Shown here piece after piece: positions 1 to 64,000 of a stretch of 64,000 bases of DNA (within the stretch, counting starts at the first letter, position 1; every line of letters starts with the position of its first letter). The notes beneath the pieces were generated by a model, which was not told the origin of the DNA, did not search any database, and saw nothing but the letters and a program-made list of their open reading frames with translations. Where the stretch lies: positions 85,438,001-85,502,000 of the forward strand of contig NC_086108.1 in the NCBI RefSeq assembly GCF_963921235.1. The letters are read 5' to 3'. The stretch comes from Mobula hypostoma. Taxonomy: Eukaryota. Both the position numbers and the translations under genes were made by a program.

Positions 1-673
1 GTTGGGGGTCATCTACTGTATCCGGAGTTCATGGTGTGGCCTCCTGTATATCGAAGAGACCCAACACAGATTGGGAGACCACTTCACTCTGCCCCAAAAA
101 ACGAGATCTCCTGATAGCCACCCATTTCAATTCTGCTTCCCCTCCCCATTCTGACATGTTCATGGTCTTCCCTACTGCTGCAGTGAGGCCACACTCAGGC
201 TGGAGGAGCAACACCTTAAATTCTCTCGGGATAGCCTCCAACCTGATGGTATGAACATCAATTTCTTGAAATTCCGGTAATTACCACTGCCCCCTCTCCC
301 TTCAGCATTCCGCATTCCTGTTTCTCCTTATCTCCTTACCATCTTCTTACCTGCCCATCATCTCCCTCTGGTGGTTCTCCTCTTCCCCTTTCTTCCATGG
401 TCTTCTGTCTTCTCCTATCCGATTCCCCCGTCTCCAGCCATTTATCTCTTTCACCAATCAACTTGCCAGCTCTTTTCTTCATCCTCTCCCCTCTCCCGGT
501 TTCACCTATTGCCTGCCATCTTGTACTACTTCCTCCCCTCCCCCCCACCTTCTTAATCTGGCTCCTCCTCTTCCTTTCCAGTCTTGATGAAGGGTCTCGG
601 CCTGAAATGTCGACTGTACTCTTTTCCACAGATGCCGCCTGGCCTGCTGAGTTCCTCCAGCATTTTGTGTGTG
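1..673 (+). mobile_element. Penelope-like element (family 1, Neptune-like) 3' fragment: decayed GIY-YIG endonuclease end plus terminal repeat (pLTR)
   Basis: The start translates as GVIYCIRSSWCGLLYIEETQHRLGDHF (GIY-YIG). A pyrimidine-rich tract and the hammerhead-containing terminus follow. Homologous to 28833-29718. Confidence 0.85.
579..616 (+). ncRNA. Degenerate minimal type-I hammerhead ribozyme motif
   Basis: CAGTC-TTGATGA-A-GGGTCTCGGCCT-GAAATGTC-GACTG: 5-bp stem I (CAGUC/GACUG), core with a C3-to-U change. Confidence 0.6.
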
Positions 674-1639
674 CAGCCGAGGTAAAGGAGTGTCTTTGTG
701 TAAGGTGACTCTAACAGGAAATTGTAAAGTAATCTCTGTCCTGCTTATCTTACCTCTCCACTCTCTGTCCTGCTGTGGGGTTTTGAACTGACACATTGAC
801 AGCCACTTTCCTCCCACAGATGCTACGTGATCCACTGAATTCCTCCAGCATGTTTTCTTGTTGTTGCTCCATACTCTTAGTGGTGGAGGGATGGAAGGGA
901 CAAAGTAATTGCACTATGATGTGAGAACAAACATAGCAGCTATAGCATTAAGCAACACAATCTTCCTGTAGTGAGTCTAATGGAAGTAGAAAGCAATTGG
1001 CAGACAGCTGCAGGGCGAACATACACTGCTGTGCTGTAAGTAACATCCAAGTCTACAGAGTGAGGACAGCGAACTAATGAGTGAGCAAGAGGAGGTAGTA
1101 GCACAGTGACTGATATCACCAGGAAGGTGGGCAAAAGAACAAAGCACTTGTGAACAAAATATTTCAATGTACTTCAGAGCATCAAAAGAGTTTTTTTGCC
1201 ACTCTGTTCAGAGTCTGTTCTCTCAGAAGGAACAAAGTAGCAGCCACCTGGGAAGATCAGAAAAGACTTCAAAATGGAATGCAATGTCATTACAATTAAC
1301 AGCACAGAGAGTACTTGCCAAGAGCCAAACAAAAGAAGGAAATAAGTTGGCTTATCCCAGTTTCCAGGTCTTACTCAAGAACCTTGCACTTTATTATCAA
1401 ATGCTCATCCAGGTATTGCTCAAATGAGATGAGAGTTTCTGCCTCAATCACCTCGTCAAGCTGTGAGTTTCAAATCACAATGTCTCTCTCAGTGTTCCTT
1501 TCCCTTTCAATTCCCTTCTAAACCTTCATTTATGCTCTTTAGTTAATGAGGTACTTGCCCTAGGAAACAGATAGAAAAAATTATTGAATTGTTCAGTCAT
1601 CTCTGGTAGAGTTTCTGTTTGCTTCATTATAAAATTTGG

Positions 1640-2065
1640 TTTAGCTGTTTACATTTCCTCCTTTCTCGATCTTTCTGTCTCCTGTTGGCATGAATATCGA
1701 TATCTCCTTCCAGTAGCAAATTTCTCCCCCCACCTTCCTCATTTCCCCACTCTGACTGTTTACCTCTTCTCACCTGCCTATTGCTTTCTCCTGGGTCTCC
1801 TCCTCCTTCTCGTTCTCCTTTGGTCCGCTCACCTCTCCTCTCAGATTCTGTCTTCTCCAGCGTCTGTCCTTTCCCACCCACCTGGCTTCACCTTATCACC
1901 GTCTTGCTATCCTCCTACCCCTCTCTCCACCTTTTTGTTCTGTCATCTTCCCTCTTCCTTCTCAGTCCTGAAGAAGGGTCTCAGCCTGAAATGTTAACTA
2001 TCTATTCATTTCCATTGATGTTGCCAGAGCTGCTGAGTTCCTCCAGCATTTTGTGTGTGTTGCTT
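1640..2065 (+). mobile_element. Penelope-like family-1 3' end/pLTR fragment
   Basis: Pyrimidine tract, then cagtcctgaagaagggtctcagcctgaaatgttaact ... gctgagttcctccagcattttgtgtgtgttgc. Confidence 0.75.
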
Positions 2066-3523
2066 TGCTCTTTCATTGTTTGTTGCTTGCACAAGAAAAT
2101 GCTGTTAAACTAATTGTATGTATGATGGCAGCTTTTAATGTCTGTTCTGATAAAGGGTTAAAACTGAAATTTAAATGGCGTTACTACTCCAGTTCTGACT
2201 TGTATGTCTTAGAACAGATGTACGATTAGGTGGACATGGACTGGAGTTAATCATTCTAACATCTCCAAGCCCGTGTAAACTTTCCAGATGTAGGTGACAT
2301 AACTCTTCTTTTGGGATAATGGATGACTTATTTCCATTCCAGTTTTCAGTCAGGTGGGACTGTGAAAACACCCTCTTCCCATTCAGCTGCTTACAGAAAT
2401 TTATTTGCATTTCTTACTCCTTTATGACACAACTGATTCTGTCAACGCAAGTAAACACTGAGTGTACGATTGCATGGAAAGGAATGGCAGATTATGTTGA
2501 TAAAGTGCGATGAGGGAAGGTGTGGAGAGCTTTGTGTAGAGTATGGCCTGGACCAGCTGGACTGCATGTCTGGTTTTGTGCTGTAAATTCCACATAATTC
2601 CTTGTGACAAAGCTTGAGGCATCCTGGGAGTACTCAATTCTGCTCCTCTTCTATGAGTTGCCACCGGTCTCCTTTGAATAGGTAATCCACAAAGCATCTC
2701 CGAGTTTCCTGGGTATGGCTTCTGCTCCACCCAATGGATCTGCTCAAGATGGGTGTGAGCAGGTCCTGAAGCACTGAAGGTGGAGATCCTTCACTCCTGG
2801 TCTCATTTGAGAAATATTCTTTTTGCCTTACTGCTCACAGTGTTAGCCCACCAACTGGTCTTAAGTTGACTCCGCGTTCCACCTGAGGGTACCGTTTCTG
2901 AGGTGCATCTGTGGCATCTCCTGTGAGAAGCAGTTTTCATGATTCTCTGGCTGTTGCTTGGTGCTCAAAATTACAGGAGGTGGTGGTTGGTAATGCCTTG
3001 GTGAATCTGAGTTCTCAGCTCATGTCTGTTTGTTCCCCCAGCGACAAATATAATTCTAGGAGCAGATTGCCTGAAGGCCTGGCTTGTCCTGCTCACCTGA
3101 TTGACAATGCAGACATACAGCTGGAAACATCATGAGGTTGTCGTCTTCTCCCTCACTGTCCCCACTGGCATCATTATCCTTGTTGTCTACTTGTGTTGAA
3201 TATTGCTTTGGTGGTGACAATGAAAAGAGGGTAAAGCTAAAAGAGGCCATGCACAATTCCTCCACTCCCCAGGATTGACATAGACAGATAAGAGGTGCAA
3301 ACTTGTGAGTGACCAGAGACTCATTATTATTTTCACAGTAACAGGGATGGGATTCACCTCTTGTCAGCCAGATTCCACCACTTTAACCATCTATTACGGC
3401 AAACACTGAGTCACTTCCTGTGTGCCCTGTGGAGTTCCCATTGAAAGGGAAAAGGAGAAGGGGGTAAAAATTGAAAATATGTGTTAAACATCAAAATAGC
3501 AATTCAGTGACTGATGAGTGGAA

Positions 3524-3672
3524 GCAACACACAGAAAACGTTGGAGGAGTTCAACAATTCAGACAGCGTTTGTGAAGGGGAATTAACAGTCAACGTTTAT
3601 TCTCCTCCATAGTCATTGGCTGACTTTCTGGTGTTGCTTAACATTTCCAGCATCTGTAAAATATCTTGTTTT
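3524..3672. mobile_element. Old fold-back (inverted) family-1 pLTR insertion
   Basis: The left arm (minus) starts gcaacacacag and the right arm (plus) ends ccagcatctgtaaaatatcttgtttt. Flanked by actgatgagtggaa (3510-3523) and actgatgaaaggaa (3673-3686), 12/14 match. Confidence 0.65.
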
Positions 3673-4288
3673 ACTGATGAAAGGAATATATGTGATGCTG
3701 CTCAGCAAAATGGGAAGTTCCATAAGATAAAGTAGAAAAAGCTTCATTTTTGGGGCCAAGGGAAGCAGACATGATTTGTTGGTTTCCTTGAAGAAAGTGT
3801 GAGCCTTGGTTTCCCAAGATTCCTCACAATTTTTTTTTTCATGAGATGTAGATATCATTTTGCATTTATCATCCACCCTGAATTTCCCCCGAGCCGAGTC
3901 ACGCATAGATGGCATTCAGTAGGAAGAACAAATAAGTGAACCCACCCACAGCTGCCAAAGGCTTAAAGTCTGAGCTGATGGTTGGTTATCGCTCACCAGC
4001 TGTAATGGTTGAGCAACTAGGGTCTGTCTGTGAAAATTAGCCCAATGTCATGTGTTTGTTCAGATGGCTTCTTCCACAGAAATATGGAATTCTAGGTACC
4101 TCTGGAGTATTGTGTCAGGATGTGTTCACCAAATAAGGCTGAAGATATTAGCAGCACACACAAACACACAGATTTTCTTGTGCTCCTGAAGATATTAGGA
4201 AGTTAAAGAGTGCACTGAGGATGTTGGAAGGAATTATATCAGATTTTGGAATTGAGGTAATTTCAATGAAGAAGTAAATACTACTAGA

Positions 4289-5050
4289 GGCGCATAAACT
4301 CTTCCTGGGCTTCCAGCTGGGAACAGGTATCAATTTTAACTGACGTTTTGATGACAAACTGTTCCATCTTCATCAGGGATGTTGCCAGGGCATGTCTAGT
4401 CTGGTGGTATTTATACCCTTGTTGTTCATTTCACCTGATTGATTAGTCCTCATCCAATCAGGTTTCCTCTGTCCCATCTTGTTTATAATCAAATTCCAGT
4501 TCTTACTTGGAGTGAGACCTTCATCTTTGTTAAAATTATTTTCCTCTAGTTTTATTTCGATGGCTTCTTTCACCAGGCAGTCCCAAAAGCCATAGGAGGG
4601 ACATAGTAGTTTTGTGCTGTCGAAGTCGATCCTATGGCGATTGTGAATGCAATGTTGTGCTACTGCCGATTTCTCTGGGTAAACCCAAATGGATACACCT
4701 CCTGTGCTCCTTGGCGTGCATCCTGTCTGGCTGATATCCACTGCTCCACATTCACAGGGAATTCTGTAAATACCAGCTAACCTGAGTCCCAGGTCACCTT
4801 TGACCCCCATAAGCTGTGACTTGAGCTTCCTTACGGGTTTGTGGATGGTATTAATCCAGTATTTCTTCAGGATCCTGACGATCCTTCCAGAAACCATGAA
4901 AATATTGGGAAGACAGGTGGTAGCAATGGGTTCCTCTTTATTGTTATGTTTCCTGGTTTTTCCGTTGGCCGTTTTAAGGGCCTAATTGATTTACGTCACC
5001 TTGTAGCCATTCTGTAGGCACGTCGTGTGTGATTGGCTTATTTCCTCCTG
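4289..5050 (-). mobile_element. Penelope-like element (family 2, Poseidon/Penelope-like) 3' fragment with GIY-YIG domain
   Basis: ORF 4373..4897 contains AGIYRIPCECGAVDISQTG ... KSAVAQHC ... KEAIEIKLEENNFNKDEG, followed by a pLTR with a TATA box and a hammerhead motif. Confidence 0.85.
4337..4381 (-). ncRNA. Degenerate hammerhead motif (family 2)
   Basis: Minus strand CATCC-CTGATGA-A-GATGGAACAGTTTGTCATC-AAAACGTC-AGTTA; G12 is changed to A. Confidence 0.55.
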
Positions 5051-5291
5051 GAAAAGTGCTATGTTCTTTTTCACTAATAGAGAAGTTGTTCTTCAGAAAT
5101 GAAGTGTTTAGACACATTCCAATTTGAAGCTAATTTGGAAAAAGAGTCATTTCTATACAACCCTTAAACTAAGCGTGAAGTTTGTTGCCTCGAGATAGTT
5201 CTTTCTGCAGTGAGTAATGATCACATGGAACCAAGTGCTGATACTTTGTGTAGGATTTTGTAGTCATTTTATTGGAAATTTAAGGAAAAAA

Positions 5292-5410
5292 AGAATGACA
5301 TGCACTTATATAATGCTTTTCATAACCTCAGAATATTGGAATGAAGTACTTTGGAAAGTAGTCATTGTTGTAATTTGGAGAGTATCATGACGGGAAGTGA
5401 GATCTTTTCC
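5292..5410 (-). mobile_element. Remnant of a Deu-domain (AmnSINE1/SacSINE1-like) SINE 3' end
   Basis: tgcacttatataatgcttttcataacctcag ... aatgaagtactttggaaagtagtcattgttgtaat resembles the reversed 3' part of Deu-SINEs; recognised from memory of the consensus. Confidence 0.45.
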
Positions 5411-5639
5411 ATTCTTCTGGAATAAATTGCCATTGTACTGGGAGTATGCCACCACCCATGCCCCATCACCGAACCATCCATCAAGACCCTACTTCAGCTG
5501 GAGAGCTTCCCTCAAAATTAGTGTCTCCTCCTCTGGGAGTGTGCATTACTAGGAAGGTCCAAATATTTTTCCATTGTTGACTGTTAAATGATACTCAGCC
5601 TTTTATGCAAGAAGTTTTGCTAACATAATTATATTATTT

Positions 5640-6110
5640 AAAAAGTGCCCAGGGATGTGTTTAAAAACAGCAGACTGGTATATTTAACTGGTTGTAAAGC
5701 AAATCTTTGAAATGCTTTAGTAAGTTCAAATAGGTGAAGACTTGGAAATGTATAACTTAATAAAAGACAATTTACATGGATTCAGGCAAGGGTTGACATT
5801 AATCTAATCTACTGAAGTTTTTTTTGAAGGTTACTGACATGATAGACAGGGGATTCATAAGTGATATTCCCTACTTTGTTTCAAAATGCTCTTGGCAAGG
5901 TTCCACATTGGCAATTAGCAGTCACGGAATAAAAGGGAAGGTACAACTCCGGATCGACAGTTACATTAAACAAAGGAACTGAGATTATCTTAAATGAGAA
6001 CTGTTCAGGTTGTAAAGTATAAACTAGGGATCAGATTTATTTTTACAAATTCTTGACTCGGACAAGGGCATTATAAGCAAAATCTTCATGTTTGCAAATG
6101 ACACAAAAAT
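5640..6110 (+). mobile_element. Ancient CR1 LINE RT fragment
   Basis: Decayed matches to the QHGF, NLLEFF, AFDKVPH and KFADDTK coding motifs (catggattc, aatctactgaagtttttt, ggcaaggttccacat, tttgcaaatgacacaaaa). Confidence 0.55.
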
Positions 6111-9012
6111 AGCAGACTTCACACACTTGAAGAATTTCCATTTCTTTGGCAACTTTATTGATAACAACAGGAATTGAAATATGAAGCACAAATGATTGAT
6201 CTGAAACATTAATTCCCTCTTTTCAAGGATGATGCCTGTCCTTACCAACATTTTGATTTTTTTTTTATTTCTTTGTGACATTCCTTGTGAAAATCTTAGA
6301 GTTATATAATCACAATTTGTTCTAAATGTTTACTGAATAGCTAATGCTCATAAAGATCATTAAATTATATCATTGATAAGACATTGGGACAAACAGCATC
6401 TCATTGGTTGATTTGACTAATTCCAATAATTTCTTTTGTACTTGGCTTTGCTTAGCTTCCCATCATCCTCCATGTAATGAGTGGTTCTATCATTTCTTCA
6501 GATTCAGAATCAGAACCAAGTTTAATATCACCGACACATGTTATGAAATTTTGTCCAGCAAAATCTATATGAATCCTCTGCCAGGGCAATGAGGGCCATT
6601 CCCAGGGATAAAGAGACGCCTTTGGCATTTTCTCAACATGTTGGCATCCCATACAGTCAATGGCAAGCTGCTCGATTTGCTGATCAAGCCCACCAAAGGC
6701 CATCCAGGCAAAACCTCGAGCCAATGCTTTCATTTTGACGATGCCTTGCCTTGATGACCGGCATGTAGACCCTCCAATACTTCAGCTTTCAGCTTGGATG
6801 GTACAACAACTCTCAATCCCTGTCAAGGGCAAGTTCATGCTGGCACTGCTAAAACCGCAGGCACTGAGATTTCTACAGTCATTTTGGGTGGCCATGTAGA
6901 CCTGAAACAGTGTGGGGGTCTTTTCTGCTTTCCCTTTGGATCATCTCTGCTCTAATAAGGAGACTTTTGATTTGCACACAACACATTCATCAGCATTTCC
7001 ATGATTTGTTGACCTCTTGAATTCAATCTTGTAACTGTGTCCTCCAAGAAACAGAGCCCATCTCTGCACTTGTGCTGCTGCTGTTAGTGGAACACCCTTC
7101 TGTAGATTGAAAATAGACAATAGTGGTTGATGATCAGTAATGAGGGTAAACTCTCTCCCATATAAGTACTGGTTGAAAGGTTTTACATCCCAAAGCAGAT
7201 GCAAGACCTCTCTGTCAATTTGAGTGCAATTTTTCTCTGCAGCGATAAGAGAATATGATGCAAAGTCTGTGGGGCGTACATTTCCATCACTCATAACATC
7301 TGACACGACTGCGCGTACAGCAGAAGGCAAAGTGTCACAGCCAGGTTTCACTGGATGATGTGGATCATTATGTGTGAGCACGGAGTCTGATGTCACAATC
7401 TGTTTACCTTTTTGAAAGCCATCTCACACTGCTTTGTCCATTGCCAGTTCTTCTTGATCTGTAGTAATGAGTTCAAGGGGTGGGGTAAAGTAGCCAGGGT
7501 TGGCAGGAACTTGTTAAGTAATTGACAAATCCTAAAAAGAACTGCAACTGTGGCATGTTCTTTTGCCTTGGGGCATCCACCACTGCTTGAATTTCCTCAT
7601 CATGCTTCTGTAATTCTCGTGCATCAATGACGTGACCATAGTAAGTGACGCTTGGTTGAAAGAATTCACATTAGTTGAATTGTGCTCTGAGCCCATAATC
7701 TTCTAATCTTTTTAACACTGTCTTAAGATGTTGGAGATGTTCTTTGTCATCGTCACTGGTAACAATGATGTCATCCAATAACACTGAGTGCCTAAGCAAC
7801 CTTGCAGCACCTGGCCCATAGCTTTCTGCCAAAGTGCAGGCACAGATGCTACTCCAGAAGTAGGCCTATTATAGTGATAAAGCCTTTGTGGATGTTTATG
7901 GTGAGAAACACATTGGCTCTTTCTCCATCTCCATCTTTAGGTAGACCTCAGCTAAGTCTGCTTTGCTGAAGTGTTTTCCTCCAGAAGGTTTACAAAGATA
8001 TTGTCTTTCCTGGGCAGAGGGTGTTGATCTACTTTCAGTACTGGGTTGATCGTGACTTTAAAATCACCAGAGATCCTGAAAGACCCATTGCTCTTGGCTA
8101 CTAGGACCACTGGCCATGCCCATGGGCTCCACCCAACCTTGGAAAGAATCCCTTCAGCCTCCTTGTGACCTAGCTCACTGTCTACATTATTGTGAATGGT
8201 ATAAGGAACCTGACAGACTTTGCACCAAAAATGGGTGTGGCAATTTTATTTAACAGTCTTTTTATATTGATATGCTTGAGTTTTCCGATGCAATCATTAA
8301 ACACTGCTGTGGCATCATCCATTACATTTCTTAATTCATTTTGAGTTTATTACAGGGGATGTGGCATGCAAATGGAAGATGGATCTCTAATCAAGTTGTA
8401 GTTGTCTCACCCACTCACATCCCCACAATGCCGGTCCTCCTGTTTTTACCACATAGAAGACTAATGTGGCTTGTTAGGTGTTGTATTTCACTGTTACTAG
8501 TGTCATCCCCACAGGAGTTATCCTTGCTCTAGTATACAGTAAGTTTTTAGTTGGATATCTGCAGGCTTCAGTTCAGTATCTTTGAAATGATGCTCTAACT
8601 CATGTTGTGAATGACTGAAACAGCTGAGCCAGTATTTAGTTCCATTCTAATTAATTTGCTGTTCACTTCTGGTGTAAGCCAAGTAGCTAGGCTCCTGTTA
8701 GTGTTTACGTTGTAAATTTCAAGGCTATCCAGTCCTGTGTCATTCTCATTGTTATCAGATTTTTCATCAGCAGCATGCAGATTTGTGCTCTTTTTGAAAC
8801 TGCAACTTGACTTTTCATCTTTTTCTCTTCCCTGTGTTGTCCACTTATATTTGTCTGCCTGACATGCTCATTGTATGTCTCCTACTTTGTTGTACTTTCT
8901 GCAAGTTTGCCTTTAAACCTACATTGGTCTGGTGTATGTGAGTCTCTGCCACAACGGTAACACAATTTATTTGGCCAGGCCGGTTTCTGCTTAGACATTG
9001 CAATTTTGTTCA

Positions 9013-9180
9013 GCTTCTTACTCTGACATCTCCTCTTTTTTTCCAGTCCTGTTGAAGGGTCTTGGCCTGAAACGCTGACTGTTTACTCTTTTCCATAGAT
9101 GTTGCCCGGCCTTCTGAGTTCCCCCACCTGCATTTTGTGTGTGTTGCTTTGACTTCCAACATCTGCAGATTTTCTTGTGT
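9013..9180 (+). mobile_element. Short family-1 pLTR (hammerhead) insertion inside Gypsy gag
   Basis: Perfect 15-bp TSD ttgcaattttgttca at 8998-9012 and 9181-9195; contains cagtcctgttgaagggtcttggcctgaaacgctgactg. Confidence 0.85.
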
Positions 9181-9802
9181 TTGCAATTTTGTTCATGCTC
9201 ACTTTCATTCAGAGTGCAACTCAATTGCGAAGCTCTGTTGTTTCCATTGAAAAGGTTATTTCAACTGCTCTTTTAAGTGTAACTTAAGCTTCTGTTAGGA
9301 GACATTTTTTATTGCTTTCTTGTAACATTCCAAAAAATAAATGATCTCTCAGTGCATCATTAAGCTCATTACCCAACTGAAAATGCTCAGCCCATGTCTT
9401 AAGTTCAGCCACATTTGCTGAAAGGGGTTCCTCTTCCGTTTGATTTTGGTTATGAAATGTAAAGTGTTTTGCAATCATAAATGCCTTCAGTTCAAGATAC
9501 TCCTGCATTTCTTTCATGATATCTGTAAAGCTCATTTTGGCTGATTTGGTTGGAGCAGTTAAACTTCTAAGCAAACTGTATGCCTTTAAACCCAAGGCAC
9601 TTGGCTTGGGTTCAATGAAAACTTCCTCATTGCTACTGTTAAATTTTGTAACTCCAAAACATAAAACTAATTTAAAGAAAACCATGGAGCTGGGATAACT
9701 CATGTATGTTAATCTCGTTTTTTATTACTTTAAGCAAAACAAGCATATATGACGTGGTGGTATGATGACATATGGCATTTATGTGCTTCTACATATAACC
9801 CA

Positions 9803-10075
9803 TGGTGTGGCATGGTAGCACAACACCTTACATTGAGAGTGATCCAGATTCAATTCCTGCAGCTGCCTGTAAGGAGTTTGTACATTCTCCCCATTACCAC
9901 GTAGGTTTCCTCTGGGTGCTTTGCTCTCCTCCCACTGTCCAAAGACATACCAGCTGGTAGGTTAATTAGTCCCTGTAAATTGTCCCGTGAGTTGACTAGG
10001 ATTAAATCAGGGGATTGCTGGCGTAACTCGAAGGGGCGGAATGGTCTATTCCATGATGTGTCTCAATATATCAAT
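9803..10075 (+). mobile_element. tRNA-derived V-SINE (HE1-like)
   Basis: V-domain ggtttcctctgggtgctttgctctcctcccactgtccaaagac; B-box-like gattcaattcc; the tail ctcgaaggggcggaatgg matches the CR1 3' end at about 38446. Confidence 0.8.
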
Positions 10076-10145
10076 AAGAATAGTTAATTAATTATTTAAG
10101 CAAAAATATATTACAATATTACTCAAATATTAAATACACAACAAA

Positions 10146-11203
10146 CTTCCTACAGAACCTAAACCCCTGTACCTCCCTCTGCAACCGGATCCTTGACTCG
10201 CTAATCGGAAGAGCACAATTCGTGTGGATTGGAAGTAACATCTCCAAGTTGCTGAGGTCAACATTGGTGCACCACAGGGGTGTGTTCTTAGCCCTCCGTT
10301 CTACTCTCTCTGCACTCATGACTCGGTGGCGAGGCAGAGCCCAACTGCCATCTATAAATTTGCTGATTATACAACCACTGGCAGAATTTCAGATGGTGAT
10401 GAAAGGACGGACAGGAGCGAGATATACCAGTTAGTTGAGTGGTGTTGCACTCAACATCAGCAAGATCAAAGAGCCGATTTTGGACTTCAGAAAGGGTAAG
10501 ATGAGGGAACACAAGCCAGTCCTTATAGAAGTGGTGAGAATGAGCAATTTCAAGTTTCTGGGTGTCAACATCTCTGAGGACCTAACCTGGACTCAACATA
10601 TTGATGGGGCTATAAAAAAATCAAGACAACAGTATATTTCATTAAGAGTTTGAGGAGATTCGGTTTGTCAACTAAAACACTTGAAAATTCTACAAATGTA
10701 CGGTGGAGAGTATTCTGACTGGCTTCATCACTGTCTGGTATGGGGAGGGGGAGCTACTACACAAAATTGAAGTAAGTTGCAGAAGCTTGTAAAATTAGTC
10801 AGGTCCATCATGGGCACGAGCCATCTTCAAGGAGCAGTGCCTTAGGAAGGCGGCGTTCATCATTAAGGATCCCCACCACCCAGGACATGCCCCCTTCTCA
10901 CTGTTACCATTAGGAAGGAGGTACAGAAGCCGAAAGGCACACGCTCAGTACTTAGGAATAGCTTCTTCACATCTGCCATTCAATTTCTAAATGGATATGG
11001 AACCCATGAACACTATCTCACTACTTTTTTATTTCTGTTTTTTTGGACTACTTATTTTAGCATAACTATTTGATAAAGATATATATATATTTAATGTAAC
11101 TCAGAATTTTTCTCTATATTTAATATCACATATTTCATTGTACTGCTGCCATAAAGTTAACAAATTTCATAACATACGCCTGTGATATTAAGCCTGATTC
11201 TGA
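10146..11203 (+). mobile_element. Rex1/Babar LINE 3' portion, decayed
   Basis: Decayed TSLCNWILD ... GAPQGCVLSP ... IYKFAD ... FKFLGVNISEDLTWTQHI; ends in a gattctga-type tail. Confidence 0.8.
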
Positions 11204-12625
11204 ATCCCTTTAGAATACTTCTTTTTTGGGATGAATCTATCCTGCACCTTCCAAATTGCTCCCAGAAACTCCTGCCATCATCCCTGCTAGTGTTCCCTTC
11301 CAATCCACTTTGGTGAGCTCTTCTTTCATGCCTCTGTAATTCCCTTCACTGTTCTATAATACTGATATATCTGTCTTTAGCTTCTCCTTTGCAAACTGTG
11401 GGATGAATTCTATCATATTACGATCACTGCCTTCTAAGTGTTCCTTTATCTTAAGCTCCCTAATCAAACCTGGTTCATTACACAACACCCATTCCAGAAT
11501 TGCCTTTTCTCTATTGGCTCAACCACAAGATTCTCTAAAAAGGCATCTTGGAGGCATTCTTCAAATTTCAGCTTCAACCTGGTTTTCGAATCTACCTGCA
11601 TGCAATATTTAAATATCCCATCTCTATTGTAACATTGCCCTTTTTACATGCCTTTTTTTTTATCTCTCCCTTTCATCTTGGCTACTGTTCTGAGGCCTGT
11701 ATATAGCTATCCAACAGGGTCTTTCTACCCTTGCAATTTCTTAACTCTACCCACAAGGATTCTACATCTCCTGATCCTATGTCACCTCTTTCTAGGGATT
11801 TGATTTCATTTTTTCCAACAGAGCCTCCTCATCCCCTCTGATTTCTTGTTTACTCTTTTTATACCATGTGTATCCTTAGATATTAAGCCCCCCCAGTTAT
11901 GATTGTCTTTCAGCCATGACTCAGTGATGCCCACAACGTCATACTGCCAATCGCCAACTGTGCTATAAGACCATCTACCTTATTCCGTATACTGCGTGCA
12001 TTCAAATATAACACCTGTATTTATTACGTTGTTTGATTTTGCCCCATGTTAAACTTCAACTCTTCCCACTGACTGCAGATTTGCCCTATCATCTGCCTGT
12101 CCCTCCTCACGGTCTGGCTATATACTGCATCTATGTATATGTCAACTGCCCCATTCTCAACCCTGTTGCTCCAAGTCTCATCCCCTTCCGAATTAGTTTA
12201 AAGCCTGTCCAACAGCTCTAGCAAACCTGCCTGCAAGAATATTGATTCCCCTCTGGTTCAAGTGTAATCCATCCCTTTTTGTATCGGTCATGGTCACGTC
12301 CACAGAATCTCCTGTCTCCTCCTCCAGCCATGGAATTCCCAATCAATACTGTAATCCTTTTCTCCCCATCTCCTTTCAGAACCACAGAGCCAGACTCAGT
12401 AGCAGAGTCCCAGTCGCCGTTGCTTTCTCCTGGTAGATCATTACACCCCTCCCCACCCCCCAAACGACAGTATCCAAAATAGAATACATTATTGAGGGGA
12501 ACAGCCACAGGGGCATTCTGCACTAGCTGCCTGTTTGCTTTAACTCCCCTGACAGTCACCTTGGTATCTGCCTCCTGCAACTTAGGGGTGACTACCTCCT
12601 TGTAGCACCTATCCATCACCTATTC
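11204..12625 (-). mobile_element. CR1 LINE fragment (ORF1 esterase region and ORF2 endonuclease region), decayed
   Basis: ORF 12218..12619 VLIGNSMAGGGDRRFCG is paralogous to CR1 ORF1 at 18284..18574. Confidence 0.75.
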
Positions 12626-14929
12626 ACGTACCAATATTCTACCAACATAAACCTTAGTGCTGTCTGGGTCCCCAAAGCCCTATATGCCTTTAGGAAAATG
12701 TGTTCTGTGGGACTGTTTAAGTCTGTAAGTGCGGTAGTTGGAAGCATTGTTGAATCTTGGTCAGAGACTGGGCAATGGGGCAGTAGGGACCTGGGCTCTA
12801 TGGAAGAGGTGGATGATTGAAGGATGGAAGGTGAGTAAACGACTTCTTTTCATTAGTTTCCAATTTGACACTGGGCACTAAAAACATGACTCTTCTGGGA
12901 ACGTACGAGAAATGGTTGCTCCCTGGTGCTTACAACCACTCACAACAGGGAGTGGGGAGGCAGCTGATATTCCTACATTAATTTTGTTTACTCGTCAAAG
13001 CAGGGATTCCTGTAATGTTGCGGAATTCTGAATAATAACGTAATCTAAAAATAGGTTCAGCAAAACTCCATCCAAGGGAAATGTTTTTCTGCAGGCCGCT
13101 ATTCACAATATTCCACTCTCAAATTTATAATTTCGAAAAACAGAAAAACATGAATATTCCATATTTAAACAATCAGATTTCAATTACTGAATTTACTTGT
13201 GTATCTTGGAGGAGCTGGATACTCTAGAAGTTGCTTAATGCATACAGAACTCTGAGTGAAAGATATTTTAATCCTAAATTTTGGAGTTAGTATCTGGAAA
13301 TGTTCGTCTTACAAGAAGATTGAAAAGTATATATTTTTTGCAGTATGTTACTCCGTTACATCTTTGGATAGGATAAAAAGAATTGAAAGTAAGCACTTTA
13401 CTTTATAGTTGTTATTTACAGTGGTATTCTCTGCAGGTTTTAGGCTTGCATACTACAGAGCTGCACATTTCTATCTAGTCCTGGCTAAAGGCTGCATGTC
13501 GAAGGGATTAACTTTCACTTACTTCTGTGGGTGCTATCTCTGTATTTGAAGCACATTTTAGTTTTTTTTGTCAATGTGATACATTAAAGCTCTGAACATA
13601 CATCGCCCTGCCTTCCTGTTCACTTTCTCAATGATTTTGACAATGTCTTCTCTATGGGATCAGTCCTCTTCATTGGTGAACGCTGACCTGATTTGCTGAG
13701 ACTATATCTCTCAGATGGGAGAGAACATTGGTTGACTGGAAAAAGAAAGCTGGTGAACAACTTCCCCTCTAATTTTCTATACAGCTGCTCCGACCAATCA
13801 TTGCTCTGAGCAGGAAATGTTTACACGGCCTAGAAATTGCATGGCGCTTTAAGTATTTTTTTTGTAATATGCATACTATGAATATTTAGAATGAAAATTG
13901 AAAAATCACATTCTTTTGATAATATTTATTAATTGAAGGGTATAATGAAATGCAGTAAAATAAAGACCATCTTTCATGTTGAGTAAACTTTTTCTCGTCT
14001 ACCTCTATTAGCAATCCATTGTTTATAAACACTGTACATATTAATTTTGCATCCAGATGAAAGATACGTCTTAATCTTCATTTTTCACTCAAATGTTCTA
14101 CTTCTACTCTGTTTCTGGATTTACATTTGATTAAATTCAAACGACTGAATCCACATTCACTGTCAGCACTAGACACTTGAAATATTCCATCAATATCAAC
14201 AAGAATTGACAGTTTTTCAAATTCTTCAAGCCCATAGTTCAACATATCAGTGAACATCTTCATTGAACCGGTCTTAACTTTCTCAGAAATGACAAATTTG
14301 AAAACTCAGATTGCCATGATATTTTTCAGACAACACTTTCTTCGTACTTTGTAATAGTACTGTAGCTGAATATTTTTTGTCAGTTGTACAACATTCTTTT
14401 TCCCAAATTCAAAACTGGTTGTGTTTGCCATAGCAATAGGGTCAAAAGCGTGTTGTTCTCTTAGTTAATCTTTGGGAAATCTATTATACATGTGATTACA
14501 CACATGTTGAATGAATCAAATAATAGGAGCGGTATCAACATCAAAACTTACAGAACTTCTAGATGCAAGTAGATCTTTTCATTCTGTATTTATTGTTTCA
14601 ATTTGTAACTTGAAACACTGACAATAAAAATATGTCGAAGTTCTAAAATGTTTCAAAGTAAAGGCTGTGGTATGTTTACTGAGAAAATTTATAGATTATA
14701 TTCATTAACACATTATGTTCTGGAGGGCAGAGCTTAATCATGATGGTGCTAAATGGAGACTCCTTTGCTTGCGTCTTTGGAAACAGCTCTATTTCTATCT
14801 TTAATATCTCTACTTTTCCTTTTCAGGGTGCTTTTGAAGACCCTGACCTGGAGTTACACGCTGACTTCGGTTCTTTGAGGGAATGGGACCTGGTCTCGGG
14901 GTTTCATGACTGGCCATTATTCGACATGG

Positions 14930-17900
14930 AAAAACATAGAAACATAGAAACATGGAAACATAGAAACATAGAAAACCTACAGCACAATACAGGCCCTTTG
15001 GCCCACAAATTTGTGCAGACCATGTCCCTACCTTAGAAATTACTGGACTTCCCCATAGCCCTCTATTTTTCTAAGCTCCATGTACCTATCCAAGAGTCTC
15101 TTAAAAGACCCTATCATATCCGCCTCCACCACCATTGCCAGCAACTTATTCCACGCACTTACCACTCTCTGAGTAAAAAATTTACCCCTGATATCTCCTC
15201 TGTTCCTACTCCCAAGCACTGTAAACCTGTGTCCTCTTGTGGCAATCATTTCAGCCCTGGGAAAAAGCCTCTGACTATCAGCATGATCAATGCCTCTCAT
15301 TATCTTATACAGCTCTATCAGGTCACCTCCCATCCTCCGTCACTCCAAGCAGAAAAGGCCAAGTTCACTCAACCTGTTTTCATAAGGCATGCTCCCCAAT
15401 CCAGGTAAAATTTTTGTAAATCTCCTCTGCACCCTTTCTATGGCTTCCATATCCTTCCTGTAGTGAGGCGACCAGACTGAGCACAGTACTCCAAGTGGGG
15501 TCTGACCAGGGTCCTATATAGCTGCAACATTACCTCTCGGCTCCTAAATTCAGTTCCACGATTAATGAAGGCCAATACACCGTGCGCCTTCTTAACCACA
15601 GAGACAACCTGCGCAGCTGCTTTGAGTGTCCTTTGGGCTTGGACCCCAAGATCCCTCTGATCCTCCACACCGCCAAGAGTCTTACCATTAATACTATATT
15701 CTGCCATCATATTTGACCTACCAAAATGGACGACTTCACACTTATCTGGGTTGAACTCCATCTGCCACTTCTCAGCCCAGTCTTGCATCCTATCAATGTC
15801 CTGCTGTAACCTCTGACAGCCCTCCACACTACCTACAATACCTCCAACCTTTGTGTCATCAGCAAACTTACTAAGCCATCCCTCCACTTCCTCATCCCAG
15901 TCATTTATAAAAATCATGAAGCTTAAGGGTCCCAGAACAGATCCCTGAGGCACACCACTGGTCACCGACCTCTATGCAGAATATGACCCCTCTACAACTA
16001 CACTTTGCCTTCTGTGGGCAAGCCAGTTCTGGATCCACAAAGCAATGTTCCTTTGGATCCCATGCCTCCTTACTTTCTCAATAAGCCTTGCATGGGGTAC
16101 CTTATCAAACGCCTTGCTGAAATCCATGTATTGCATCTTCCTTCATCTACTGCTCTTCCTTCATCAATGTGTTTAGTCACATCCTCAAAAAATTCAATCA
16201 GGCTCATAAGGCATGACCTGCCTTTGACAAAGCCATGCTGACTATTCCTAATCATATTATACCTCTCCAAATGTTCATAAATCCTGCCTCTCAGGTTCTT
16301 CTCTATCAAGTTACCAACCACTGAAGAAAGACTCACTGGTCTATAATTTCCTGGGCTATCTCTACTCCTTTTCTTGAATAAAGGAACAACATCCGCAACC
16401 CTCCAATCCTCCAGAACATCTCCCATCCCCATTGATGATTCAAGGATCATCAACAGAGGCTCAGCAATCTCCTCCCTTGACTCCTGCAGTAGCCTGGGTT
16501 TACATCTCATCTGGACCCGGCGACTTATCCAACTTGATGCTTTCCAAAAGCTCCAGCAAATCCTCTTTCTTAATATCTACATGTTCAGGCTTTTCAGTCT
16601 GCTGCAAGTCAGCACTACAATCACCAAGATCCTTTTCCATAGTGAATACTGAAGTAAAGTATTCATTAAGTACCTCTGCTATTTCCTCCGGTTCCATACA
16701 CACTTTTCCACTGTCACACTTGATAGGTCCAATTCTTTCACATCTTATCCTCTTGCTCTTCACATACTTGTAGAATGCCTTGGGGTTTTCCTTAATCCTG
16801 CCCACCAAGGCCTTCTCATGGCCCCTTCTGGCTCTCCTAATTTCCTTTTTAAGCTCCTTCCTGTTTGCCTTATAATCTTCTAGATCCCTAACATTACCCA
16901 ACTCTCTGAACTTTTGTAAGCTTTGTTTTTCTTCTTGACTAGATTTATTACTGCCTTTGTACACTACGGTTCCTGTACCCTACCATAACTTCCCTGTCTC
17001 ATTGGAACGTACCTGTGCAGAACTCCACACAAATATCCCCTGAACATTTGCCACATTTCTTCCGTACTTTTCCCTGAGAACATCTGTTCCCAATTTAAGC
17101 CTCCAATTTCCTGCCTGATAGCCTCATAATTCCCCTTACTTCAATTAAATGCTTTTCTAACTTGTCTGTTCCTATTTTTCTCCAATGCTATTGTAAAGGA
17201 GATAGAATTGTGATCATTATCTCCAAAATGCTCTCCCACTGTGAGATTTAACACCTGACTAGGTTCATTTCCCAATACCAAATCAAGTACAGTCTCTCCT
17301 CTTGTAGGCTTATCTACATATTGTGTCAAGAAACCTTCTTGAACACACCTAACAAACTCCACCCCATTTAAACCCCTTGCTCTAGGGAGACGCCAATCAA
17401 TATTTGGAAAATTAAAATCTCCCATAACGACAACTCTGTTATTATTACACCTTTCCAGGATCTGTTTCCCTATCTGCTCCTCGATATCCCTGTTGCTATT
17501 GGGCGTCCTATAAAAAAACACCCAGAAAAGTTATTCACCTCTTCCTGTTCCTAACCTCCACCCACAGAGACTTTGTAGACAATCCCTCCATGACGTTTAC
17601 CTTTTCTGCAGCCGTGACACTATCTCTGATCAACAGTGCCACTCCCCCACCTCTTTTACCTTCCTCCCTGTCCTTTCTGAAACACCTGAAACCCGGCACT
17701 TGAAGTAACCATTCCTGTCCCTGACCCATCCAAATCACTGTAATGGCAACTACATCATAGCTACAAGTACTGATCCATGCTCTAAGCACATCCACTTTGT
17801 TCACGATACTCCTTGCGTTAAAATAGACACATCTCAAACCATCGGTCTGAGCTCGTCCCTTCTCTATCATCTGCCTATCTTCCCTCACACACTGTCTCCA

Positions 17901-19190
17901 AGCTTTCTCTATTTGTGAGCCAAGCGCCTCTTCCCCAGTCTCTTCAGTTCAGTTCCCACCCCCCAAAAGTTCTAGTTTAAACTCTCCCCAGTAGCCTTAG
18001 CAAACCTCCCTGCCAGGATATTGGTCCCCCTGGGATTCAAGTGCAACCCGTCCTTTTTTACAGGTCACACCTGCCCCAGAAGAGGTCCCAATGATCCAGA
18101 AATCTGGATCTCTGCCCCCGCTCCAATCCCTCAGCCACGCATTTATCCTCTACCTTATTCTACTTCTGTACTCATTGTCTCGTGGCACAGGCAGTAATCC
18201 TGAGATGACTACCTTTGCGGTCCTGCTTCTCAACTTCCTTCCTATCTCCCTGTAGTCTTTTTTCAGGACCTCCTCCCTTTTTTTTAACCTATGTCACTGG
18301 TACCAATATGTACCATGACCTCTGGCTGTTCTCCCTCCCACTGCAGGATATCTTGGACACGATTTGAAACATCCCGGACCCTGGCAACTGGGAGGCAAGC
18401 TACCATCCGAGTTTCTTTTCTGTGTCCACAGAATCGCCTGTCTGACCCCCTAACTATAGAGTCCCCTATCACTACTGTCATCTTCTTCCTTTCCCTACCC
18501 TTCTGAGCCACAGGGCCGGACTCTGCCAGAGGCACGGCTACTGTTGCTTCCCCCAGGCAGGCTGTCCCCCTCAACAGTACTCAAACAGGAGTACTTATTG
18601 TCAAGGGGTACAGACACAGGGGTACTCTCTAATACCTGACTCTTCCCCTTCCCTCTCCTGACTGTGACCCACTTGTCTGTCTCCCGTGGCCCCAGTGTGA
18701 CCACCTGCCTGTAACTTGTTTCTATCACCTCCTCGCTCTCCCTGACCAGATGAAGGTCATCGAGCTGCATCTCCAGTTCCCTAACTTGGTCCCTTAGGAG
18801 ATGCAGCTCGATACACCAGCTGCAGATATGGCCGTCAAGGAGGCTGGGAGACTCCAGGACCTCTCACATCTGACACCGAGCACAGAAAACCGGCCTCACA
18901 CACATACTACTTCCTTTCTGCAATTAACACAGGTAGACCTACCTCGCTTCGTTACCGCCTAAGCCTGTTGAGCCAAAGCCCTACCACTCTGCTACCTCTT
19001 ACTTCACTGCCCGCTGGATATGGCGGTCTTCTTTTTGAACTTTTCCTGCTCTACTGGTTGACATCACGTACCTGCGCAGTCTTGCCTCTCTCTTACCCTG
19101 AGTAGTAAAATTGCCTTCGCTCTGGAAATCCTTAGCCGTTCACCCACAGCCTTCTTGCTCCAAATCAAAAAAAATGCAGCCTAAGAGCTT
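14930..19190 (-). mobile_element. Near-full-length CR1 LINE (ORF1 zinc finger plus SGNH esterase; ORF2 APE plus RT), frameshifted
   Basis: ORF1 VIGDSIVRG ... VMVHIGTSDIG; APE CVYFNARSI, MGDFNFPNIDW, DHNSISF; RT PGNYRPVSL, GVPQGSVLGP, KFADDTK; 8-bp tail repeat (gaaacata)n at about 14930-14972. Confidence 0.95.
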
Positions 19191-19645
19191 CGCTCGCCTT
19201 TGGGGGTCCAAGATCTCATGGCTCTGGATATGGGTGGATCGAAGGTCAGTGTCCTGGCAGAAAATTGGTGTGTCGTGGGAGTCGGATCTATGGCTATGTG
19301 CCCAGTGACCTGAGATCTTTGGGCACAGAGCGTGGAAAATGCGACACAATAGACTTTTAACATCGTAAACCAGTGAATTGTTTGTTATGTCTCCCCTCTT
19401 GCTGTGAAACAGAGACACCTCTTTTTCCCTTATTCGGGAGAGAGAGAGCCTGTGGTATGTCAAATACTGGGTGAACAAGTAGTCTTCGGGGTACTGCAAG
19501 TCTATATCCTTGCTATTCTTTTGCTGCACGTTTGAGTGCTCAGTGGAGGGTGTTGATGCTTTTTTTGCTGGTGGGGGGAGGGGGGATTGTTGCTTGCTGC
19601 CGCTTGCACGCGGGAGGAGGGAGCTGGGGGGGGGCTTTGGGGTTG

Positions 19646-19965
19646 AAACATAGAAAACCTACAGCACAATACAGGTAGCCCACAAAGCTGTGCTGAACAT
19701 GTCCTTACCTTGGAAATTACCTAGGGTTACCCATAGCCCTCTATTTTTCTGAGCTCCATGTATCCATCCTGGAGTCTCTTAAAAGACCCTAATGTATCCA
19801 CCTCCACCACCGCCACCGGCAGCCCAGTCCGTGCGCTCACCACTCTCTGTGTAAAAAAACTTACCCCTGACATCCCCTCTGTACCTACTTCCAAGCACCT
19901 TAAAACTATGCCCTCTCATGCTAGCCATTTCAGCCCTGGGAAAAAGCCTTTGAATTTCCATACGA
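19646..19965 (-). mobile_element. 5'-truncated CR1 3' end
   Basis: Closely similar to the CR1 3' end at about 14960-15270 (gaaacatagaaaacctacagcacaatacagg ...). Confidence 0.9.
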
Positions 19966-20452
19966 TTCTAACATTTAACTGTCATTTATTCTCTGGGGGC
20001 TGTCTTCTGTTTTCGTGGATAGTTGCGAAGAAAAAACATTTCGGGATGTGTATTGTATACATTTCTCTAACATTAAATGTACCTTTGAAACACATAATTA
20101 ATTTCTGGGTATTTCACAATTAAGTTCACACAAATTTCAAAATTATATTAACGTCCTATAAAAGAAAATTCCAGCTGCGTGACCCCAAAGGCGATATGCG
20201 CAGGAGAATTTCAGTTACTGTGCAGCTGCACTGCCATGCAGCTTATAGAGAGCCGTGCTGGTGTCTCTGTGTGAAACATCTGAATCAGGTCAGTTTAATG
20301 CATGGGAAAGAATGGAGAATTACTTCCTGACTTCCATCTGCCCCATTCCCTCAGAGCACCATGATGATTGTCCTCTCCAATCTGCCATTCAGTAAAGCTC
20401 ACTCACTCACAAACACAACGTATTACTTTAAACGCTCAACACCCCCCGAAAA

Positions 20453-20761
20453 TTGACTGCAAGACCTATTCCAATCATTGAGTCTCCCACTACAGACTGT
20501 CAACACAGGTGCAACTACTGATTGTAGAGCCTATTTCAATCAATGAATCATCAACTGCAGGCTGTCAGCGTTATATCCGATACTGATTACAGGAGTTATA
20601 CTGATCAAGTATTACCCAATGTATGCTGTCAGAAATACTTTCAGTATGGACTTTAGGGGCTATTCCATCAGTAACCACCTCAAATCTTGACCAGAGAGTT
20701 TTATTCCATTTATGAAGTTAGCTACAATAGATTGTCACTAACACTGATAAGTGACCACAGG
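20453..20761. repeat. Degenerate tandem repeat, unit about 65 bp, about 5 copies
   Basis: Units start at 20453, 20518, 20583, 20647, 20687 and 20751; shared TGAY..AG..CTATTCCAATCA and CTGTCA motifs. Confidence 0.6.
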
Positions 20762-22169
20762 GTTTCTTCATGTAATTTGGCTCAAACATATTTAACAAAT
20801 AGTCCTGCCGTTGCTGCGGCTTGCTGATGTGCTTCGGTTTTTCTCTGTGCTATTGCCCGAATGTTCTTTTGTTCTCTGTTCTTTCTTGTTCTCTGTGATA
20901 TTGAATTAAAAAAAGAAATTGAAAAATATAAAGAGAGAAATTTGAAATTCAATTAAGCCCTAAGCCACATTTACTTGAAAGCTTAGATCCTGTTTATCTC
21001 CTCAGACTCGGCTAATATTTGTAACAGAAGCTGACTGAGATCTGCAGTCAGATTCTGAGTAATTTAATCATTCCATTTATTACCATTTTCATTTAGCTCT
21101 TCATTTAACATTATTTTCAAACGTTGAGGTTGAATAAAATGGCAAGAAGTCACGGAAAAGCAATTTGTGACAATGTTATTGTGAGTTAAAGTTATCATTT
21201 GCCATCATAACCGAACATTTTCTCTTATCATTTTTACATGAAACAAATATACAAGCAGGCACAGCTCAATCAGTAGCATTGTTATGTATTTCATATTAGA
21301 CTATGTATAAGATCTACAAGACAGTCACTGCCATGTTCTGCATAAAATTTATTGTAACACAAATAGCTGTGTTGTTCAGTCAAAAGACAACACTCATTAA
21401 GCAAAATCTTCCCATTACAAGTGGATAAACTGAACTTCACTGCTAAGCTAAACTTTAATGTATGTTTCTCAAGCAGTTGCACACTACAGAAAATTGCATG
21501 CTTCAGAACAACCATTGTCATGACAACCTCAGTAATATCGTTACGTGCTGCACCATATTAATTTGCTGGCTGTATTTTTTTTAAGAAATATTTTAAAAAT
21601 TGCGAAAACCCATGGGGCCTGTTGGATTGCTGCTTGTACTATAAACATAGAGATGTCATGGTGCTGCAAAATACAGCCATTTTTCTAATGGGTTAAACCC
21701 ATATTTTGACAAGCCCAAATTTAGTTTGAGTGGGTTACCCAACGGCATTCACTGTTCCTGCACCATTCAACTCAAAGTCTTTTTGTCCTGGAACCTACTG
21801 GAAATAGGAATTAATGCTAATGAGGTGAGTGTTTTAGGAGGCTTGGTGAATGGAAGTGTATCCTCCCAAACCTTTAAGTATTGACAAGGCAACAGGGAAT
21901 AATGGGGAAGATTTGTAAATGCAAGTCAGACCAGATGCACAAAACAAAATTGAAAGGAAGATTCAAAATAAAAGAAAATAAAAGTTAAAAAAAGCTAAAT
22001 CTGACTTATTACTTTGAAATTGAGAACAAAATTTGGGGATTTTCTTTGGGGCTTCGTCCACACTGATGTGGTAACTGTGCTAAAAATGCAACAGATACAC
22101 TTTCGATTGTGATATTTGTGACTCGCTTTCAGAATCCTTTCTACTCACTAAAAGACAAGAGCATAATGG

Positions 22170-22640
22170 AATATTTATCATTTGCCTGGATGTGTGCAGC
22201 TCCAACAACAGTCAAGTAGTTTGACATCATCCAGGGAAAAAGCAATCCGGTTGATTGACCACCTTAGTCATCCACTCTCTCAGCTGCTACTGTGTTGCTG
22301 CAATGCGTATTTTCTGCAGAATTCGTGGCAGCAAGTCACAATAGACATTTTTGTATCACCTTCCAAACCTGGGGTCTTTACTGCCTTGAGAAACAAGAGT
22401 AGAACATGTGTGGGGAGATCAGTTGCCCTATTCTCCATGATCTAGTATGCCTTGACTAGGAAATTTATTGTTATTCCTACATTGTTCTTCGGTCAAAAGT
22501 GCTGGAAATTCTCAGAAGTACTTCTTACCAAATGGACAAAGGGTGATTGAAGGAGAAGCCTACCCACCACCTCCTCAAGGGCATGCAGTAAACGACAGTA
22601 AATGACTGTCTTGCCAGTAACCTCCACTTCTGAAAATACA
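22170..22640 (+). mobile_element. Ancient LINE (CR1/L2 group) 3' fragment
   Basis: Decayed AWMCAAPTTVK*FDIIQGKAIRLI; tail cccaccacctcctcaagggc. Confidence 0.5.
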
Positions 22641-23207
22641 TTTTAAAATGTCACAGCAGTGTTGCGGAAGAAAACAGCTCCAAGGAAAGCTTCAGTCATT
22701 AATGTGCATTTCAGAATGTATTTACAATTATAGTTGCAGGCCTTTCATCATTTTGTCCATTGCAAGAGTTAGGCAGAAGATGATGTCTGTAATAACTATT
22801 TCTTATCTGCCTGTTCATCTTCTGTAAAATAAAATTGCTTGATGGTGTAATCTTATAGGAAGGGTTTTTATGATACTCCATTACTTTTGAAGACTAGAAT
22901 GAAACTTCTTGAACATCCAGGGTAAGTTCAATACCTAGCTCCAAAGACCAGATGCATTTTGCCATTATTTCCCGGCTTATCATCAAGAATCAAGATCTTT
23001 GCTAGATCACAAGGAAATAACAGACTCTCAGGAAATTAGAGTGCTGTAGATCAACCCAAAGAATGATCTAAAATATGAGACCCAAGCTTAGGAAAAATCC
23101 AAACAATTAGCAGACTGTCATTGAGTGGGAAAGAAGGTGAGAGCTCCGGCCTTACTCAACATTGTGGAAATAATTTATCTGTTTACCTGCTGAGATAAGC
23201 TCACGTC

Positions 23208-23760
23208 AGAATCAGAATCAGGTTTCCAGAATCAAAATCAGGTTTCTTATCACCAGCATGCATCGTGAAATTTGTTAACTTAGCAGCAGCAGCAGCAGTT
23301 AAGTGCAATATATAATATAGAAGAAAAAAATAAATAAATCAATTACAGTATATCTATATTGAATAGATTAAAAATCATGCAAAAACAGAAATAATGTATG
23401 TTAAAAAAGTGGGGTAGTGTTCACGGATTCAATGTCCATTTAGGAATTGGATGGCAGAGGAGAAGAAGCTTTTCCTGAATCGCTGAGTGTGTGCTTTCAG
23501 GCTTCTGTACCTCCTACCTGACCGAAACAATGAGAAAAGGGCATGCCCTGGGTGCTGGTGGTCCTTAATAATGGACGCTGCCTTTCTGAGACACCGCTCT
23601 TTGAAGATATCCTGAGTATTTTGTAGCCTCGTACCCAAGATGGAGCCAACTAAATTTACAACCCTCTGTAGCTTCTTCAGTCCTGTGCAGAAGCCACCCC
23701 CCCCCCCATACCAGACTGCGATGCAGCTTGTCAGAAAGCTCTCCGCTGCACATCTATAGA
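23208..23760 (-). mobile_element. Rex1/Babar LINE 3' end
   Basis: ORF 23429..23638 CLRKAASIIKDHQHPGHALFSLFRSGRRYRSL ... RFRKSFF; (agaatc)n tail. Confidence 0.85.
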
Positions 23761-24059
23761 AGAGCCCTTGTGGTCTCTTCCAGGGTGTCTCGAGTGGTGA
23801 CTTGTGTGGCAGCAGAATTCTCTACGTATATGATTAATTAAATATTCTCATTTCAGCTCATGTGTTGGCTAATCCAGATTGAGGGGGGGGGGGTACATGC
23901 AAAAGTACAGAGGGAAGAGTGGAAATTGAATATCTCTGAATAAGCAGTATTCATCATCAGGGACTCCCACAACTCAGGACATAGAACATAGAACATAGAA
24001 GTTTGCAGCATCTTACAGGCCCTTCAGCCCACACTGTTGTGAGGAACATGTAACTGTGG

Positions 24060-24481
24060 AGACCTGCTCTCTCTTCACTGCTGTTATCAGGAAGGAGGTA
24101 AAGGAGACTCAGGACTCATACCACTAGGTTCAGGATCAGTTATTACCCCTCAGCCATCAGGCTTTTGAACCAAAGGGGAAAACTTAACTCAACTTCACTT
24201 CCCCATTGTTGAACGGTTCCCTCAACTAATGGACTCACTTTCAAGTACTCTTCATCTCATGTTCTCAATATTTATTGATTATTTATTTATTTTCTTTTCT
24301 ATCTGTATAGTTTATGGTCTTTTGTTCACTAGTTGAATGCCCAAGTTGGTATGGTCTTTCATTGATTCTGTTATTGTTAATATTCGATATATTTTTTTGA
24401 GTAAATGAAGAATATGAATCTCAGGGTTGTAAATGGTGGCATATATATACTTTGATAATACATTTACTTTGAGCTTTTGAA
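24060..24481 (+). mobile_element. Rex1/Babar-type 3' end
   Basis: tcaggaaggaggtaaaggagactcaggactcataccactaggttcagg (SGRR..R.HTTRF); tail actttgagcttttga. Confidence 0.6.
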
Positions 24482-25249
24482 CCAAAGCCATTATCAAGGC
24501 AGGGATGAGCAGCAATCTTCAGGGAGCTGGAAGTATTGCTTTTCTAGAGAGCCTCCAACTAGAAAGGCAGTTCTTCTCTCTGATAGAACTTAAATATTTG
24601 CTTAAATATAAGAACATAAAAAGTAAATGTGCTCAAAGGTTTTTTCCACCACTCCTAAATACATTGTTGAGCATGTATATCAATATTTTCTACCCCACCC
24701 TGTTCTATACTGCTCAAATCATCAAGTGTCCAAAAATATATAGATATTGGCATAATGATTGGCATGGCCTGCCTATCTCTAATATTATATGATTTCCTTG
24801 CGTGTCATTATTGATCATTGCATGAAGATCTGAGATACAGCAACTGTAAATATATTTTCAAATTGAAAGGTGGCCATCCAGGAAAAAAAAATTGCATTGC
24901 ACACTTGCAGTGATTATCTGTGCTCCTCAATCAGACTGTTTTGTGTAACTGAATGTAATCACTTATTTAATACGTCAGCCATAAAGTTCAGGACTTGCCT
25001 GTCCCGATACACAGCATAAGCTCGAAACATTGGCTTCGACTTTGCCGGTCCTGATGCGGAATGTTGACTATCCCTTTGCCTACACTGATTCTGCTTAACC
25101 TTCTGAGTTCCTTCAGCATTGTACCTGGGTTCGTTTGCAGTCTCTTGCCTCTCCAGGTTCATGGTTTAGTTTATGGATGCTCATGTGGATGATGCATTAA
25201 TGGATAGACATCCTGGTTATATTTAAAGTCCAAAGATATTCAGCAAAGA

Positions 25250-27280
25250 TCTAGCTGTCATCTTCTCAATGAACATTCCCGTGTGTGTGGTCTGATCACA
25301 TGGGCTGCTCATCCAGAAGTAGATTTCACCCCACTTGTGGGACTTCAGCCTTACCTGACAAATCCAGGCCAATGACAGGCACTCTGCACGGAGGGTTGCT
25401 AAGAGGCATTGCTAGTCCAAAACAGAGTGCCAGGCAGGCTATTAGTCGTAGCTGAGCTCACACACTATAACGAGCTATGAAACAAAGGTCAGGCTGCTTT
25501 GCCTCCCTTTCTGATGAGCTCAGCACATTCTATGTATGCTTTGAACAGGAAGGGATTAGAATGTCACCTCCCACTCTGATAGCTTCCAATGAGCCAGAAT
25601 CCCTAATCATCCTTGTGGATGCAAGGATGCAAGATCAGTGGAATATGAGTGAAGATGTGTAAAGCTTCTGGCCTGATGGTGTTCCTAGTCATGTCCTTTG
25701 AACATCTGCACACTAGCTAGTAGGAGTATTTGCAGACATTTTTAGCCTCTTGCAGTTTCAACCTGAAGTTCCCATCTGCTTTATGGAGACCACTATCATC
25801 CCAGTACCAAAGGTAGACAAAGTAAAGGTAACGTGTCTTAATGACTACTCCCTGGTGGCTCTGATATCCACCATCATGAAGTGGTTTGATAAGTCGGTCA
25901 TGGCACATGTTGCTTCAAGCTCCCAAACAACCTCAACTCACTGCAGTTTGCCTATCACTGAAATAGTTCAATAGTGGACACAATCTCCCTGGCTCTACAC
26001 TCATTTCTGGATCATCTGGACATTCTTAATCAATTTCAGCTTTGCCTTCAATACTTTCAATCAAGCTTATCTCCAGATGGTGGGCCTCACTGGACATATC
26101 GATTCTTTATTCCTTTCCACAGATGCTGCCTGACCTGCTGAGTTCTCCAGCACATTGTACGTGTTACTGTAAACTTACTGACCTGGGACTCAACACTTCA
26201 TTTTGCAACTGGATCCTTGGCTTCTAGACCAACAGACCACATTCAATAAGAATGGGCAGCAACATCTGTGCCATGATTGTTTTTAACACTTGCATCCTAC
26301 TGAGCTATGTACTTACCCCCTATTCTACCTCCTGTACGGTCGTGACTGCATGGCCAGATTCTGCTTTAACTCCATCTACAAATTTGCAAATTATATCACC
26401 ATGGTGGACCACATTTCAAATAATAATGAGTTTGAGTCCAGGAAGGAGATAGAAAGCTTAGTGGCATGTTGTCATGACAACAGCACTTCCCCCAATGTCA
26501 GCAAAATAAAATAGCAGGAATAACTTTAGGAAGGAGCGGTGCACATGCTCCTGTTTACGTCAGTGGTACTGAGATCAAGAAGGTTGAGAGCTTTAAGTTC
26601 CTAGGCTCAAACATCATTAATAGCCAAACCTTGCCCAACCACATAAGTACCATGGCCAAGAAAGCTCATTAGTGCCTCTACTTCCTTAGGAGGTATAAAA
26701 AATTGGCATATCCCCTTTAATAGCATCAGTTTTCATCAGGATGGATACATTGGTGCTGGCAATGCTGGCTGATCTTGTTTTATCCAAATGCATAACAACA
26801 ACAGCTCTGTCTCTGACCTCAAGAAATTGCAGAGAGTTGTGAATGCAGCTCATACATCATAGAAACCAATGACCCCTCCGTGAAGTTAGTCTATATTTCT
26901 CACTGTCTCAGTAAAGAAGCCAGCACAATCAAAGATCTCACCCACCCAGTACATTCTCTCCTCTCCCTCCTCCCACTGGGTAGAAGATATGGAACTCTGT
27001 AAGCCTGTACCACTAGGATCAGATTATATCCTGCTGTTATAAAGCTATTGAATGGTTCTTCAGTTTGATAAGATTGACTCTTTTCCTCACAATCTGCCTC
27101 GTTATAACCTTGCACTTATTGTCTACCTGCGCTGCACTCTCTCTTGTAACTGTACCACTTTATCTTGCATTCTATTATTGTTTTATCTCTGTACTATCTC
27201 AATGCACTATTGTAATGAATTCATGTGTATGAACAGTATGCAAGGTAAGTTTTTGAGTTGAGACAATAGTAAACCAATTT
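25250..27280 (+). mobile_element. Rex1/Babar LINE, decayed, with a small pLTR piece at about 26080-26165
   Basis: TTIIPVPK ... [27 protein letters not shown]-terminal IKDLTHP ... LLPLGRRY. Confidence 0.8.
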
Positions 27281-27433
27281 ACTAATTAACTTTCTAGTCT
27301 TTGGGCTCTTTTTGTCTCCCATGGGTTACATCTCTCCTCACTCCCAATCCATTTGGCCTTTTGATTGTCCCCTCATCAAATCACAACCCCCTCACCCTGG
27401 AGCGGTGAACTGAACAAACCTTAAGATTTAATT

Positions 27434-27531
27434 TGTCCTGACAAAGGGTCTCGGCCTGAAACGTTGACTGTACCTCTTCCTAGAGATGCTGCCTGGCCTG
27501 CTGCGTTCACCAGCAACTTTGATGTGTGTTG
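27434..27531 (+). mobile_element. 98-bp stand-alone hammerhead/pLTR unit (family 1)
   Basis: Perfect 14-bp TSD cttaagatttaatt (27420-27433, 27532-27545); the insert begins at the ribozyme stem I (gtcctgacaaagggtctcggcctgaaacgttgac). Confidence 0.85.
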
Positions 27532-28832
27532 CTTAAGATTTAATTATTACCCTATGGTTGACCCTCTTGACCCACTCAACACATTTCTCTCCATCCCTAT
27601 GATTGAAAGCGGTGATAAGTAAGGTAATTGCTTTCACCAGCTCTCCATTACCAGTGTTGGTTGTCTGTTGTATCTGGCGATGACCAAAACCTGTACGGGA
27701 AGAGTTTTATAGTAAAAAAGCCAATACACTGGGGCAGGTCCTCTTTCTTGGCCTCAAAAATCTTGGCCCAAAGGTAGGAGAAATCGTCGTGACTGAAACT
27801 TCCTTGGCTGCAGTGGATCGCCACGACATCTTCTGCTCTTGTCACGTCCTTCCCTCTCTGTGAAGTGTTGCAGCACCACCTTCTTGGCTGTTGGATCTTG
27901 TAATTGATCTCATCCGCCCAGTCTTTCGGAACTGGTTTCACATGCTGAGGTATGCATATCCCTACCTCATCGGGGTTGGAGGTTTCTGGCTACCTTCACC
28001 TGGTTTTGCCTGCATGTCAAAGCAGTGTACCGGGGTGTGGCCACTGTCGCATACAACCTGTTACTTGGAGCCACAGGTGAGAGCTGGGTGGCAGGTGGGG
28101 ACCAAAGGTGGATGAGCTACCCCTGGGTGGAGCACGACAAGCCCACCACCAGAGGTGCTACCCCTCCCTTGACACCCCATACACCCCTTCCTACCAGTAC
28201 AGCCTGGGATTCGCTGCAACTCGCTGATCCTCATGCAGAACATGTGAAGGCCAGCCCTTTCTGGGTCTTTTTAAAGAAAGTGACCTTGATGAGGAAGTTG
28301 GAGGGTGGGTTAGTAAGTTTGCTGATGGTACAAAGGTTGGGAGTTACATTATGGATAGTCTGGAGGGTTGCCAGAGGTTACAGTGGGGCATCAATAGGAT
28401 GCAGAACTGGACTGAGAAGTGGCAGATGGAGTTTAACCCAGGTAACTGTAAAGTGGTTCATTTTGGGAGGTCAAATTTGAAGATAGAATATTGTATTAAT
28501 GCTAAGACTCTTGGCAGTGTGGAGGTTCAGCGAGATCTTTGGATCCATGTCTATAGGACACTCAAAGCTGCTGCGTAGGTTGACAGTGTTGTTAAGAAGG
28601 TGTATGGTGTGTTGGCCTTCATCAACCGTGGGATTAAATTCATCAATCATGGGATTGATGTGATGTTACAGCTACATAGGATGTTGGTCAGACCTCACTT
28701 GGAGTATTGTGTTCCGTACTGGTCCCTTCACTACATGAAGGATGTGGATAATATATAGAAAGAGTGCAGAGGAGATTTACAAGGATGTTGCCTGGATTGG
28801 AGATCCTGCCTTATGAAAATAGGTTGAGTAAA

Positions 28833-29718
28833 GCAACACACATCAAAGTTGCTGGTGAACGCAGCAGGCCAGGCAGCATCTCTAGGAAGAGGTACAGTCG
28901 ATGTTTCGGGCTGAGACCCTTCATCAGGACTAACTGAAAGAAGAGCTGGTAAGAGATTTGAAAGTGGGAGGGGGAGGGGAAGATCCAAAATGATAGGAGA
29001 AGACAGGAGGGGGAGGGATGGAGCCAAGAGCTGGACAGGTGATTGCCAAAAGGGATACGAGAGGATCATGGGACAGGAGGCCCAAGGAGAAAGAAAAGGG
29101 CGAAGGGGGTAAAAACCCAGAGAATGGACAAGAGGTATAGTGAGAGGGGCAGAGGGGGAAAAAGGAGAGAAAGAGAAAGAATGTGTGTATATAAATAAAT
29201 AATGGATGGGGTACGAGGGGGAGGTGGGGCATAACAGAAGTTTGAGAAGTCAACGTTCATGCCATGAGGTAGGAGGCTACCCAGACGGAATATAAGGTGT
29301 TGTTCCTCTAAGGTGAGTGTGCCTTCATCTTTACAGTAGAGGAGGCCGTGGATAGACATATCAGAATGGAAATGGGATGTGGAATTAAAATGTGTGGCAA
29401 CTGGGAGATCCTGCTTTCTCTGGCGGACAGAGTGTAGGTGTTCAGTGAAATGATCTCCCAGTCTGCGTCGGGTCTCGCCAATATATAGCAGGCTACATCG
29501 GGAGCACCGGACGCAGTATATCACCCTAGCCGACTCAGAGGTGAAGTGTCACCTCACCTGGAAGGACTGTCTGGGGCCCTGAATGGTGGTAAGGGAGGAA
29601 GTGTAAGGGCATGTGTAGCACTTGTTCCGCTTACAAGGGTAAGTGCCAGGAGGGGGATCGGTGGGGAGGGATGGGGGGGACGAATGGATAAGGGAGTCGC
29701 GTAGAGGCTTCTCATGTT
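28833..29718 (-). mobile_element. Penelope-like family-1 insertion (Cys-rich linker, GIY-YIG domain, pLTR)
   Basis: GTYPCKRNKCYTCPY and IYCVRCSRCSLLYIGETRRRLGDHFTEH ... EEQHLIFRLGSLLPHGMN; 13-bp TSD taggttgagtaaa (28820-28832, 29719-29731). Confidence 0.92.
28896..28931 (-). ncRNA. Minimal type-I hammerhead ribozyme motif
   Basis: Minus strand AGTC-CTGATGA-A-GGGTCTCAGCCC-GAAACATC-GACT; core intact, helix-III palindrome changed from ACGU to ACAU. Confidence 0.7.
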
Positions 29719-30993
29719 TAGGTTGAGTAAACTTGGCTTTTTCTCCTTGATGCGACAGAGGTGGCCGGATAGAATTGCATAAGATGATGAGGGGCATTGA
29801 TCGTGCGGATAGCCAGAGGCTTTTTCCCAGGGCTGAGATGGCTAACACAAGGGGGCATAGTTTTAAGGTGCCTGGAAGTAGGTACAGGGGGGATGTCAGA
29901 GGTAAGTTTTTCACACAGAGAGTGGTGGGTGCGTGGAATACACTGCCGGTGACAGTGGCGGAGGTGGATACAATAGGGTCTTTTAAGGGACTCTTAGATA
30001 GGTACATGGAGCTTAGAAAAACTAGAGGGCTATGTGGTAGGGAAATTCTCGGCAGTTCCTGGAGTAGGTTACATGGTCAGCACAACATCGTGGGCCGAAG
30101 GGCCTGTAATGTGCTGTAGATTTCTATGTTCTATATTGTATGTTCTAAAAGCTTTCCAAGACATAGTGGTAATAATGTTATTTGCTGTCACTCAGGTTTA
30201 TTACGTTGCAGCCTGGGAAAGAGGGAGCTGTATGATTCAGTCTCATCAGTAATTTGCAACAGCATCTATAGTGTCTTAAGCATCAGCAGGAAGCTATGCA
30301 GAAAGAGCTGTTAATTCAATGAAGTTGGGAAAGTAGATGATAAATTTGTTTACTTGCTATTTGTAGTGTCTATTTCCAATTCAAGCAGCTGGATTTTATT
30401 TTTACCCCATACTTTATCCAAAAACTGCCACTGTGTTATTTGTAAGATGAAACAGAAGTCCTGCATTATTGAAGATGCTCTTTTGAGGATGGGATTCTAG
30501 TCTGTTAAGACAGCATCGAGGGTGCTTTACAATGCATACAAATATTGTCTTTCCTCATACAGTCTGAAACTGACTCCTAGACTCAAAAGAATTCTTCAAT
30601 GTCATTTTATTAAGTACACAGTTATGAAGATTAACAAAAAAAATCACAATCCTGCAACAGTGTGACCTTTCACCATCTCCAGCTGGATAATATTTTCCGT
30701 TTTACAGTACAGTACATATTACACTGATGAAACTGAAGCTGCTTTAAATATCAGCTGTAATGTATTGTCTTTAGATATTGACACTTAACGCTTGGCAGTA
30801 CACCGAGCACCAGTTCAGTATCAATATGTGGCCAATATCACAAACCAATTGATAAATGATCAAATTATTCCTGCATTAGTGTTTCATCTAGTAAACAGAA
30901 ATAAATGTTAATTAAATGCCTGCCAAATGTTTGCAGTCTTGTTCACCTCAGTGCGCTCGCCTGAATAAACTGCAGATAAAAAAAGCGCTTTCA

Positions 30994-31055
30994 GTGTAAG
31001 GTTTGCATTCAACTAAAAAAGCAATAGCTTTTTTAGTTGAATGCAGACCTTACAC
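30994..31055. repeat. Near-perfect inverted repeat: 29-bp stem, 4-nt loop
   Basis: gtgtaaggtttgcattcaactaaaaaagc-aata-gcttttttagttgaatgcagaccttacac; one mismatch (U-G wobble on the + strand RNA). Confidence 0.95.
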
Positions 31056-31294
31056 AGAATATTTTAAAATTCATTCCTTGTTTCTTTGTGATTCAGCAAC
31101 AAGAGATATCCACAAATGAAGGAGGCATTGTACAATGTGTTAAGGGTTTTAAGAAATTGCTTCATTATATAGATACTAAAAAAACAGACCAGTCCTCATA
31201 GAGGAATCAGAAGTGAGCAGCTTCAAGTTCCTGGGTGTCAATATCTCAGAAGATCTAACCTGGATCCAACATATCAATGCAGTTACAGAGAAGG

Positions 31295-31655
31295 CCTCCA
31301 GAAGTGGTCCACAGCAGGGGTGATTGATAAATTCGTGGCCTAAGGCAGAAGGAGATGAGTTATACAGCTCTCATTACATGCACGTGCAGTTCAACTCTGA
31401 GTGATTATGCAGAAAATTTGAAGTTAATAACTTATTTCCTTCTACCTTAGGCCACGAACTTATCAATCACCCCTGCTGTGGACCACTTCCGGAGGTCCAA
31501 GACGCCGACTTCTACAAAGAAGGGATCCGTATGCTCCGTGACTGCTGGACTAAGTGTGTAAATGTAGGAGGGGACTATGCTGAAAAGTAAATGTGCAAGG
31601 TTTTCTAAAATTGCCTCCTTCTACCTTAGGCCACAAAATTATCAATCAACCCTTG
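31295..31655 (+). mobile_element. Mariner-derived non-autonomous element (MITE) with three TIR copies
   Basis: 31498-31590 encodes QDADFYKEGIRMLRDCWTKCVNVGGDYAEK* (mariner C-terminus). The TIR ggggtgattgataa.ttcgtggcctaagg lies at about 31317 and inverted at about 31445-31473 and 31625-31655; TA follows the right end. Confidence 0.85.
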
Positions 31656-31931
31656 TATTTCATTATAAGTTTGAGGAGATTTGGTATGTCACCAAAAACA
31701 CTTGCAAGTTTCGACAGATGAACCGTTAAGAGCATTCTAACTGGCTGCATCACCGTCTAGAATGGTGTGTTGGGGGGGTGTCTACTGCACAGGATTGAAA
31801 TAATTTGCAGGGAGTTGTAAACTCAGTCAGTTCCCTTATGGGCACTAACCTCTGCAGTATCCAGAACATCTTCAAGAGCGATGCCTCAAAAAGGCCGTGT
31901 CCATCATTAAAGAGCCCCATCACCCAGGTCA

Positions 31932-32057
31932 CAAACAAAAGAAATTCTGTAGATGCTGGAAATCTGAGCAACATACACAAAGTGCTGGAGGAACTCAGCA
32001 GGTCAGGCAGCATCTAGGAAAAGAGTACAGTCGACGTTTTGGGCTGAAACCCTTCGG
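31932..32057 (-). mobile_element. Short family-1 pLTR insertion
   Basis: TSD catcacccaggtca / catcacccagttca (31918-31931, 32058-32071); the 5' end falls inside the hammerhead core. Confidence 0.8.
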
Positions 32058-33429
32058 CATCACCCAGTTCATGCCTTGTTCTCATTGCTACCATCAGGAA
32101 AAAATACAGAAAACTAAAGGCACACACTCAACGATTTAGGAACAGCTTCTTTCCCTGTCATCTGATTTCTGACTGGACATTGAACCCAGGAACACTACCT
32201 CACTACTTTTTTATTTTTATTATTGCACCACTTATTTAATTTAATTAGCTAATGTACATGCATATACATAGACTGCAATTCACAGTTTTTTCTATTATTA
32301 AGTATTGCATTGTACTACTGCCCCAAACACAAAAAAAATTTCATGACATATATCGGTGATATTAATCTGATTCTGATTCTGAAAGAACAGAAAATTGATC
32401 TATAAAGCAGCAAAAGAGACAAAATAATGCTTATAAACCAAGCACTAAGCCATTCCACACAACATACTGCTGGAAGGAACTGCAGATGCCAAACTACTTG
32501 CTGAATCTTGAGGAACTCTTTGAATTAGTGGAGTAGATTTAATATCCTTTGGATCTTCAAGAAACTTTCACTAAAACTCAACAGAGTGGATTTATGATTG
32601 GCATATTGAGAAAGGAGACCAGAAGCAGGAGAATTAGAAAACGGGTTGCAAATAGAAAAGACAGAGTTATGATTGAGGGTACAGATCCTCCCAATTTACA
32701 GACCATACATAATGTGTGAGTGTTTGGGAGATTGGTGTCATGAACTTTCCAGCTGATGCAGGGCTGCAAGCATCTTCTGCCAGCTGGGAACTCAGCAGAA
32801 GATTCTTGCAACTAATAACTACTCCGGTTATAAACAACTTACAGGAACAGGGTCCTGCTGCAAACTGTGGATGACCTTAGACTGGTAAAAGGAGAAAGTA
32901 ACGTTCTTATATTAAAGTGAACACACTTCACCTTTCTTCTTCCAGATTTGCTGTTGTGCCAAACAGTTGATCGCCATTTATATTAATGAATTGAATTTGT
33001 AAGCTAAAGTTTACAGGTGACACTGAACTGGGAGTGTAATAATGCTGCGGAGAACTGACAAAATACAAGACAACATTATTAAGCTGCAGAATAATGGGTA
33101 TTTGCTAAATTAATTTCCACTAAGAAAGGAGTCTTGAAAGCTTAAGGCCTCAGAAATAAAAGTTCAAATCGAGTACAGGAGAAAAAGAAATCTAGGGTTA
33201 TGAATACAAATAAACTATATTGATAGAGGTTAATTAAATTACTTCTTTTAATTCAACTTCTTGAGAGTAGCAAATGAAAAACCAAGAAGTTAGTTAAACT
33301 TGTGTAGAAGCCTGTTTGGTCTTTGAATGAATGGCACTAGTTTCCACTTTGCAAAACAGTGGCCAAATTAGAGTCTGATTATCTGTCTGTATCCTCGAGC
33401 AATGGCAGTGAGGCATTTCAGAAGTTTTT

Positions 33430-35342
33430 GCCCCCCCGCCCCCGCCCCACCAGCCCCTGTGGAACAGGCTTCAAGGATCGGTGTACAGGAATCACTCCTT
33501 TCCTTGAGATCTGGCAGCTAAGCCTCAAGCTCACCAATGAGTTTCCCAAACCTCTCAGGCATCTCCGTGGACTGTTCCTGAACTAGAGATTCTCTCTCTT
33601 TAGCTCCTACGGGCAGTGTTGGGACTCACATAGCCCCATTGTCCAGAGCTTGCTTGTCTGCTCCAGAGGACAGGACTAGGTCTCTAGAAGGTCTTAGGTT
33701 CCCTCACACTGACAGCTGCCCACTTATTTGTTGTTGGTCACGGGAGAATATGGGTGTTGGAACACCATGCCACAAACAAACTTGCTAATGATGACTGGAC
33801 AAAGCATTGATTCTCCCCTCCCTCCAGTCCATGAATAGGCTATGCTGGGACAGCCAAGACGCCCGAGGATCAGGGGCAAGAGAGGAGAGTCAATAACGTA
33901 GAAACTATTGTCATCCACATGATCCTCTTCCTTCACCTGCAAAACCCCAGTCTGTTGCTGGATCTGCTCGGAGCCTAACAGGCGGCCATCCAGGACACTT
34001 GCAGACATGGGCTGGCTCAACTCTCGCAGTGGTTCTGTCGAACTGGCGGGCGGTTCTCAATTCCTGAAAATTACTCGCTGCCCCCTAATCCACAGAAGCC
34101 TCGACCTGCTTCAAGTTCTTACCCCAGGTGAGCTCTGCCTTCAGCACAGAACCAGAATCCATGGGATCGGGTGTAGTTGCTGCTACCGTCAGAATCCTCC
34201 TGACACTGGATGATCTTAGCTGTTCTCCAGGTGGCCACAGCTTCAGACATTCAGCCTGCAGGCGACCTGCTTCCCGGCAGCAAAGGTAGGACCTCCAACG
34301 CCAGGACCCCTCATCGGCAGATAGTCAGTGTCACTGACCTGCATGGGTTCAAATGAATCTTGAGAAGGTGACGGCTGGTCATGGTCTGAGGTTGGGGAGT
34401 GGAACCTCAATGTGTAGGTACCGCACTTGGACTGGCTCTCTTCAACCTCCTGAAGTGGTCCCACTTTTGCTCTTCCAGATGATTATTGAGACAGATGGAC
34501 TGGTCGATCAGAACTTCTAAGTTCTCTGCTGGCTCTCCCAAGGCGAGGGCAACCCTCAGTTCATCTTGGAGTCCGTGGCGGTATAGCGTGGCCAGGACAT
34601 CCCTCTTCCAACCACTGTCCTGGGCCAAGGTCCAGAATTCGATCATGTAGTTGACTGCTGACCACGCTTTCACCCCCCACCACCCCCGTCTAATCTTCAT
34701 CGGGCGGTCCAAACTTCAGCTGGCTCTGGCTGGGTGATAAAACACCTTCTCATGGCAGCCCTGAATTCCTCCAAATCTGAGCAAATTTCTGACCTACGTT
34801 CCTAATGCGTGGTGGCCCAGGCCAAGACTCTCCCAGTCAGAAGAAAGATTACGAAGGTCACATTTCCGTGCTCCAAAGGGAACTGGGAATTCAGATACTA
34901 ATGAGCATTAGATGAGGAAGCAGAGGCAAGAGGTAAGAGGTGGTGTATATTCAGGCTTTAACTGGAAATTTTCTCACAGTGGCTGGCCACAGCTGATGAA
35001 AGGCTTTGATACCCTGCTGGTTCTGTTTTGGCTTAATCGTGCTGTGATGAAAATCCTTGATGAGGATGGTTTGGACCCAAATGCTAGGGTATTCAAAGCA
35101 AGGTTCGAGACATGGTATCAAACTGGATCTGAGCACTAAACATATCACGAGTAGGCTTACGATTGAACACCAAACCATAGTTCAGGTGTACCTTAAATAC
35201 TCAATTATTGGTGCTCAAAACATGATTACCAGTTATTGAGACCACCCTGAACCCTTAAAGGTGTTGTGTCGGCTATCTGTACTCTGGGGAGTTTGAGCAT
35301 CTAGATCCTGGAAGCTGGTACGGTTGGGTGTGCCCCATAACA
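33430..35342 (-). mobile_element. Decayed Ty3/Gypsy (sushi/PEG10-like) LTR retrotransposon, 5' part
   Basis: Gag ORF 34407..34712 YMIEFWTLAQDSGW ... YRHGLQDELR; EPMQV motif; protease-region LDGRLLG and YVIDSPLLPLILG; putative LTR start TGTTATG at 35342. Confidence 0.7.
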
Positions 35343-36134
35343 CCTTCCCTGGTTCTACTCATAACCATCCTTTATTTTCATCAGGTAGCATAACCTGCAG
35401 TACTTCCTTGTCTCCACATCTCCTGGCAGCTCTCAGCGCCTGTCATTATCTTCTCCCTTTCTTCCCTGCCCGCCCCCCTCGTCTCCCCTCTGCATCATCT
35501 TCCTATCAAACCCTCTTCAACTACATCCAGTTTTTCTCGCCAGTCCCTGCCTCACCTCCCACTCACCTCTGAATACTTGCTATCTCCATTGTACACAGGG
35601 TCTCGACCCAAAATGTTGACAACCTATTTGCCTTTTCAGATGCAGTCTGACCTGTTGAATTCTTCCAGCAATTTGTTTTCTTGCTCCAGAGTCCCTGAGA
35701 AATGTGCAAACAAATATTCACAATGACTAAAACAGAAGAGAGAGGTTAATTATCAGCACACTTAAACAGCTGGCAATCTTTTCTTTCATAAGGAGGAGGA
35801 TAAAGGGACAGAGGGGTAAGTGTGTGCAAATGTCTGTCACCTGATACAGAACTTTGATTTAAAATGGGCATGTTGGAGTTGACATTGAGGAAACAACAGA
35901 CAGCATAAACAGAGAAATGATGTCAATATGTGAGGGAAAAAAGGGGTAGAATATTTTGATGGTTGTATTGTACATAGTCTAAACCTTTTATATGGAATGA
36001 CCCATTGCTATAATTCTGACCACACCACCAATCCTTTAGTTTTCTTAAACACTTCAGTTAGACTAACCCCAAATCTTTTGTGCTTGAAGGAATATATTCT
36101 AGCCTCAACAAATGTTTACCTTTATTTATTGTCT

Positions 36135-36987
36135 CTATAAGAAGGACTTTGACAGATTAGGAGAATGGTCAAGAAAATGGCAAATGAAATACAATGCTGG
36201 AAAATCATGGTCATGCACTTTGGTAGTAGAAGTAAATGTGCAGGCTATTTTCTAAATGGGGAGAAAATCCAAATATCTGAAATGTAAAGGGACTTGGGAG
36301 CCCTTGTGCAGAACACCCCAAAGATTAATTTGCAAGTTGAGTTGGTGGTGAGGAAGGCAAATGCAATGTTAGCATTCATTTCAAGGGGTCTAGAATACAA
36401 GAACAAGAATATGATGTTGAGGCTTTATAAGGCACTGGTGAGGCCTCATCTTGAGTATTGTGAACAGTCTTGGGCTCCTCATCGAAGAAAAGATGTACTG
36501 GCCTTGGAGAGGGTTCTGAGGAGTTCACAAGGATGATTCCGGGAATGAAACGGTTATCATATGAGGAATGTTTGATAGCTCTGGGTCTGTACTCACTGGA
36601 ATTTAGGATGAGAGGGGATCTCATTGAAACCTTTTGAATGTTGAAAGGCCTAAACAGAGTAGACGTGGAAAGGACGTTTCCCATGGTGGGGGAGACTACG
36701 ACAAGAGGGCACAACCTCAGGATAGAGGGGCATCCATTTAAAACAGATATGGAGAAATTTCTTTAGCCAGTGGGTGGAGAATTTGTGGAATTTGTTACTA
36801 CAGGCAGCTGTGGAGGACAGGTCATTGGGTATATTTAAGGCAGAGTTTGATAGGTTCTTGATTGGCCATGGCATCAAAGGTTATGGGGAGAAGGCCAGGG
36901 AGTGGGGCTAAGGAGGGGAAAAAGGATCAGCCATGATTTTACGGCAGAGCAGGAATGTCCTATTTCTGCTCCTATGTCTTATGGTCT
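36135..36987 (+). mobile_element. CR1 LINE 3' fragment
   Basis: KANAMLAFISRGLEYK ... LYKALVRPHLEYC; tail tatgtcttatggtct. Confidence 0.9.
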
Positions 36988-37279
36988 CATACCAGTGTAG
37001 TTATTCTGTATTTTAATTGATGAGAACAGATCTTCCTGAGGAACAGTCCAGCTGGTGACTTGTACAATTGTTGCATAACTTCTACTGCTTTAGCCTACTT
37101 GAAATACTGTATTACCTTTTTAATTACTTTGGCATCTTACCATTAGTTTTTAATAATTTTAGAACAATAGCTGTCGCATTTTCTGTTCCATCGTGTTTTT
37201 AAGTTCCTACCATTATGACTGATCTTAATCCAAAGTGATGAACTCCCATTTCTCCATGATGAACTTCTCTCCAGTGTTT

Positions 37280-38830
37280 CCTACCAATTACGTTTATTAT
37301 TTCCAACATGTCAGTCCACGGCCTCCTCTTGTGCCATGATGAGGCCACCCTCAGGGTGGGGGAGAAACATTTTATATTCTGTCTGGTTAGTCACCAAACT
37401 GATGGCATGAATATCAATCTCTCCTTCCATTAAAAACATTTTCCCTCCACCCAGAGTGGCAGGCGGTGACTAGTGGGGTACCGCAAGGCTCAGTGCTGGG
37501 ACCCCAGTTGTTTACAATATATATTAATGACTTGGATGAGGGAATTAAATGCAGCATCTCCAAGTTTGCGGATGACACGAAGCTGGGCGGCAGTGTTAGC
37601 AGTGAGGAGGATGCTAAGAGGATGCAGGGTGACTTGGATAGGTTGGGTGAGTGGGCAAACTCATGGCAGATGCAATTTAATGTGGATAAATGTGAAGTTA
37701 TCCACTTTGGTGGCAAAAATAGGAAAACAGATTATTACCTGAATGGTGGCCGATTAGGAAAAGGGGAGGTGCAACGAGACCTGGGTGTCATTATACACCA
37801 GTCATTGAAAGTGGGCATGCAGGTACAGCAGGCGGTGAAAAAGGCGAATGGTATGCTGGCATTTATAGCGAGAGGATTCGAGTACAGGAGCAGGGAGGTA
37901 CTACTGCAGTTGTACAAGGCCTTGGTGAGACCACACCTGGAGTATTGTGTGCAGTTTTGGTCCCCTAATCTGAGGAAAGACATCTTTGCCATAGAGGGAG
38001 TACAAAGAAGGTTCACCAGATTGATTCCTGGGATGGCAGGACTTTCATATGATGAAAGACTGAATCGACTAGGCTTATACCCTCTGGAATTTAGAAGATT
38101 GAGGTGGGATCTTATTGAAACGTATAAAATCCTAAAGGGATTGGACAGGCTAGATGCAGGAAGATTGTTCCCCATGTTGGGGAAGTCCAGAATGAGGGGT
38201 CACAGTTTGAGGATAAAGGGGAAGCCCTTTAGGACCGAGATGAGGAAAACCTTCTTCACACAGAGAGTGATGAATCTGTGGAATTCTCTGCCACAGGAAA
38301 CAGTTGAGGCCAGTTCATTGGCTATGTTTAAGAGGGAGTTAGATATGGCCCTTGTGGCTACGGGGGTCAGGGGGTATGGAGGGAAGGCTGGGGCGGGGTT
38401 CTGAGTTGGATGATCAGCCATGATCATAATAAATGGCGGTGCAGGCTCGAAGGGCCGAATGGCCTACTCCTGCACCTATTTTCTATGTTTCTTCTTCTAT
38501 TCCCAACTCTGGCTTCTTACCCCTTCTCACCTATCACCTCCCCTCCCTTTCTCCTGTGGTTCACTCTCCTCTCGTGTCAGATACTTTCCTCTTCAGCCCT
38601 TTACCGTTCCTATCCACCTGGCTTCACCCACCACCTTCTAGCTCTCCTCCTTTCCCTTCCCCCAACTTTTTATTCTAGTGTCTCACCCCCTTCCTTTCCA
38701 GTCCTAAAGAAGGGCCTTGGCCCAATACGTCGACTGTTTATTCATTTCCATAGATGCTGCCTGACCTACCGAGTTCCTCCAGCATTTTGCTTTGGATTTC
38801 CAGAATCTGCAGAATTTCTCACATTTATCC
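37280..38830 (+). mobile_element. Penelope-like family-1 3' fragment split by a CR1 insertion
   Basis: GIY-YIG C-terminal remnant at about 37305-37420; pLTR at about 38495-38825 with a degenerate hammerhead at 38699-38736. Confidence 0.7.
37452..38492 (+). mobile_element. Young 5'-truncated CR1 LINE with an open RT C-terminal frame
   Basis: ORF 37466..38404 (312 aa) uninterrupted from TSGVPQGSVLGP and KFADDTK to FFTQRVMNLWNSLP; tail tttctatgtttc. Confidence 0.95.
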
Positions 38831-39810
38831 CATCTAGTACGTTGTGCGTTTTTAATGCTACAGAATGGAATTGAATTTTGAGGTACCTATTCCTTCGTCT
38901 AAATCATTGGTAAGTAGAATGAAAACCTCAGGCCTTGCTACAGTTCTCTGAGAAATGTCATTAATAGCATTCTGTTAATTGGAATACATATCCATTATCC
39001 TCCCACCTCCTAATGCCCTAACCATTTTAGTAAGTTGAATAAAAATCCACGCAACTAACAAAATAAAAACCTGGCATTTATCCAACACTTTTTATGCAGT
39101 AAAATGTTAGCAGAAAGTTCCCATGAACATTATCAAATGAAACTTGATAGGTGAGAACTATTATTTACCAAAAGCATAGGTAAAGAAAGAGGTTTTAAAG
39201 AGCATCTTAACAGGAAGGTTGAGACTAGAATGTGAGGCAAAGTGATTTGGAGAAGAAATCCTAGAGCACAAGGTGTAGTGAGTAAAGGAATGATAGTCAG
39301 CTGTGGAGAGAAGCAAAACCAGGAGCACGAAAGAGGTCAGAATTAGAGGAGCATCGATAAGGGAGGGGAGGTGTGAGGATATGGAAGCAAGCCTCACTCA
39401 AAGTAACATTACCCTCCAAAACAAAGCTTTAGAAAATGCTTTAGTTGCATTTGCTTAGTAATATTCTCCCAGCTACTGAACTGGTAAAATTTCCCAGCTC
39501 CTCCAAAAGATTCAACAGATTTTGCAAGTTTCCCCACAACAGACCTGTTTCTTTTTCTCTCTCTCTCACCCCAGTAAAATAACATAGTGTTGGGGCAATT
39601 TTCTAACATCAGGGACAATTCTCTAAGTAGGAGAGTTTGGGCAGATTGCAAGTAAAACATCTGCAGTTTCCTCATCCGATTCCTTGAGATGGAAACCATG
39701 ATGATCTTCATTTTCATTATTTTCTCCAAAATCATTTATGTACTTGAAATTATTGAATTTCTCATCTTAAGTTATTTTTAGTTTCCTTCTTTTAACTCAT
39801 CCAAAAGGTT

Positions 39811-39932
39811 GCAGCAGTTCCTGAGAGCTGCACATCAGTGTCAGGCCAAATTATGTGCTTAAGGTTCTAGAGAGCAACTTGAAACTGTAAACCTTCAAAT
39901 GTGGAAATCAGAGTGCTGCCTCTGAGCCAAGA
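39811..39932 (-). mobile_element. Deu-domain SINE 5' part (tRNA-like head)
   Basis: gcagcagttcctgagagctgcacatcagtgtcaggccaaattatgtgcttaagg ... cttgaaac ... agagtgctgcctctgagcca; reversed A-box and B-box like motifs. Confidence 0.55.
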
Positions 39933-40087
39933 TTGCTTGGTGTTGCTTTTATAGCTGGAGGAAGGTCAGGCTGTTACTTTGCAGAACATCAAAATATTGG
40001 AGGGGATGGTGATTATTAAGTTTGTTGGTGGATACCCATATCAGAGATTCTGGATTATACATTTTCTCCATTCTTGGGTACCAGCTC

Positions 40088-41235
40088 TCAAAGTTCAAAG
40101 TTCAAGTTAAATTTATTAGCAAGGTACGTATAGGTCACCTTGAGAGTGTGATGGGATCCTGAATTATCCCTATGAACTGTGCTTTTAAAAAGAGAGAGAG
40201 AGAGTTGTTCAACACAAGCACCTTGTTATTAAGTAAGAGAGAGGCGAAGACTGCTCACAGTTTGTTTGGAATTTCTGCAAGGGCACTGGCAGCTTCTAAG
40301 TTCCTACAGAGAGAGAAGGGAGGAGCTATTTGATGGACAGCTGGTGTTCAGAACAACAGTACTTAAACCAGCGTAATTGTTTGTTTCGGGGGACATGCAG
40401 ACGAACGAGGGTGTGATGAAGTTACCACTATCCTGTCCAGGTGCCCATGAGTGTGGGACTGAGGATCGATTCTGAGGGATCGATCTGTGATCATGAAAGA
40501 GCGACCCTGTGGAGTCTACTGGTGTGTCTAACCCTCTCCTGGGTTGGTAGACTATCACTCGAAGACGGTGCTCTTAAGTTGGTCAAGTTTGGCTAACTTG
40601 GAAGTTTCGGAGGACAACGGGAAGATTGATGGCATCAGCTCACCTGAAGAACTAAACCTCTCTCTCTCCATCACTGTTCAACTCAATACCACGAACTGAA
40701 CTGAACTTTACTCATCACTGTAAGATTGTATCCATTTACCCCTAGGCTTGAAGAAGCTTGTTTTTTATATATTTCCACACATATATATAATCATTGCTAA
40801 CCTGTTTGACTTATGGAATTTTATATTACTGTATTGCGTAGTTACTAATAAATATCATTAGTTAATAGCAATACCAGACTCCAAAGTGTTTTCTATTTCT
40901 GCTGGTTCTTTAACCCGTCATACGGTACGTGACAAGAGTCATTTTATTGCAGGCATTTACAGAAAGATAAAGAAATACAATAGAATCTATGAACAGCTAC
41001 AAATAACAAACTATAAATAATAAGGACTGACAAACAATGTGCAAATGAAGGCAAATCATGCAAGTAATAAAAAAAGTAAAAAAGTAAATAAATACTACCG
41101 AGAACATGAGTTGTCGAGTTTGAAAGTGAGTCTATGGGCTACGGAGTCTGCTCAGAGTTGAGATAAGTGAAGTTGTTCACTCAGGTTCGGGAGCCTGATG
41201 GTTGTAGGGTAATAACCATTCCTGAACCTGTTGTC
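40088..41235 (-). mobile_element. Rex1-type 3' tail split by a solo LTR
   Basis: (caaagtt)n tail at about 40090; reverse-complement similarity to 24060-24481. Confidence 0.55.
40147..40934 (+). mobile_element. Solo LTR (788 bp)
   Basis: TGT...ACA termini, 4-bp TSD agag (40143-40146, 40935-40938), AATAAA at about 40847; interrupts another repeat cleanly. Confidence 0.75.
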
Positions 41236-41941
41236 TTGACATCTGTCAGGGACAGTGAACATAAAACAGGAATGCCTGCTCATTGCAAGTGAACTGAATC
41301 TGGAAGTATTAGCAAAATCATTAAAGATAATATGGTTTCAGTGATTAGCTTAATATCATGAAATGGAATTTGTAACCTAAAAATGGATAAATTTGATATT
41401 AAACAGGAATTAAGTCCACTTAGTTGGTTTGAAAAGGCTTACTGTGGATAAATATGTGGATAGTTTTATCAAATTAAGGAGGATGTTAGTATACTGATTA
41501 GATTACTGGACAAGTGTTCTCCCATAGAGTTGTGATCTATAACCTCCTGTATGTTTCTAACATTTCTATAGAAGGCACAAAATACCAGCCCGTGTCAGCA
41601 TCCCCAGCACCTTGACCCAAAGTATTTCTCTGGCTATGGCATTCATTTGGCTGAAACCAGATCCTTGAAACAGACACTATATTCCAAATTTTGTCATGGG
41701 AGTAGCTTATGAGGTAGACAGAGGAAAGGATTCAGGGTATGCTCAAAGGTTCATTGAGGAAATGACTCTGAGGAATATCTGGCCTACAGCTTTCTCAAAG
41801 TAGAGAAAGAGAAGCTGGGATGGTAATGAGAACTTCATAGCCACTGATAGAGTGCCTAATGAAGTCCTGCATAAACAATGGAAAGATCGCATCACTTTTA
41901 AAATAAAACAGTTATCTCCTGCCCAATCAGGGACTCACTAC

Positions 41942-42151
41942 AAGCAAGAGAAAATCTACAGATGCTGGAAATCCGAGCAACAAACATAAAATGCTGGAGG
42001 AACTCAGCAGGCCGGGCACCATCTAGGAAAAGAGTACAGTCGACATTTCGGGCCAAAATGTCCTGCCGAAGGATTTCAGCCTGAAACATCGGCTGTGCTA
42101 GATGCTATCTGGCCTGCTGAATTCCTCCAGCATTCTGTGTTTGTTGCACAA
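41942..42151. mobile_element. Fold-back family-1 pLTR insertion
   Basis: Minus arm about 41942-42058 and plus arm about 42060-42147; flanks actcactac / actctctac (8/9). Confidence 0.75.
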
Positions 42152-42529
42152 ACTCTCTACCCTAGCTGTGGAAGAGTGAGCAGTTCCCATGCTGGTTACA
42201 TCTCAGAACCCGCAGAACTGGAAACTCAGCCTTGTTTTCAAGGAACTGCTCAAGTAGAAGAAATGCAATTCAGATACTTGGATGTACCACCTAGAGGCAC
42301 GAGTTTAAATTTCCTTCACAGATGGAGCACTTAAACTCAAAAGATATATTAACAATATCAAATCTCAGTAATGGTGAGCAAGAGGCTACAGATTGCCATA
42401 AAAACTCCCTGGTTCTTTAATATATTTTAGGGAATGGAGTCTTCTTGTCTAACATGGCTAAGGACTCCACAACTCATGTTCTCAATCTTCACTTATCTAT
42501 TTTTCCATATATATATATCTCAATGAAAA

Positions 42530-43332
42530 TGTCGTGGTCCGACCCGTGAAGTCCGCATTCTGGTTCACGGTCCAGTCCATCAATTCCTTATTCCGGGTTT
42601 TCCTGTTTTCCGTTGTCCCATTGGGTGCCTTAATTGCACCTGATTCTCGTTTTGGTCTGGCACATAAATATCTCTCAAACCAAGGATTCCCTGCTGGACT
42701 GTTCCTTTCCCCTTCCTTCTGAAGTCTTGTCTGCATCCTTGTTAAGTTCAACTGCTGGAGTCAGATTGGAGCCTTGCCATGCTAAGATAAGGAACTATCT
42801 ATTGTTGAGTTTGGAATTATCTCTTTGTGTCCCTGTGTTTAGTGTCTGTGTCAAAAAAGAGTCCTGGCCTGAAGTCATGTTCCCAAGGAGGGGTCCTGGC
42901 TCTGTGGTTCTGTGCTCCTGTGTTCCAAGTTCCGGGTGCTGTGTTCCACCCCTGACCAAATCTGAGCTTTGTATCCTCATCTAGTTCTGATGCCTCGCCC
43001 AGACCAGGAGTCCTGTGCTGGGGAACCTTGTCCTGTGCTGGGATTCTTCGTCCTGTCCTGCAGCCAGGTTCTGAGTCCTTGTCCAGGCTCTGGTTCCAGA
43101 GTTCTGAGTTCCTAGTCCTGGCTCCTTGTTCCTAGTTCCATGTCCGGGTCCTGTGTTTCTAGTCCAAGTCTTAGCCCAGGCCCTGAATCCTAGTCTCGGC
43201 CAGGGCTTGTGTCCCTGTCCAGCGTCGTTTCTTCCTTGCTCACCTTGCTATCTCGATAACCCTTGTCCTGTTCCTAGTACTTCAGTGTCTGTGTCTTTCA
43301 TTTGGGTCTGCTCCCAATGCCCTCATGTAACA
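42530..43332. mobile_element. Solo LTR (803 bp), Gypsy-like
   Basis: TGT...ACA termini, 5-bp TSD gaaaa (42525-42529, 43333-43337), internal short repeats rich in tcctg and tcctag. Confidence 0.8.
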
Positions 43333-43487
43333 GAAAAGCTACACAGAAACAAAGCCTAACAAACAACCAATGGCAAAAGAAGACAAACTATACAAATTTT
43401 TCTTTGTATTTGCATTCTATTGCATTCCTTTGCTCTACTGTGAATACCTGTAAGGAAATGACTATCAGGGTAGTATATAATGACATA

Positions 43488-43554
43488 CAGTACTGTGCAA
43501 AAGTCCTAGGCACATGTATAGAGCTAGGGTGCCAAAGGCTTTTGGACAGTACTG
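43488..43554. mobile_element. Tc1/mariner-type mini-MITE (67 bp)
   Basis: TA-cagtactgtgcaaaagtcctaggcac ... gtgccaaaggcttttggacagtactg-TA; 26-bp imperfect TIRs. Confidence 0.75.
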
Positions 43555-43940
43555 TAGTAATTGTATTTATTACATTGTACAACTGCTGCGGCAAGCAAAA
43601 CAAATTTCATGACATGTGAGTGAAGATAAACCTGATTCTGATACGGGTCTCTATTGTGGACTGAGAGTGGGAAGTTTGCAAGGAGAGGGGAATTATGGTT
43701 GAGAAAAGGGGAAGGGAGAGGGAAGCATCAGAGATACATTCTGTATTGATCAATAAACCAATTGCTTGGAACCAAATGACCTTGCCTGGTGTTTCAGGGC
43801 TGAGTGTGTCAGCACCCGTGCCAGCCCCTGATCCTGGCACTCCTCCTCTGCCCCCCTACGGCCCTTGAACTTCACCATTCCCAACATCCTTTGCTCCTAC
43901 CAGACTTAGAAACTCTCTCTACCCACCATGTAGACAAATA

Positions 43941-43965
43941 CAGTACAGTGCAAGAGTCTTGGGTA

Positions 43966-44001
<36 letters not shown>

Positions 44002-44023
44002 CTAAAACTTTTGCAGAGTACTG
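43941..44023. mobile_element. Second copy of the mini-MITE, with a (TA)n core
   Basis: TA-cagtacagtgcaagagtcttggg ... (ta)n ... cctaaaacttttgcagagtactg-TA. Confidence 0.7.
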
Positions 44024-45254
44024 TACTTGCTTTGATAATAAATTTCCGTTGAGCTTTGTTGTGACTCCACACCAAGAACAATGTGGTTAGATCTTAACTG
44101 TCACCTCAATTCAGGGGTAGTTGGAAATATCATCCTTGCCACTGAAACAGGTAACATGTGACAGTATAAAAGTGAAAGCAGATCAGAAATATCACAATAT
44201 GACAGTCTAGTGGAGGAAACGAACATAAAAGAATAATTCAAAATGTAAGACATACAGTATACAACTGAAGAATAAGTGAAAGCTGTGATATTCACACTGA
44301 GTTAAATGAATGAAAAGAAAACAAGCTGTGCACAACTTGAAGCAAAAAGTAACTCTTTAGGAGTTCAATAGTTATTATATCACTGTAAAGGGATATTAAA
44401 TGCATAGCAGCCCCAGGGGGCGAGTATAATTAAAGGTGTTAAACACAATGCATTGTAAAACTAGCCTGGTATCACAACAGCAAACAAGCGATTGAAGAGG
44501 AGGTTCCCACTGTAAAAGATAAAAGTAGCTGCAAAGTTCAGTGATAAAGTAGTTTAAATATGACATGAATATTTTGTACAAGTATTCACTGGAGAGGGTA
44601 AAGTAAACTTCCTGGCCAGTTACTGTAGTACACAATGTGCCACAGAGGATATTGAAGCCAGTGTGGTTGGCGGGTTGAGGACAGGACTTCGTAACAAATC
44701 TCCAAGGGCTATTGGTGTGTATCTTTAGATGCTGAGGAAGCTCAAGGAGGAAATTTATGGTGTAGTCACTCAAAGAATTGCTGAGCACTGGCGCGGATAT
44801 ACAGAGAAAGCTAACAGATTTAAAAAGTGTGACAAAAATAACTCAAGTATGTGCATGGCCATTAATCTAAGAGATTCTGTTGTATGGGATGGGATGGAAG
44901 AGCACCTGCACAGTAGTAACTTAATAAGCAGGTGACAACAAGGATTTAGATGTCTGTCGCACCAATTTCATTTACTTCTTTGGATAGTTGCAGAAACGGT
45001 AGATCATGTTATTCCCAAGGTATATTATTTCTAAAGCTCTGGAAAGCTTGTGATGAAGTTTTATTCATAACACTTCAAATTAAAGGCCACGGAGACCAGA
45101 GGTAATGCAATATCTTTGCAAGACTGCACATGGAACATCTTATCAGTTTTGTCCACTACAGTGTAAAAAGATAGACTTGTATTAGAAGGAATATGAAAAG
45201 CGCCAAGATGAATTCAAGTGTAAAGTTAGGTAATTGATGAAGAAGAATCAAAGG

Positions 45255-45442
45255 GAATTGATAAGAGGAGAATTAATTATCTTTTTTCTTATTATACATT
45301 CTATATCAGATTAATACTATGCATGATTTTGATAATGTTCATTTCACCTTTATGTGCTGTATTATTATTGATATATATTTGAGATAATTCTCCTCTTGTT
45401 TGTATATATGCCATTTTTAGATCAATAAAAAGATTATAAAAA
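45255..45442 (+). mobile_element. Retroposed AT-rich 3' fragment (L1/Tx1-like tail or processed 3' UTR)
   Basis: 15-bp TSD aagaagaatcaaagg (45240-45254, 45443-45457); AATAAA followed by an A-rich end. Confidence 0.65.
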
Positions 45443-46085
45443 AAGAAGAATCAAAGGAAATAGAAATTCGACAAACTTTAATTGATGTTACGCAATGGTT
45501 TGGACTTTACTGGAAAATGCTAGCAGTCTCTAAGTTAAGACAACAGGAAGCATTCATTTCATGATATCAATGCCATAACTTTTAGCTTCTGTACAGCACA
45601 GACATGTAGAAATACATAAAGTCTTTGGAAACAACTTGACAGTTGGGAAATCTGGAACTACAAATCAGACAAATCTCAAATGTTGAATTGTACATGTGCT
45701 TAATCTGGTGTCCCAAAATGAAGACTTAATGGCTATCAGGTCCCTGCTACTCCACCTGGTCTGGCCTTTTCTGATCAGAACAGCACTTACTGTGCTGCTT
45801 AATGCTGGTTTTCACCATGCGCCCTATCTGATCAATATATTCTGCTCCACATTCACAGAACATCCTGTAAACACCAGCCGATCTAAGTCCCAGGTCATAT
45901 TTGATGCCTATAAGCTGTGACTTGGACTTCCTTATGGGTTTGTGGATGGTATTAATCTGCTGTTTCTTCAGGATCCTGGTGACCCTTCCAGAAACCGTGG
46001 AAATATAGGGAAGACAGGTGGTAGTGGTGGGTTCCTCCACATTGTTAGTTTTCCTTGTTTTTCCATTGACATTTTTAAGGGCCCT

Positions 46086-46179
46086 CACACACAAAATGCC
46101 TGAGGAACTCAGCAGGCCAGGCAGCATCTATGGCAAAAAGTACAGTCGCTGTTTTGGGCTGAAACCCTTCGGCAGGGCC
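46086..46179 (-). mobile_element. Short family-1 pLTR unit nested in the family-2 element
   Basis: cacacacaaaatgcctgaggaactcagcagg ... gggctgaaacccttcggcagg interrupts the sequence that reads aagggcctaattg at about 4976. Confidence 0.7.
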
Positions 46180-46841
46180 TGATTGCTTTCCTTCACCTTG
46201 TAACCATTCTGTAGGAGTAAATAATAAATAAAAAAAAAATAACAATTACGCATGACTTCCCTACAGAATGGCTACAAGATGAAGGAAATCAATTAGGCCT
46301 TTGAAAGGGCCAATGAAAAAGTCAAGAAACCTAACAACAAGGAGGAATCCATCGCTGCTCCCTGTATTCCCACAGTTTCTAGAAGTATTGCCAGGATCCC
46401 GAAGAAATACTGGATTAATACCACCCGCAAACCCGTAAGGAAGCTCAAGTCACAACTCATGCAGGTCAAAGGTGACCTGGGGCTCAGGATGGATGGCATT
46501 TACAGGATTCCCTGTGAATGCAGAGCAGTGTATACCTAGGTTTACCCGGAGAAATCAGCAGTAGCAGAACACTGCATTGGCAATGGCCATAGGACTGACT
46601 TTGCCAGCACAAAATTACTGTGCCGCACCAATGGCTTTTGGGACTGCCTGGTGAATGAAACCATTTAAATAAAGCTGGAGAAAAAGAATTTTAATAAAGA
46701 TGAAAGTCTCACTCTAGGTAAGAACTGGAATTCTATTCCAAACAAGGTGGGAGAGCGGAAACCAATTGGATGAGGATTAGCCAATCAGGAGGGACAGACT
46801 ACGGTGGTATAAATACCACTGGACTAGACGTGACCATGCAT

Positions 46842-46886
46842 CATCCCTGATGAAGATGGCAGAGTTTGTCATTGAAACGTTGGTTG
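46842..46886 (+). ncRNA. Minimal type-I hammerhead ribozyme motif (family 2)
   Basis: CATCC-CTGATGA-A-GATGGCA-GAGTT-TGTCATT-GAAACGTT-GGTTG; 7-bp stem II, ACGU palindrome, imperfect stem I. Confidence 0.65.
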
Positions 46887-47008
46887 TAATCAATACCTAT
46901 ACCTGGCTGGAAACCTGAGGAGTTTATTCGAAAACTCATTCTTCGTGTATATTTAACCTCTCACAATGGCACTAACAAGGATGTTGAAACTTACTTCAAC
47001 TCACCTCC

Positions 47009-47262
47009 TTTAGAAAAACATACAAGTCTTGCTTTCTTCTGCAAAAGTGTAAGGTGTACCAGGATGTAGTGCATGATAGAACGCTGCCTGGCACCTAAAA
47101 CAACACATGGACAGAAAATATTTGCTTTTGTAATTATAAAAGGAAAATGGTAAAGCAGGATCACAGCAATATGCACAAAATGCTGGTGGAATGCAGCAGG
47201 CCAGGCAGCATCTATAGGAAGAGGTACAGTTGACGTTTTGGGCCAAAACCTTCGTCAGGACT
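47009..47262 (+). repeat. Direct duplicate of 48439-48693 (unique flank plus pLTR end)
   Basis: About 250 bp colinear; compare ORFs 46991..47176 and 48463..48804 (both contain VVLGARQRSIMHYILVHLTLLQ). Confidence 0.9.
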
Positions 47263-47299
47263 TATGAATTAAAGCCCATGGGAAGTTAATGGTTGTTTT

Positions 47300-47900
47300 C
47301 TTTTAAGGCAACAACTTGAGGTTGAGGTACATTTGGTTCTTTGTGGTCTGAGGTGACTGATGAACCTGGGGAGTACAGGTGGGGGAATTCGAAGGGCAGG
47401 TGGGTAGGTTGTTTGGATTTGTTGTTAGTGCTTTGCCTCCACATACTTCTGTCAGAAGCACTTGGATTTCCTTCCTGGGTGCTTCTCTGTCAATTTCAAT
47501 GACCGTGGCCTGTGAGGTAGTGAGGATCATACACTTTTTCATCAAGGAAGCTTTGAGGACTTCGTTGAAATGTTTTTTTCCTCTTGCCTTCCTGGAACAT
47601 ATTCATCATGACAGAGTTCAGACTAGAGTAGTTGCTTCCAGAGTCTAAGGCCTGCAGATGAAGTGACTCACTCCTTCATCAGAGCGGCCTGAGAGTGATA
47701 GGGTCTTGATGGAGGGGATGTGTCCAAAAAATAGGTAATGACTTTGGTTTGTTATCCTACCAGTGAGTTTGTACCATTTTGCAGTGGAACATGTTTTCCA
47801 TGTTTTAAAGTGCCTGCTGTAAGCTTTCTATATCTGAGATATACAATGGCATCGCTGCTACTCAGAAGACAATGAGCTTGGTGTTGGGTTTAAGGCCTTG
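47300..47900 (-). mobile_element. Ancient RTE (BovB-like) LINE 3' fragment
   Basis: Minus strand RLWKQLL*SELCH ... KHFNEVLKASLMKKCMI ... DREAPRKEI resembles the RTE C-terminus (RLPKQLLYSEL ... KRFKD.LKASLK). Confidence 0.6.
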
Positions 47901-48603
47901 AGCACTCTTAGTATCTGATACACTGGAAGAAATGGTGATTTCATCAGCAATACTTACTTTGCTAAGAACTGGCTCCTGAGACACAGATGAACTCTTTGGG
48001 GCACATCCCTTTGTACTCTCAAATAATCTTTTCATTCATGTAATGCTAAATGCTTAGAATAATGTCACATCCTGGAGATGCACCAACTTCGTTTAGTTTA
48101 TAGCGCTTTCTTCTCAGTCAGACAAAGTTATTTTTCAAACACTTTCTCAGGATATGAGAAAACATGGTAGGCTGGCACTACAATTTAATATTGAATATTT
48201 GATATATATTTAATATATCTCCATGACTTCATGTCATGTTAACAAATGCCTGCTCACTCAGGTGGACAGTAAATTCCTGCCACAGTTACTTGATAAAATT
48301 CTTTGTACGATTAACACTGCCAGCAAGAGCTTTAGAGAATGAGACATTTATCACTTTCTTATAAACATTCGTATTTATCCTCCCAATAACAAGAACTGCA
48401 CTCAACGTAAACCATTGCAGATTAATGTCTTCAAGTATTTTAGAAAAATGTACAAGTCTTTCTTACTCCTGCAAAAGTGTAAGGTGTACCAGGATGTAGT
48501 GCATGATAGAACGCTGCCTGGCACCTAAAACAACCCACGGATGGAAAATATTTGCTTTTGTAATTATAAAGGGCAAAGGGTAAAGCAGGATCAGGGCAAT
48601 ATG

Positions 48604-49698
48604 CACAAAATGCTGGTGGAACGCAGCAGGCCAGGCAGCATCCATAAGAAGAGGTACAGTCGACGTTTCGGGCTGAGACCCTTCGTCAAGACTAACTGAA
48701 AGAAGAGATAGTAAGAGATTTGAAAGTGGGATGGGGAGGGGGAGATCCAAAGTGATAGGAGGAGGGGGAGGGAGGGCGCTAAGAGCTGGAAAGTTGATTA
48801 GCAAAAGGGATACAAGGCTGGAGAAGGGAGAGGATCATGGGACGGGAAGCTTAGGGGGAAAGAAATCATCAGAGGAAGATATAGTGAGAGGGACAGAGGG
48901 AGAAAAAAGAGAGAAAGAAGGGAAAAAATAAAAAAATAAGGGACGGGGTAAGAAGGGGAGGAGGGGCATTAATGGAAGCTAGAGAAGTCAATGTTCATGC
49001 TATCAGGTTGGAGGCTACCCAGATGGAATATAAGATGCTGTTCCTCTAACCTGAGTGTGGCTTCATCTTGACAGTAGAGGAGGCCATCTATTATTTTTTA
49101 TTTCTTCCCCTTTCTTTCTCTCTCTCCTATTCTGATATGTCTGTCCATGGCCTCCTCTACTGTCAAGATGAAGCCACACTCAGGTTGGAGGAACAACACC
49201 TTATATTCCGTTTGGGTAGCCTCCAACCTGATGGCATGAACACTGACCTCTAACTTCTGTTAATGCCCCTCCTCCCATTCTTACCCCATCCCTTATTTAT
49301 TGATCTATTATTTTTATTTTTTCCTTTTTTTCTCTCTCTCTGTCCCTCTCACAAATACTTCTTGCCTGCTCTCCATCTTCCTCTGGTGCTCCCCTCCCCC
49401 TTTCTTTCTCCCTAGGCCTCCCGTCCCATGATCCTCTTCCTTCTCCAGCCTTGTATCCCTTTTGCCAATCAACTTTCCAGCTCTTAGCTCCATCCCTCCC
49501 CCTCCTGTCATCTCCTATCATTTCGGATCTCCCCCTCCCCCCCCACTTCCAAATCTCTTCTTTCAGTTAGTTCTGATGAAGGGTCTCAGCCCGAAACGTC
49601 GACTGTATCTCTTCCTAGAGATGCTGCCTGGCCTGCTGCGTTCCACCAGCATTTTGTGTGTGTTGCTTGAATTTCTAGCATCTGCAGATTTCCTCGTG
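48604..49698. mobile_element. 1.1-kb fold-back Penelope-like family-1 insertion
   Basis: Minus arm 48604-49087 and plus arm about 49128-49698; 13-bp TSD tcagggcaatatg (48591-48603, 49699-49711); a hammerhead in each arm (48658-48693 minus, 49569-49604 plus). Confidence 0.92.
49569..49604 (+). ncRNA. Best-preserved minimal type-I hammerhead ribozyme motif
   Basis: AGTT-CTGATGA-A-GGGT-CTCA-GCCC-GAAACGTC-GACT: full core, stem II of 3 GC pairs plus UG, ACGU palindrome, predicted cleavage after 49600. Confidence 0.8.
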
Positions 49699-50422
49699 TC
49701 AGGGCAATATGGATGGAAGAGCAACCATTATGCTGATGTTTTGTGTGTCTACTACATTTGAAGGAGCAGGCAGCATTTTGCTCTGTATTTCCAGCACCTG
49801 CCGATTTCAATTTGTTTATGATTTGTGGCTCCACTGTGAAGCCTCTTCGTGATACACCTAGCCTGAGGAAGTTTAAATTTTCTCTTTGGGAGTTCATTGA
49901 GAACCTCTCTCATTGCTCCCCTTCTTTGAACTCTGCTGCTCTCTGGTTGTTCAACAAGGTGCTAACTTAGAATTGCTACGGCAGCCACAAGTCCTTTCTC
50001 AGAACTTGTCTCGCCACCATCTTGTGCCTTCTTCAGCCTTTACCTCTTCCACCTATCACCTCCCAGCGTTGTACTTCATGCCCCTTGTCCCACTCATCTT
50101 CCTCCTTCACCTGCTTTCACATATCACCTACCAGCTTGTACTCCTACCCCTCCCACCACCTTGTTACTCTCTATTTTGCCCCTTTCCTTTCCAGTCCTGG
50201 TGAAGTCTAGACCCAAGATGTCAACTGTTTATTATAGATGCTGTCAGACTTGCTGAGTTCCCCCAGCATTTTATGTCTGTTGCTCAGACTTACCAGTTTA
50301 CAGTGAGGACAGCAGGATAGGTTCTGGATCCTTAGATATTAATGCTGATATTTTGGGCACATTGCCTGTGATCAATACTGTATGATCACTTGAGTTGTAA
50401 ATTATTAGACAACACTTTTTTT

Positions 50423-51086
50423 TTAGATTATGAGGACACTCAGTCCTCGTTTATTGTCATTTAGAAATGCATGCATTAAAAATGATACAATGTTCCTTCG
50501 GTATGATATCACAGAAACACAAGACAGACCAAGACTAAAACTGACAAAAACCACATAATTATAACATTTTTACAACAGTGCAAAGCAATACCGTATTTGA
50601 TCAGAGCAGACCATGGGCATGGTAAAAAAAAAGTCTCAAAGTCCCGATAGCCCATCATCTCACGCAGACCGTAGAAGGGAGAAACTCTCCCTGCCATGAG
50701 CTTCCAGCGCCGCAAACTTGCCGATGCAGCATCCCGGAAGCACCCAACCACAGTCCAACTCTGAGTCCATCCGAAAACTTCGAGTCTCCGACCAGCCCTC
50801 TGACACCGAGCACCGTCTCTGCCGAGCGCTTTGACCCCGGCCCCGGCCGCCCAGCAACAGGCAAAGCCGAGGACTTGGGGCCTTCCCCTCCGGAGATTTC
50901 AGATTACACAGTAGCAGCGGCAGCGAAGAAGGCATTTCAGAAGTTTCACCAGATGTTCCTCCGTGCTCTCATGTCTGTCTCCATCAAATCAGAATTGTGC
51001 ACAGCCTCCTACTTGACAGATAACAGATATTCATCACCAGAGAGGCCGCGCGCACTGTGTCGCCCTGCCATCTTCTCCTCCTCCCC
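50423..51086 (-). mobile_element. GC-rich non-coding, non-autonomous retroelement (unclassified)
   Basis: 5' end GGGGAGGAGGAGAAGATGGC; CpG-rich body; 3' AATAAA followed by the stem-loop GAGGAC-TGAGT-GTCCTC, then ATAATCTAA and an A run. Confidence 0.55.
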
Positions 51087-51449
51087 ATTACTTTAGTATA
51101 TTTCCTCAGTTTGTTTCAGACTCAGCTGCTTTTATGACTTATGAATGTCCTTAGCCAGTACCATTGAATCCGGGGTGCCCTACTCTCACTCCAGTTCTAT
51201 GCACAGAACTCGGCAGCAGCTGGGGTAGGAAATGTTTGTGGGTGGATAGAATGGGATAAGTAATTGGGGAGGTGATGCACTCACTCTGCTATTCTCTCTT
51301 GACTTTTCCTTGTTCAAAATAAAGAGAAAAGGTTCTCCGTGCCTTCATGAAAGCTCAGTTTAAGCGGTCATGGGCCAGGGATTCCCAGAAGTCAGTGTTA
51401 CACGTTCAAGAAGGCTTTGAGAACATTCTTGTGATGGAGTAGTGTGTTT

Positions 51450-51870
51450 GCGAATGCTGTGGGAACCCGGGAGAGGAAGCTGGCAATGAATTGCTTAGTC
51501 TACCAGTGGAATTTGATGATTTGCATTGACTGCATCACTGGTGTTTGGTATCACTACTGAGGTTGGTCAATGGCTCTACATATACAGGAGAACACGGATC
51601 AAAAATGCCTTAGAGGCCACGAGCCTTGCGTCAGATTTGAGGTCTTGATTCTCAGATAGTGCTTTCCTCTGACACCATACGCTGGGCTGGCTCACTAGAG
51701 TCTGTGGTGAATTTCATTATTAATGTTTACCTCCCTGAGAAGTTGCTCATGAAATAAAAAATACGATCTACACATTTCAGCATCTTCTCTTCAATGCTTT
51801 TGTGGAGTGGGGCCAAGTTCGTGGAGAGAATTTGTTTTGCTGATGTTTTATGTAATGACTTCAGTAAGTG
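51450..51870 (-). mobile_element. Ancient RTE LINE fragment
   Basis: Minus strand decayed GVRGKHYLRIKTSN / ENQDLKSDAR ... IRVLLY resembles RTE RLRKRVF ... TKL.VY.AVV...LLYG. Confidence 0.45.
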
Positions 51871-51899
51871 GTGATTTTTTTTGTTTTGATCATGATTTA

Positions 51900-52480
51900 G
51901 GCCATAAGATACAGGAACAGAATTAGGCCATTCAGCCCATCAAGTCTGCTCCACTACTCCATCACAGATGATTTATTATCCTTCTCAACCCCCTTCCACC
52001 TTCTCCCTTAAATCTTTGATGCCCTTTGTAATCAAGAACCCATTAATCTCCACTTTAAATATACCAAATGACTTGGCCTCCATGTGGCAATATATTTCAA
52101 AATTCGCCACCCTCTGGGTAAAGAAATTCCTTATCGTCTCTGTTCTAAATGGATATTCCTTTATTGTGAGGCTGTGCTCTCCGGTACTAGACCCCTACTA
52201 TACAAAACAACTTCTCCACATCCACCCTATCTAGGCCTTTCAAACTTTGATAGGTTTCCATGTGAATTCTACCCCCCCCCCGCAACCATTCTTTTAAACT
52301 CCAGTGAGTAAAGTCTCAGAGCCATCAAATGCTCCTCATATATTAACCCTTCCATTCCTGGAATCATTCTTGTGAACCTCCTCTGGACTCTCTCCAATGC
52401 CAGCACATTATTTCTTTAATAAGGGGTCCAAAACTGCTCACGATACTCCAATTGTGGTTTGTGCAATGCTCTATAAAGCC
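51900..52480 (-). mobile_element. CR1 LINE 3' fragment
   Basis: Reverse of the CR1 C-terminus (LYRALHKPQLEY ... RFTRMIPGM); tail cataagatacaggaacagaattaggcc. Confidence 0.85.
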
Positions 52481-52560
52481 ATTTAGCAAAAAGTCTATGC
52501 CTTTATTCCTTCTAGAGTTCAACCTCTGAATGGTCGGAAACTCAAGCGTCGTCTGTGTTA

Positions 52561-52752
52561 TTACTTGGGTTGGAGCAACAATTGCCCCGTGGTAGTAGTG
52601 ATGTAGCTTGAATGTTTTTTTGGAGTCTGGTATTGGGCATATGAAGGATGCGGCCTATCCCAAAGTTCTTTCCCTTCAACAGCATGCTGCCTGCCCGCCA
52701 TAACTGTGAGACCCAGGAAAAAGCTGATCACTTCCCATATCTTCATAGTCAT
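52561..52752 (-). CDS. Candidate 63-aa ORF with a signal-peptide-like N-terminus (unverified)
   Basis: MTMKIWEVISFFLGLTVMAGRQHAVEG-KELW...; A at -3 of the ATG, TAA TAA stop, AATAAA about 55 nt downstream; lies in sequence not recognised as a repeat. Confidence 0.15.
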   Translation of the reverse strand: MTMKIWEVISFFLGLTVMAGRQHAVEGKELWDRPHPSYAQYQTPKKHSSYITTTTGQLLLQPK

Positions 52753-55256
52753 TTTTGCAGTAGCAGGAACAGATATTAATGATGAACTTCAACACCCCCT
52801 TCAATGTTCTAGCATTGTCAATGGTTGAAAAAAATGGTACCTTCATAAAAAAACCTCAGACTTAGCACAAAAGGTGTGGTCTACCAGGCAGTCGTCATAC
52901 CAGCATGCTCTCTCTGACTCTGAGACGAAAATATTCTACTGCAGGCATCTCAAGGTACTGGAAAAGTATCGCCAGTGTTGTCCATGCAAAATTCTCTACA
53001 GGAAGGACAAGTGTAGCAATGGGCAACTTGTGCAGTACTGAAACTTTGGTTGTGATCTGTTGGCTCTAGTTGGGAAGGGTACATTGATTGCATGTCCGAT
53101 AATAATCTTCCAAAAGAAATGTACCATTGGAATTCCATCATATATGTTCCAGGTGTATTTATGTCAGGGCTGTTGACTGAAATGAAGAGCATTCTCAGAA
53201 AAATAAAGCAGGCATTTAGGAGGTACTGAAATCTGTATTCCTCCTCCACCATCAAATCACAATGTGTTAATGAAAACACAAAGGAACTACAGATAAATTA
53301 CTTTAATTAGCTCTTCAGCAATCTGCCAGGTTAGCCCTCAAATTGATATGTGCTCATCCACCGCAATCCCAAGGTGATTTCCTCTTAAAGCTTTTACTGT
53401 TCTGTTCTAATCATCACCTTGAACCTTACTGTCATGTGAAAAACTGTACGCAATGAATTTTGTTAACACAGAACAAAGAATAGCAAAGTACAGGAAAGAG
53501 ACCTTTTGGCCTGTGACGTTATGCTGAACTAATAAAATTAGTAATCAAATGTCCAGTAAAGCTAATCCCTTCTGCCTACACAATGTCCATATCCTTCTAT
53601 TCCTTGTGCTGATCTAAAAGCCTCTTGAGCTCTGCTATTATACTTGCCTCCATTACCACTCCCAATAACCAGTCAGTGGTGTAGTGCCATCCACACCGGA
53701 CTTCAGGGCTAGTGATTAGTGATTAAGGCTGGCTCTTTGTATGCTTTCCATCTGTGCAGGATTGAGCATTGAGCTAGTAGCTCGGCCTTGTAAAAGACAA
53801 ATGTTAAAGAAACTACCAGGTTGCCGGCCAAAGAGCCACAAGGCACAGAGAACAACTATATATATTATGTTTTATACATATTATATTTTATATTTTTTAT
53901 TTTATATTTTTTATATTTTAGGAGAAATTTTGGGAGTGCAGAGTTTGTGTGTTCCTGTCAGGATTAAAGGCAAAGTGATTAGGAATAAGGAACCTTGGTT
54001 CTCAAGGGATATTGTAACTCTGATAAAGAAGAAGAGGGAGTTGTATGACATGTATAGGAAACAGGGAGTAAATAAGGTTCTTGAGGAGTATAAAAAGTGC
54101 AAGAAAATACTTAAGAAAGAAATCAGGAGGGCGAAAAGAAGACATGAGGTTGCCTTGGCAGTCAAAGTGAAGGATAATCCAAAGAGCTTTTACAGGTATA
54201 TTAAGAGTAAAAGGATTGTGAGGGATAAAATTGGTCCTCTTGAACATCAGAGTGGTCAGCTATGTGCGGAACCAAAAGAAATAGGGGAGATCTTAAATGG
54301 TTTTTTTGCGTCTATATTTACTAAGGAAACTGGCATGAAGTCTATGGAATTAAGGGAAACAAGTAGTGAGATCATGGAAACTGTACAGATCGAAAAGGAG
54401 GAGGTGCTTGCTGTCTTGAGGGAAATTAAAGTGGATAAATCCCCGGGACCTGACAAGGTGTTCCCTCGGACCTTGAAGGAGATTAGTGTTGAAATTGCAG
54501 GGGCCCTGGCTGAAGTATTTAAAATGTCGCTGTCTACAGGTGAGGTGCCGGAGGATTGGAAAGTGGCTCATGTTGTTCCGTTGTCTAAAAAAGGATCGAA
54601 AAGTAATCCGGGAAATTATAGGCTGGTAAGTTTAATGTCAGTAGTAGGTAAATTATTGGAGGGAGTACTAAGAGACAGAATCTACAAGCATTTGGATAGA
54701 CAGGGACTTATTAGGGAGAGTCAACATGGCTTTGTGCATGGTAGGTCATGTTTGACCAATCTATTGGAGTTTTTCGAGGAGGTTACCAGGGAAGTGGATG
54801 AAGGGAAGGCAGTGGATATTGTCTACGTGGACTTCAGTAAGGCTTTTGACAAGGTCCCGCATGGGAGGTTAGTTAGGAAAATTCAGTCGCTAGGTATACA
54901 TGGAGAGGTGGTAAATTGGATTAGACACTGGCTCAAAGGAAGAAGCCAAAGAGTGGTAGTAGAGAATTGTTTCTCCGAGTGGAGGCCTGTGACTAGTGGT
55001 GTGCCACAGGGATCAGTGCTGGGTCCATTGTTATTTGTCATCTATATCAATGATCTGGATGATAATGTTGTAAATTGGATCAGCAAATTTTCTGATGATA
55101 CAAAGATTGGAGGTGTAGTAGACAATGAGGAAGGTTTTCAGAGCCTGCAGAGGGACTTGGACCAGCTGGAAAAATGGGTTGAAAAATGGCTGATGGAGTT
55201 TAATACAGACAAGTGTGAAGTATTGCACATTGGAAGGACAAACCAAGGTAGAACAT

Positions 55257-55527
55257 TTAAACGCAAACAACAGGAATTCTGCAGATGCTGGAAATTCAAG
55301 CAACACGCATCAAAGTTGCTGGTAACGCAGCAGGCCAGGCAGCATCTGTAGGAAGAGGTGCAGTCGACGTTTCAGGCCGAGATCCTTCGTCAGGACTAAC
55401 AGACGTTTCAGGCCGAGACCCTTCGTCAGGACTAACGTTAGTCCTCGGCCTGAAACATCGACTGCACCTCTTCCTACAGATGCTGCCTGGCCTGCTGCGT
55501 TTACCAGCAACTTTGATGTATGTTGCT
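55257..55527. mobile_element. 271-bp fold-back family-1 pLTR insertion with tandem hammerheads
   Basis: Perfect 14-bp TSD ccaaggtagaacat (55243-55256, 55528-55541); inverted arms 55299-55381 and 55444-55527. Confidence 0.95.
55362..55433 (-). ncRNA. Two tandem minimal hammerhead cores
   Basis: Minus strand AGTC-CTGACGA-AGGGTCTCGGCCT-GAAACGTC / TGTT-AGTC-CTGACGA-AGGATCTCGGCCT-GAAACGTC-GACT. Confidence 0.75.
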
Positions 55528-58249
55528 CCAAGGTAGAACATACAGGGTTAATGGTAAGGCACTGAGGAGTGCAGTGGAACAGAGGGATCTGGGAATACAG
55601 ATACAAAATTCCCTAAAAGTGGCGTCACAGGTAGATAGGGTCGTAAAGAGAGCTTTTGGTACATTGGCCTTTATTAATCAAAGTATTGAGTATAAGAGCT
55701 GGAATGTTATGATGAGGTTGTATAAGGCATTGGTGAGGCCGAATCTGGAGTATTGTGTTCAGTTTTGGTCACCAAATTACAGGAAGGATATAAATAAGGT
55801 TGAAAGAGTGCAGAGAAGGTTTACAAGGATGTTGCCAGGACTTGAGAAACTCAGTTACAGAGAAAGGTTGAATAGGTTAGGACTTTATTCCTTGGAGCGT
55901 AGAAGAATGAGGGGAGATTTGATAGAGGTATATAAAATTATGATGGATATAGATAGAGTGAATGCAAGCAGGCTTTTTCCACTGAGGCAAGGGGAGAAAA
56001 AAACCAGAGGACATGGGTTAAGGGTGAGGGGGGAAAAGTTTAAAGGGAACATTAAGGGGGGGCTTCTTCACACAGAGTGGTGGGAGTATGGAATGAGCTG
56101 CCAGACGAGGTGGTAAATGTGGGTTCTTTTTTTAACATTTAAGAATAAATTGGACAGATACATGGATGGGAGGTGTATGGAAGGATATGGTCCGTGTGCA
56201 GGTCAGTGGGACTAGGCAGAAAATGGTTCGGCACAGCCAAGAAGGGCCAAAAGGCCTATTTCTGTGCTGTAGTTTTTCTATGGTTTCTATATATACACCA
56301 CTCATGGTAGTGCATCTGTGTAAAAAGAAACAACTTGCCCTGTACAACTCCTTTGAACTATGTCCCCTCTCATGGCTTCTGGTATTAGACATTTCAATCC
56401 TGGGGAAAAGATAGTGGGCACTTTGTTATTTTCTATTTCATTCTCTAAACAAAAATAAGGCTAGTTTTGTGGTTTGGAGTTTGGCTGAGTAAAAACTGGT
56501 TTGACAAAGCTTAGGTATTGAGTAATTCCTTTCTGTCAAACCTGTAGATTTCATGTAATACAAGAAATTTAGAGAGTTGGACAGGGACATAAAGTGGTAA
56601 CATAATGGGGCAATTTATGTATCTCAGTTGTAGAATAAAATATGAATGTCCGAGTTTATCAACAGTGAGTCTGATTAACTTAATGAAAAAGGCAAAATAG
56701 CTTTATCTTAAATTACTCTTGTCTAAATTCCAAAAAAAAAACTCCCACAGATATAGAGCACTGTATTAAGGAATGTTTTTGTGGAAAGAGATTAAAGGAC
56801 TTCTGGTACAAAAGCATGATTTTATTAGTTGTGAAATTAAATGATTAAATCATACTCGAAGAAATTACCATGTATCTCCTTCCAGCAAAACTGTGTTCAT
56901 TATCCAACTGCAAACTTAGGTAAAGATAGATCGATGGGAAAATTCTGAAATTCAGGCTGCTGTTGTTCAGCCTAACTGATTACAGGTAAGTGATTCTTGT
57001 CAGTGTTGTTTTAAGGTCACAAAGAAAATCTTTCAGCATCTCAGCATTCCAATTCTTTTATCCTTAGCCATTAGGACTTCCAGCTTCACTGTGTCTCATT
57101 GTGCTCCTGGAGCTCTTTTACTCTGCAGTTCACTCACTTTGTTTTGTCAGTCGGATTTTCCTGCCTTTATATGTCACTCACACCTCCACTTACTTGCAGC
57201 CCTTTTTAATCCTTATTTTAATTGGATCTCTTTGTTTCCCACACCATTTAGATTCTCTCATCTCGTCATGTCACTCCTGTTCTTTGCCTCAGGTGGGTTT
57301 CTTAGTTCTCAGCCAGGTGAACTGCTGTGTGAAAAAACACTGATCTGCCTCAGAAAAAACAAAAATGACAGACTGAGTCATACTTGGGTTGGAATGTGTT
57401 TCCTGGAAAAACAATATGCAAAAGTGAAGGATATGTGTGGAAGAAGAAGCTAGAAGAAGACCGTAAGACTTTAGCAATGATCGAATGATCAATGATCTCA
57501 ATTCAGCCTGTTGAGTCATCATGACTGATTTATTTATTTTCCCTCTCAACCCCATTCTCCCACTTTCTCCACGTTACGTTTGATGTCCTTACTCATCAAG
57601 ACCTATCAGCTTCCGCTTTAAATATACCCAATAACTTGGCCTCCCCAGCCGTCTGTGGCAATGAATTCCACAGATTCACCACCCTCCGGCAAAGAAATAT
57701 GATCGGCTTAGATGAGGAGCAGAGACATAAATTTGGATAGCAGGGTTTAAAAATGTAAAGAAAACAGATTAAGGGAGGGGCAGCATGACTATTAACAGAG
57801 GATCAGACAGTTATCAAAAGTGATGATTTATCCTCAGATGAAAGGACTGAGTCAATTTAGTTGGAAACCTGCAAGAAAGATTTATAATTAGAAATCTTTG
57901 AATACCTTTAGAACAAAAGCATGACGCAGAACTATTTAGCAAACAGGTTTAGCTTAGGAGTGAAGAGAGTGCCAATTCCTGGGAAAATTTAATTGCTAAG
58001 AAAGAAGAGTAGAATAATTTTATGTTCTAAAAAGGGTAAATTGGAGCCATTGCAGGATTTCTTGAAACAGTCACATTAAAATGGGTATCCAGGCAAAAAA
58101 CTTTGTTTGATCTGACAGTTCAAGTTAATCTGAGAAGCAGGTCTATCTGGAGACTGGAATGCAATTGAATGCAAGCTATCATATGCAATCAAATTCACTT
58201 TTGTGGCTGATACCTAGAATGTTTAGCACTTTGCTGCCATGCTGGGCAA

Positions 58250-58490
58250 ATCCTGCATTGTCTGGGTGGCAGCTTTCAGGATAAAATGATTAAACAGTCT
58301 CACTTCTCTTCCTGGATGGATGCAAATGATCAGAGGTAACTTTGATTGTAGAGATGGAGATTTCATTTAAGTGTCCTGGGTTTGATCTACCTCAGAATGA
58401 ACATTGCTTAAGTGGACGTATCTGGCTGTTAATATCTTACTGTCTTGGGAGCTAGTTTTGCACAATTTGCCTGCCAATTTTACAGACGAT
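58250..58490 (+). mobile_element. Ancient Deu-domain SINE
   Basis: ctgcattgtctgggtggcagctttcaggataaaatgattaaac ... ggatggatgcaaatgatc ... gtgtcctgg ... tatctgg ... tgggagct ... gcacaatttgcctgcc is colinear with the Deu-domain consensus as recalled. Confidence 0.55.
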
Positions 58491-59994
58491 AATCAGCCGA
58501 TCATGTTTGGGTAGAAGAAACTGAGAAGTACTATCACAGACTAAATCCAGAGATCGTCAGAAGGAAGGGTTGTAGGATTATTTGGTCTAGCTTTGGATGA
58601 GAGAGGAAATAGAGAAACAAGAGCCTCGTACGAATCCTAGTCATTGACCAAAATAGACCTTATGGCTGCACATGCTTAACTGGCTGTGAAGCATTTTGAG
58701 AGACCCTGAGGTTGTCAACAGCCTTATAAAAATCCATGTCATTTGTTTTTGTACTGTACTGTTCTCAGCTTTAAGTGAAGATGGATCACCCAAATATAAA
58801 CTGGTTGCTTTCACTGTGCTAAAGTCAAATCAGCAGGCAAGATATAGAAATTACTATTTCAAAAATAAACCCTTACACTGGAGAAAATACAGAAAGAAAT
58901 AGGATATATTAAGTGGTTGAATAGAGAAGCAGAGGGATTTACAAAAGGAACAATATATGAAATTATTTGAAGAAATAGGATAAAAAATTGAAAATAGACA
59001 ATGGCAAAATAATGGATAATGTAATGATAGCTGAAAACAAATGAAATTGCAAGGGATTTTGGATTAAATTAAAGGAGTTTTAACCACATTCTCAAAGTGG
59101 GCTCTTGCTACTGAAATTTTACTGTTAAATCTAGTTCTTGCCAATGCAGCGCTTAACAGTAATTACCACCTCTCCATGTTTTCTATGTAATAGTAAACCT
59201 AACTTTAATTGGATAGGCTTTGGTAAGTGAAACCAAATGAGATGATCTTTGGATGGAGAATGATACTTGACTAAATTATTCTAGCATTTTATAATTGGTT
59301 TTCCAGAGAGCCAAATTGAATTTAAAAATTGGATTCTCCTTTATCGTATATTAATATTTCCTTACCCATTACTTATTCTATTCTCTTAATTATGAATCAC
59401 CTGTATTTGTGCAAAAATATTGTTTGGTTAGTTTTCACTCCTAAATCATTATCTGATCTGCTGCGTGCTCCAAAATCAATGGTCATTCATTATAAAAAGG
59501 ACAAGGGACAAATTGCTAGCATGACTTGGTATGTCGTGATTGTCCTGTGGAAATATTTTGCACATTGCTTTTCCTTACATGAAGTATAAATCTAGTATTC
59601 ATGACTTAGTTACTTAGTTAAAGTACAGCACCAAGTTTTCAATATCTGTATTTATTCATTAATAAGCTAATAATTCCTGATGTATACATATAATGACTCA
59701 AGATGACACATTCTATTAAATTAAATTGCAAATCAGTCGCATAAAGTCAACATTTTTATAGAAGTGGTAGATCTGCAAGGAGGTGCTTTTATGGATTTTA
59801 AGTTGGTAGTTTTCCCCATCAGTCAATTACTATCATTCTCTTATACACCTCTGATTTCGTCCTGTGAATTTTTCCCTTTTCATTATCACCTTCACAATCT
59901 TTTGCCATTTCCAATTTTCATGGCAATACTGTTCTCCCACTTTTCAAGCCAGCTCTGTTTCTCTTCTTCCTATCATATCCTGCCACTCTTCTTC

Positions 59995-60490
59995 CATCAC
60001 AGAGGCTCTACTTCATTAGAAGTTTGAGGAGATTTGGTATGTCACCAAAGAACCTCACAAATTTCTGTACATATATGGTAGAGAGCTTTCTGACAGGTTG
60101 TATATCAGCCTGCTATGGAGTCTCCAATGTACAGGATCGCAAGAGGCTGCAGAGAGTTGTAGATGCAGCCAGATCTATCATGGGCAAACCCTCCGCACAG
60201 TCAAGGCCATCTTCAAGAAGGCGACATCCATCGTTAAGGACCTTCACCATTCTAGACATTCCCTTTTCTCATTATTACCACTGGGAAGGAGCCGAGGATG
60301 CATACTCGGTGATTCAGGAACAGCTTCTTCACCACTGCCATCAGATTTCGAATGGTCCATGAACACTACCCTTTTATTTTGTACTATTTATCTACGTTGT
60401 AATTTATAGTAATTTTATGTCTTTGTTCAGTAGTACCTCTGCAAAACAACAAATTTCACCTCATATAAGAATAAACCTGCTTCTGATTCT
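59995..60490 (+). mobile_element. Rex1/Babar LINE 3' end
   Basis: RRFGMSPKNLTNFCTYMVESFLTGCISACYG ... DRKRLQRVV; tail ttctgattct. Confidence 0.85.
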
Positions 60491-60967
60491 ATGTTTGTAG
60501 TTCTCTTCTGATAGTAAAGCTTTTTCTGTGTTACTCCTCCCTCCCTACTCTTGATGATACTCCATATTCATTCCTGCAATTGCCTTACCCGGTAACTAAA
60601 CACCACTGCTGGTAATTGTCATGAGATCAAGCATTTCTATCCAGAAGCAGAAAGGATCCGTGAGCCACATTGAAGGGACATACCTCCTGAATAGCAATTA
60701 ACCTTTGAATGAACTGAAGCATGGTTTAATTAACAGCAATTAAATTTTGTAATCCAAACATCAACAATTTAACAGCAGAATTATAAATTAACCTAGAACG
60801 TTCACTGCCGCTTCAAAAAGAAAAAGGGCCAGGAGCCTCAACCTTTAAAATTTCTCTCCTTTTTATGCCGATATGCAATTTCTTGTTGTTGGCCACAGGA
60901 AACCGTGGAATGGGCACAACTGAGAATTTAACTGTTCATTAAGGAAGCTATGTTCCATTTTATATTG

Positions 60968-62760
60968 TTTCATAGAACATGGAACAGTACAGCACAATAC
61001 AGACCCTTCAGCCCACAATGTTGTGCTAACCTTTTAACCTACTCCAGAATTAAGTCTAACCCTTCCATCTCACAGCCCTCTATTTTCCTTTCATCCATGT
61101 GCCTAACTAAATGTTCCCTAATGTATCTGTCTCTACCACTGTACCTGACAGTGCATTCCATGCACTCACCACTCTCAGTGTGAAGAACTTACTCTGACAC
61201 CCCCTCTATACTTTCCTCCAATCACCATAAAATCACGTCCCCTGGCACTAGCTATTTCTGCCCTGGGAAAAGGAATTGACTGTCCCCTCTAAATATGCCT
61301 CTTATCATGTTGTAAGACATGCCCTTGAATCAAGATAGCATCCTGGTAAACTTCCACTGTGCCCTCTTTAAAGCCTCCACATCTTTTTCACAATGAGCTA
61401 GTGTACTCCAAGACTGGTCTAACCTGAGTTTTTCTAGAGCTGCAACATTACTTCATGGCTCTTGAACTTAATCCTTTATGAAGGCCATCACACTGTAAGC
61501 CTTCTTAACCACCTTATCAACTTGTGCTGCAATTTTCAGGAACCTTTGAATATGAACCCCAATATCCCCCTGTTCCGCCACACTGCTAAGAATCCTGCCA
61601 TTCACATTGTACTCTGCCCTCACGTTCAACCTCCCAAAGTGAACCTCTTCACACTTCTCTGGATTGAGTTACATCTGCAACTCTTTGGGTCTGCTCTGTA
61701 CTGTATGAATACCCTGTTGTAACCTACAATAAACCTCTACACATTGCATAACACCGCTGACCTTTGTGCCATCTGCAAACATACTCATCTTCCCTCCCTC
61801 TTCCTCATCTAACTCAAAAAAAAATCACAAAGAACAGGGGCCCCCGTGAAAAGCAAATGGTTACTGACCTCCAGGCAGGATGCAGTCATCTAATACCACC
61901 CTCTGCCTCTGTGGGCAAGCCAGTTCTGAATTCACAGAGCTAGTTTCCATGGATCCCATGCCTCCTGACTTTCTGAATGAGCCTACCATAGGGAAGCTTA
62001 TCAAATATCTTACTAAAATCCATATAGACCATATCAATTTGTTTTGTCACTTCTAAAAATCAAGCTTGTGAGGCACAACCTGCCCCTCATAAATTCATGC
62101 TAACTATCTCCAAGCAGAATGTGCTTCTCCAAATTCTCATGAATCCTGTCTCCAAGAATCTTCTGCAGCAGTTTGCCCAGCACTGATGTAAGACTCTCTG
62201 GTCTCAGAGCTATTCCTAGTGCCATTATTGAACAAAGACATAACATTTGCCATCCTCCAATCTTCTGGTACTACCCTAGTGAGGACACAAAGATCAATGC
62301 CAATGGTGCGACAATCTTTTCCCTTATTTCCCATGGTAACCTGGGGTGTATCCCATGTGGCTCTGGGGATTTATCAATCCAAATGCTTTTCAAAAGTTAC
62401 AGTACATCCTCTTTCTTAACCTTGACATGTTCCAGCACATCAGTTTGTTCTACACTGATTTCACATTTGTCTAGGTCCCGCTCACTGGTGAATACTGAAG
62501 CAAAGTACTCATTAAGGACCTTTCCTACCACTTTCGACTCCAAGCATATATTTTCTCTTTTATCCCTAATCTCTCTCACCTCACTGCAGTCATCCTCTTG
62601 TTCTACATGTATGTGCAAAATACCTTGGGATTTCCTTAATCCTACTCACCTAGGCTTCTCACGTCTCCTTCTAACCCTCCTAAATCTGTTTTTAAACTCC
62701 TTTCTAACTTCCTTATAATTCTCAAGAGCCGTGTCTTTTCTTTGTATCCTAGATTTTAAT
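60968..62760 (-). mobile_element. Decayed CR1 LINE (ORF2 region to 3' tail)
   Basis: Colinear with about 14960-16900; VLNEYFASVFT, VPEDWRMANV; tail catagaacatggaacagtacagcacaatacag. Confidence 0.85.
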
Positions 62761-62772
62761 TATGCTTCCTTA

Positions 62773-63078
62773 AGGGGCTGCCAGGTAGCATAGCAGTTAG
62801 GGTAATACTTTACAGCACCAGCTGTAAGATTGGGATTGAATTCCTTCTGCTGTCTGTAGGAAGTTTGTATGCTTTCCATGCAACTGTGTAGGTTTCCTCT
62901 GGGTGCTCTGGTTTCCTCCCACATTCCCAAGGTGTGTGAGTTAGGGCATGCAACGTAGGTGCTGAAATCATAGTGACACTGTGAGCTGCCTCCAGCACAT
63001 CTTGGACTGTGCTGGTTGTTGACGCAAACAATGCATTTCACTGAAGGTTTTGATGTATGTGTATAAATAAAGCTAATC
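62773..63078 (+). mobile_element. tRNA-derived V-SINE
   Basis: V-domain ggtttcctctgggtgctctggtttcctcccacattcccaag; tRNA-like head ggtagcatagcagttag; 3' aataaagctaatc tail, different from that of the 9803 copy. Confidence 0.75.
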
Positions 63079-64000
63079 CCTCCATTACAGTATTTTGGCG
63101 TGCATGATTCAAGTTACTCAATGTGTAGTATTGGTTAAGGAGTTATAGAAACTACTTAACCTAATTCTGAATTCTGATTCTATGAACATAGAAAGCAGGC
63201 TGATACCACCGAAATGCAAAACCCATTTCTCTAATTCTGAAGCACAATACTGCAACCCTGTTGCCCACTCCTAACCTTGCGTGGATCAATACACATTTAG
63301 TAGGTGCAAGGAATCTGATTCAATGCCACTTAAAGGAATCAGGAGCTGTTCAGCTGCTGCTTAATTTCTGTGGCTTTTGGTGTCATTCTACAACAAGCTG
63401 GTTCTTTCTAAATTTGACTCAAGTGATACGTAGTCATTGGCTACTATACTGCCGCTTCCCAGTCATGAGGACGTAGCCCTTGTGACCAGAATTACAGGTA
63501 TGGAGGAGTTGCTTCACACATCTGTACTCACTAAACTTAAAAGGATAGCCACCCACACAGTGCAGCAAGATAAATCCAAATCATAAAAGATTCAGTCAGC
63601 TTCAACTACATACCAAGCTATAAGGTACTAAAGATTTCATGGAATAGTCTTTTCGAATCAAAATTTAATTTTGTTTAATGACATTTCTCTTACATTATAT
63701 AGCCTACAAAAGGATCACAGGCATGTTTTGGCACAGGGGTAAGCCATCTGGCGCAATCAGGCCTGTGCTGAGTCTTCCAGTCTGTCCTATTCCTTCTTTC
63801 CTCAGATTGTTTTCCCTAAAGTGCCTTTTCAATTTCCTTTGGACTCTGTATTTACGACACCTACAGGCAGTGAATTCCATCTAGATCATAACCACTTGAT
63901 ATAAAGTAGTTTTCTATAGCATTTCTCTGCAGCCTATATCTTTACACACTTTTCAAGCAACGCTTGCTCCAAAAACAACTTCTCTAACCCCACAGCTGAA

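What the first reader, a model, noticed from the sequence alone, without database searches (positions are those of the whole stretch)
579..55433. Dispersed family of minimal type-I hammerhead motifs in Penelope terminal repeats (more than a dozen recognisable copies)
Seen: the recurring motif (C)AGTC-CTGAYGA-A-GGGTCTCRGCCY-GAAACGTC-GACT(G), for example at 579, 1963, 9043, 27435, 28896, 32020, 38699, 42060, 46143, 47227, 48658, 49569, 50192 and 55362/55402. It contains CUGANGA, GAAA, the NUH triplet, a stem I formed by the flanks, a 4-bp stem II, an extra A after A9 and a palindromic helix III. Established: Penelope-like elements carry such hammerheads in their pLTRs. Inference: at this density any long transcript crossing the locus would carry many candidate self-cleaving or dimerising motifs on both strands.
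Basis: partly seen in the sequence, partly recalled or inferred. Interest (0 to 1): 0.7.

Follow-up and report, generated by a model that had tools for sequence, protein, structure and literature searches.

The report
Decayed Penelope-element hammerhead relics
The repeated 38-base motif is the small hammerhead ribozyme motif already known from Penelope-like jumping genes, here on broken end-fragments in what is likely a ray genome; most copies are mutated and are predicted not to cut RNA, so it is real but ordinary.

Summary
In detail: all 15 listed positions are copies of one family (8 plus strand, 7 minus), and I count 18 copies or arms from about 13 insertions. They are 3' ends of a Penelope-like retrotransposon with a Neptune/Nematis-type linker. 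The motif lies behind a GIY-YIG frame 63-86% identical to ray proteins. Copies show target-site duplications, inverted pairs and two 3' ends 32 bases apart. The motif fits the published minimal type-I hammerhead. The functional inference is not supported. Only 5 of 18 keep the catalytic core and only one (49568-49605) keeps every feature. Core bases decay as fast as the tail (8.7% vs 6.1%, p=0.33), CpG sites 32%. There is no covariation beyond shuffles. Each copy is a hammerhead on one strand only, and the best copy is predicted to be buried in a duplex with its inverted partner arm. Leads: 9 of 18 5' ends lie at or just inside the motif's upstream edge; one tandem unit (55402-55436) ends exactly at the cut site; three short copies share an A6C core; a second, Poseidon-like hammerhead family was missed. 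Known kind, low interest.

The parts
5..673 (+). Element 3' end: decayed GIY-YIG frame, pyrimidine-rich spacer, hammerhead 579-616 (C3>U, palindrome changed), short tail
1805..2065 (+). 5'-truncated copy; hammerhead 1963-2000, core intact, stem I 3 of 5 pairs, helix III AUGU
9011..9184 (+). 5'-truncated copy with long tail; hammerhead 9044-9081 (A6>U, U16.1>C)
26068..26168 (+).
27420..27545 (+). 98-base insertion (27434-27531) starting at the stem I edge, exact 14-base target-site duplication; G8>A
   Evidence: (0 of 200 null draws as long)
28831..29788 (-). Longest fragment: linker with CX4CXXC motif, GIY-YIG endonuclease frame (29548-29231), spacer, hammerhead 28932-28895 (core intact, palindrome broken to ACAU), short tail
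31918..32071 (-). 126-base insertion starting inside the CUGA box, 14-base target-site duplication (1 mismatch), long tail; A6>C, G12>A
38541..38820 (+). 5'-truncated copy; hammerhead 38699-38736 with three core changes
41933..42160 (.). Head-to-head pair: minus arm from about 42056 (partial motif, long tail) and plus arm from 42060 (A6>C, short tail); possible 9-base duplication with 1 mismatch (weak)
46078..46179 (-). ~90-base insertion inside a Poseidon-like arm; A6>C, G12>A, U16.1>G; 6-base duplication (weak)
47009..47262 (-). Local duplicate (91% identical) of 48439-48693, with hammerhead 47262-47227 and ~160 bases of shared flank; not an independent insertion; G12>A
48591..49713 (.). Head-to-head pair with 15-base duplication (1 mismatch): minus arm 49091-48606 (hammerhead 48694-48657, C3>U, short tail), plus arm ~49113-49698 (long tail)
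49568..49605 (+). The only copy with core, ACGU palindrome and both stems; predicted cut between 49600 and 49601
   Evidence: predicted buried in a duplex with the inverted arm
50094..50296 (+). Decayed 5'-truncated copy; hammerhead 50192-50227 with three core changes and a deletion
55243..55541 (.). Composite inside a LINE frame, exact 14-base duplication: minus arm (hammerhead 55398-55361, long tail), one extra base, a second core unit, then an exact fold-back into a plus arm from 55437 with an internal deletion and short tail
55402..55436 (-). Tandem core unit that starts 7 bases before C3 and ends exactly at C17, the predicted cut site; lacks the 3' strand of stem I
46237..46930 (+). Second element family (Poseidon-like endonuclease end) with its own minimal hammerhead at 46845-46883: core intact, 8-pair stem II, 2-pair stem I by descriptor
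   Evidence: the label Poseidon-like is my reading of the translation, no call names it
4291..5043 (-). Another copy of the second family; hammerhead about 4378-4340 with G12>A

Best explanation
These are 5'-truncated, mutated insertions of a Penelope-like retrotransposon's 3' terminal repeat, each carrying the element's minimal type-I hammerhead motif as a likely passenger that is predicted to be inactive in nearly all copies. Shown: the motif lies ~330 bases behind the GIY-YIG frame, insertions have 14-15-base target-site duplications, three are head-to-head pairs with one long and one short tail, and the copies decay mostly at CpG. Inferred from published work on other elements: the element's enzyme nicks the target and starts reverse transcription at one of two internal sites about 65 and 100 bases downstream of the cut site, so every insertion longer than that copies the uncut hammerhead whether or not it is useful; synthesis often stops or switches template at the hammerhead's upstream edge. 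In source elements the motif would cut only as a dimer through the ACGU palindrome or with protein help. After insertion there is no sign of selection.
For: Element identity: Pfam GIY-YIG (weak, E 0.014, below cut-off); 11 homologues, 7 named from Mobula and Hypanus at 62-86% identity, and P0001 also holds an RT YxDD motif. Architecture matches the published description of EN+ elements. Two 3' ends, 49667 and 49699, are among the best-supported loose ends in both DNA-type runs, like the 30-40-base tail tied to two initiation sites in Anolis. Motif matches the four hallmarks in PMC4209133. Decay: core 11/127, tail 43/704, p=0.33; CpG sites 53/166 versus 29/386, p=2e-12; 46 of 53 CpG-site changes are C>T or G>A. 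13 of 18 cores broken or cut. No covariation: 277-353 of 500 shuffles reach the observed values. Hammerhead stems have low predicted probability in context.
Against: 5 of 18 cores are intact, and minimal hammerheads can be helped by protein, which folding programs do not model. 18 copies give little power to see selection on a few of them; I dropped 20 columns with shared variants, including A6, before the rate test. The covariation count used unmasked flank bases in truncated rows. No full-length element or RT is in the window, so the clade rests on the linker motif. The clustering of 5' ends and the junction at C17 are not explained by pure passenger status.
Confidence: 0.86

Rival explanations
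1. The hammerhead cuts the element's RNA in vivo, and reverse transcriptase sometimes jumps onto the cut 3' end; the composite at 55243-55541 is a fossil of that, and the fixed start 7 bases before C3 marks a discrete RNA 5' end.
For: The unit 55436-55402 ends exactly at C17, followed by one extra base; three segments of this one insertion start at the same base. 9 of 18 5' ends lie between 7 bases before and about 13 after C3. Tandem joints from the short tail back to 49569/49573 and strand-change joints at 49573 recur in two organisms.
Against: One case, noticed after the fact; a 2-base match (TC) at the joint allows a microhomology switch. None of 18 copies starts at the cut site. No joint from 49600 is among the 15 best-supported joints shown (103 not shown). 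Joints at 49569/49573 are inflated by a private change in my reference at 49572 and by a subfamily boundary at 49569. No RNA ends at the cut site were found for the Anolis element and cleavage was not needed for insertion in vitro.
Confidence: 0.15
2. The dispersed copies act together on host transcripts, cutting or dimerising long RNAs that cross the locus.
For: About one copy per 3.5 kb; 5 intact cores; the family matches contigs in two runs guessed to be RNA (the kind of run is a guess).
Against: One fully formed copy of 18; its stems have predicted probability 0.00 with the inverted arm present and under 0.3 without it; the three copies that pass the descriptor lie 6-21 kb apart, one on plus and two on minus; no selection on cores; published dimer activity is low.
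Confidence: 0.05
3. The ~95-130-base copies are a separate non-autonomous (SINE- or retrozyme-like) element with its own RNA, including a subfamily with an A6C core.
For: Five insertions are only the motif plus tail; three short copies share A6C and a loop II change and are 84-90% alike; ~95-98-base tandem joints occur in 5 contigs of X1 and 10 of X5; retrozymes derive from such repeats.
Against: Starts vary over about 20 bases and two copies lack part of the core, so they could not regenerate the motif; the same sequence continues into the endonuclease frame in longer copies; no tandem array in the window; no A>C change is listed at 49576 at 3% or more (short A6C copies may have been clipped, so this is weak).
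Confidence: 0.1

Closest known systems
Minimal type-I hammerheads (min-HHR) in pseudo-LTRs of metazoan Penelope-like elements (Cervera and De la Pena 2014, PMC4209133; parts 1-2 of 4 read)
   Same: Type-I topology, no real helix III, palindromic 15.2-16.2, extra base between A9 and 10.1, G10.1-C11.1 pair, short stem I, mostly single dispersed copies; reported in Xena, Poseidon and Neptune elements of fishes.
   Different: Stem II is 4 pairs, against 7-8 in the Schistosoma families described there; that text gives about 4,000 and 9,000 motifs for coelacanth and Xenopus, while 97,673 and 84,803 contigs lay on a 331-base piece here (not a copy number); cartilaginous fish are not named in the parts read.
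Neptune/Nematis clades of C-terminal EN+ Penelope-like elements (Craig et al. 2021, PMC8557442; 12 passages read)
   Same: C-terminal GIY-YIG, CX2-5CxxC linker, 5' truncation, inverted truncated partner at the 5' end, 30-40-base tail on one end only.
   Different: No RT in the window, so no tree; insertions here have plain target-site duplications, with no sign of the microsatellite bias mentioned for Neptune.
Poseidon element of Anolis carolinensis (Frangieh et al. 2024, PMC11167929; parts 1-2 of 4 read)
   Same: Two internal start sites giving an optional tail; both strands cut and extended; uncut hammerhead copied into insertions.
   Different: Different clade; there the ORF starts inside the hammerhead, which I did not show here; nothing here was assayed.
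Non-LTR retrozymes of animals (PMC7229834, passages; bioRxiv 10.64898/2026.07.22.740005, parts 1-2 of 5)
   Same: Short non-coding repeats with type-I hammerheads derived from Penelope repeats; found in one chondrichthyan genome.
   Different: Defined by tandem units each with a complete hammerhead; none in this window.

Membership tests
min-HHR of Penelope-like elements | Core CUGANGA, GAAA and NUH in type-I order | tested here: met
   Family majority and 5 of 18 copies
min-HHR of Penelope-like elements | Stem I (4-5 bp) and stem II with G10.1-C11.1 and an extra base after A9 | tested here: met
   84% of cells pair versus 15-44% when slid; column 20 is A in 15 of 16
min-HHR of Penelope-like elements | Palindromic positions 15.1-16.1 for dimer formation | tested here: met
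   ACGU in the majority and in 8 of 18 copies
min-HHR of Penelope-like elements | Located in the terminal repeat behind the ORF | tested here: met
   Four copies follow endonuclease fragments on the same strand; no complete two-repeat element in the window
min-HHR of Penelope-like elements | Covariation in stems | tested here: not met
   Within these copies no measure exceeds shuffles. Expected for dead copies of one family; a second family in the window has the same core with other stems
min-HHR of Penelope-like elements | Self-cleavage as a dimer or with protein | not testable with these tools
   Needs an assay; only contigs, no raw RNA reads, were listed
C-terminal EN+ Penelope-like elements | GIY-YIG endonuclease with CCHH motif at the ORF end | tested here: met
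   Pfam weak hit; homologues E down to 1e-50; CxxC and two His seen in the translation
C-terminal EN+ Penelope-like elements | Penelope-type RT in the same ORF | tested here: inconclusive
   Not in the window; homologue P0001 has YxDD upstream of the matched part
C-terminal EN+ Penelope-like elements | Inverted 5'-truncated partner and optional 30-40-base tail | tested here: met
   3 of 3 inverted pairs have one long and one short tail; ends 32 bases apart
Neptune/Nematis clade | CX2-5CxxC linker between RT and EN | tested here: met
   CX4CXXC in frame 29549-30076 and in P0001; feature
Neptune/Nematis clade | RT phylogeny separating Neptune from Nematis | not tested
   No RT in the window, no reference set
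Non-LTR retrozyme | [quoted passage not shown] | tested here: not met
   The only tandem (55361-55436) has one unit without the 3' strand of stem I; family-wide tandem joints exist in a few contigs
Rfam hammerhead families | Score against the curated models | tested here: not met
   No hammerhead hit among 13 matches at E<=1

The most novel reading that the evidence does not exclude
The insertion junctions are a fossil record of how the Penelope hammerhead works in vivo: the element RNA has a discrete 5' end at the hammerhead's upstream edge and a ribozyme-cut 3' end at C17, and reverse transcriptase jumps from one to the other, as frozen at 55400-55402. With tens of thousands of copies, ray genomes would then give the first in vivo proof of cleavage, and an A6C-core subfamily would test whether the element spreads without normal cleavage.
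Probability: 0.15. Interest if true: 0.6.

Novelty: new member of a known kind. Interest (0 to 1): 0.22.

Why it matters
As it stands it adds a very abundant ray family to a class described in 2014. Its use is as a dataset: whether Penelope hammerheads cut in vivo is open (low activity in vitro, no RNA ends found in Anolis), and a family this large allows junction positions and core variants to be counted. The locus-level idea of many active ribozymes in a host transcript is not borne out.

Tried and rejected
No whole genome is held for this window, so genome-wide counts were not possible. Rfam: no hammerhead hit; 13 microRNA-model matches, all far below their gathering scores. Metagenome scan with the central motif: 0 matches. 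Sequencing runs: no RNA holder listed and contigs only, so RNA ends at 49600/49601 could not be examined. Host gene: 150 of 158 open frames of 62+ residues outside masked repeats (a few swapped for others) gave only retroelement domains in Pfam; an exon-like stretch at 48467-48524 (-) gave no match below E 0.47 in one frame, other frames untested. A cis 'pre-dimerised' hammerhead from the tandem at 55357-55436: -4.3 versus -21.2 kcal/mol for the best fold, probability about 1e-13; rejected. Target-site duplications: 2 of 15 single-copy tests beat the null; long copies were not testable with that window. The shared 160 bases after 47165 and 48596 were considered as an element extension and rejected: they contain the left duplication of the 48-49 kb pair, so they are host flank. 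Lunse et al. 2017 on dimer cleavage is not held; seen only as a title and a citing sentence. Supplements of PMC4209133 were not opened and may list shark or ray motifs.
Full report
Observation. All 15 listed positions are copies of one repeat, 8 in hammerhead sense on the plus strand and 7 on the minus strand. Three further copies or arms bring the count to 18. They come from about 13 insertions, since three are head-to-head composites and 47009-47262 is a local duplicate of 48439-48693. The family motif matched 13 times at up to 9 substitutions and never in 30 dinucleotide shuffles; a structural descriptor hit 4 places against a shuffled mean of 0.1. Rfam's hammerhead models do not detect it.

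What carries the motif. In four copies the motif follows a GIY-YIG endonuclease fragment on the same strand, after a pyrimidine-rich spacer. The best fragment (29548-29231) has a weak Pfam GIY-YIG hit (E 0.014, below cut-off) and 11 homologues among 61 candidates, 7 named from Mobula hypostoma and Hypanus sabinus at 62-86% identity. A ray host is inferred from these names. Upstream lies a CX4CXXC motif, which PMC8557442 gives for Neptune and Nematis and not Penelope/Poseidon (passages). No RT is in the window. Target-site duplications of 14-15 bases bound the insertions at 27434, 32057, 48606-49698 and 55257-55527; those at 42 kb and 46 kb are 9 and 6 bases and weak. All three inverted pairs have one long and one short tail. 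In contigs of two DNA-type runs, loose ends at 49667 and 49699 are among the six best-supported shown for each run. This fits the optional tail and two internal start sites shown for the Anolis element (PMC11167929, parts 1-2 of 4). 97,673 and 84,803 contigs of those runs lay on the 331-base reference; that shows great abundance but is no copy number.

The motif. The family majority has every hallmark listed in PMC4209133 (parts 1-2 of 4). Copies are another matter. Five of 18 keep the core (C3 at 1968+, 28927-, 49573+, 55393-, 55429-). Of these one has only 3 of 5 stem I pairs and a changed palindrome, one has ACAU for ACGU, one has a stem II mismatch, one lacks half of stem I; only 49568-49605 is complete. 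After masking non-homologous bases and dropping 20 columns with shared variants (A6 among them), changes were 11/127 at non-CpG core sites, 18/259 at other non-CpG motif sites, 43/704 in the tail and 53/166 at CpG sites; core versus tail p=0.33, CpG versus non-CpG p=2e-12 (17 aligned rows). Family-wide, C11.1>U was 39% and 32% and G12>A 13% and 15% of depth in X1 and X5. No covariation measure beat shuffles (unmasked). This is neutral decay; it does not bear on the source elements.

The transcript idea. A transcript reads 10 or 8 of the 18 in sense. With its inverted partner present, 37 of 38 bases of the best copy are predicted to pair with that arm and stem probabilities are 0.00; alone, stem I is under 0.01 and stem II under 0.3; for 28927- both are about 0.05. 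These are folding predictions without protein. No host gene was found.

Mechanism. Most likely the hammerhead is copied because reverse transcription starts about 65 or 100 bases downstream of its cut site on uncut RNA (inferred from the tails). Copying often ends near the motif's upstream edge: 9 of 18 5' ends, in 5 of 13 insertions plus the duplicate, lie from 7 bases before to about 13 after C3, none at the cut site. Why is open: a structure that stops the enzyme, short self-matches, or a discrete RNA end. The upstream sequence looks like a splice acceptor (pyrimidine run then AG, 3-6 bases before C3), and in Drosophila virilis Penelope an intron ends at the 5' end of helix I; untested here. 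Joints at 49569/49573 agree but are biased by my reference.

Leads. In the 55 kb composite a second core unit ends exactly at C17 and is followed by one extra base and a restart 7 bases before C3. This is what a jump onto a cleaved RNA end would leave, but it is one case with a 2-base microhomology, and no such joint is among the 15 shown of 118. Three short copies share A6C; in a phage ribozyme that change lowers Mg2+ activity and favours Mn2+ (PMC7151607, passages). A second, Poseidon-like family has its own minimal hammerhead at 46845-46883 and about 4378-4340.

Novelty. The class is published. A search for papers holding hammerhead ribozyme, Penelope and cartilaginous fish found none, and one on truncation and template switching listed nothing on such junctions by title or abstract start; a 2026 preprint reports hammerhead retrozymes in one chondrichthyan genome. 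Unopened supplements may already list ray motifs. Unchecked notes from this scan report the same family and the same 5' clustering elsewhere in this genome, with the cut site only a minor hot spot; they are not independent support. Verdict: real, a new member of a known kind, interest 0.22.

Noticed in passing
window 46845-46883 (+) and about 4378-4340 (-): Second minimal hammerhead family with a long stem II behind a Poseidon-like endonuclease end; the 46 kb copy has an intact core and an inverted partner arm at 45836-46083.
   Followed up: partly
window 32057-31932 (-), 42060-42150 (+), 46173-46084 (-): Three short copies share an A6C core and a loop II change; possible subfamily.
   Followed up: partly
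window 55400-55437: Three segments start at the same base, 7 before C3, with an exact fold-back; the middle unit ends at the cut site.
   Followed up: partly
window 48467-48524 (-) and its duplicate near 47037-47094: 58-base exon-like stretch (acceptor AG, donor GTAAG) whose donor is lost in the local duplicate; no protein match found.
   Followed up: partly
window 49563-49568 and 579-581: Pyrimidine run ending in AG just before stem I in long copies, like a splice acceptor; two upstream subfamily versions.
   Followed up: no
window 6941-7865 (-): LTR-retrotransposon RT/RNase H fragment (Pfam RT_RNaseH E 2e-19, RVT_1 E 4e-6).
   Followed up: no
window 14957-17948, 37403-38424, 53723-56116, 61403-62730: LINE fragments with RT and, at 17144-17948, an AP-endonuclease domain; the 55 kb composite interrupts one of them.
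   Followed up: no
window 30990-31059, 31295-31495, 43926-44038: Short perfect or near-perfect inverted repeats (about 70, 200 and 110 bases), possibly miniature DNA-transposon relics; they give the sub-threshold Rfam microRNA matches.
   Followed up: no
window 37302-37424 (+): Endonuclease fragment of the same element cut off by a LINE piece, with no hammerhead behind it.
   Followed up: no
window 3522-3548 (-): 27-base match to the family's tail alone.
   Followed up: no

What the first reader, a model, noticed from the sequence alone, without database searches (positions are those of the whole stretch)
55257..55527. 271-bp fold-back insertion with tandem hammerhead ribozymes joined exactly at the cleavage site
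Seen: the insert sits in a young CR1 ORF2 between perfect 14-bp TSDs. It has inverted arms of about 83 bp, an 18-bp palindrome aggactaacgttagtcct (55428-55445) at the inversion point, and two head-to-tail hammerhead cores on the minus strand. The upstream core stops at GAAACGTC (55402), the predicted GUC cleavage position, and a second core follows 5 nt later. Established: minimal Penelope-type hammerheads have a palindromic helix III and cleave better as dimers. Inference: the junction may be a fossil of a self-cleaved RNA end used in template jumping, and the tandem pair could form a dimeric ribozyme in cis through the two ACGU palindromes.
Basis: partly seen in the sequence, partly recalled or inferred. 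Interest (0 to 1): 0.8.

Follow-up and report, generated by a model that had tools for sequence, protein, structure and literature searches.

The report
Penelope insertion joined at ribozyme cut
This is one insertion of a very common Penelope-type jumping gene with a familiar mirror-image shape; its doubled ribozyme motif is joined at the predicted self-cut site, where such joins are about four times over-represented in this genome and may record RNA that was really cut, but the pair is predicted not to work as a ribozyme where it sits.

Summary
The anatomy is real: 271 bp in CR1 ORF2, 14-bp TSD, fold-back, two minimal hammerhead cores. It is the end (pLTR) of a Neptune-type Penelope-like element with at least 33,483 exact cores in this genome. 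Fold-back, one-sided tail and TSD are family routine and published. Among tandem junctions of this class, 14 of 93 other events end at the cut base or one before it, about four times expectation after microhomology control (p about 1e-4). A second, non-overlapping set peaks elsewhere, at the helix I base (27 of 53), with only 5 of 53 at the cut. A 4-bp stem also ends at the cut base, so hairpin slippage is a live rival. Odds for this junction: cleavage fossil 0.38, hairpin slip 0.30, chance 0.25. The cis dimer is not supported: the upstream core lacks its helix I partner and the inverted arm buries the site. Reads were uninformative. The scan noted similar tandem and fold-back inserts before on other DNA.

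The parts
55243..55256 (+). left target-site duplication (14 bp)
   Evidence: exact direct repeat
55528..55541 (+). right target-site duplication (14 bp)
   Evidence: exact direct repeat
55257..55298 (-). 42-nt PLE tail, present on this arm only; 3' end of the element
   Evidence: arm reaches +103 of the reference copy while the other stops at +68; same asymmetry in 15 of 15 family fold-backs examined
55299..55365 (-). arm 1 body downstream of the cut site; helix I 3' strand at 55365-55361
   Evidence: alignment to an intact copy
55366..55400 (-). downstream minimal hammerhead core (CUGACGA 55393-55387, GAAA 55373-55370, C17 55366); one G-to-A change at 55383 weakens stem II
55401..55401 (-). 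single extra base at the tandem junction, likely non-templated
   Evidence: does not match the family sequence on either side; 13 of 95 junctions carry a 1-nt insertion
55402..55436 (-). upstream core, ending exactly at C17 (55402); no helix I 3' strand
55428..55445 (.). 18-bp palindrome at the head-to-head junction (centre 55436/55437)
   Evidence: the same palindrome at two other places among the first 50 of 518 listed
55437..55527 (+). inverted arm: third copy starting at the same base, 12-nt deletion removing the CUGACGA box, no tail
53723..55256 (+). host CR1-type ORF2, upstream part with RT domain
55528..56116 (+). host ORF2, downstream part, same frame
28831..29500 (-). longer copy of the same family in the window, with GIY-YIG remnant upstream of the hammerhead (28927-28900)

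Best explanation
The insert is the terminal repeat of a Penelope-like retrotransposon, likely pasted in one event in which both nicked target strands would prime reverse transcription, and its extra ribozyme core likely arose when the enzyme ran off one RNA and jumped onto the end of a ribozyme-cut RNA. Shown: family identity, TSD, one-sided tail, three segments starting at one base, the junction at C17, and the genome-wide excess of such junctions at -1/0. Inferred: two primings at the element's two start sites give the arms and the tail; synthesis of arm 1 passed through an uncut core to the common 5' end, added one base, restarted at C17 of a 5' cleavage fragment, copied 35 nt and joined arm 2 head to head. 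The product is a passenger, predicted to fold into one long hairpin that buries the only complete site. The identity as a PLE by-product is about 0.93 sure and is shared with the first two rivals; the number below is for the cleavage step.
For: Family: the core lies about 300 nt after the stop of an ORF with RT motifs, a CxxxxCxxC linker and a GIY-YIG remnant (PF01541 E 0.002 and 0.0009, both under the curated cut-off). Architecture: 518 and 1059 head-to-head junctions near the core against 3 and 0 in reversed controls; 15 of 15 examined have the tail on one arm, 9 of 15 an exact TSD of 12-16 bp. Junction survey, set A (second unit starts 5 or more nt before the core anchor): 99 events at 98 loci; of 95 in range -17..+40, 9 end at 0 and 6 at -1, against 1.6 per position. 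Without this locus: odds ratio 3.9 for -1/0 (p 1e-4) and 3.7 for 0 alone (p 0.003) in a model with microhomology and trend; -1/0 is the best of all 2-nt windows. It holds for junctions without microhomology (10 of 63, this locus included), for distinct junction types (11 of 82), against local background (11 of 40), and for short and long second units separately (6 of 37, 8 of 56). The break does not track the start of the second unit (rho -0.08), as expected of a fixed RNA end. Pooled with set B over -12..+18: 19 of 116, p 2e-4. In vitro the PAc protein extends both target strands and its hammerhead cleaves when protein is present (PMC11167929). R2 RT adds non-templated bases and jumps to RNA ends (PMC4117753); this is an analogy, not shown for PLEs.
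Against: Set B (second unit starts 2 nt or less before the anchor): 5 of 53 at -1/0, p 0.26; p 0.03 only after removing its main peak of 27 at +6/+7. No hard edge: 8 events at -4..-2 and 7 at +1..+3; after weighting -1 (8.0) exceeds 0 (6.0). A GACG/CGUC stem closes exactly at C17. In the 11 -1/0 loci where BLAST resolved the opposite arm, none begins at +1. Copies running into unrelated DNA show no peak at 0 (about 3 of 17 at -1/0, by eye, first 100 of 182 rows). None of the first 100 of 33,483 cores listed ends at the cut. For PAc, cleavage was not needed, uncut RNA was the main template and no RNA-seq read ends were found at the site. Minimal hammerheads cleave poorly in vitro. About a quarter of -1/0 junctions are expected by background alone.
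Confidence: 0.38

Rival explanations
1. Same insertion, but the extra core came from hairpin-guided slippage: the growing strand folded on itself, let go at the base of a stem and restarted upstream. No cleavage is needed.
For: Set B peaks at +6/+7, the 3' base of helix I, joined to its 5' base (27 of 53), so structure does set tandem junctions in this family. The sense strand folds into a rod whose inner GACG/CGUC stem first closes at x=0 and whose outer stem closes at +5. No asymmetry around the peak.
Against: The +6/+7 class keeps a fixed register, whereas -1/0 junctions restart 5 to 31 nt before the anchor, not at the 5' base of the inner stem. The DNA hairpin at x=0 is weak (-2.5 kcal/mol). 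The class that this stem would predict (restart inside the CUGA box) was outside my patterns and is untested.
Confidence: 0.3
2. Same insertion, ordinary restart at a position that falls on C17 by chance.
For: Junctions occur at almost every position from -18 to +40; with an odds ratio near 4 about one in four at -1/0 is background; the locus was picked because of its position.
Against: The excess persists without this locus under every control tried.
Confidence: 0.25
3. The tandem is a working dimeric ribozyme in cis, possibly a budding retrozyme.
For: Both ACGU palindromes and the upstream catalytic core are intact; a one-site fold (4-bp helix III, helix I from the upstream 5' and downstream 3' strands) can be drawn and is 3.9 kcal/mol better than the monomer in the isolated tandem.
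Against: The second site cannot form; the one-site fold is 8.7 kcal/mol above the ensemble alone and 50 in the insert; the whole insert folds as one -192.5 kcal/mol hairpin; the tandem alone folds no better than shuffles (z 0.59); the junction is single-copy. Nearest-neighbour energies penalise all hammerhead folds, so the 8.7 figure is soft.
Confidence: 0.03
4. Assembly or sequencing artefact at an inverted repeat.
For: No read or contig bridging the junction was seen.
Against: Exact TSD, arms that differ at several bases, one-sided tail and hundreds of like structures.
Confidence: 0.04

Closest known systems
Complex tandem/inverted insertions of endonuclease-bearing Penelope-like elements (Arkhipova et al. 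2013, PMC3846280; Craig et al. 2021, PMC8557442; passages read)
   Same: Inverted 5'-truncated copy joined head to head, palindrome at the junction (an 18-bp one is described for Pen2_Av), 30-40-bp tail on one end, TSD, partial tandem.
   Different: Here the whole insert is 271 bp with no ORF, the TSD is 14 bp (8-10 in the rotifer cases) and the tandem unit is only the 35-nt ribozyme core ending at C17.
[quoted passage not shown]
   Same: Short helix I, extra base before stem II, no helix III loop, palindromic 15.1-16.1 stretch; dual motifs on opposite strands were already noted.
   Different: G10.1-U11.1 instead of G-C in all three copies here; the upstream core has no helix I 3' strand; those parts report no junction statistics.
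PAc (Poseidon of Anolis carolinensis) in vitro system (Frangieh et al. 2024, PMC11167929; parts 1-2 of 4 read; supplement with Fig. S2 not seen)
   Same: Two internal start sites about 110 nt past the ribozyme that define the tail; both target strands cut and extended; protein-assisted hammerhead.
   Different: Different clade; that work found no RNA ends at the cut site and no need for cleavage, whereas the survey here finds a modest excess of genomic junctions there.
Animal non-LTR retrozymes (Li et al. 2026, 10.64898/2026.07.22.740005; part 1 of 5 and passages read)
   Same: PLE-derived tandem hammerhead units, also reported for one cartilaginous fish.
   Different: Retrozyme units are 51-972 bp with a complete ribozyme in each and are amplified; this unit is 36 bp, incomplete and single-copy.
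[quoted passage not shown]
   Same: Non-templated base followed by restart on another template end.
   Different: Shown for R2, not for a PLE; use of a cyclic-phosphate end is untested.

Membership tests
EN+ Penelope-like element (pLTR fragment) | Sequence is the 3' pLTR of an ORF with RT and C-terminal GIY-YIG endonuclease | tested here: met
   Longer copies carry RT motifs and GIY-YIG about 300 nt upstream of the core; Pfam GIY-YIG hits are weak, below cut-off, and Pfam found no RT family in the partial stretch
EN+ Penelope-like element (pLTR fragment) | Inverted 5'-truncated copy, one-sided tail, TSD | tested here: met
   description
Neptune clade | [quoted passage not shown] | tested here: met
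   CxxxxCxxC before the GIY-YIG domain; feature shared with Nematis
Neptune clade | RT phylogeny groups with Neptune | not tested
   no reference set and no tree; PDB search gave no hit
Minimal type I hammerhead | CUGANGA, stem II, GAAA, UH, helix I, palindromic helix III | tested here: met
   met for the downstream core, with one stem II mismatch; Rfam has no matching model
Minimal type I hammerhead | Self-cleavage | not testable with these tools
   needs in vitro transcription
Double (dimeric) hammerhead in cis | Two helix I duplexes and two active sites around a shared helix III | tested here: not met
   bases after upstream C17 cannot pair with the downstream 5' strand
Double (dimeric) hammerhead in cis | Active fold accessible in the transcript | tested here: not met
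   predicted only: 50 kcal/mol above the ensemble in the whole insert
Non-LTR retrozyme | Two or more tandem units each with a complete ribozyme, amplified as a family | tested here: not met
   upstream unit incomplete; exact junction once in the genome
Non-LTR retrozyme | Circular RNA produced | not testable with these tools
   only assembled contigs available

The most novel reading that the evidence does not exclude
Tandem junctions in this genome are a fossil record of in vivo cleavage by a minimal Penelope hammerhead: roughly one in nine such restarts used a ribozyme-cut RNA end as acceptor, so the PLE reverse transcriptase jumps onto cleavage products inside the integrating particle. This would be genomic evidence that the cut RNA enters the transposition cycle and a way to map active ribozymes from assemblies alone.
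Probability: 0.4. Interest if true: 0.65.

Novelty: new member of a known kind. Interest (0 to 1): 0.38.

Why it matters
The role of the hammerhead in Penelope-like elements is open: it is conserved, cleaves poorly alone, and was dispensable in the one in vitro system. A fourfold excess of junctions at the cut site, if it replicates and survives the hairpin control, shows that cleaved RNA is present and used during integration, and it can be tested cheaply in any genome with many copies. The second peak at the base of helix I shows a separate route to tandem ribozymes that could seed retrozyme-like arrays. The locus itself is a dead passenger that interrupted one LINE copy.

Tried and rejected
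Rfam scan: no hammerhead model hit; the MIR1144 hit reflects the long hairpin. Read support: 24 runs listed, all assembled contigs; two lays (7 run slots over 6 distinct runs plus one repeat: X1, X3, X4, X7; X1, X2, X4, X9) showed only short repeat pieces and nothing bridging the junction, which says nothing either way. Cap signature at the common 5' end: in the first 100 of 1134 rows about 67 were true truncations, preceded by G 28 (22 after removing six explained by overlap), A 23, T 16, counted by eye; inconclusive. Fold-back junctions as cleavage marks: the first 50 of 1059 loci are dominated by internal inverted microhomologies, and the cut site lies in a GTCGAC palindrome, so I did not use them. 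Other subfamilies: 18 hits, pattern biased toward x=0, not counted as support. One search was meant to find broken cores but the pattern admitted intact ones; used only as a copy count. 3' ends at the cut: mostly short microhomology deletions, about 10 of 100 joining GTC to TTCC, no more than other deletion classes (by eye). Segmental duplication as source of the peak: no shared flank among -1/0 loci. Point mutation of the family A as origin of base 55401: considered, judged far less likely than a 1-nt insertion (inference). PDB search of the RT-EN remnant: no hit.

Full report
Observation. The insert spans 55257-55527 between exact 14-bp repeats, inside an RT-encoding ORF that is open on both sides in the same frame. 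On the minus strand it reads: antisense arm, blunt head-to-head junction in an 18-bp palindrome, a 35-nt core ending at C17 (55402), one extra base, a second core (C17 55366), 67 nt of body and a 42-nt tail. The inverted arm is a third copy that starts at the same base as both cores, has lost 12 nt including CUGACGA, and has no tail. The exact tandem junction occurs once in the 3.48-Gb genome. Positions below: x is the last base of the upstream unit with C17 = 0; j is how many bases before the TCCTGA anchor the next unit starts.

What it is. The sequence is the end of a very abundant element: about ten related pieces in this window, 40 fuzzy cores in 480 kb sampled, 33,483 exact 31-nt cores genome-wide. 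Longer copies carry, about 300 nt upstream of the core, the end of an ORF with RT motifs, a CxxxxCxxC linker and a GIY-YIG domain; the Pfam hits are weak and below cut-off. This is the layout of an endonuclease-bearing Penelope-like element, Neptune-type by the linker motif; no tree was built. That the host is a cartilaginous fish is my recall and the wording of earlier AI notes, not a result here.

The fold-back is routine. Two narrow patterns find 518 and 1059 head-to-head junctions near the core, against 3 and 0 in controls. Of 16 such loci examined one was unrelated; 15 of 15 have the tail on one arm and 9 of 15 an exact TSD of 12-16 bp. Inverted pLTRs, junction palindromes and the one-sided tail are published (passages of PMC3846280 and PMC8557442). 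In vitro the PAc protein cuts and extends both strands and starts at two internal sites whose spacing is the tail (PMC11167929). Two primings, one at each start site, would give this architecture; that step is inference. The 2013 paper instead proposes self-priming on an antisense template.

I fetched all loci of the first two and all but three non-array loci of the third, and mapped junctions by script. Dropped: four loci with long unexplained inserts, two duplicate views of one array, and pairs with a degenerate core in between; arrays were counted once (the C67 array as +1, although most of its units read -1). That left 99 events at 98 loci; 95 overlap -17..+40, 94 by their rightmost break. 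Nine end at 0 and six at -1, against 1.6 per position. Without this locus the odds ratio is 3.9 for -1/0 (p 1e-4) and 3.7 for 0 (p 0.003) in a model with microhomology and a smooth trend, and -1/0 is the best 2-nt window. The excess holds for junctions with no microhomology (10 of 63 with this locus), for distinct junction types (11 of 82), against -10..+10 alone (11 of 40), and for j 5-8 and j above 8 separately. x does not correlate with j. So junctions are not random, and about three quarters of those at -1/0 belong to an excess.

Results against. Set B, a non-overlapping search with j of 2 or less (67 matches, 60 loci, 7 dropped for inserts over 5 nt), peaks at +6/+7 with 27 of 53 and has 5 of 53 at -1/0 (p 0.26; 0.03 after removing the main peak). 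That pattern also excludes blunt junctions that put T three bases before the anchor. Pooled over -12..+18 the -1/0 excess remains (19 of 116, p 2e-4). The +6/+7 class joins the two ends of helix I, which fits hairpin-guided slippage without any cleavage. Folding shows that an inner GACG/CGUC stem closes exactly at C17, so the same kind of process could favour x = 0. What argues for an RNA end is that -1/0 junctions restart anywhere from j 5 to 31, while the hairpin class keeps a fixed register. There is no hard edge on the 3' side of the peak, opposite arms do not begin at +1 (0 of 11 resolved), ends into unrelated DNA are not peaked at 0 (by eye), and the PAc study found no RNA ends at the site and no need for cleavage (its supplementary figure was not seen).

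The cis dimer. A double hammerhead needs each 5' helix I strand paired with the other copy's 3' strand (established). The upstream core is followed by UGUUA, so the second site cannot form. A one-site fold that would cut at 55366 can be drawn; it lies 8.7 kcal/mol above the ensemble in the isolated 87-mer and 50 in the whole insert, where the inverted arm pairs with the site. The energy model penalises hammerheads generally, but the further 40 kcal/mol from the arm is robust. The plus strand has no core.

Mechanism and odds. One integration event, likely with two primings; arm 1 copied an uncut core to the common 5' end (31 of 94 second units start at j 5 or 6; a cap signature was not clear), added one base and restarted at C17. 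Cause of the restart: cut RNA end 0.38, hairpin slip 0.30, chance 0.25; working cis dimer 0.03; artefact 0.04. These odds are judgement built on the odds ratio.

Novelty. The locus is a new member of a described kind. Six literature searches listed no paper mapping PLE tandem junctions to the hammerhead cut; I read parts or passages of seven papers, no supplements, and most subscription journals are outside the library. PMC2377424 (passages) places a promoter in the pLTR and leaves the basis of tandem formation open. Earlier notes of this scan describe similar inserts in this and other genomes and are unchecked leads; the statistics above are my own. Score: 0.38, carried by the family-level signal and not by the locus.

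Noticed in passing
G000 genome-wide; loci L232-L285: A distinct class of tandem duplications copies almost exactly the hammerhead from one end of helix I to the other (27 of 53 in set B end at +6/+7). The upstream unit keeps its helix I 3' strand, so these are better candidates for full cis dimers than the present locus.
   Followed up: partly
L143 (G000:C67:45319297-45321459): Array of about 48 units of 44-45 bp, each a hammerhead core ending at -1 or +1 with no helix I 3' strand; satellite-like expansion of a junction near the cut site.
   Followed up: no
window 55400, 55436, 55437 and family-wide: 5' ends cluster at one or two bases about 35 nt before the cut (31 of 94 second units), inside TCAGTT, which resembles an initiator (motif recalled) and also follows a pyrimidine tract plus AG like a splice acceptor.
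   Followed up: partly
window 28831-29500 (minus): 5'-truncated copy of the same element with a GIY-YIG remnant.
   Followed up: partly
window 46847-46885 (plus): A different hammerhead-like motif (CTGATGA, longer stem II, GAAACGTT) that does not belong to this family.
   Followed up: no
L119, L120, L121 (small contigs C112, C123, C148): Cores recur at near-identical spacings of about 4.2 and 2.8 kb on three small contigs, suggesting a larger repeated unit.
   Followed up: no
first 100 of 182 rows: Recurrent short deletions just past the core, each between 2-4-nt direct repeats, about 10 of them removing +1..+11.
   Followed up: no
window 55304-55311 and 55515-55522: The two arms differ at a site that varies in the family (GCGTG against GTATG), whereas arms usually agree; two templates or two later changes.
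   Followed up: no
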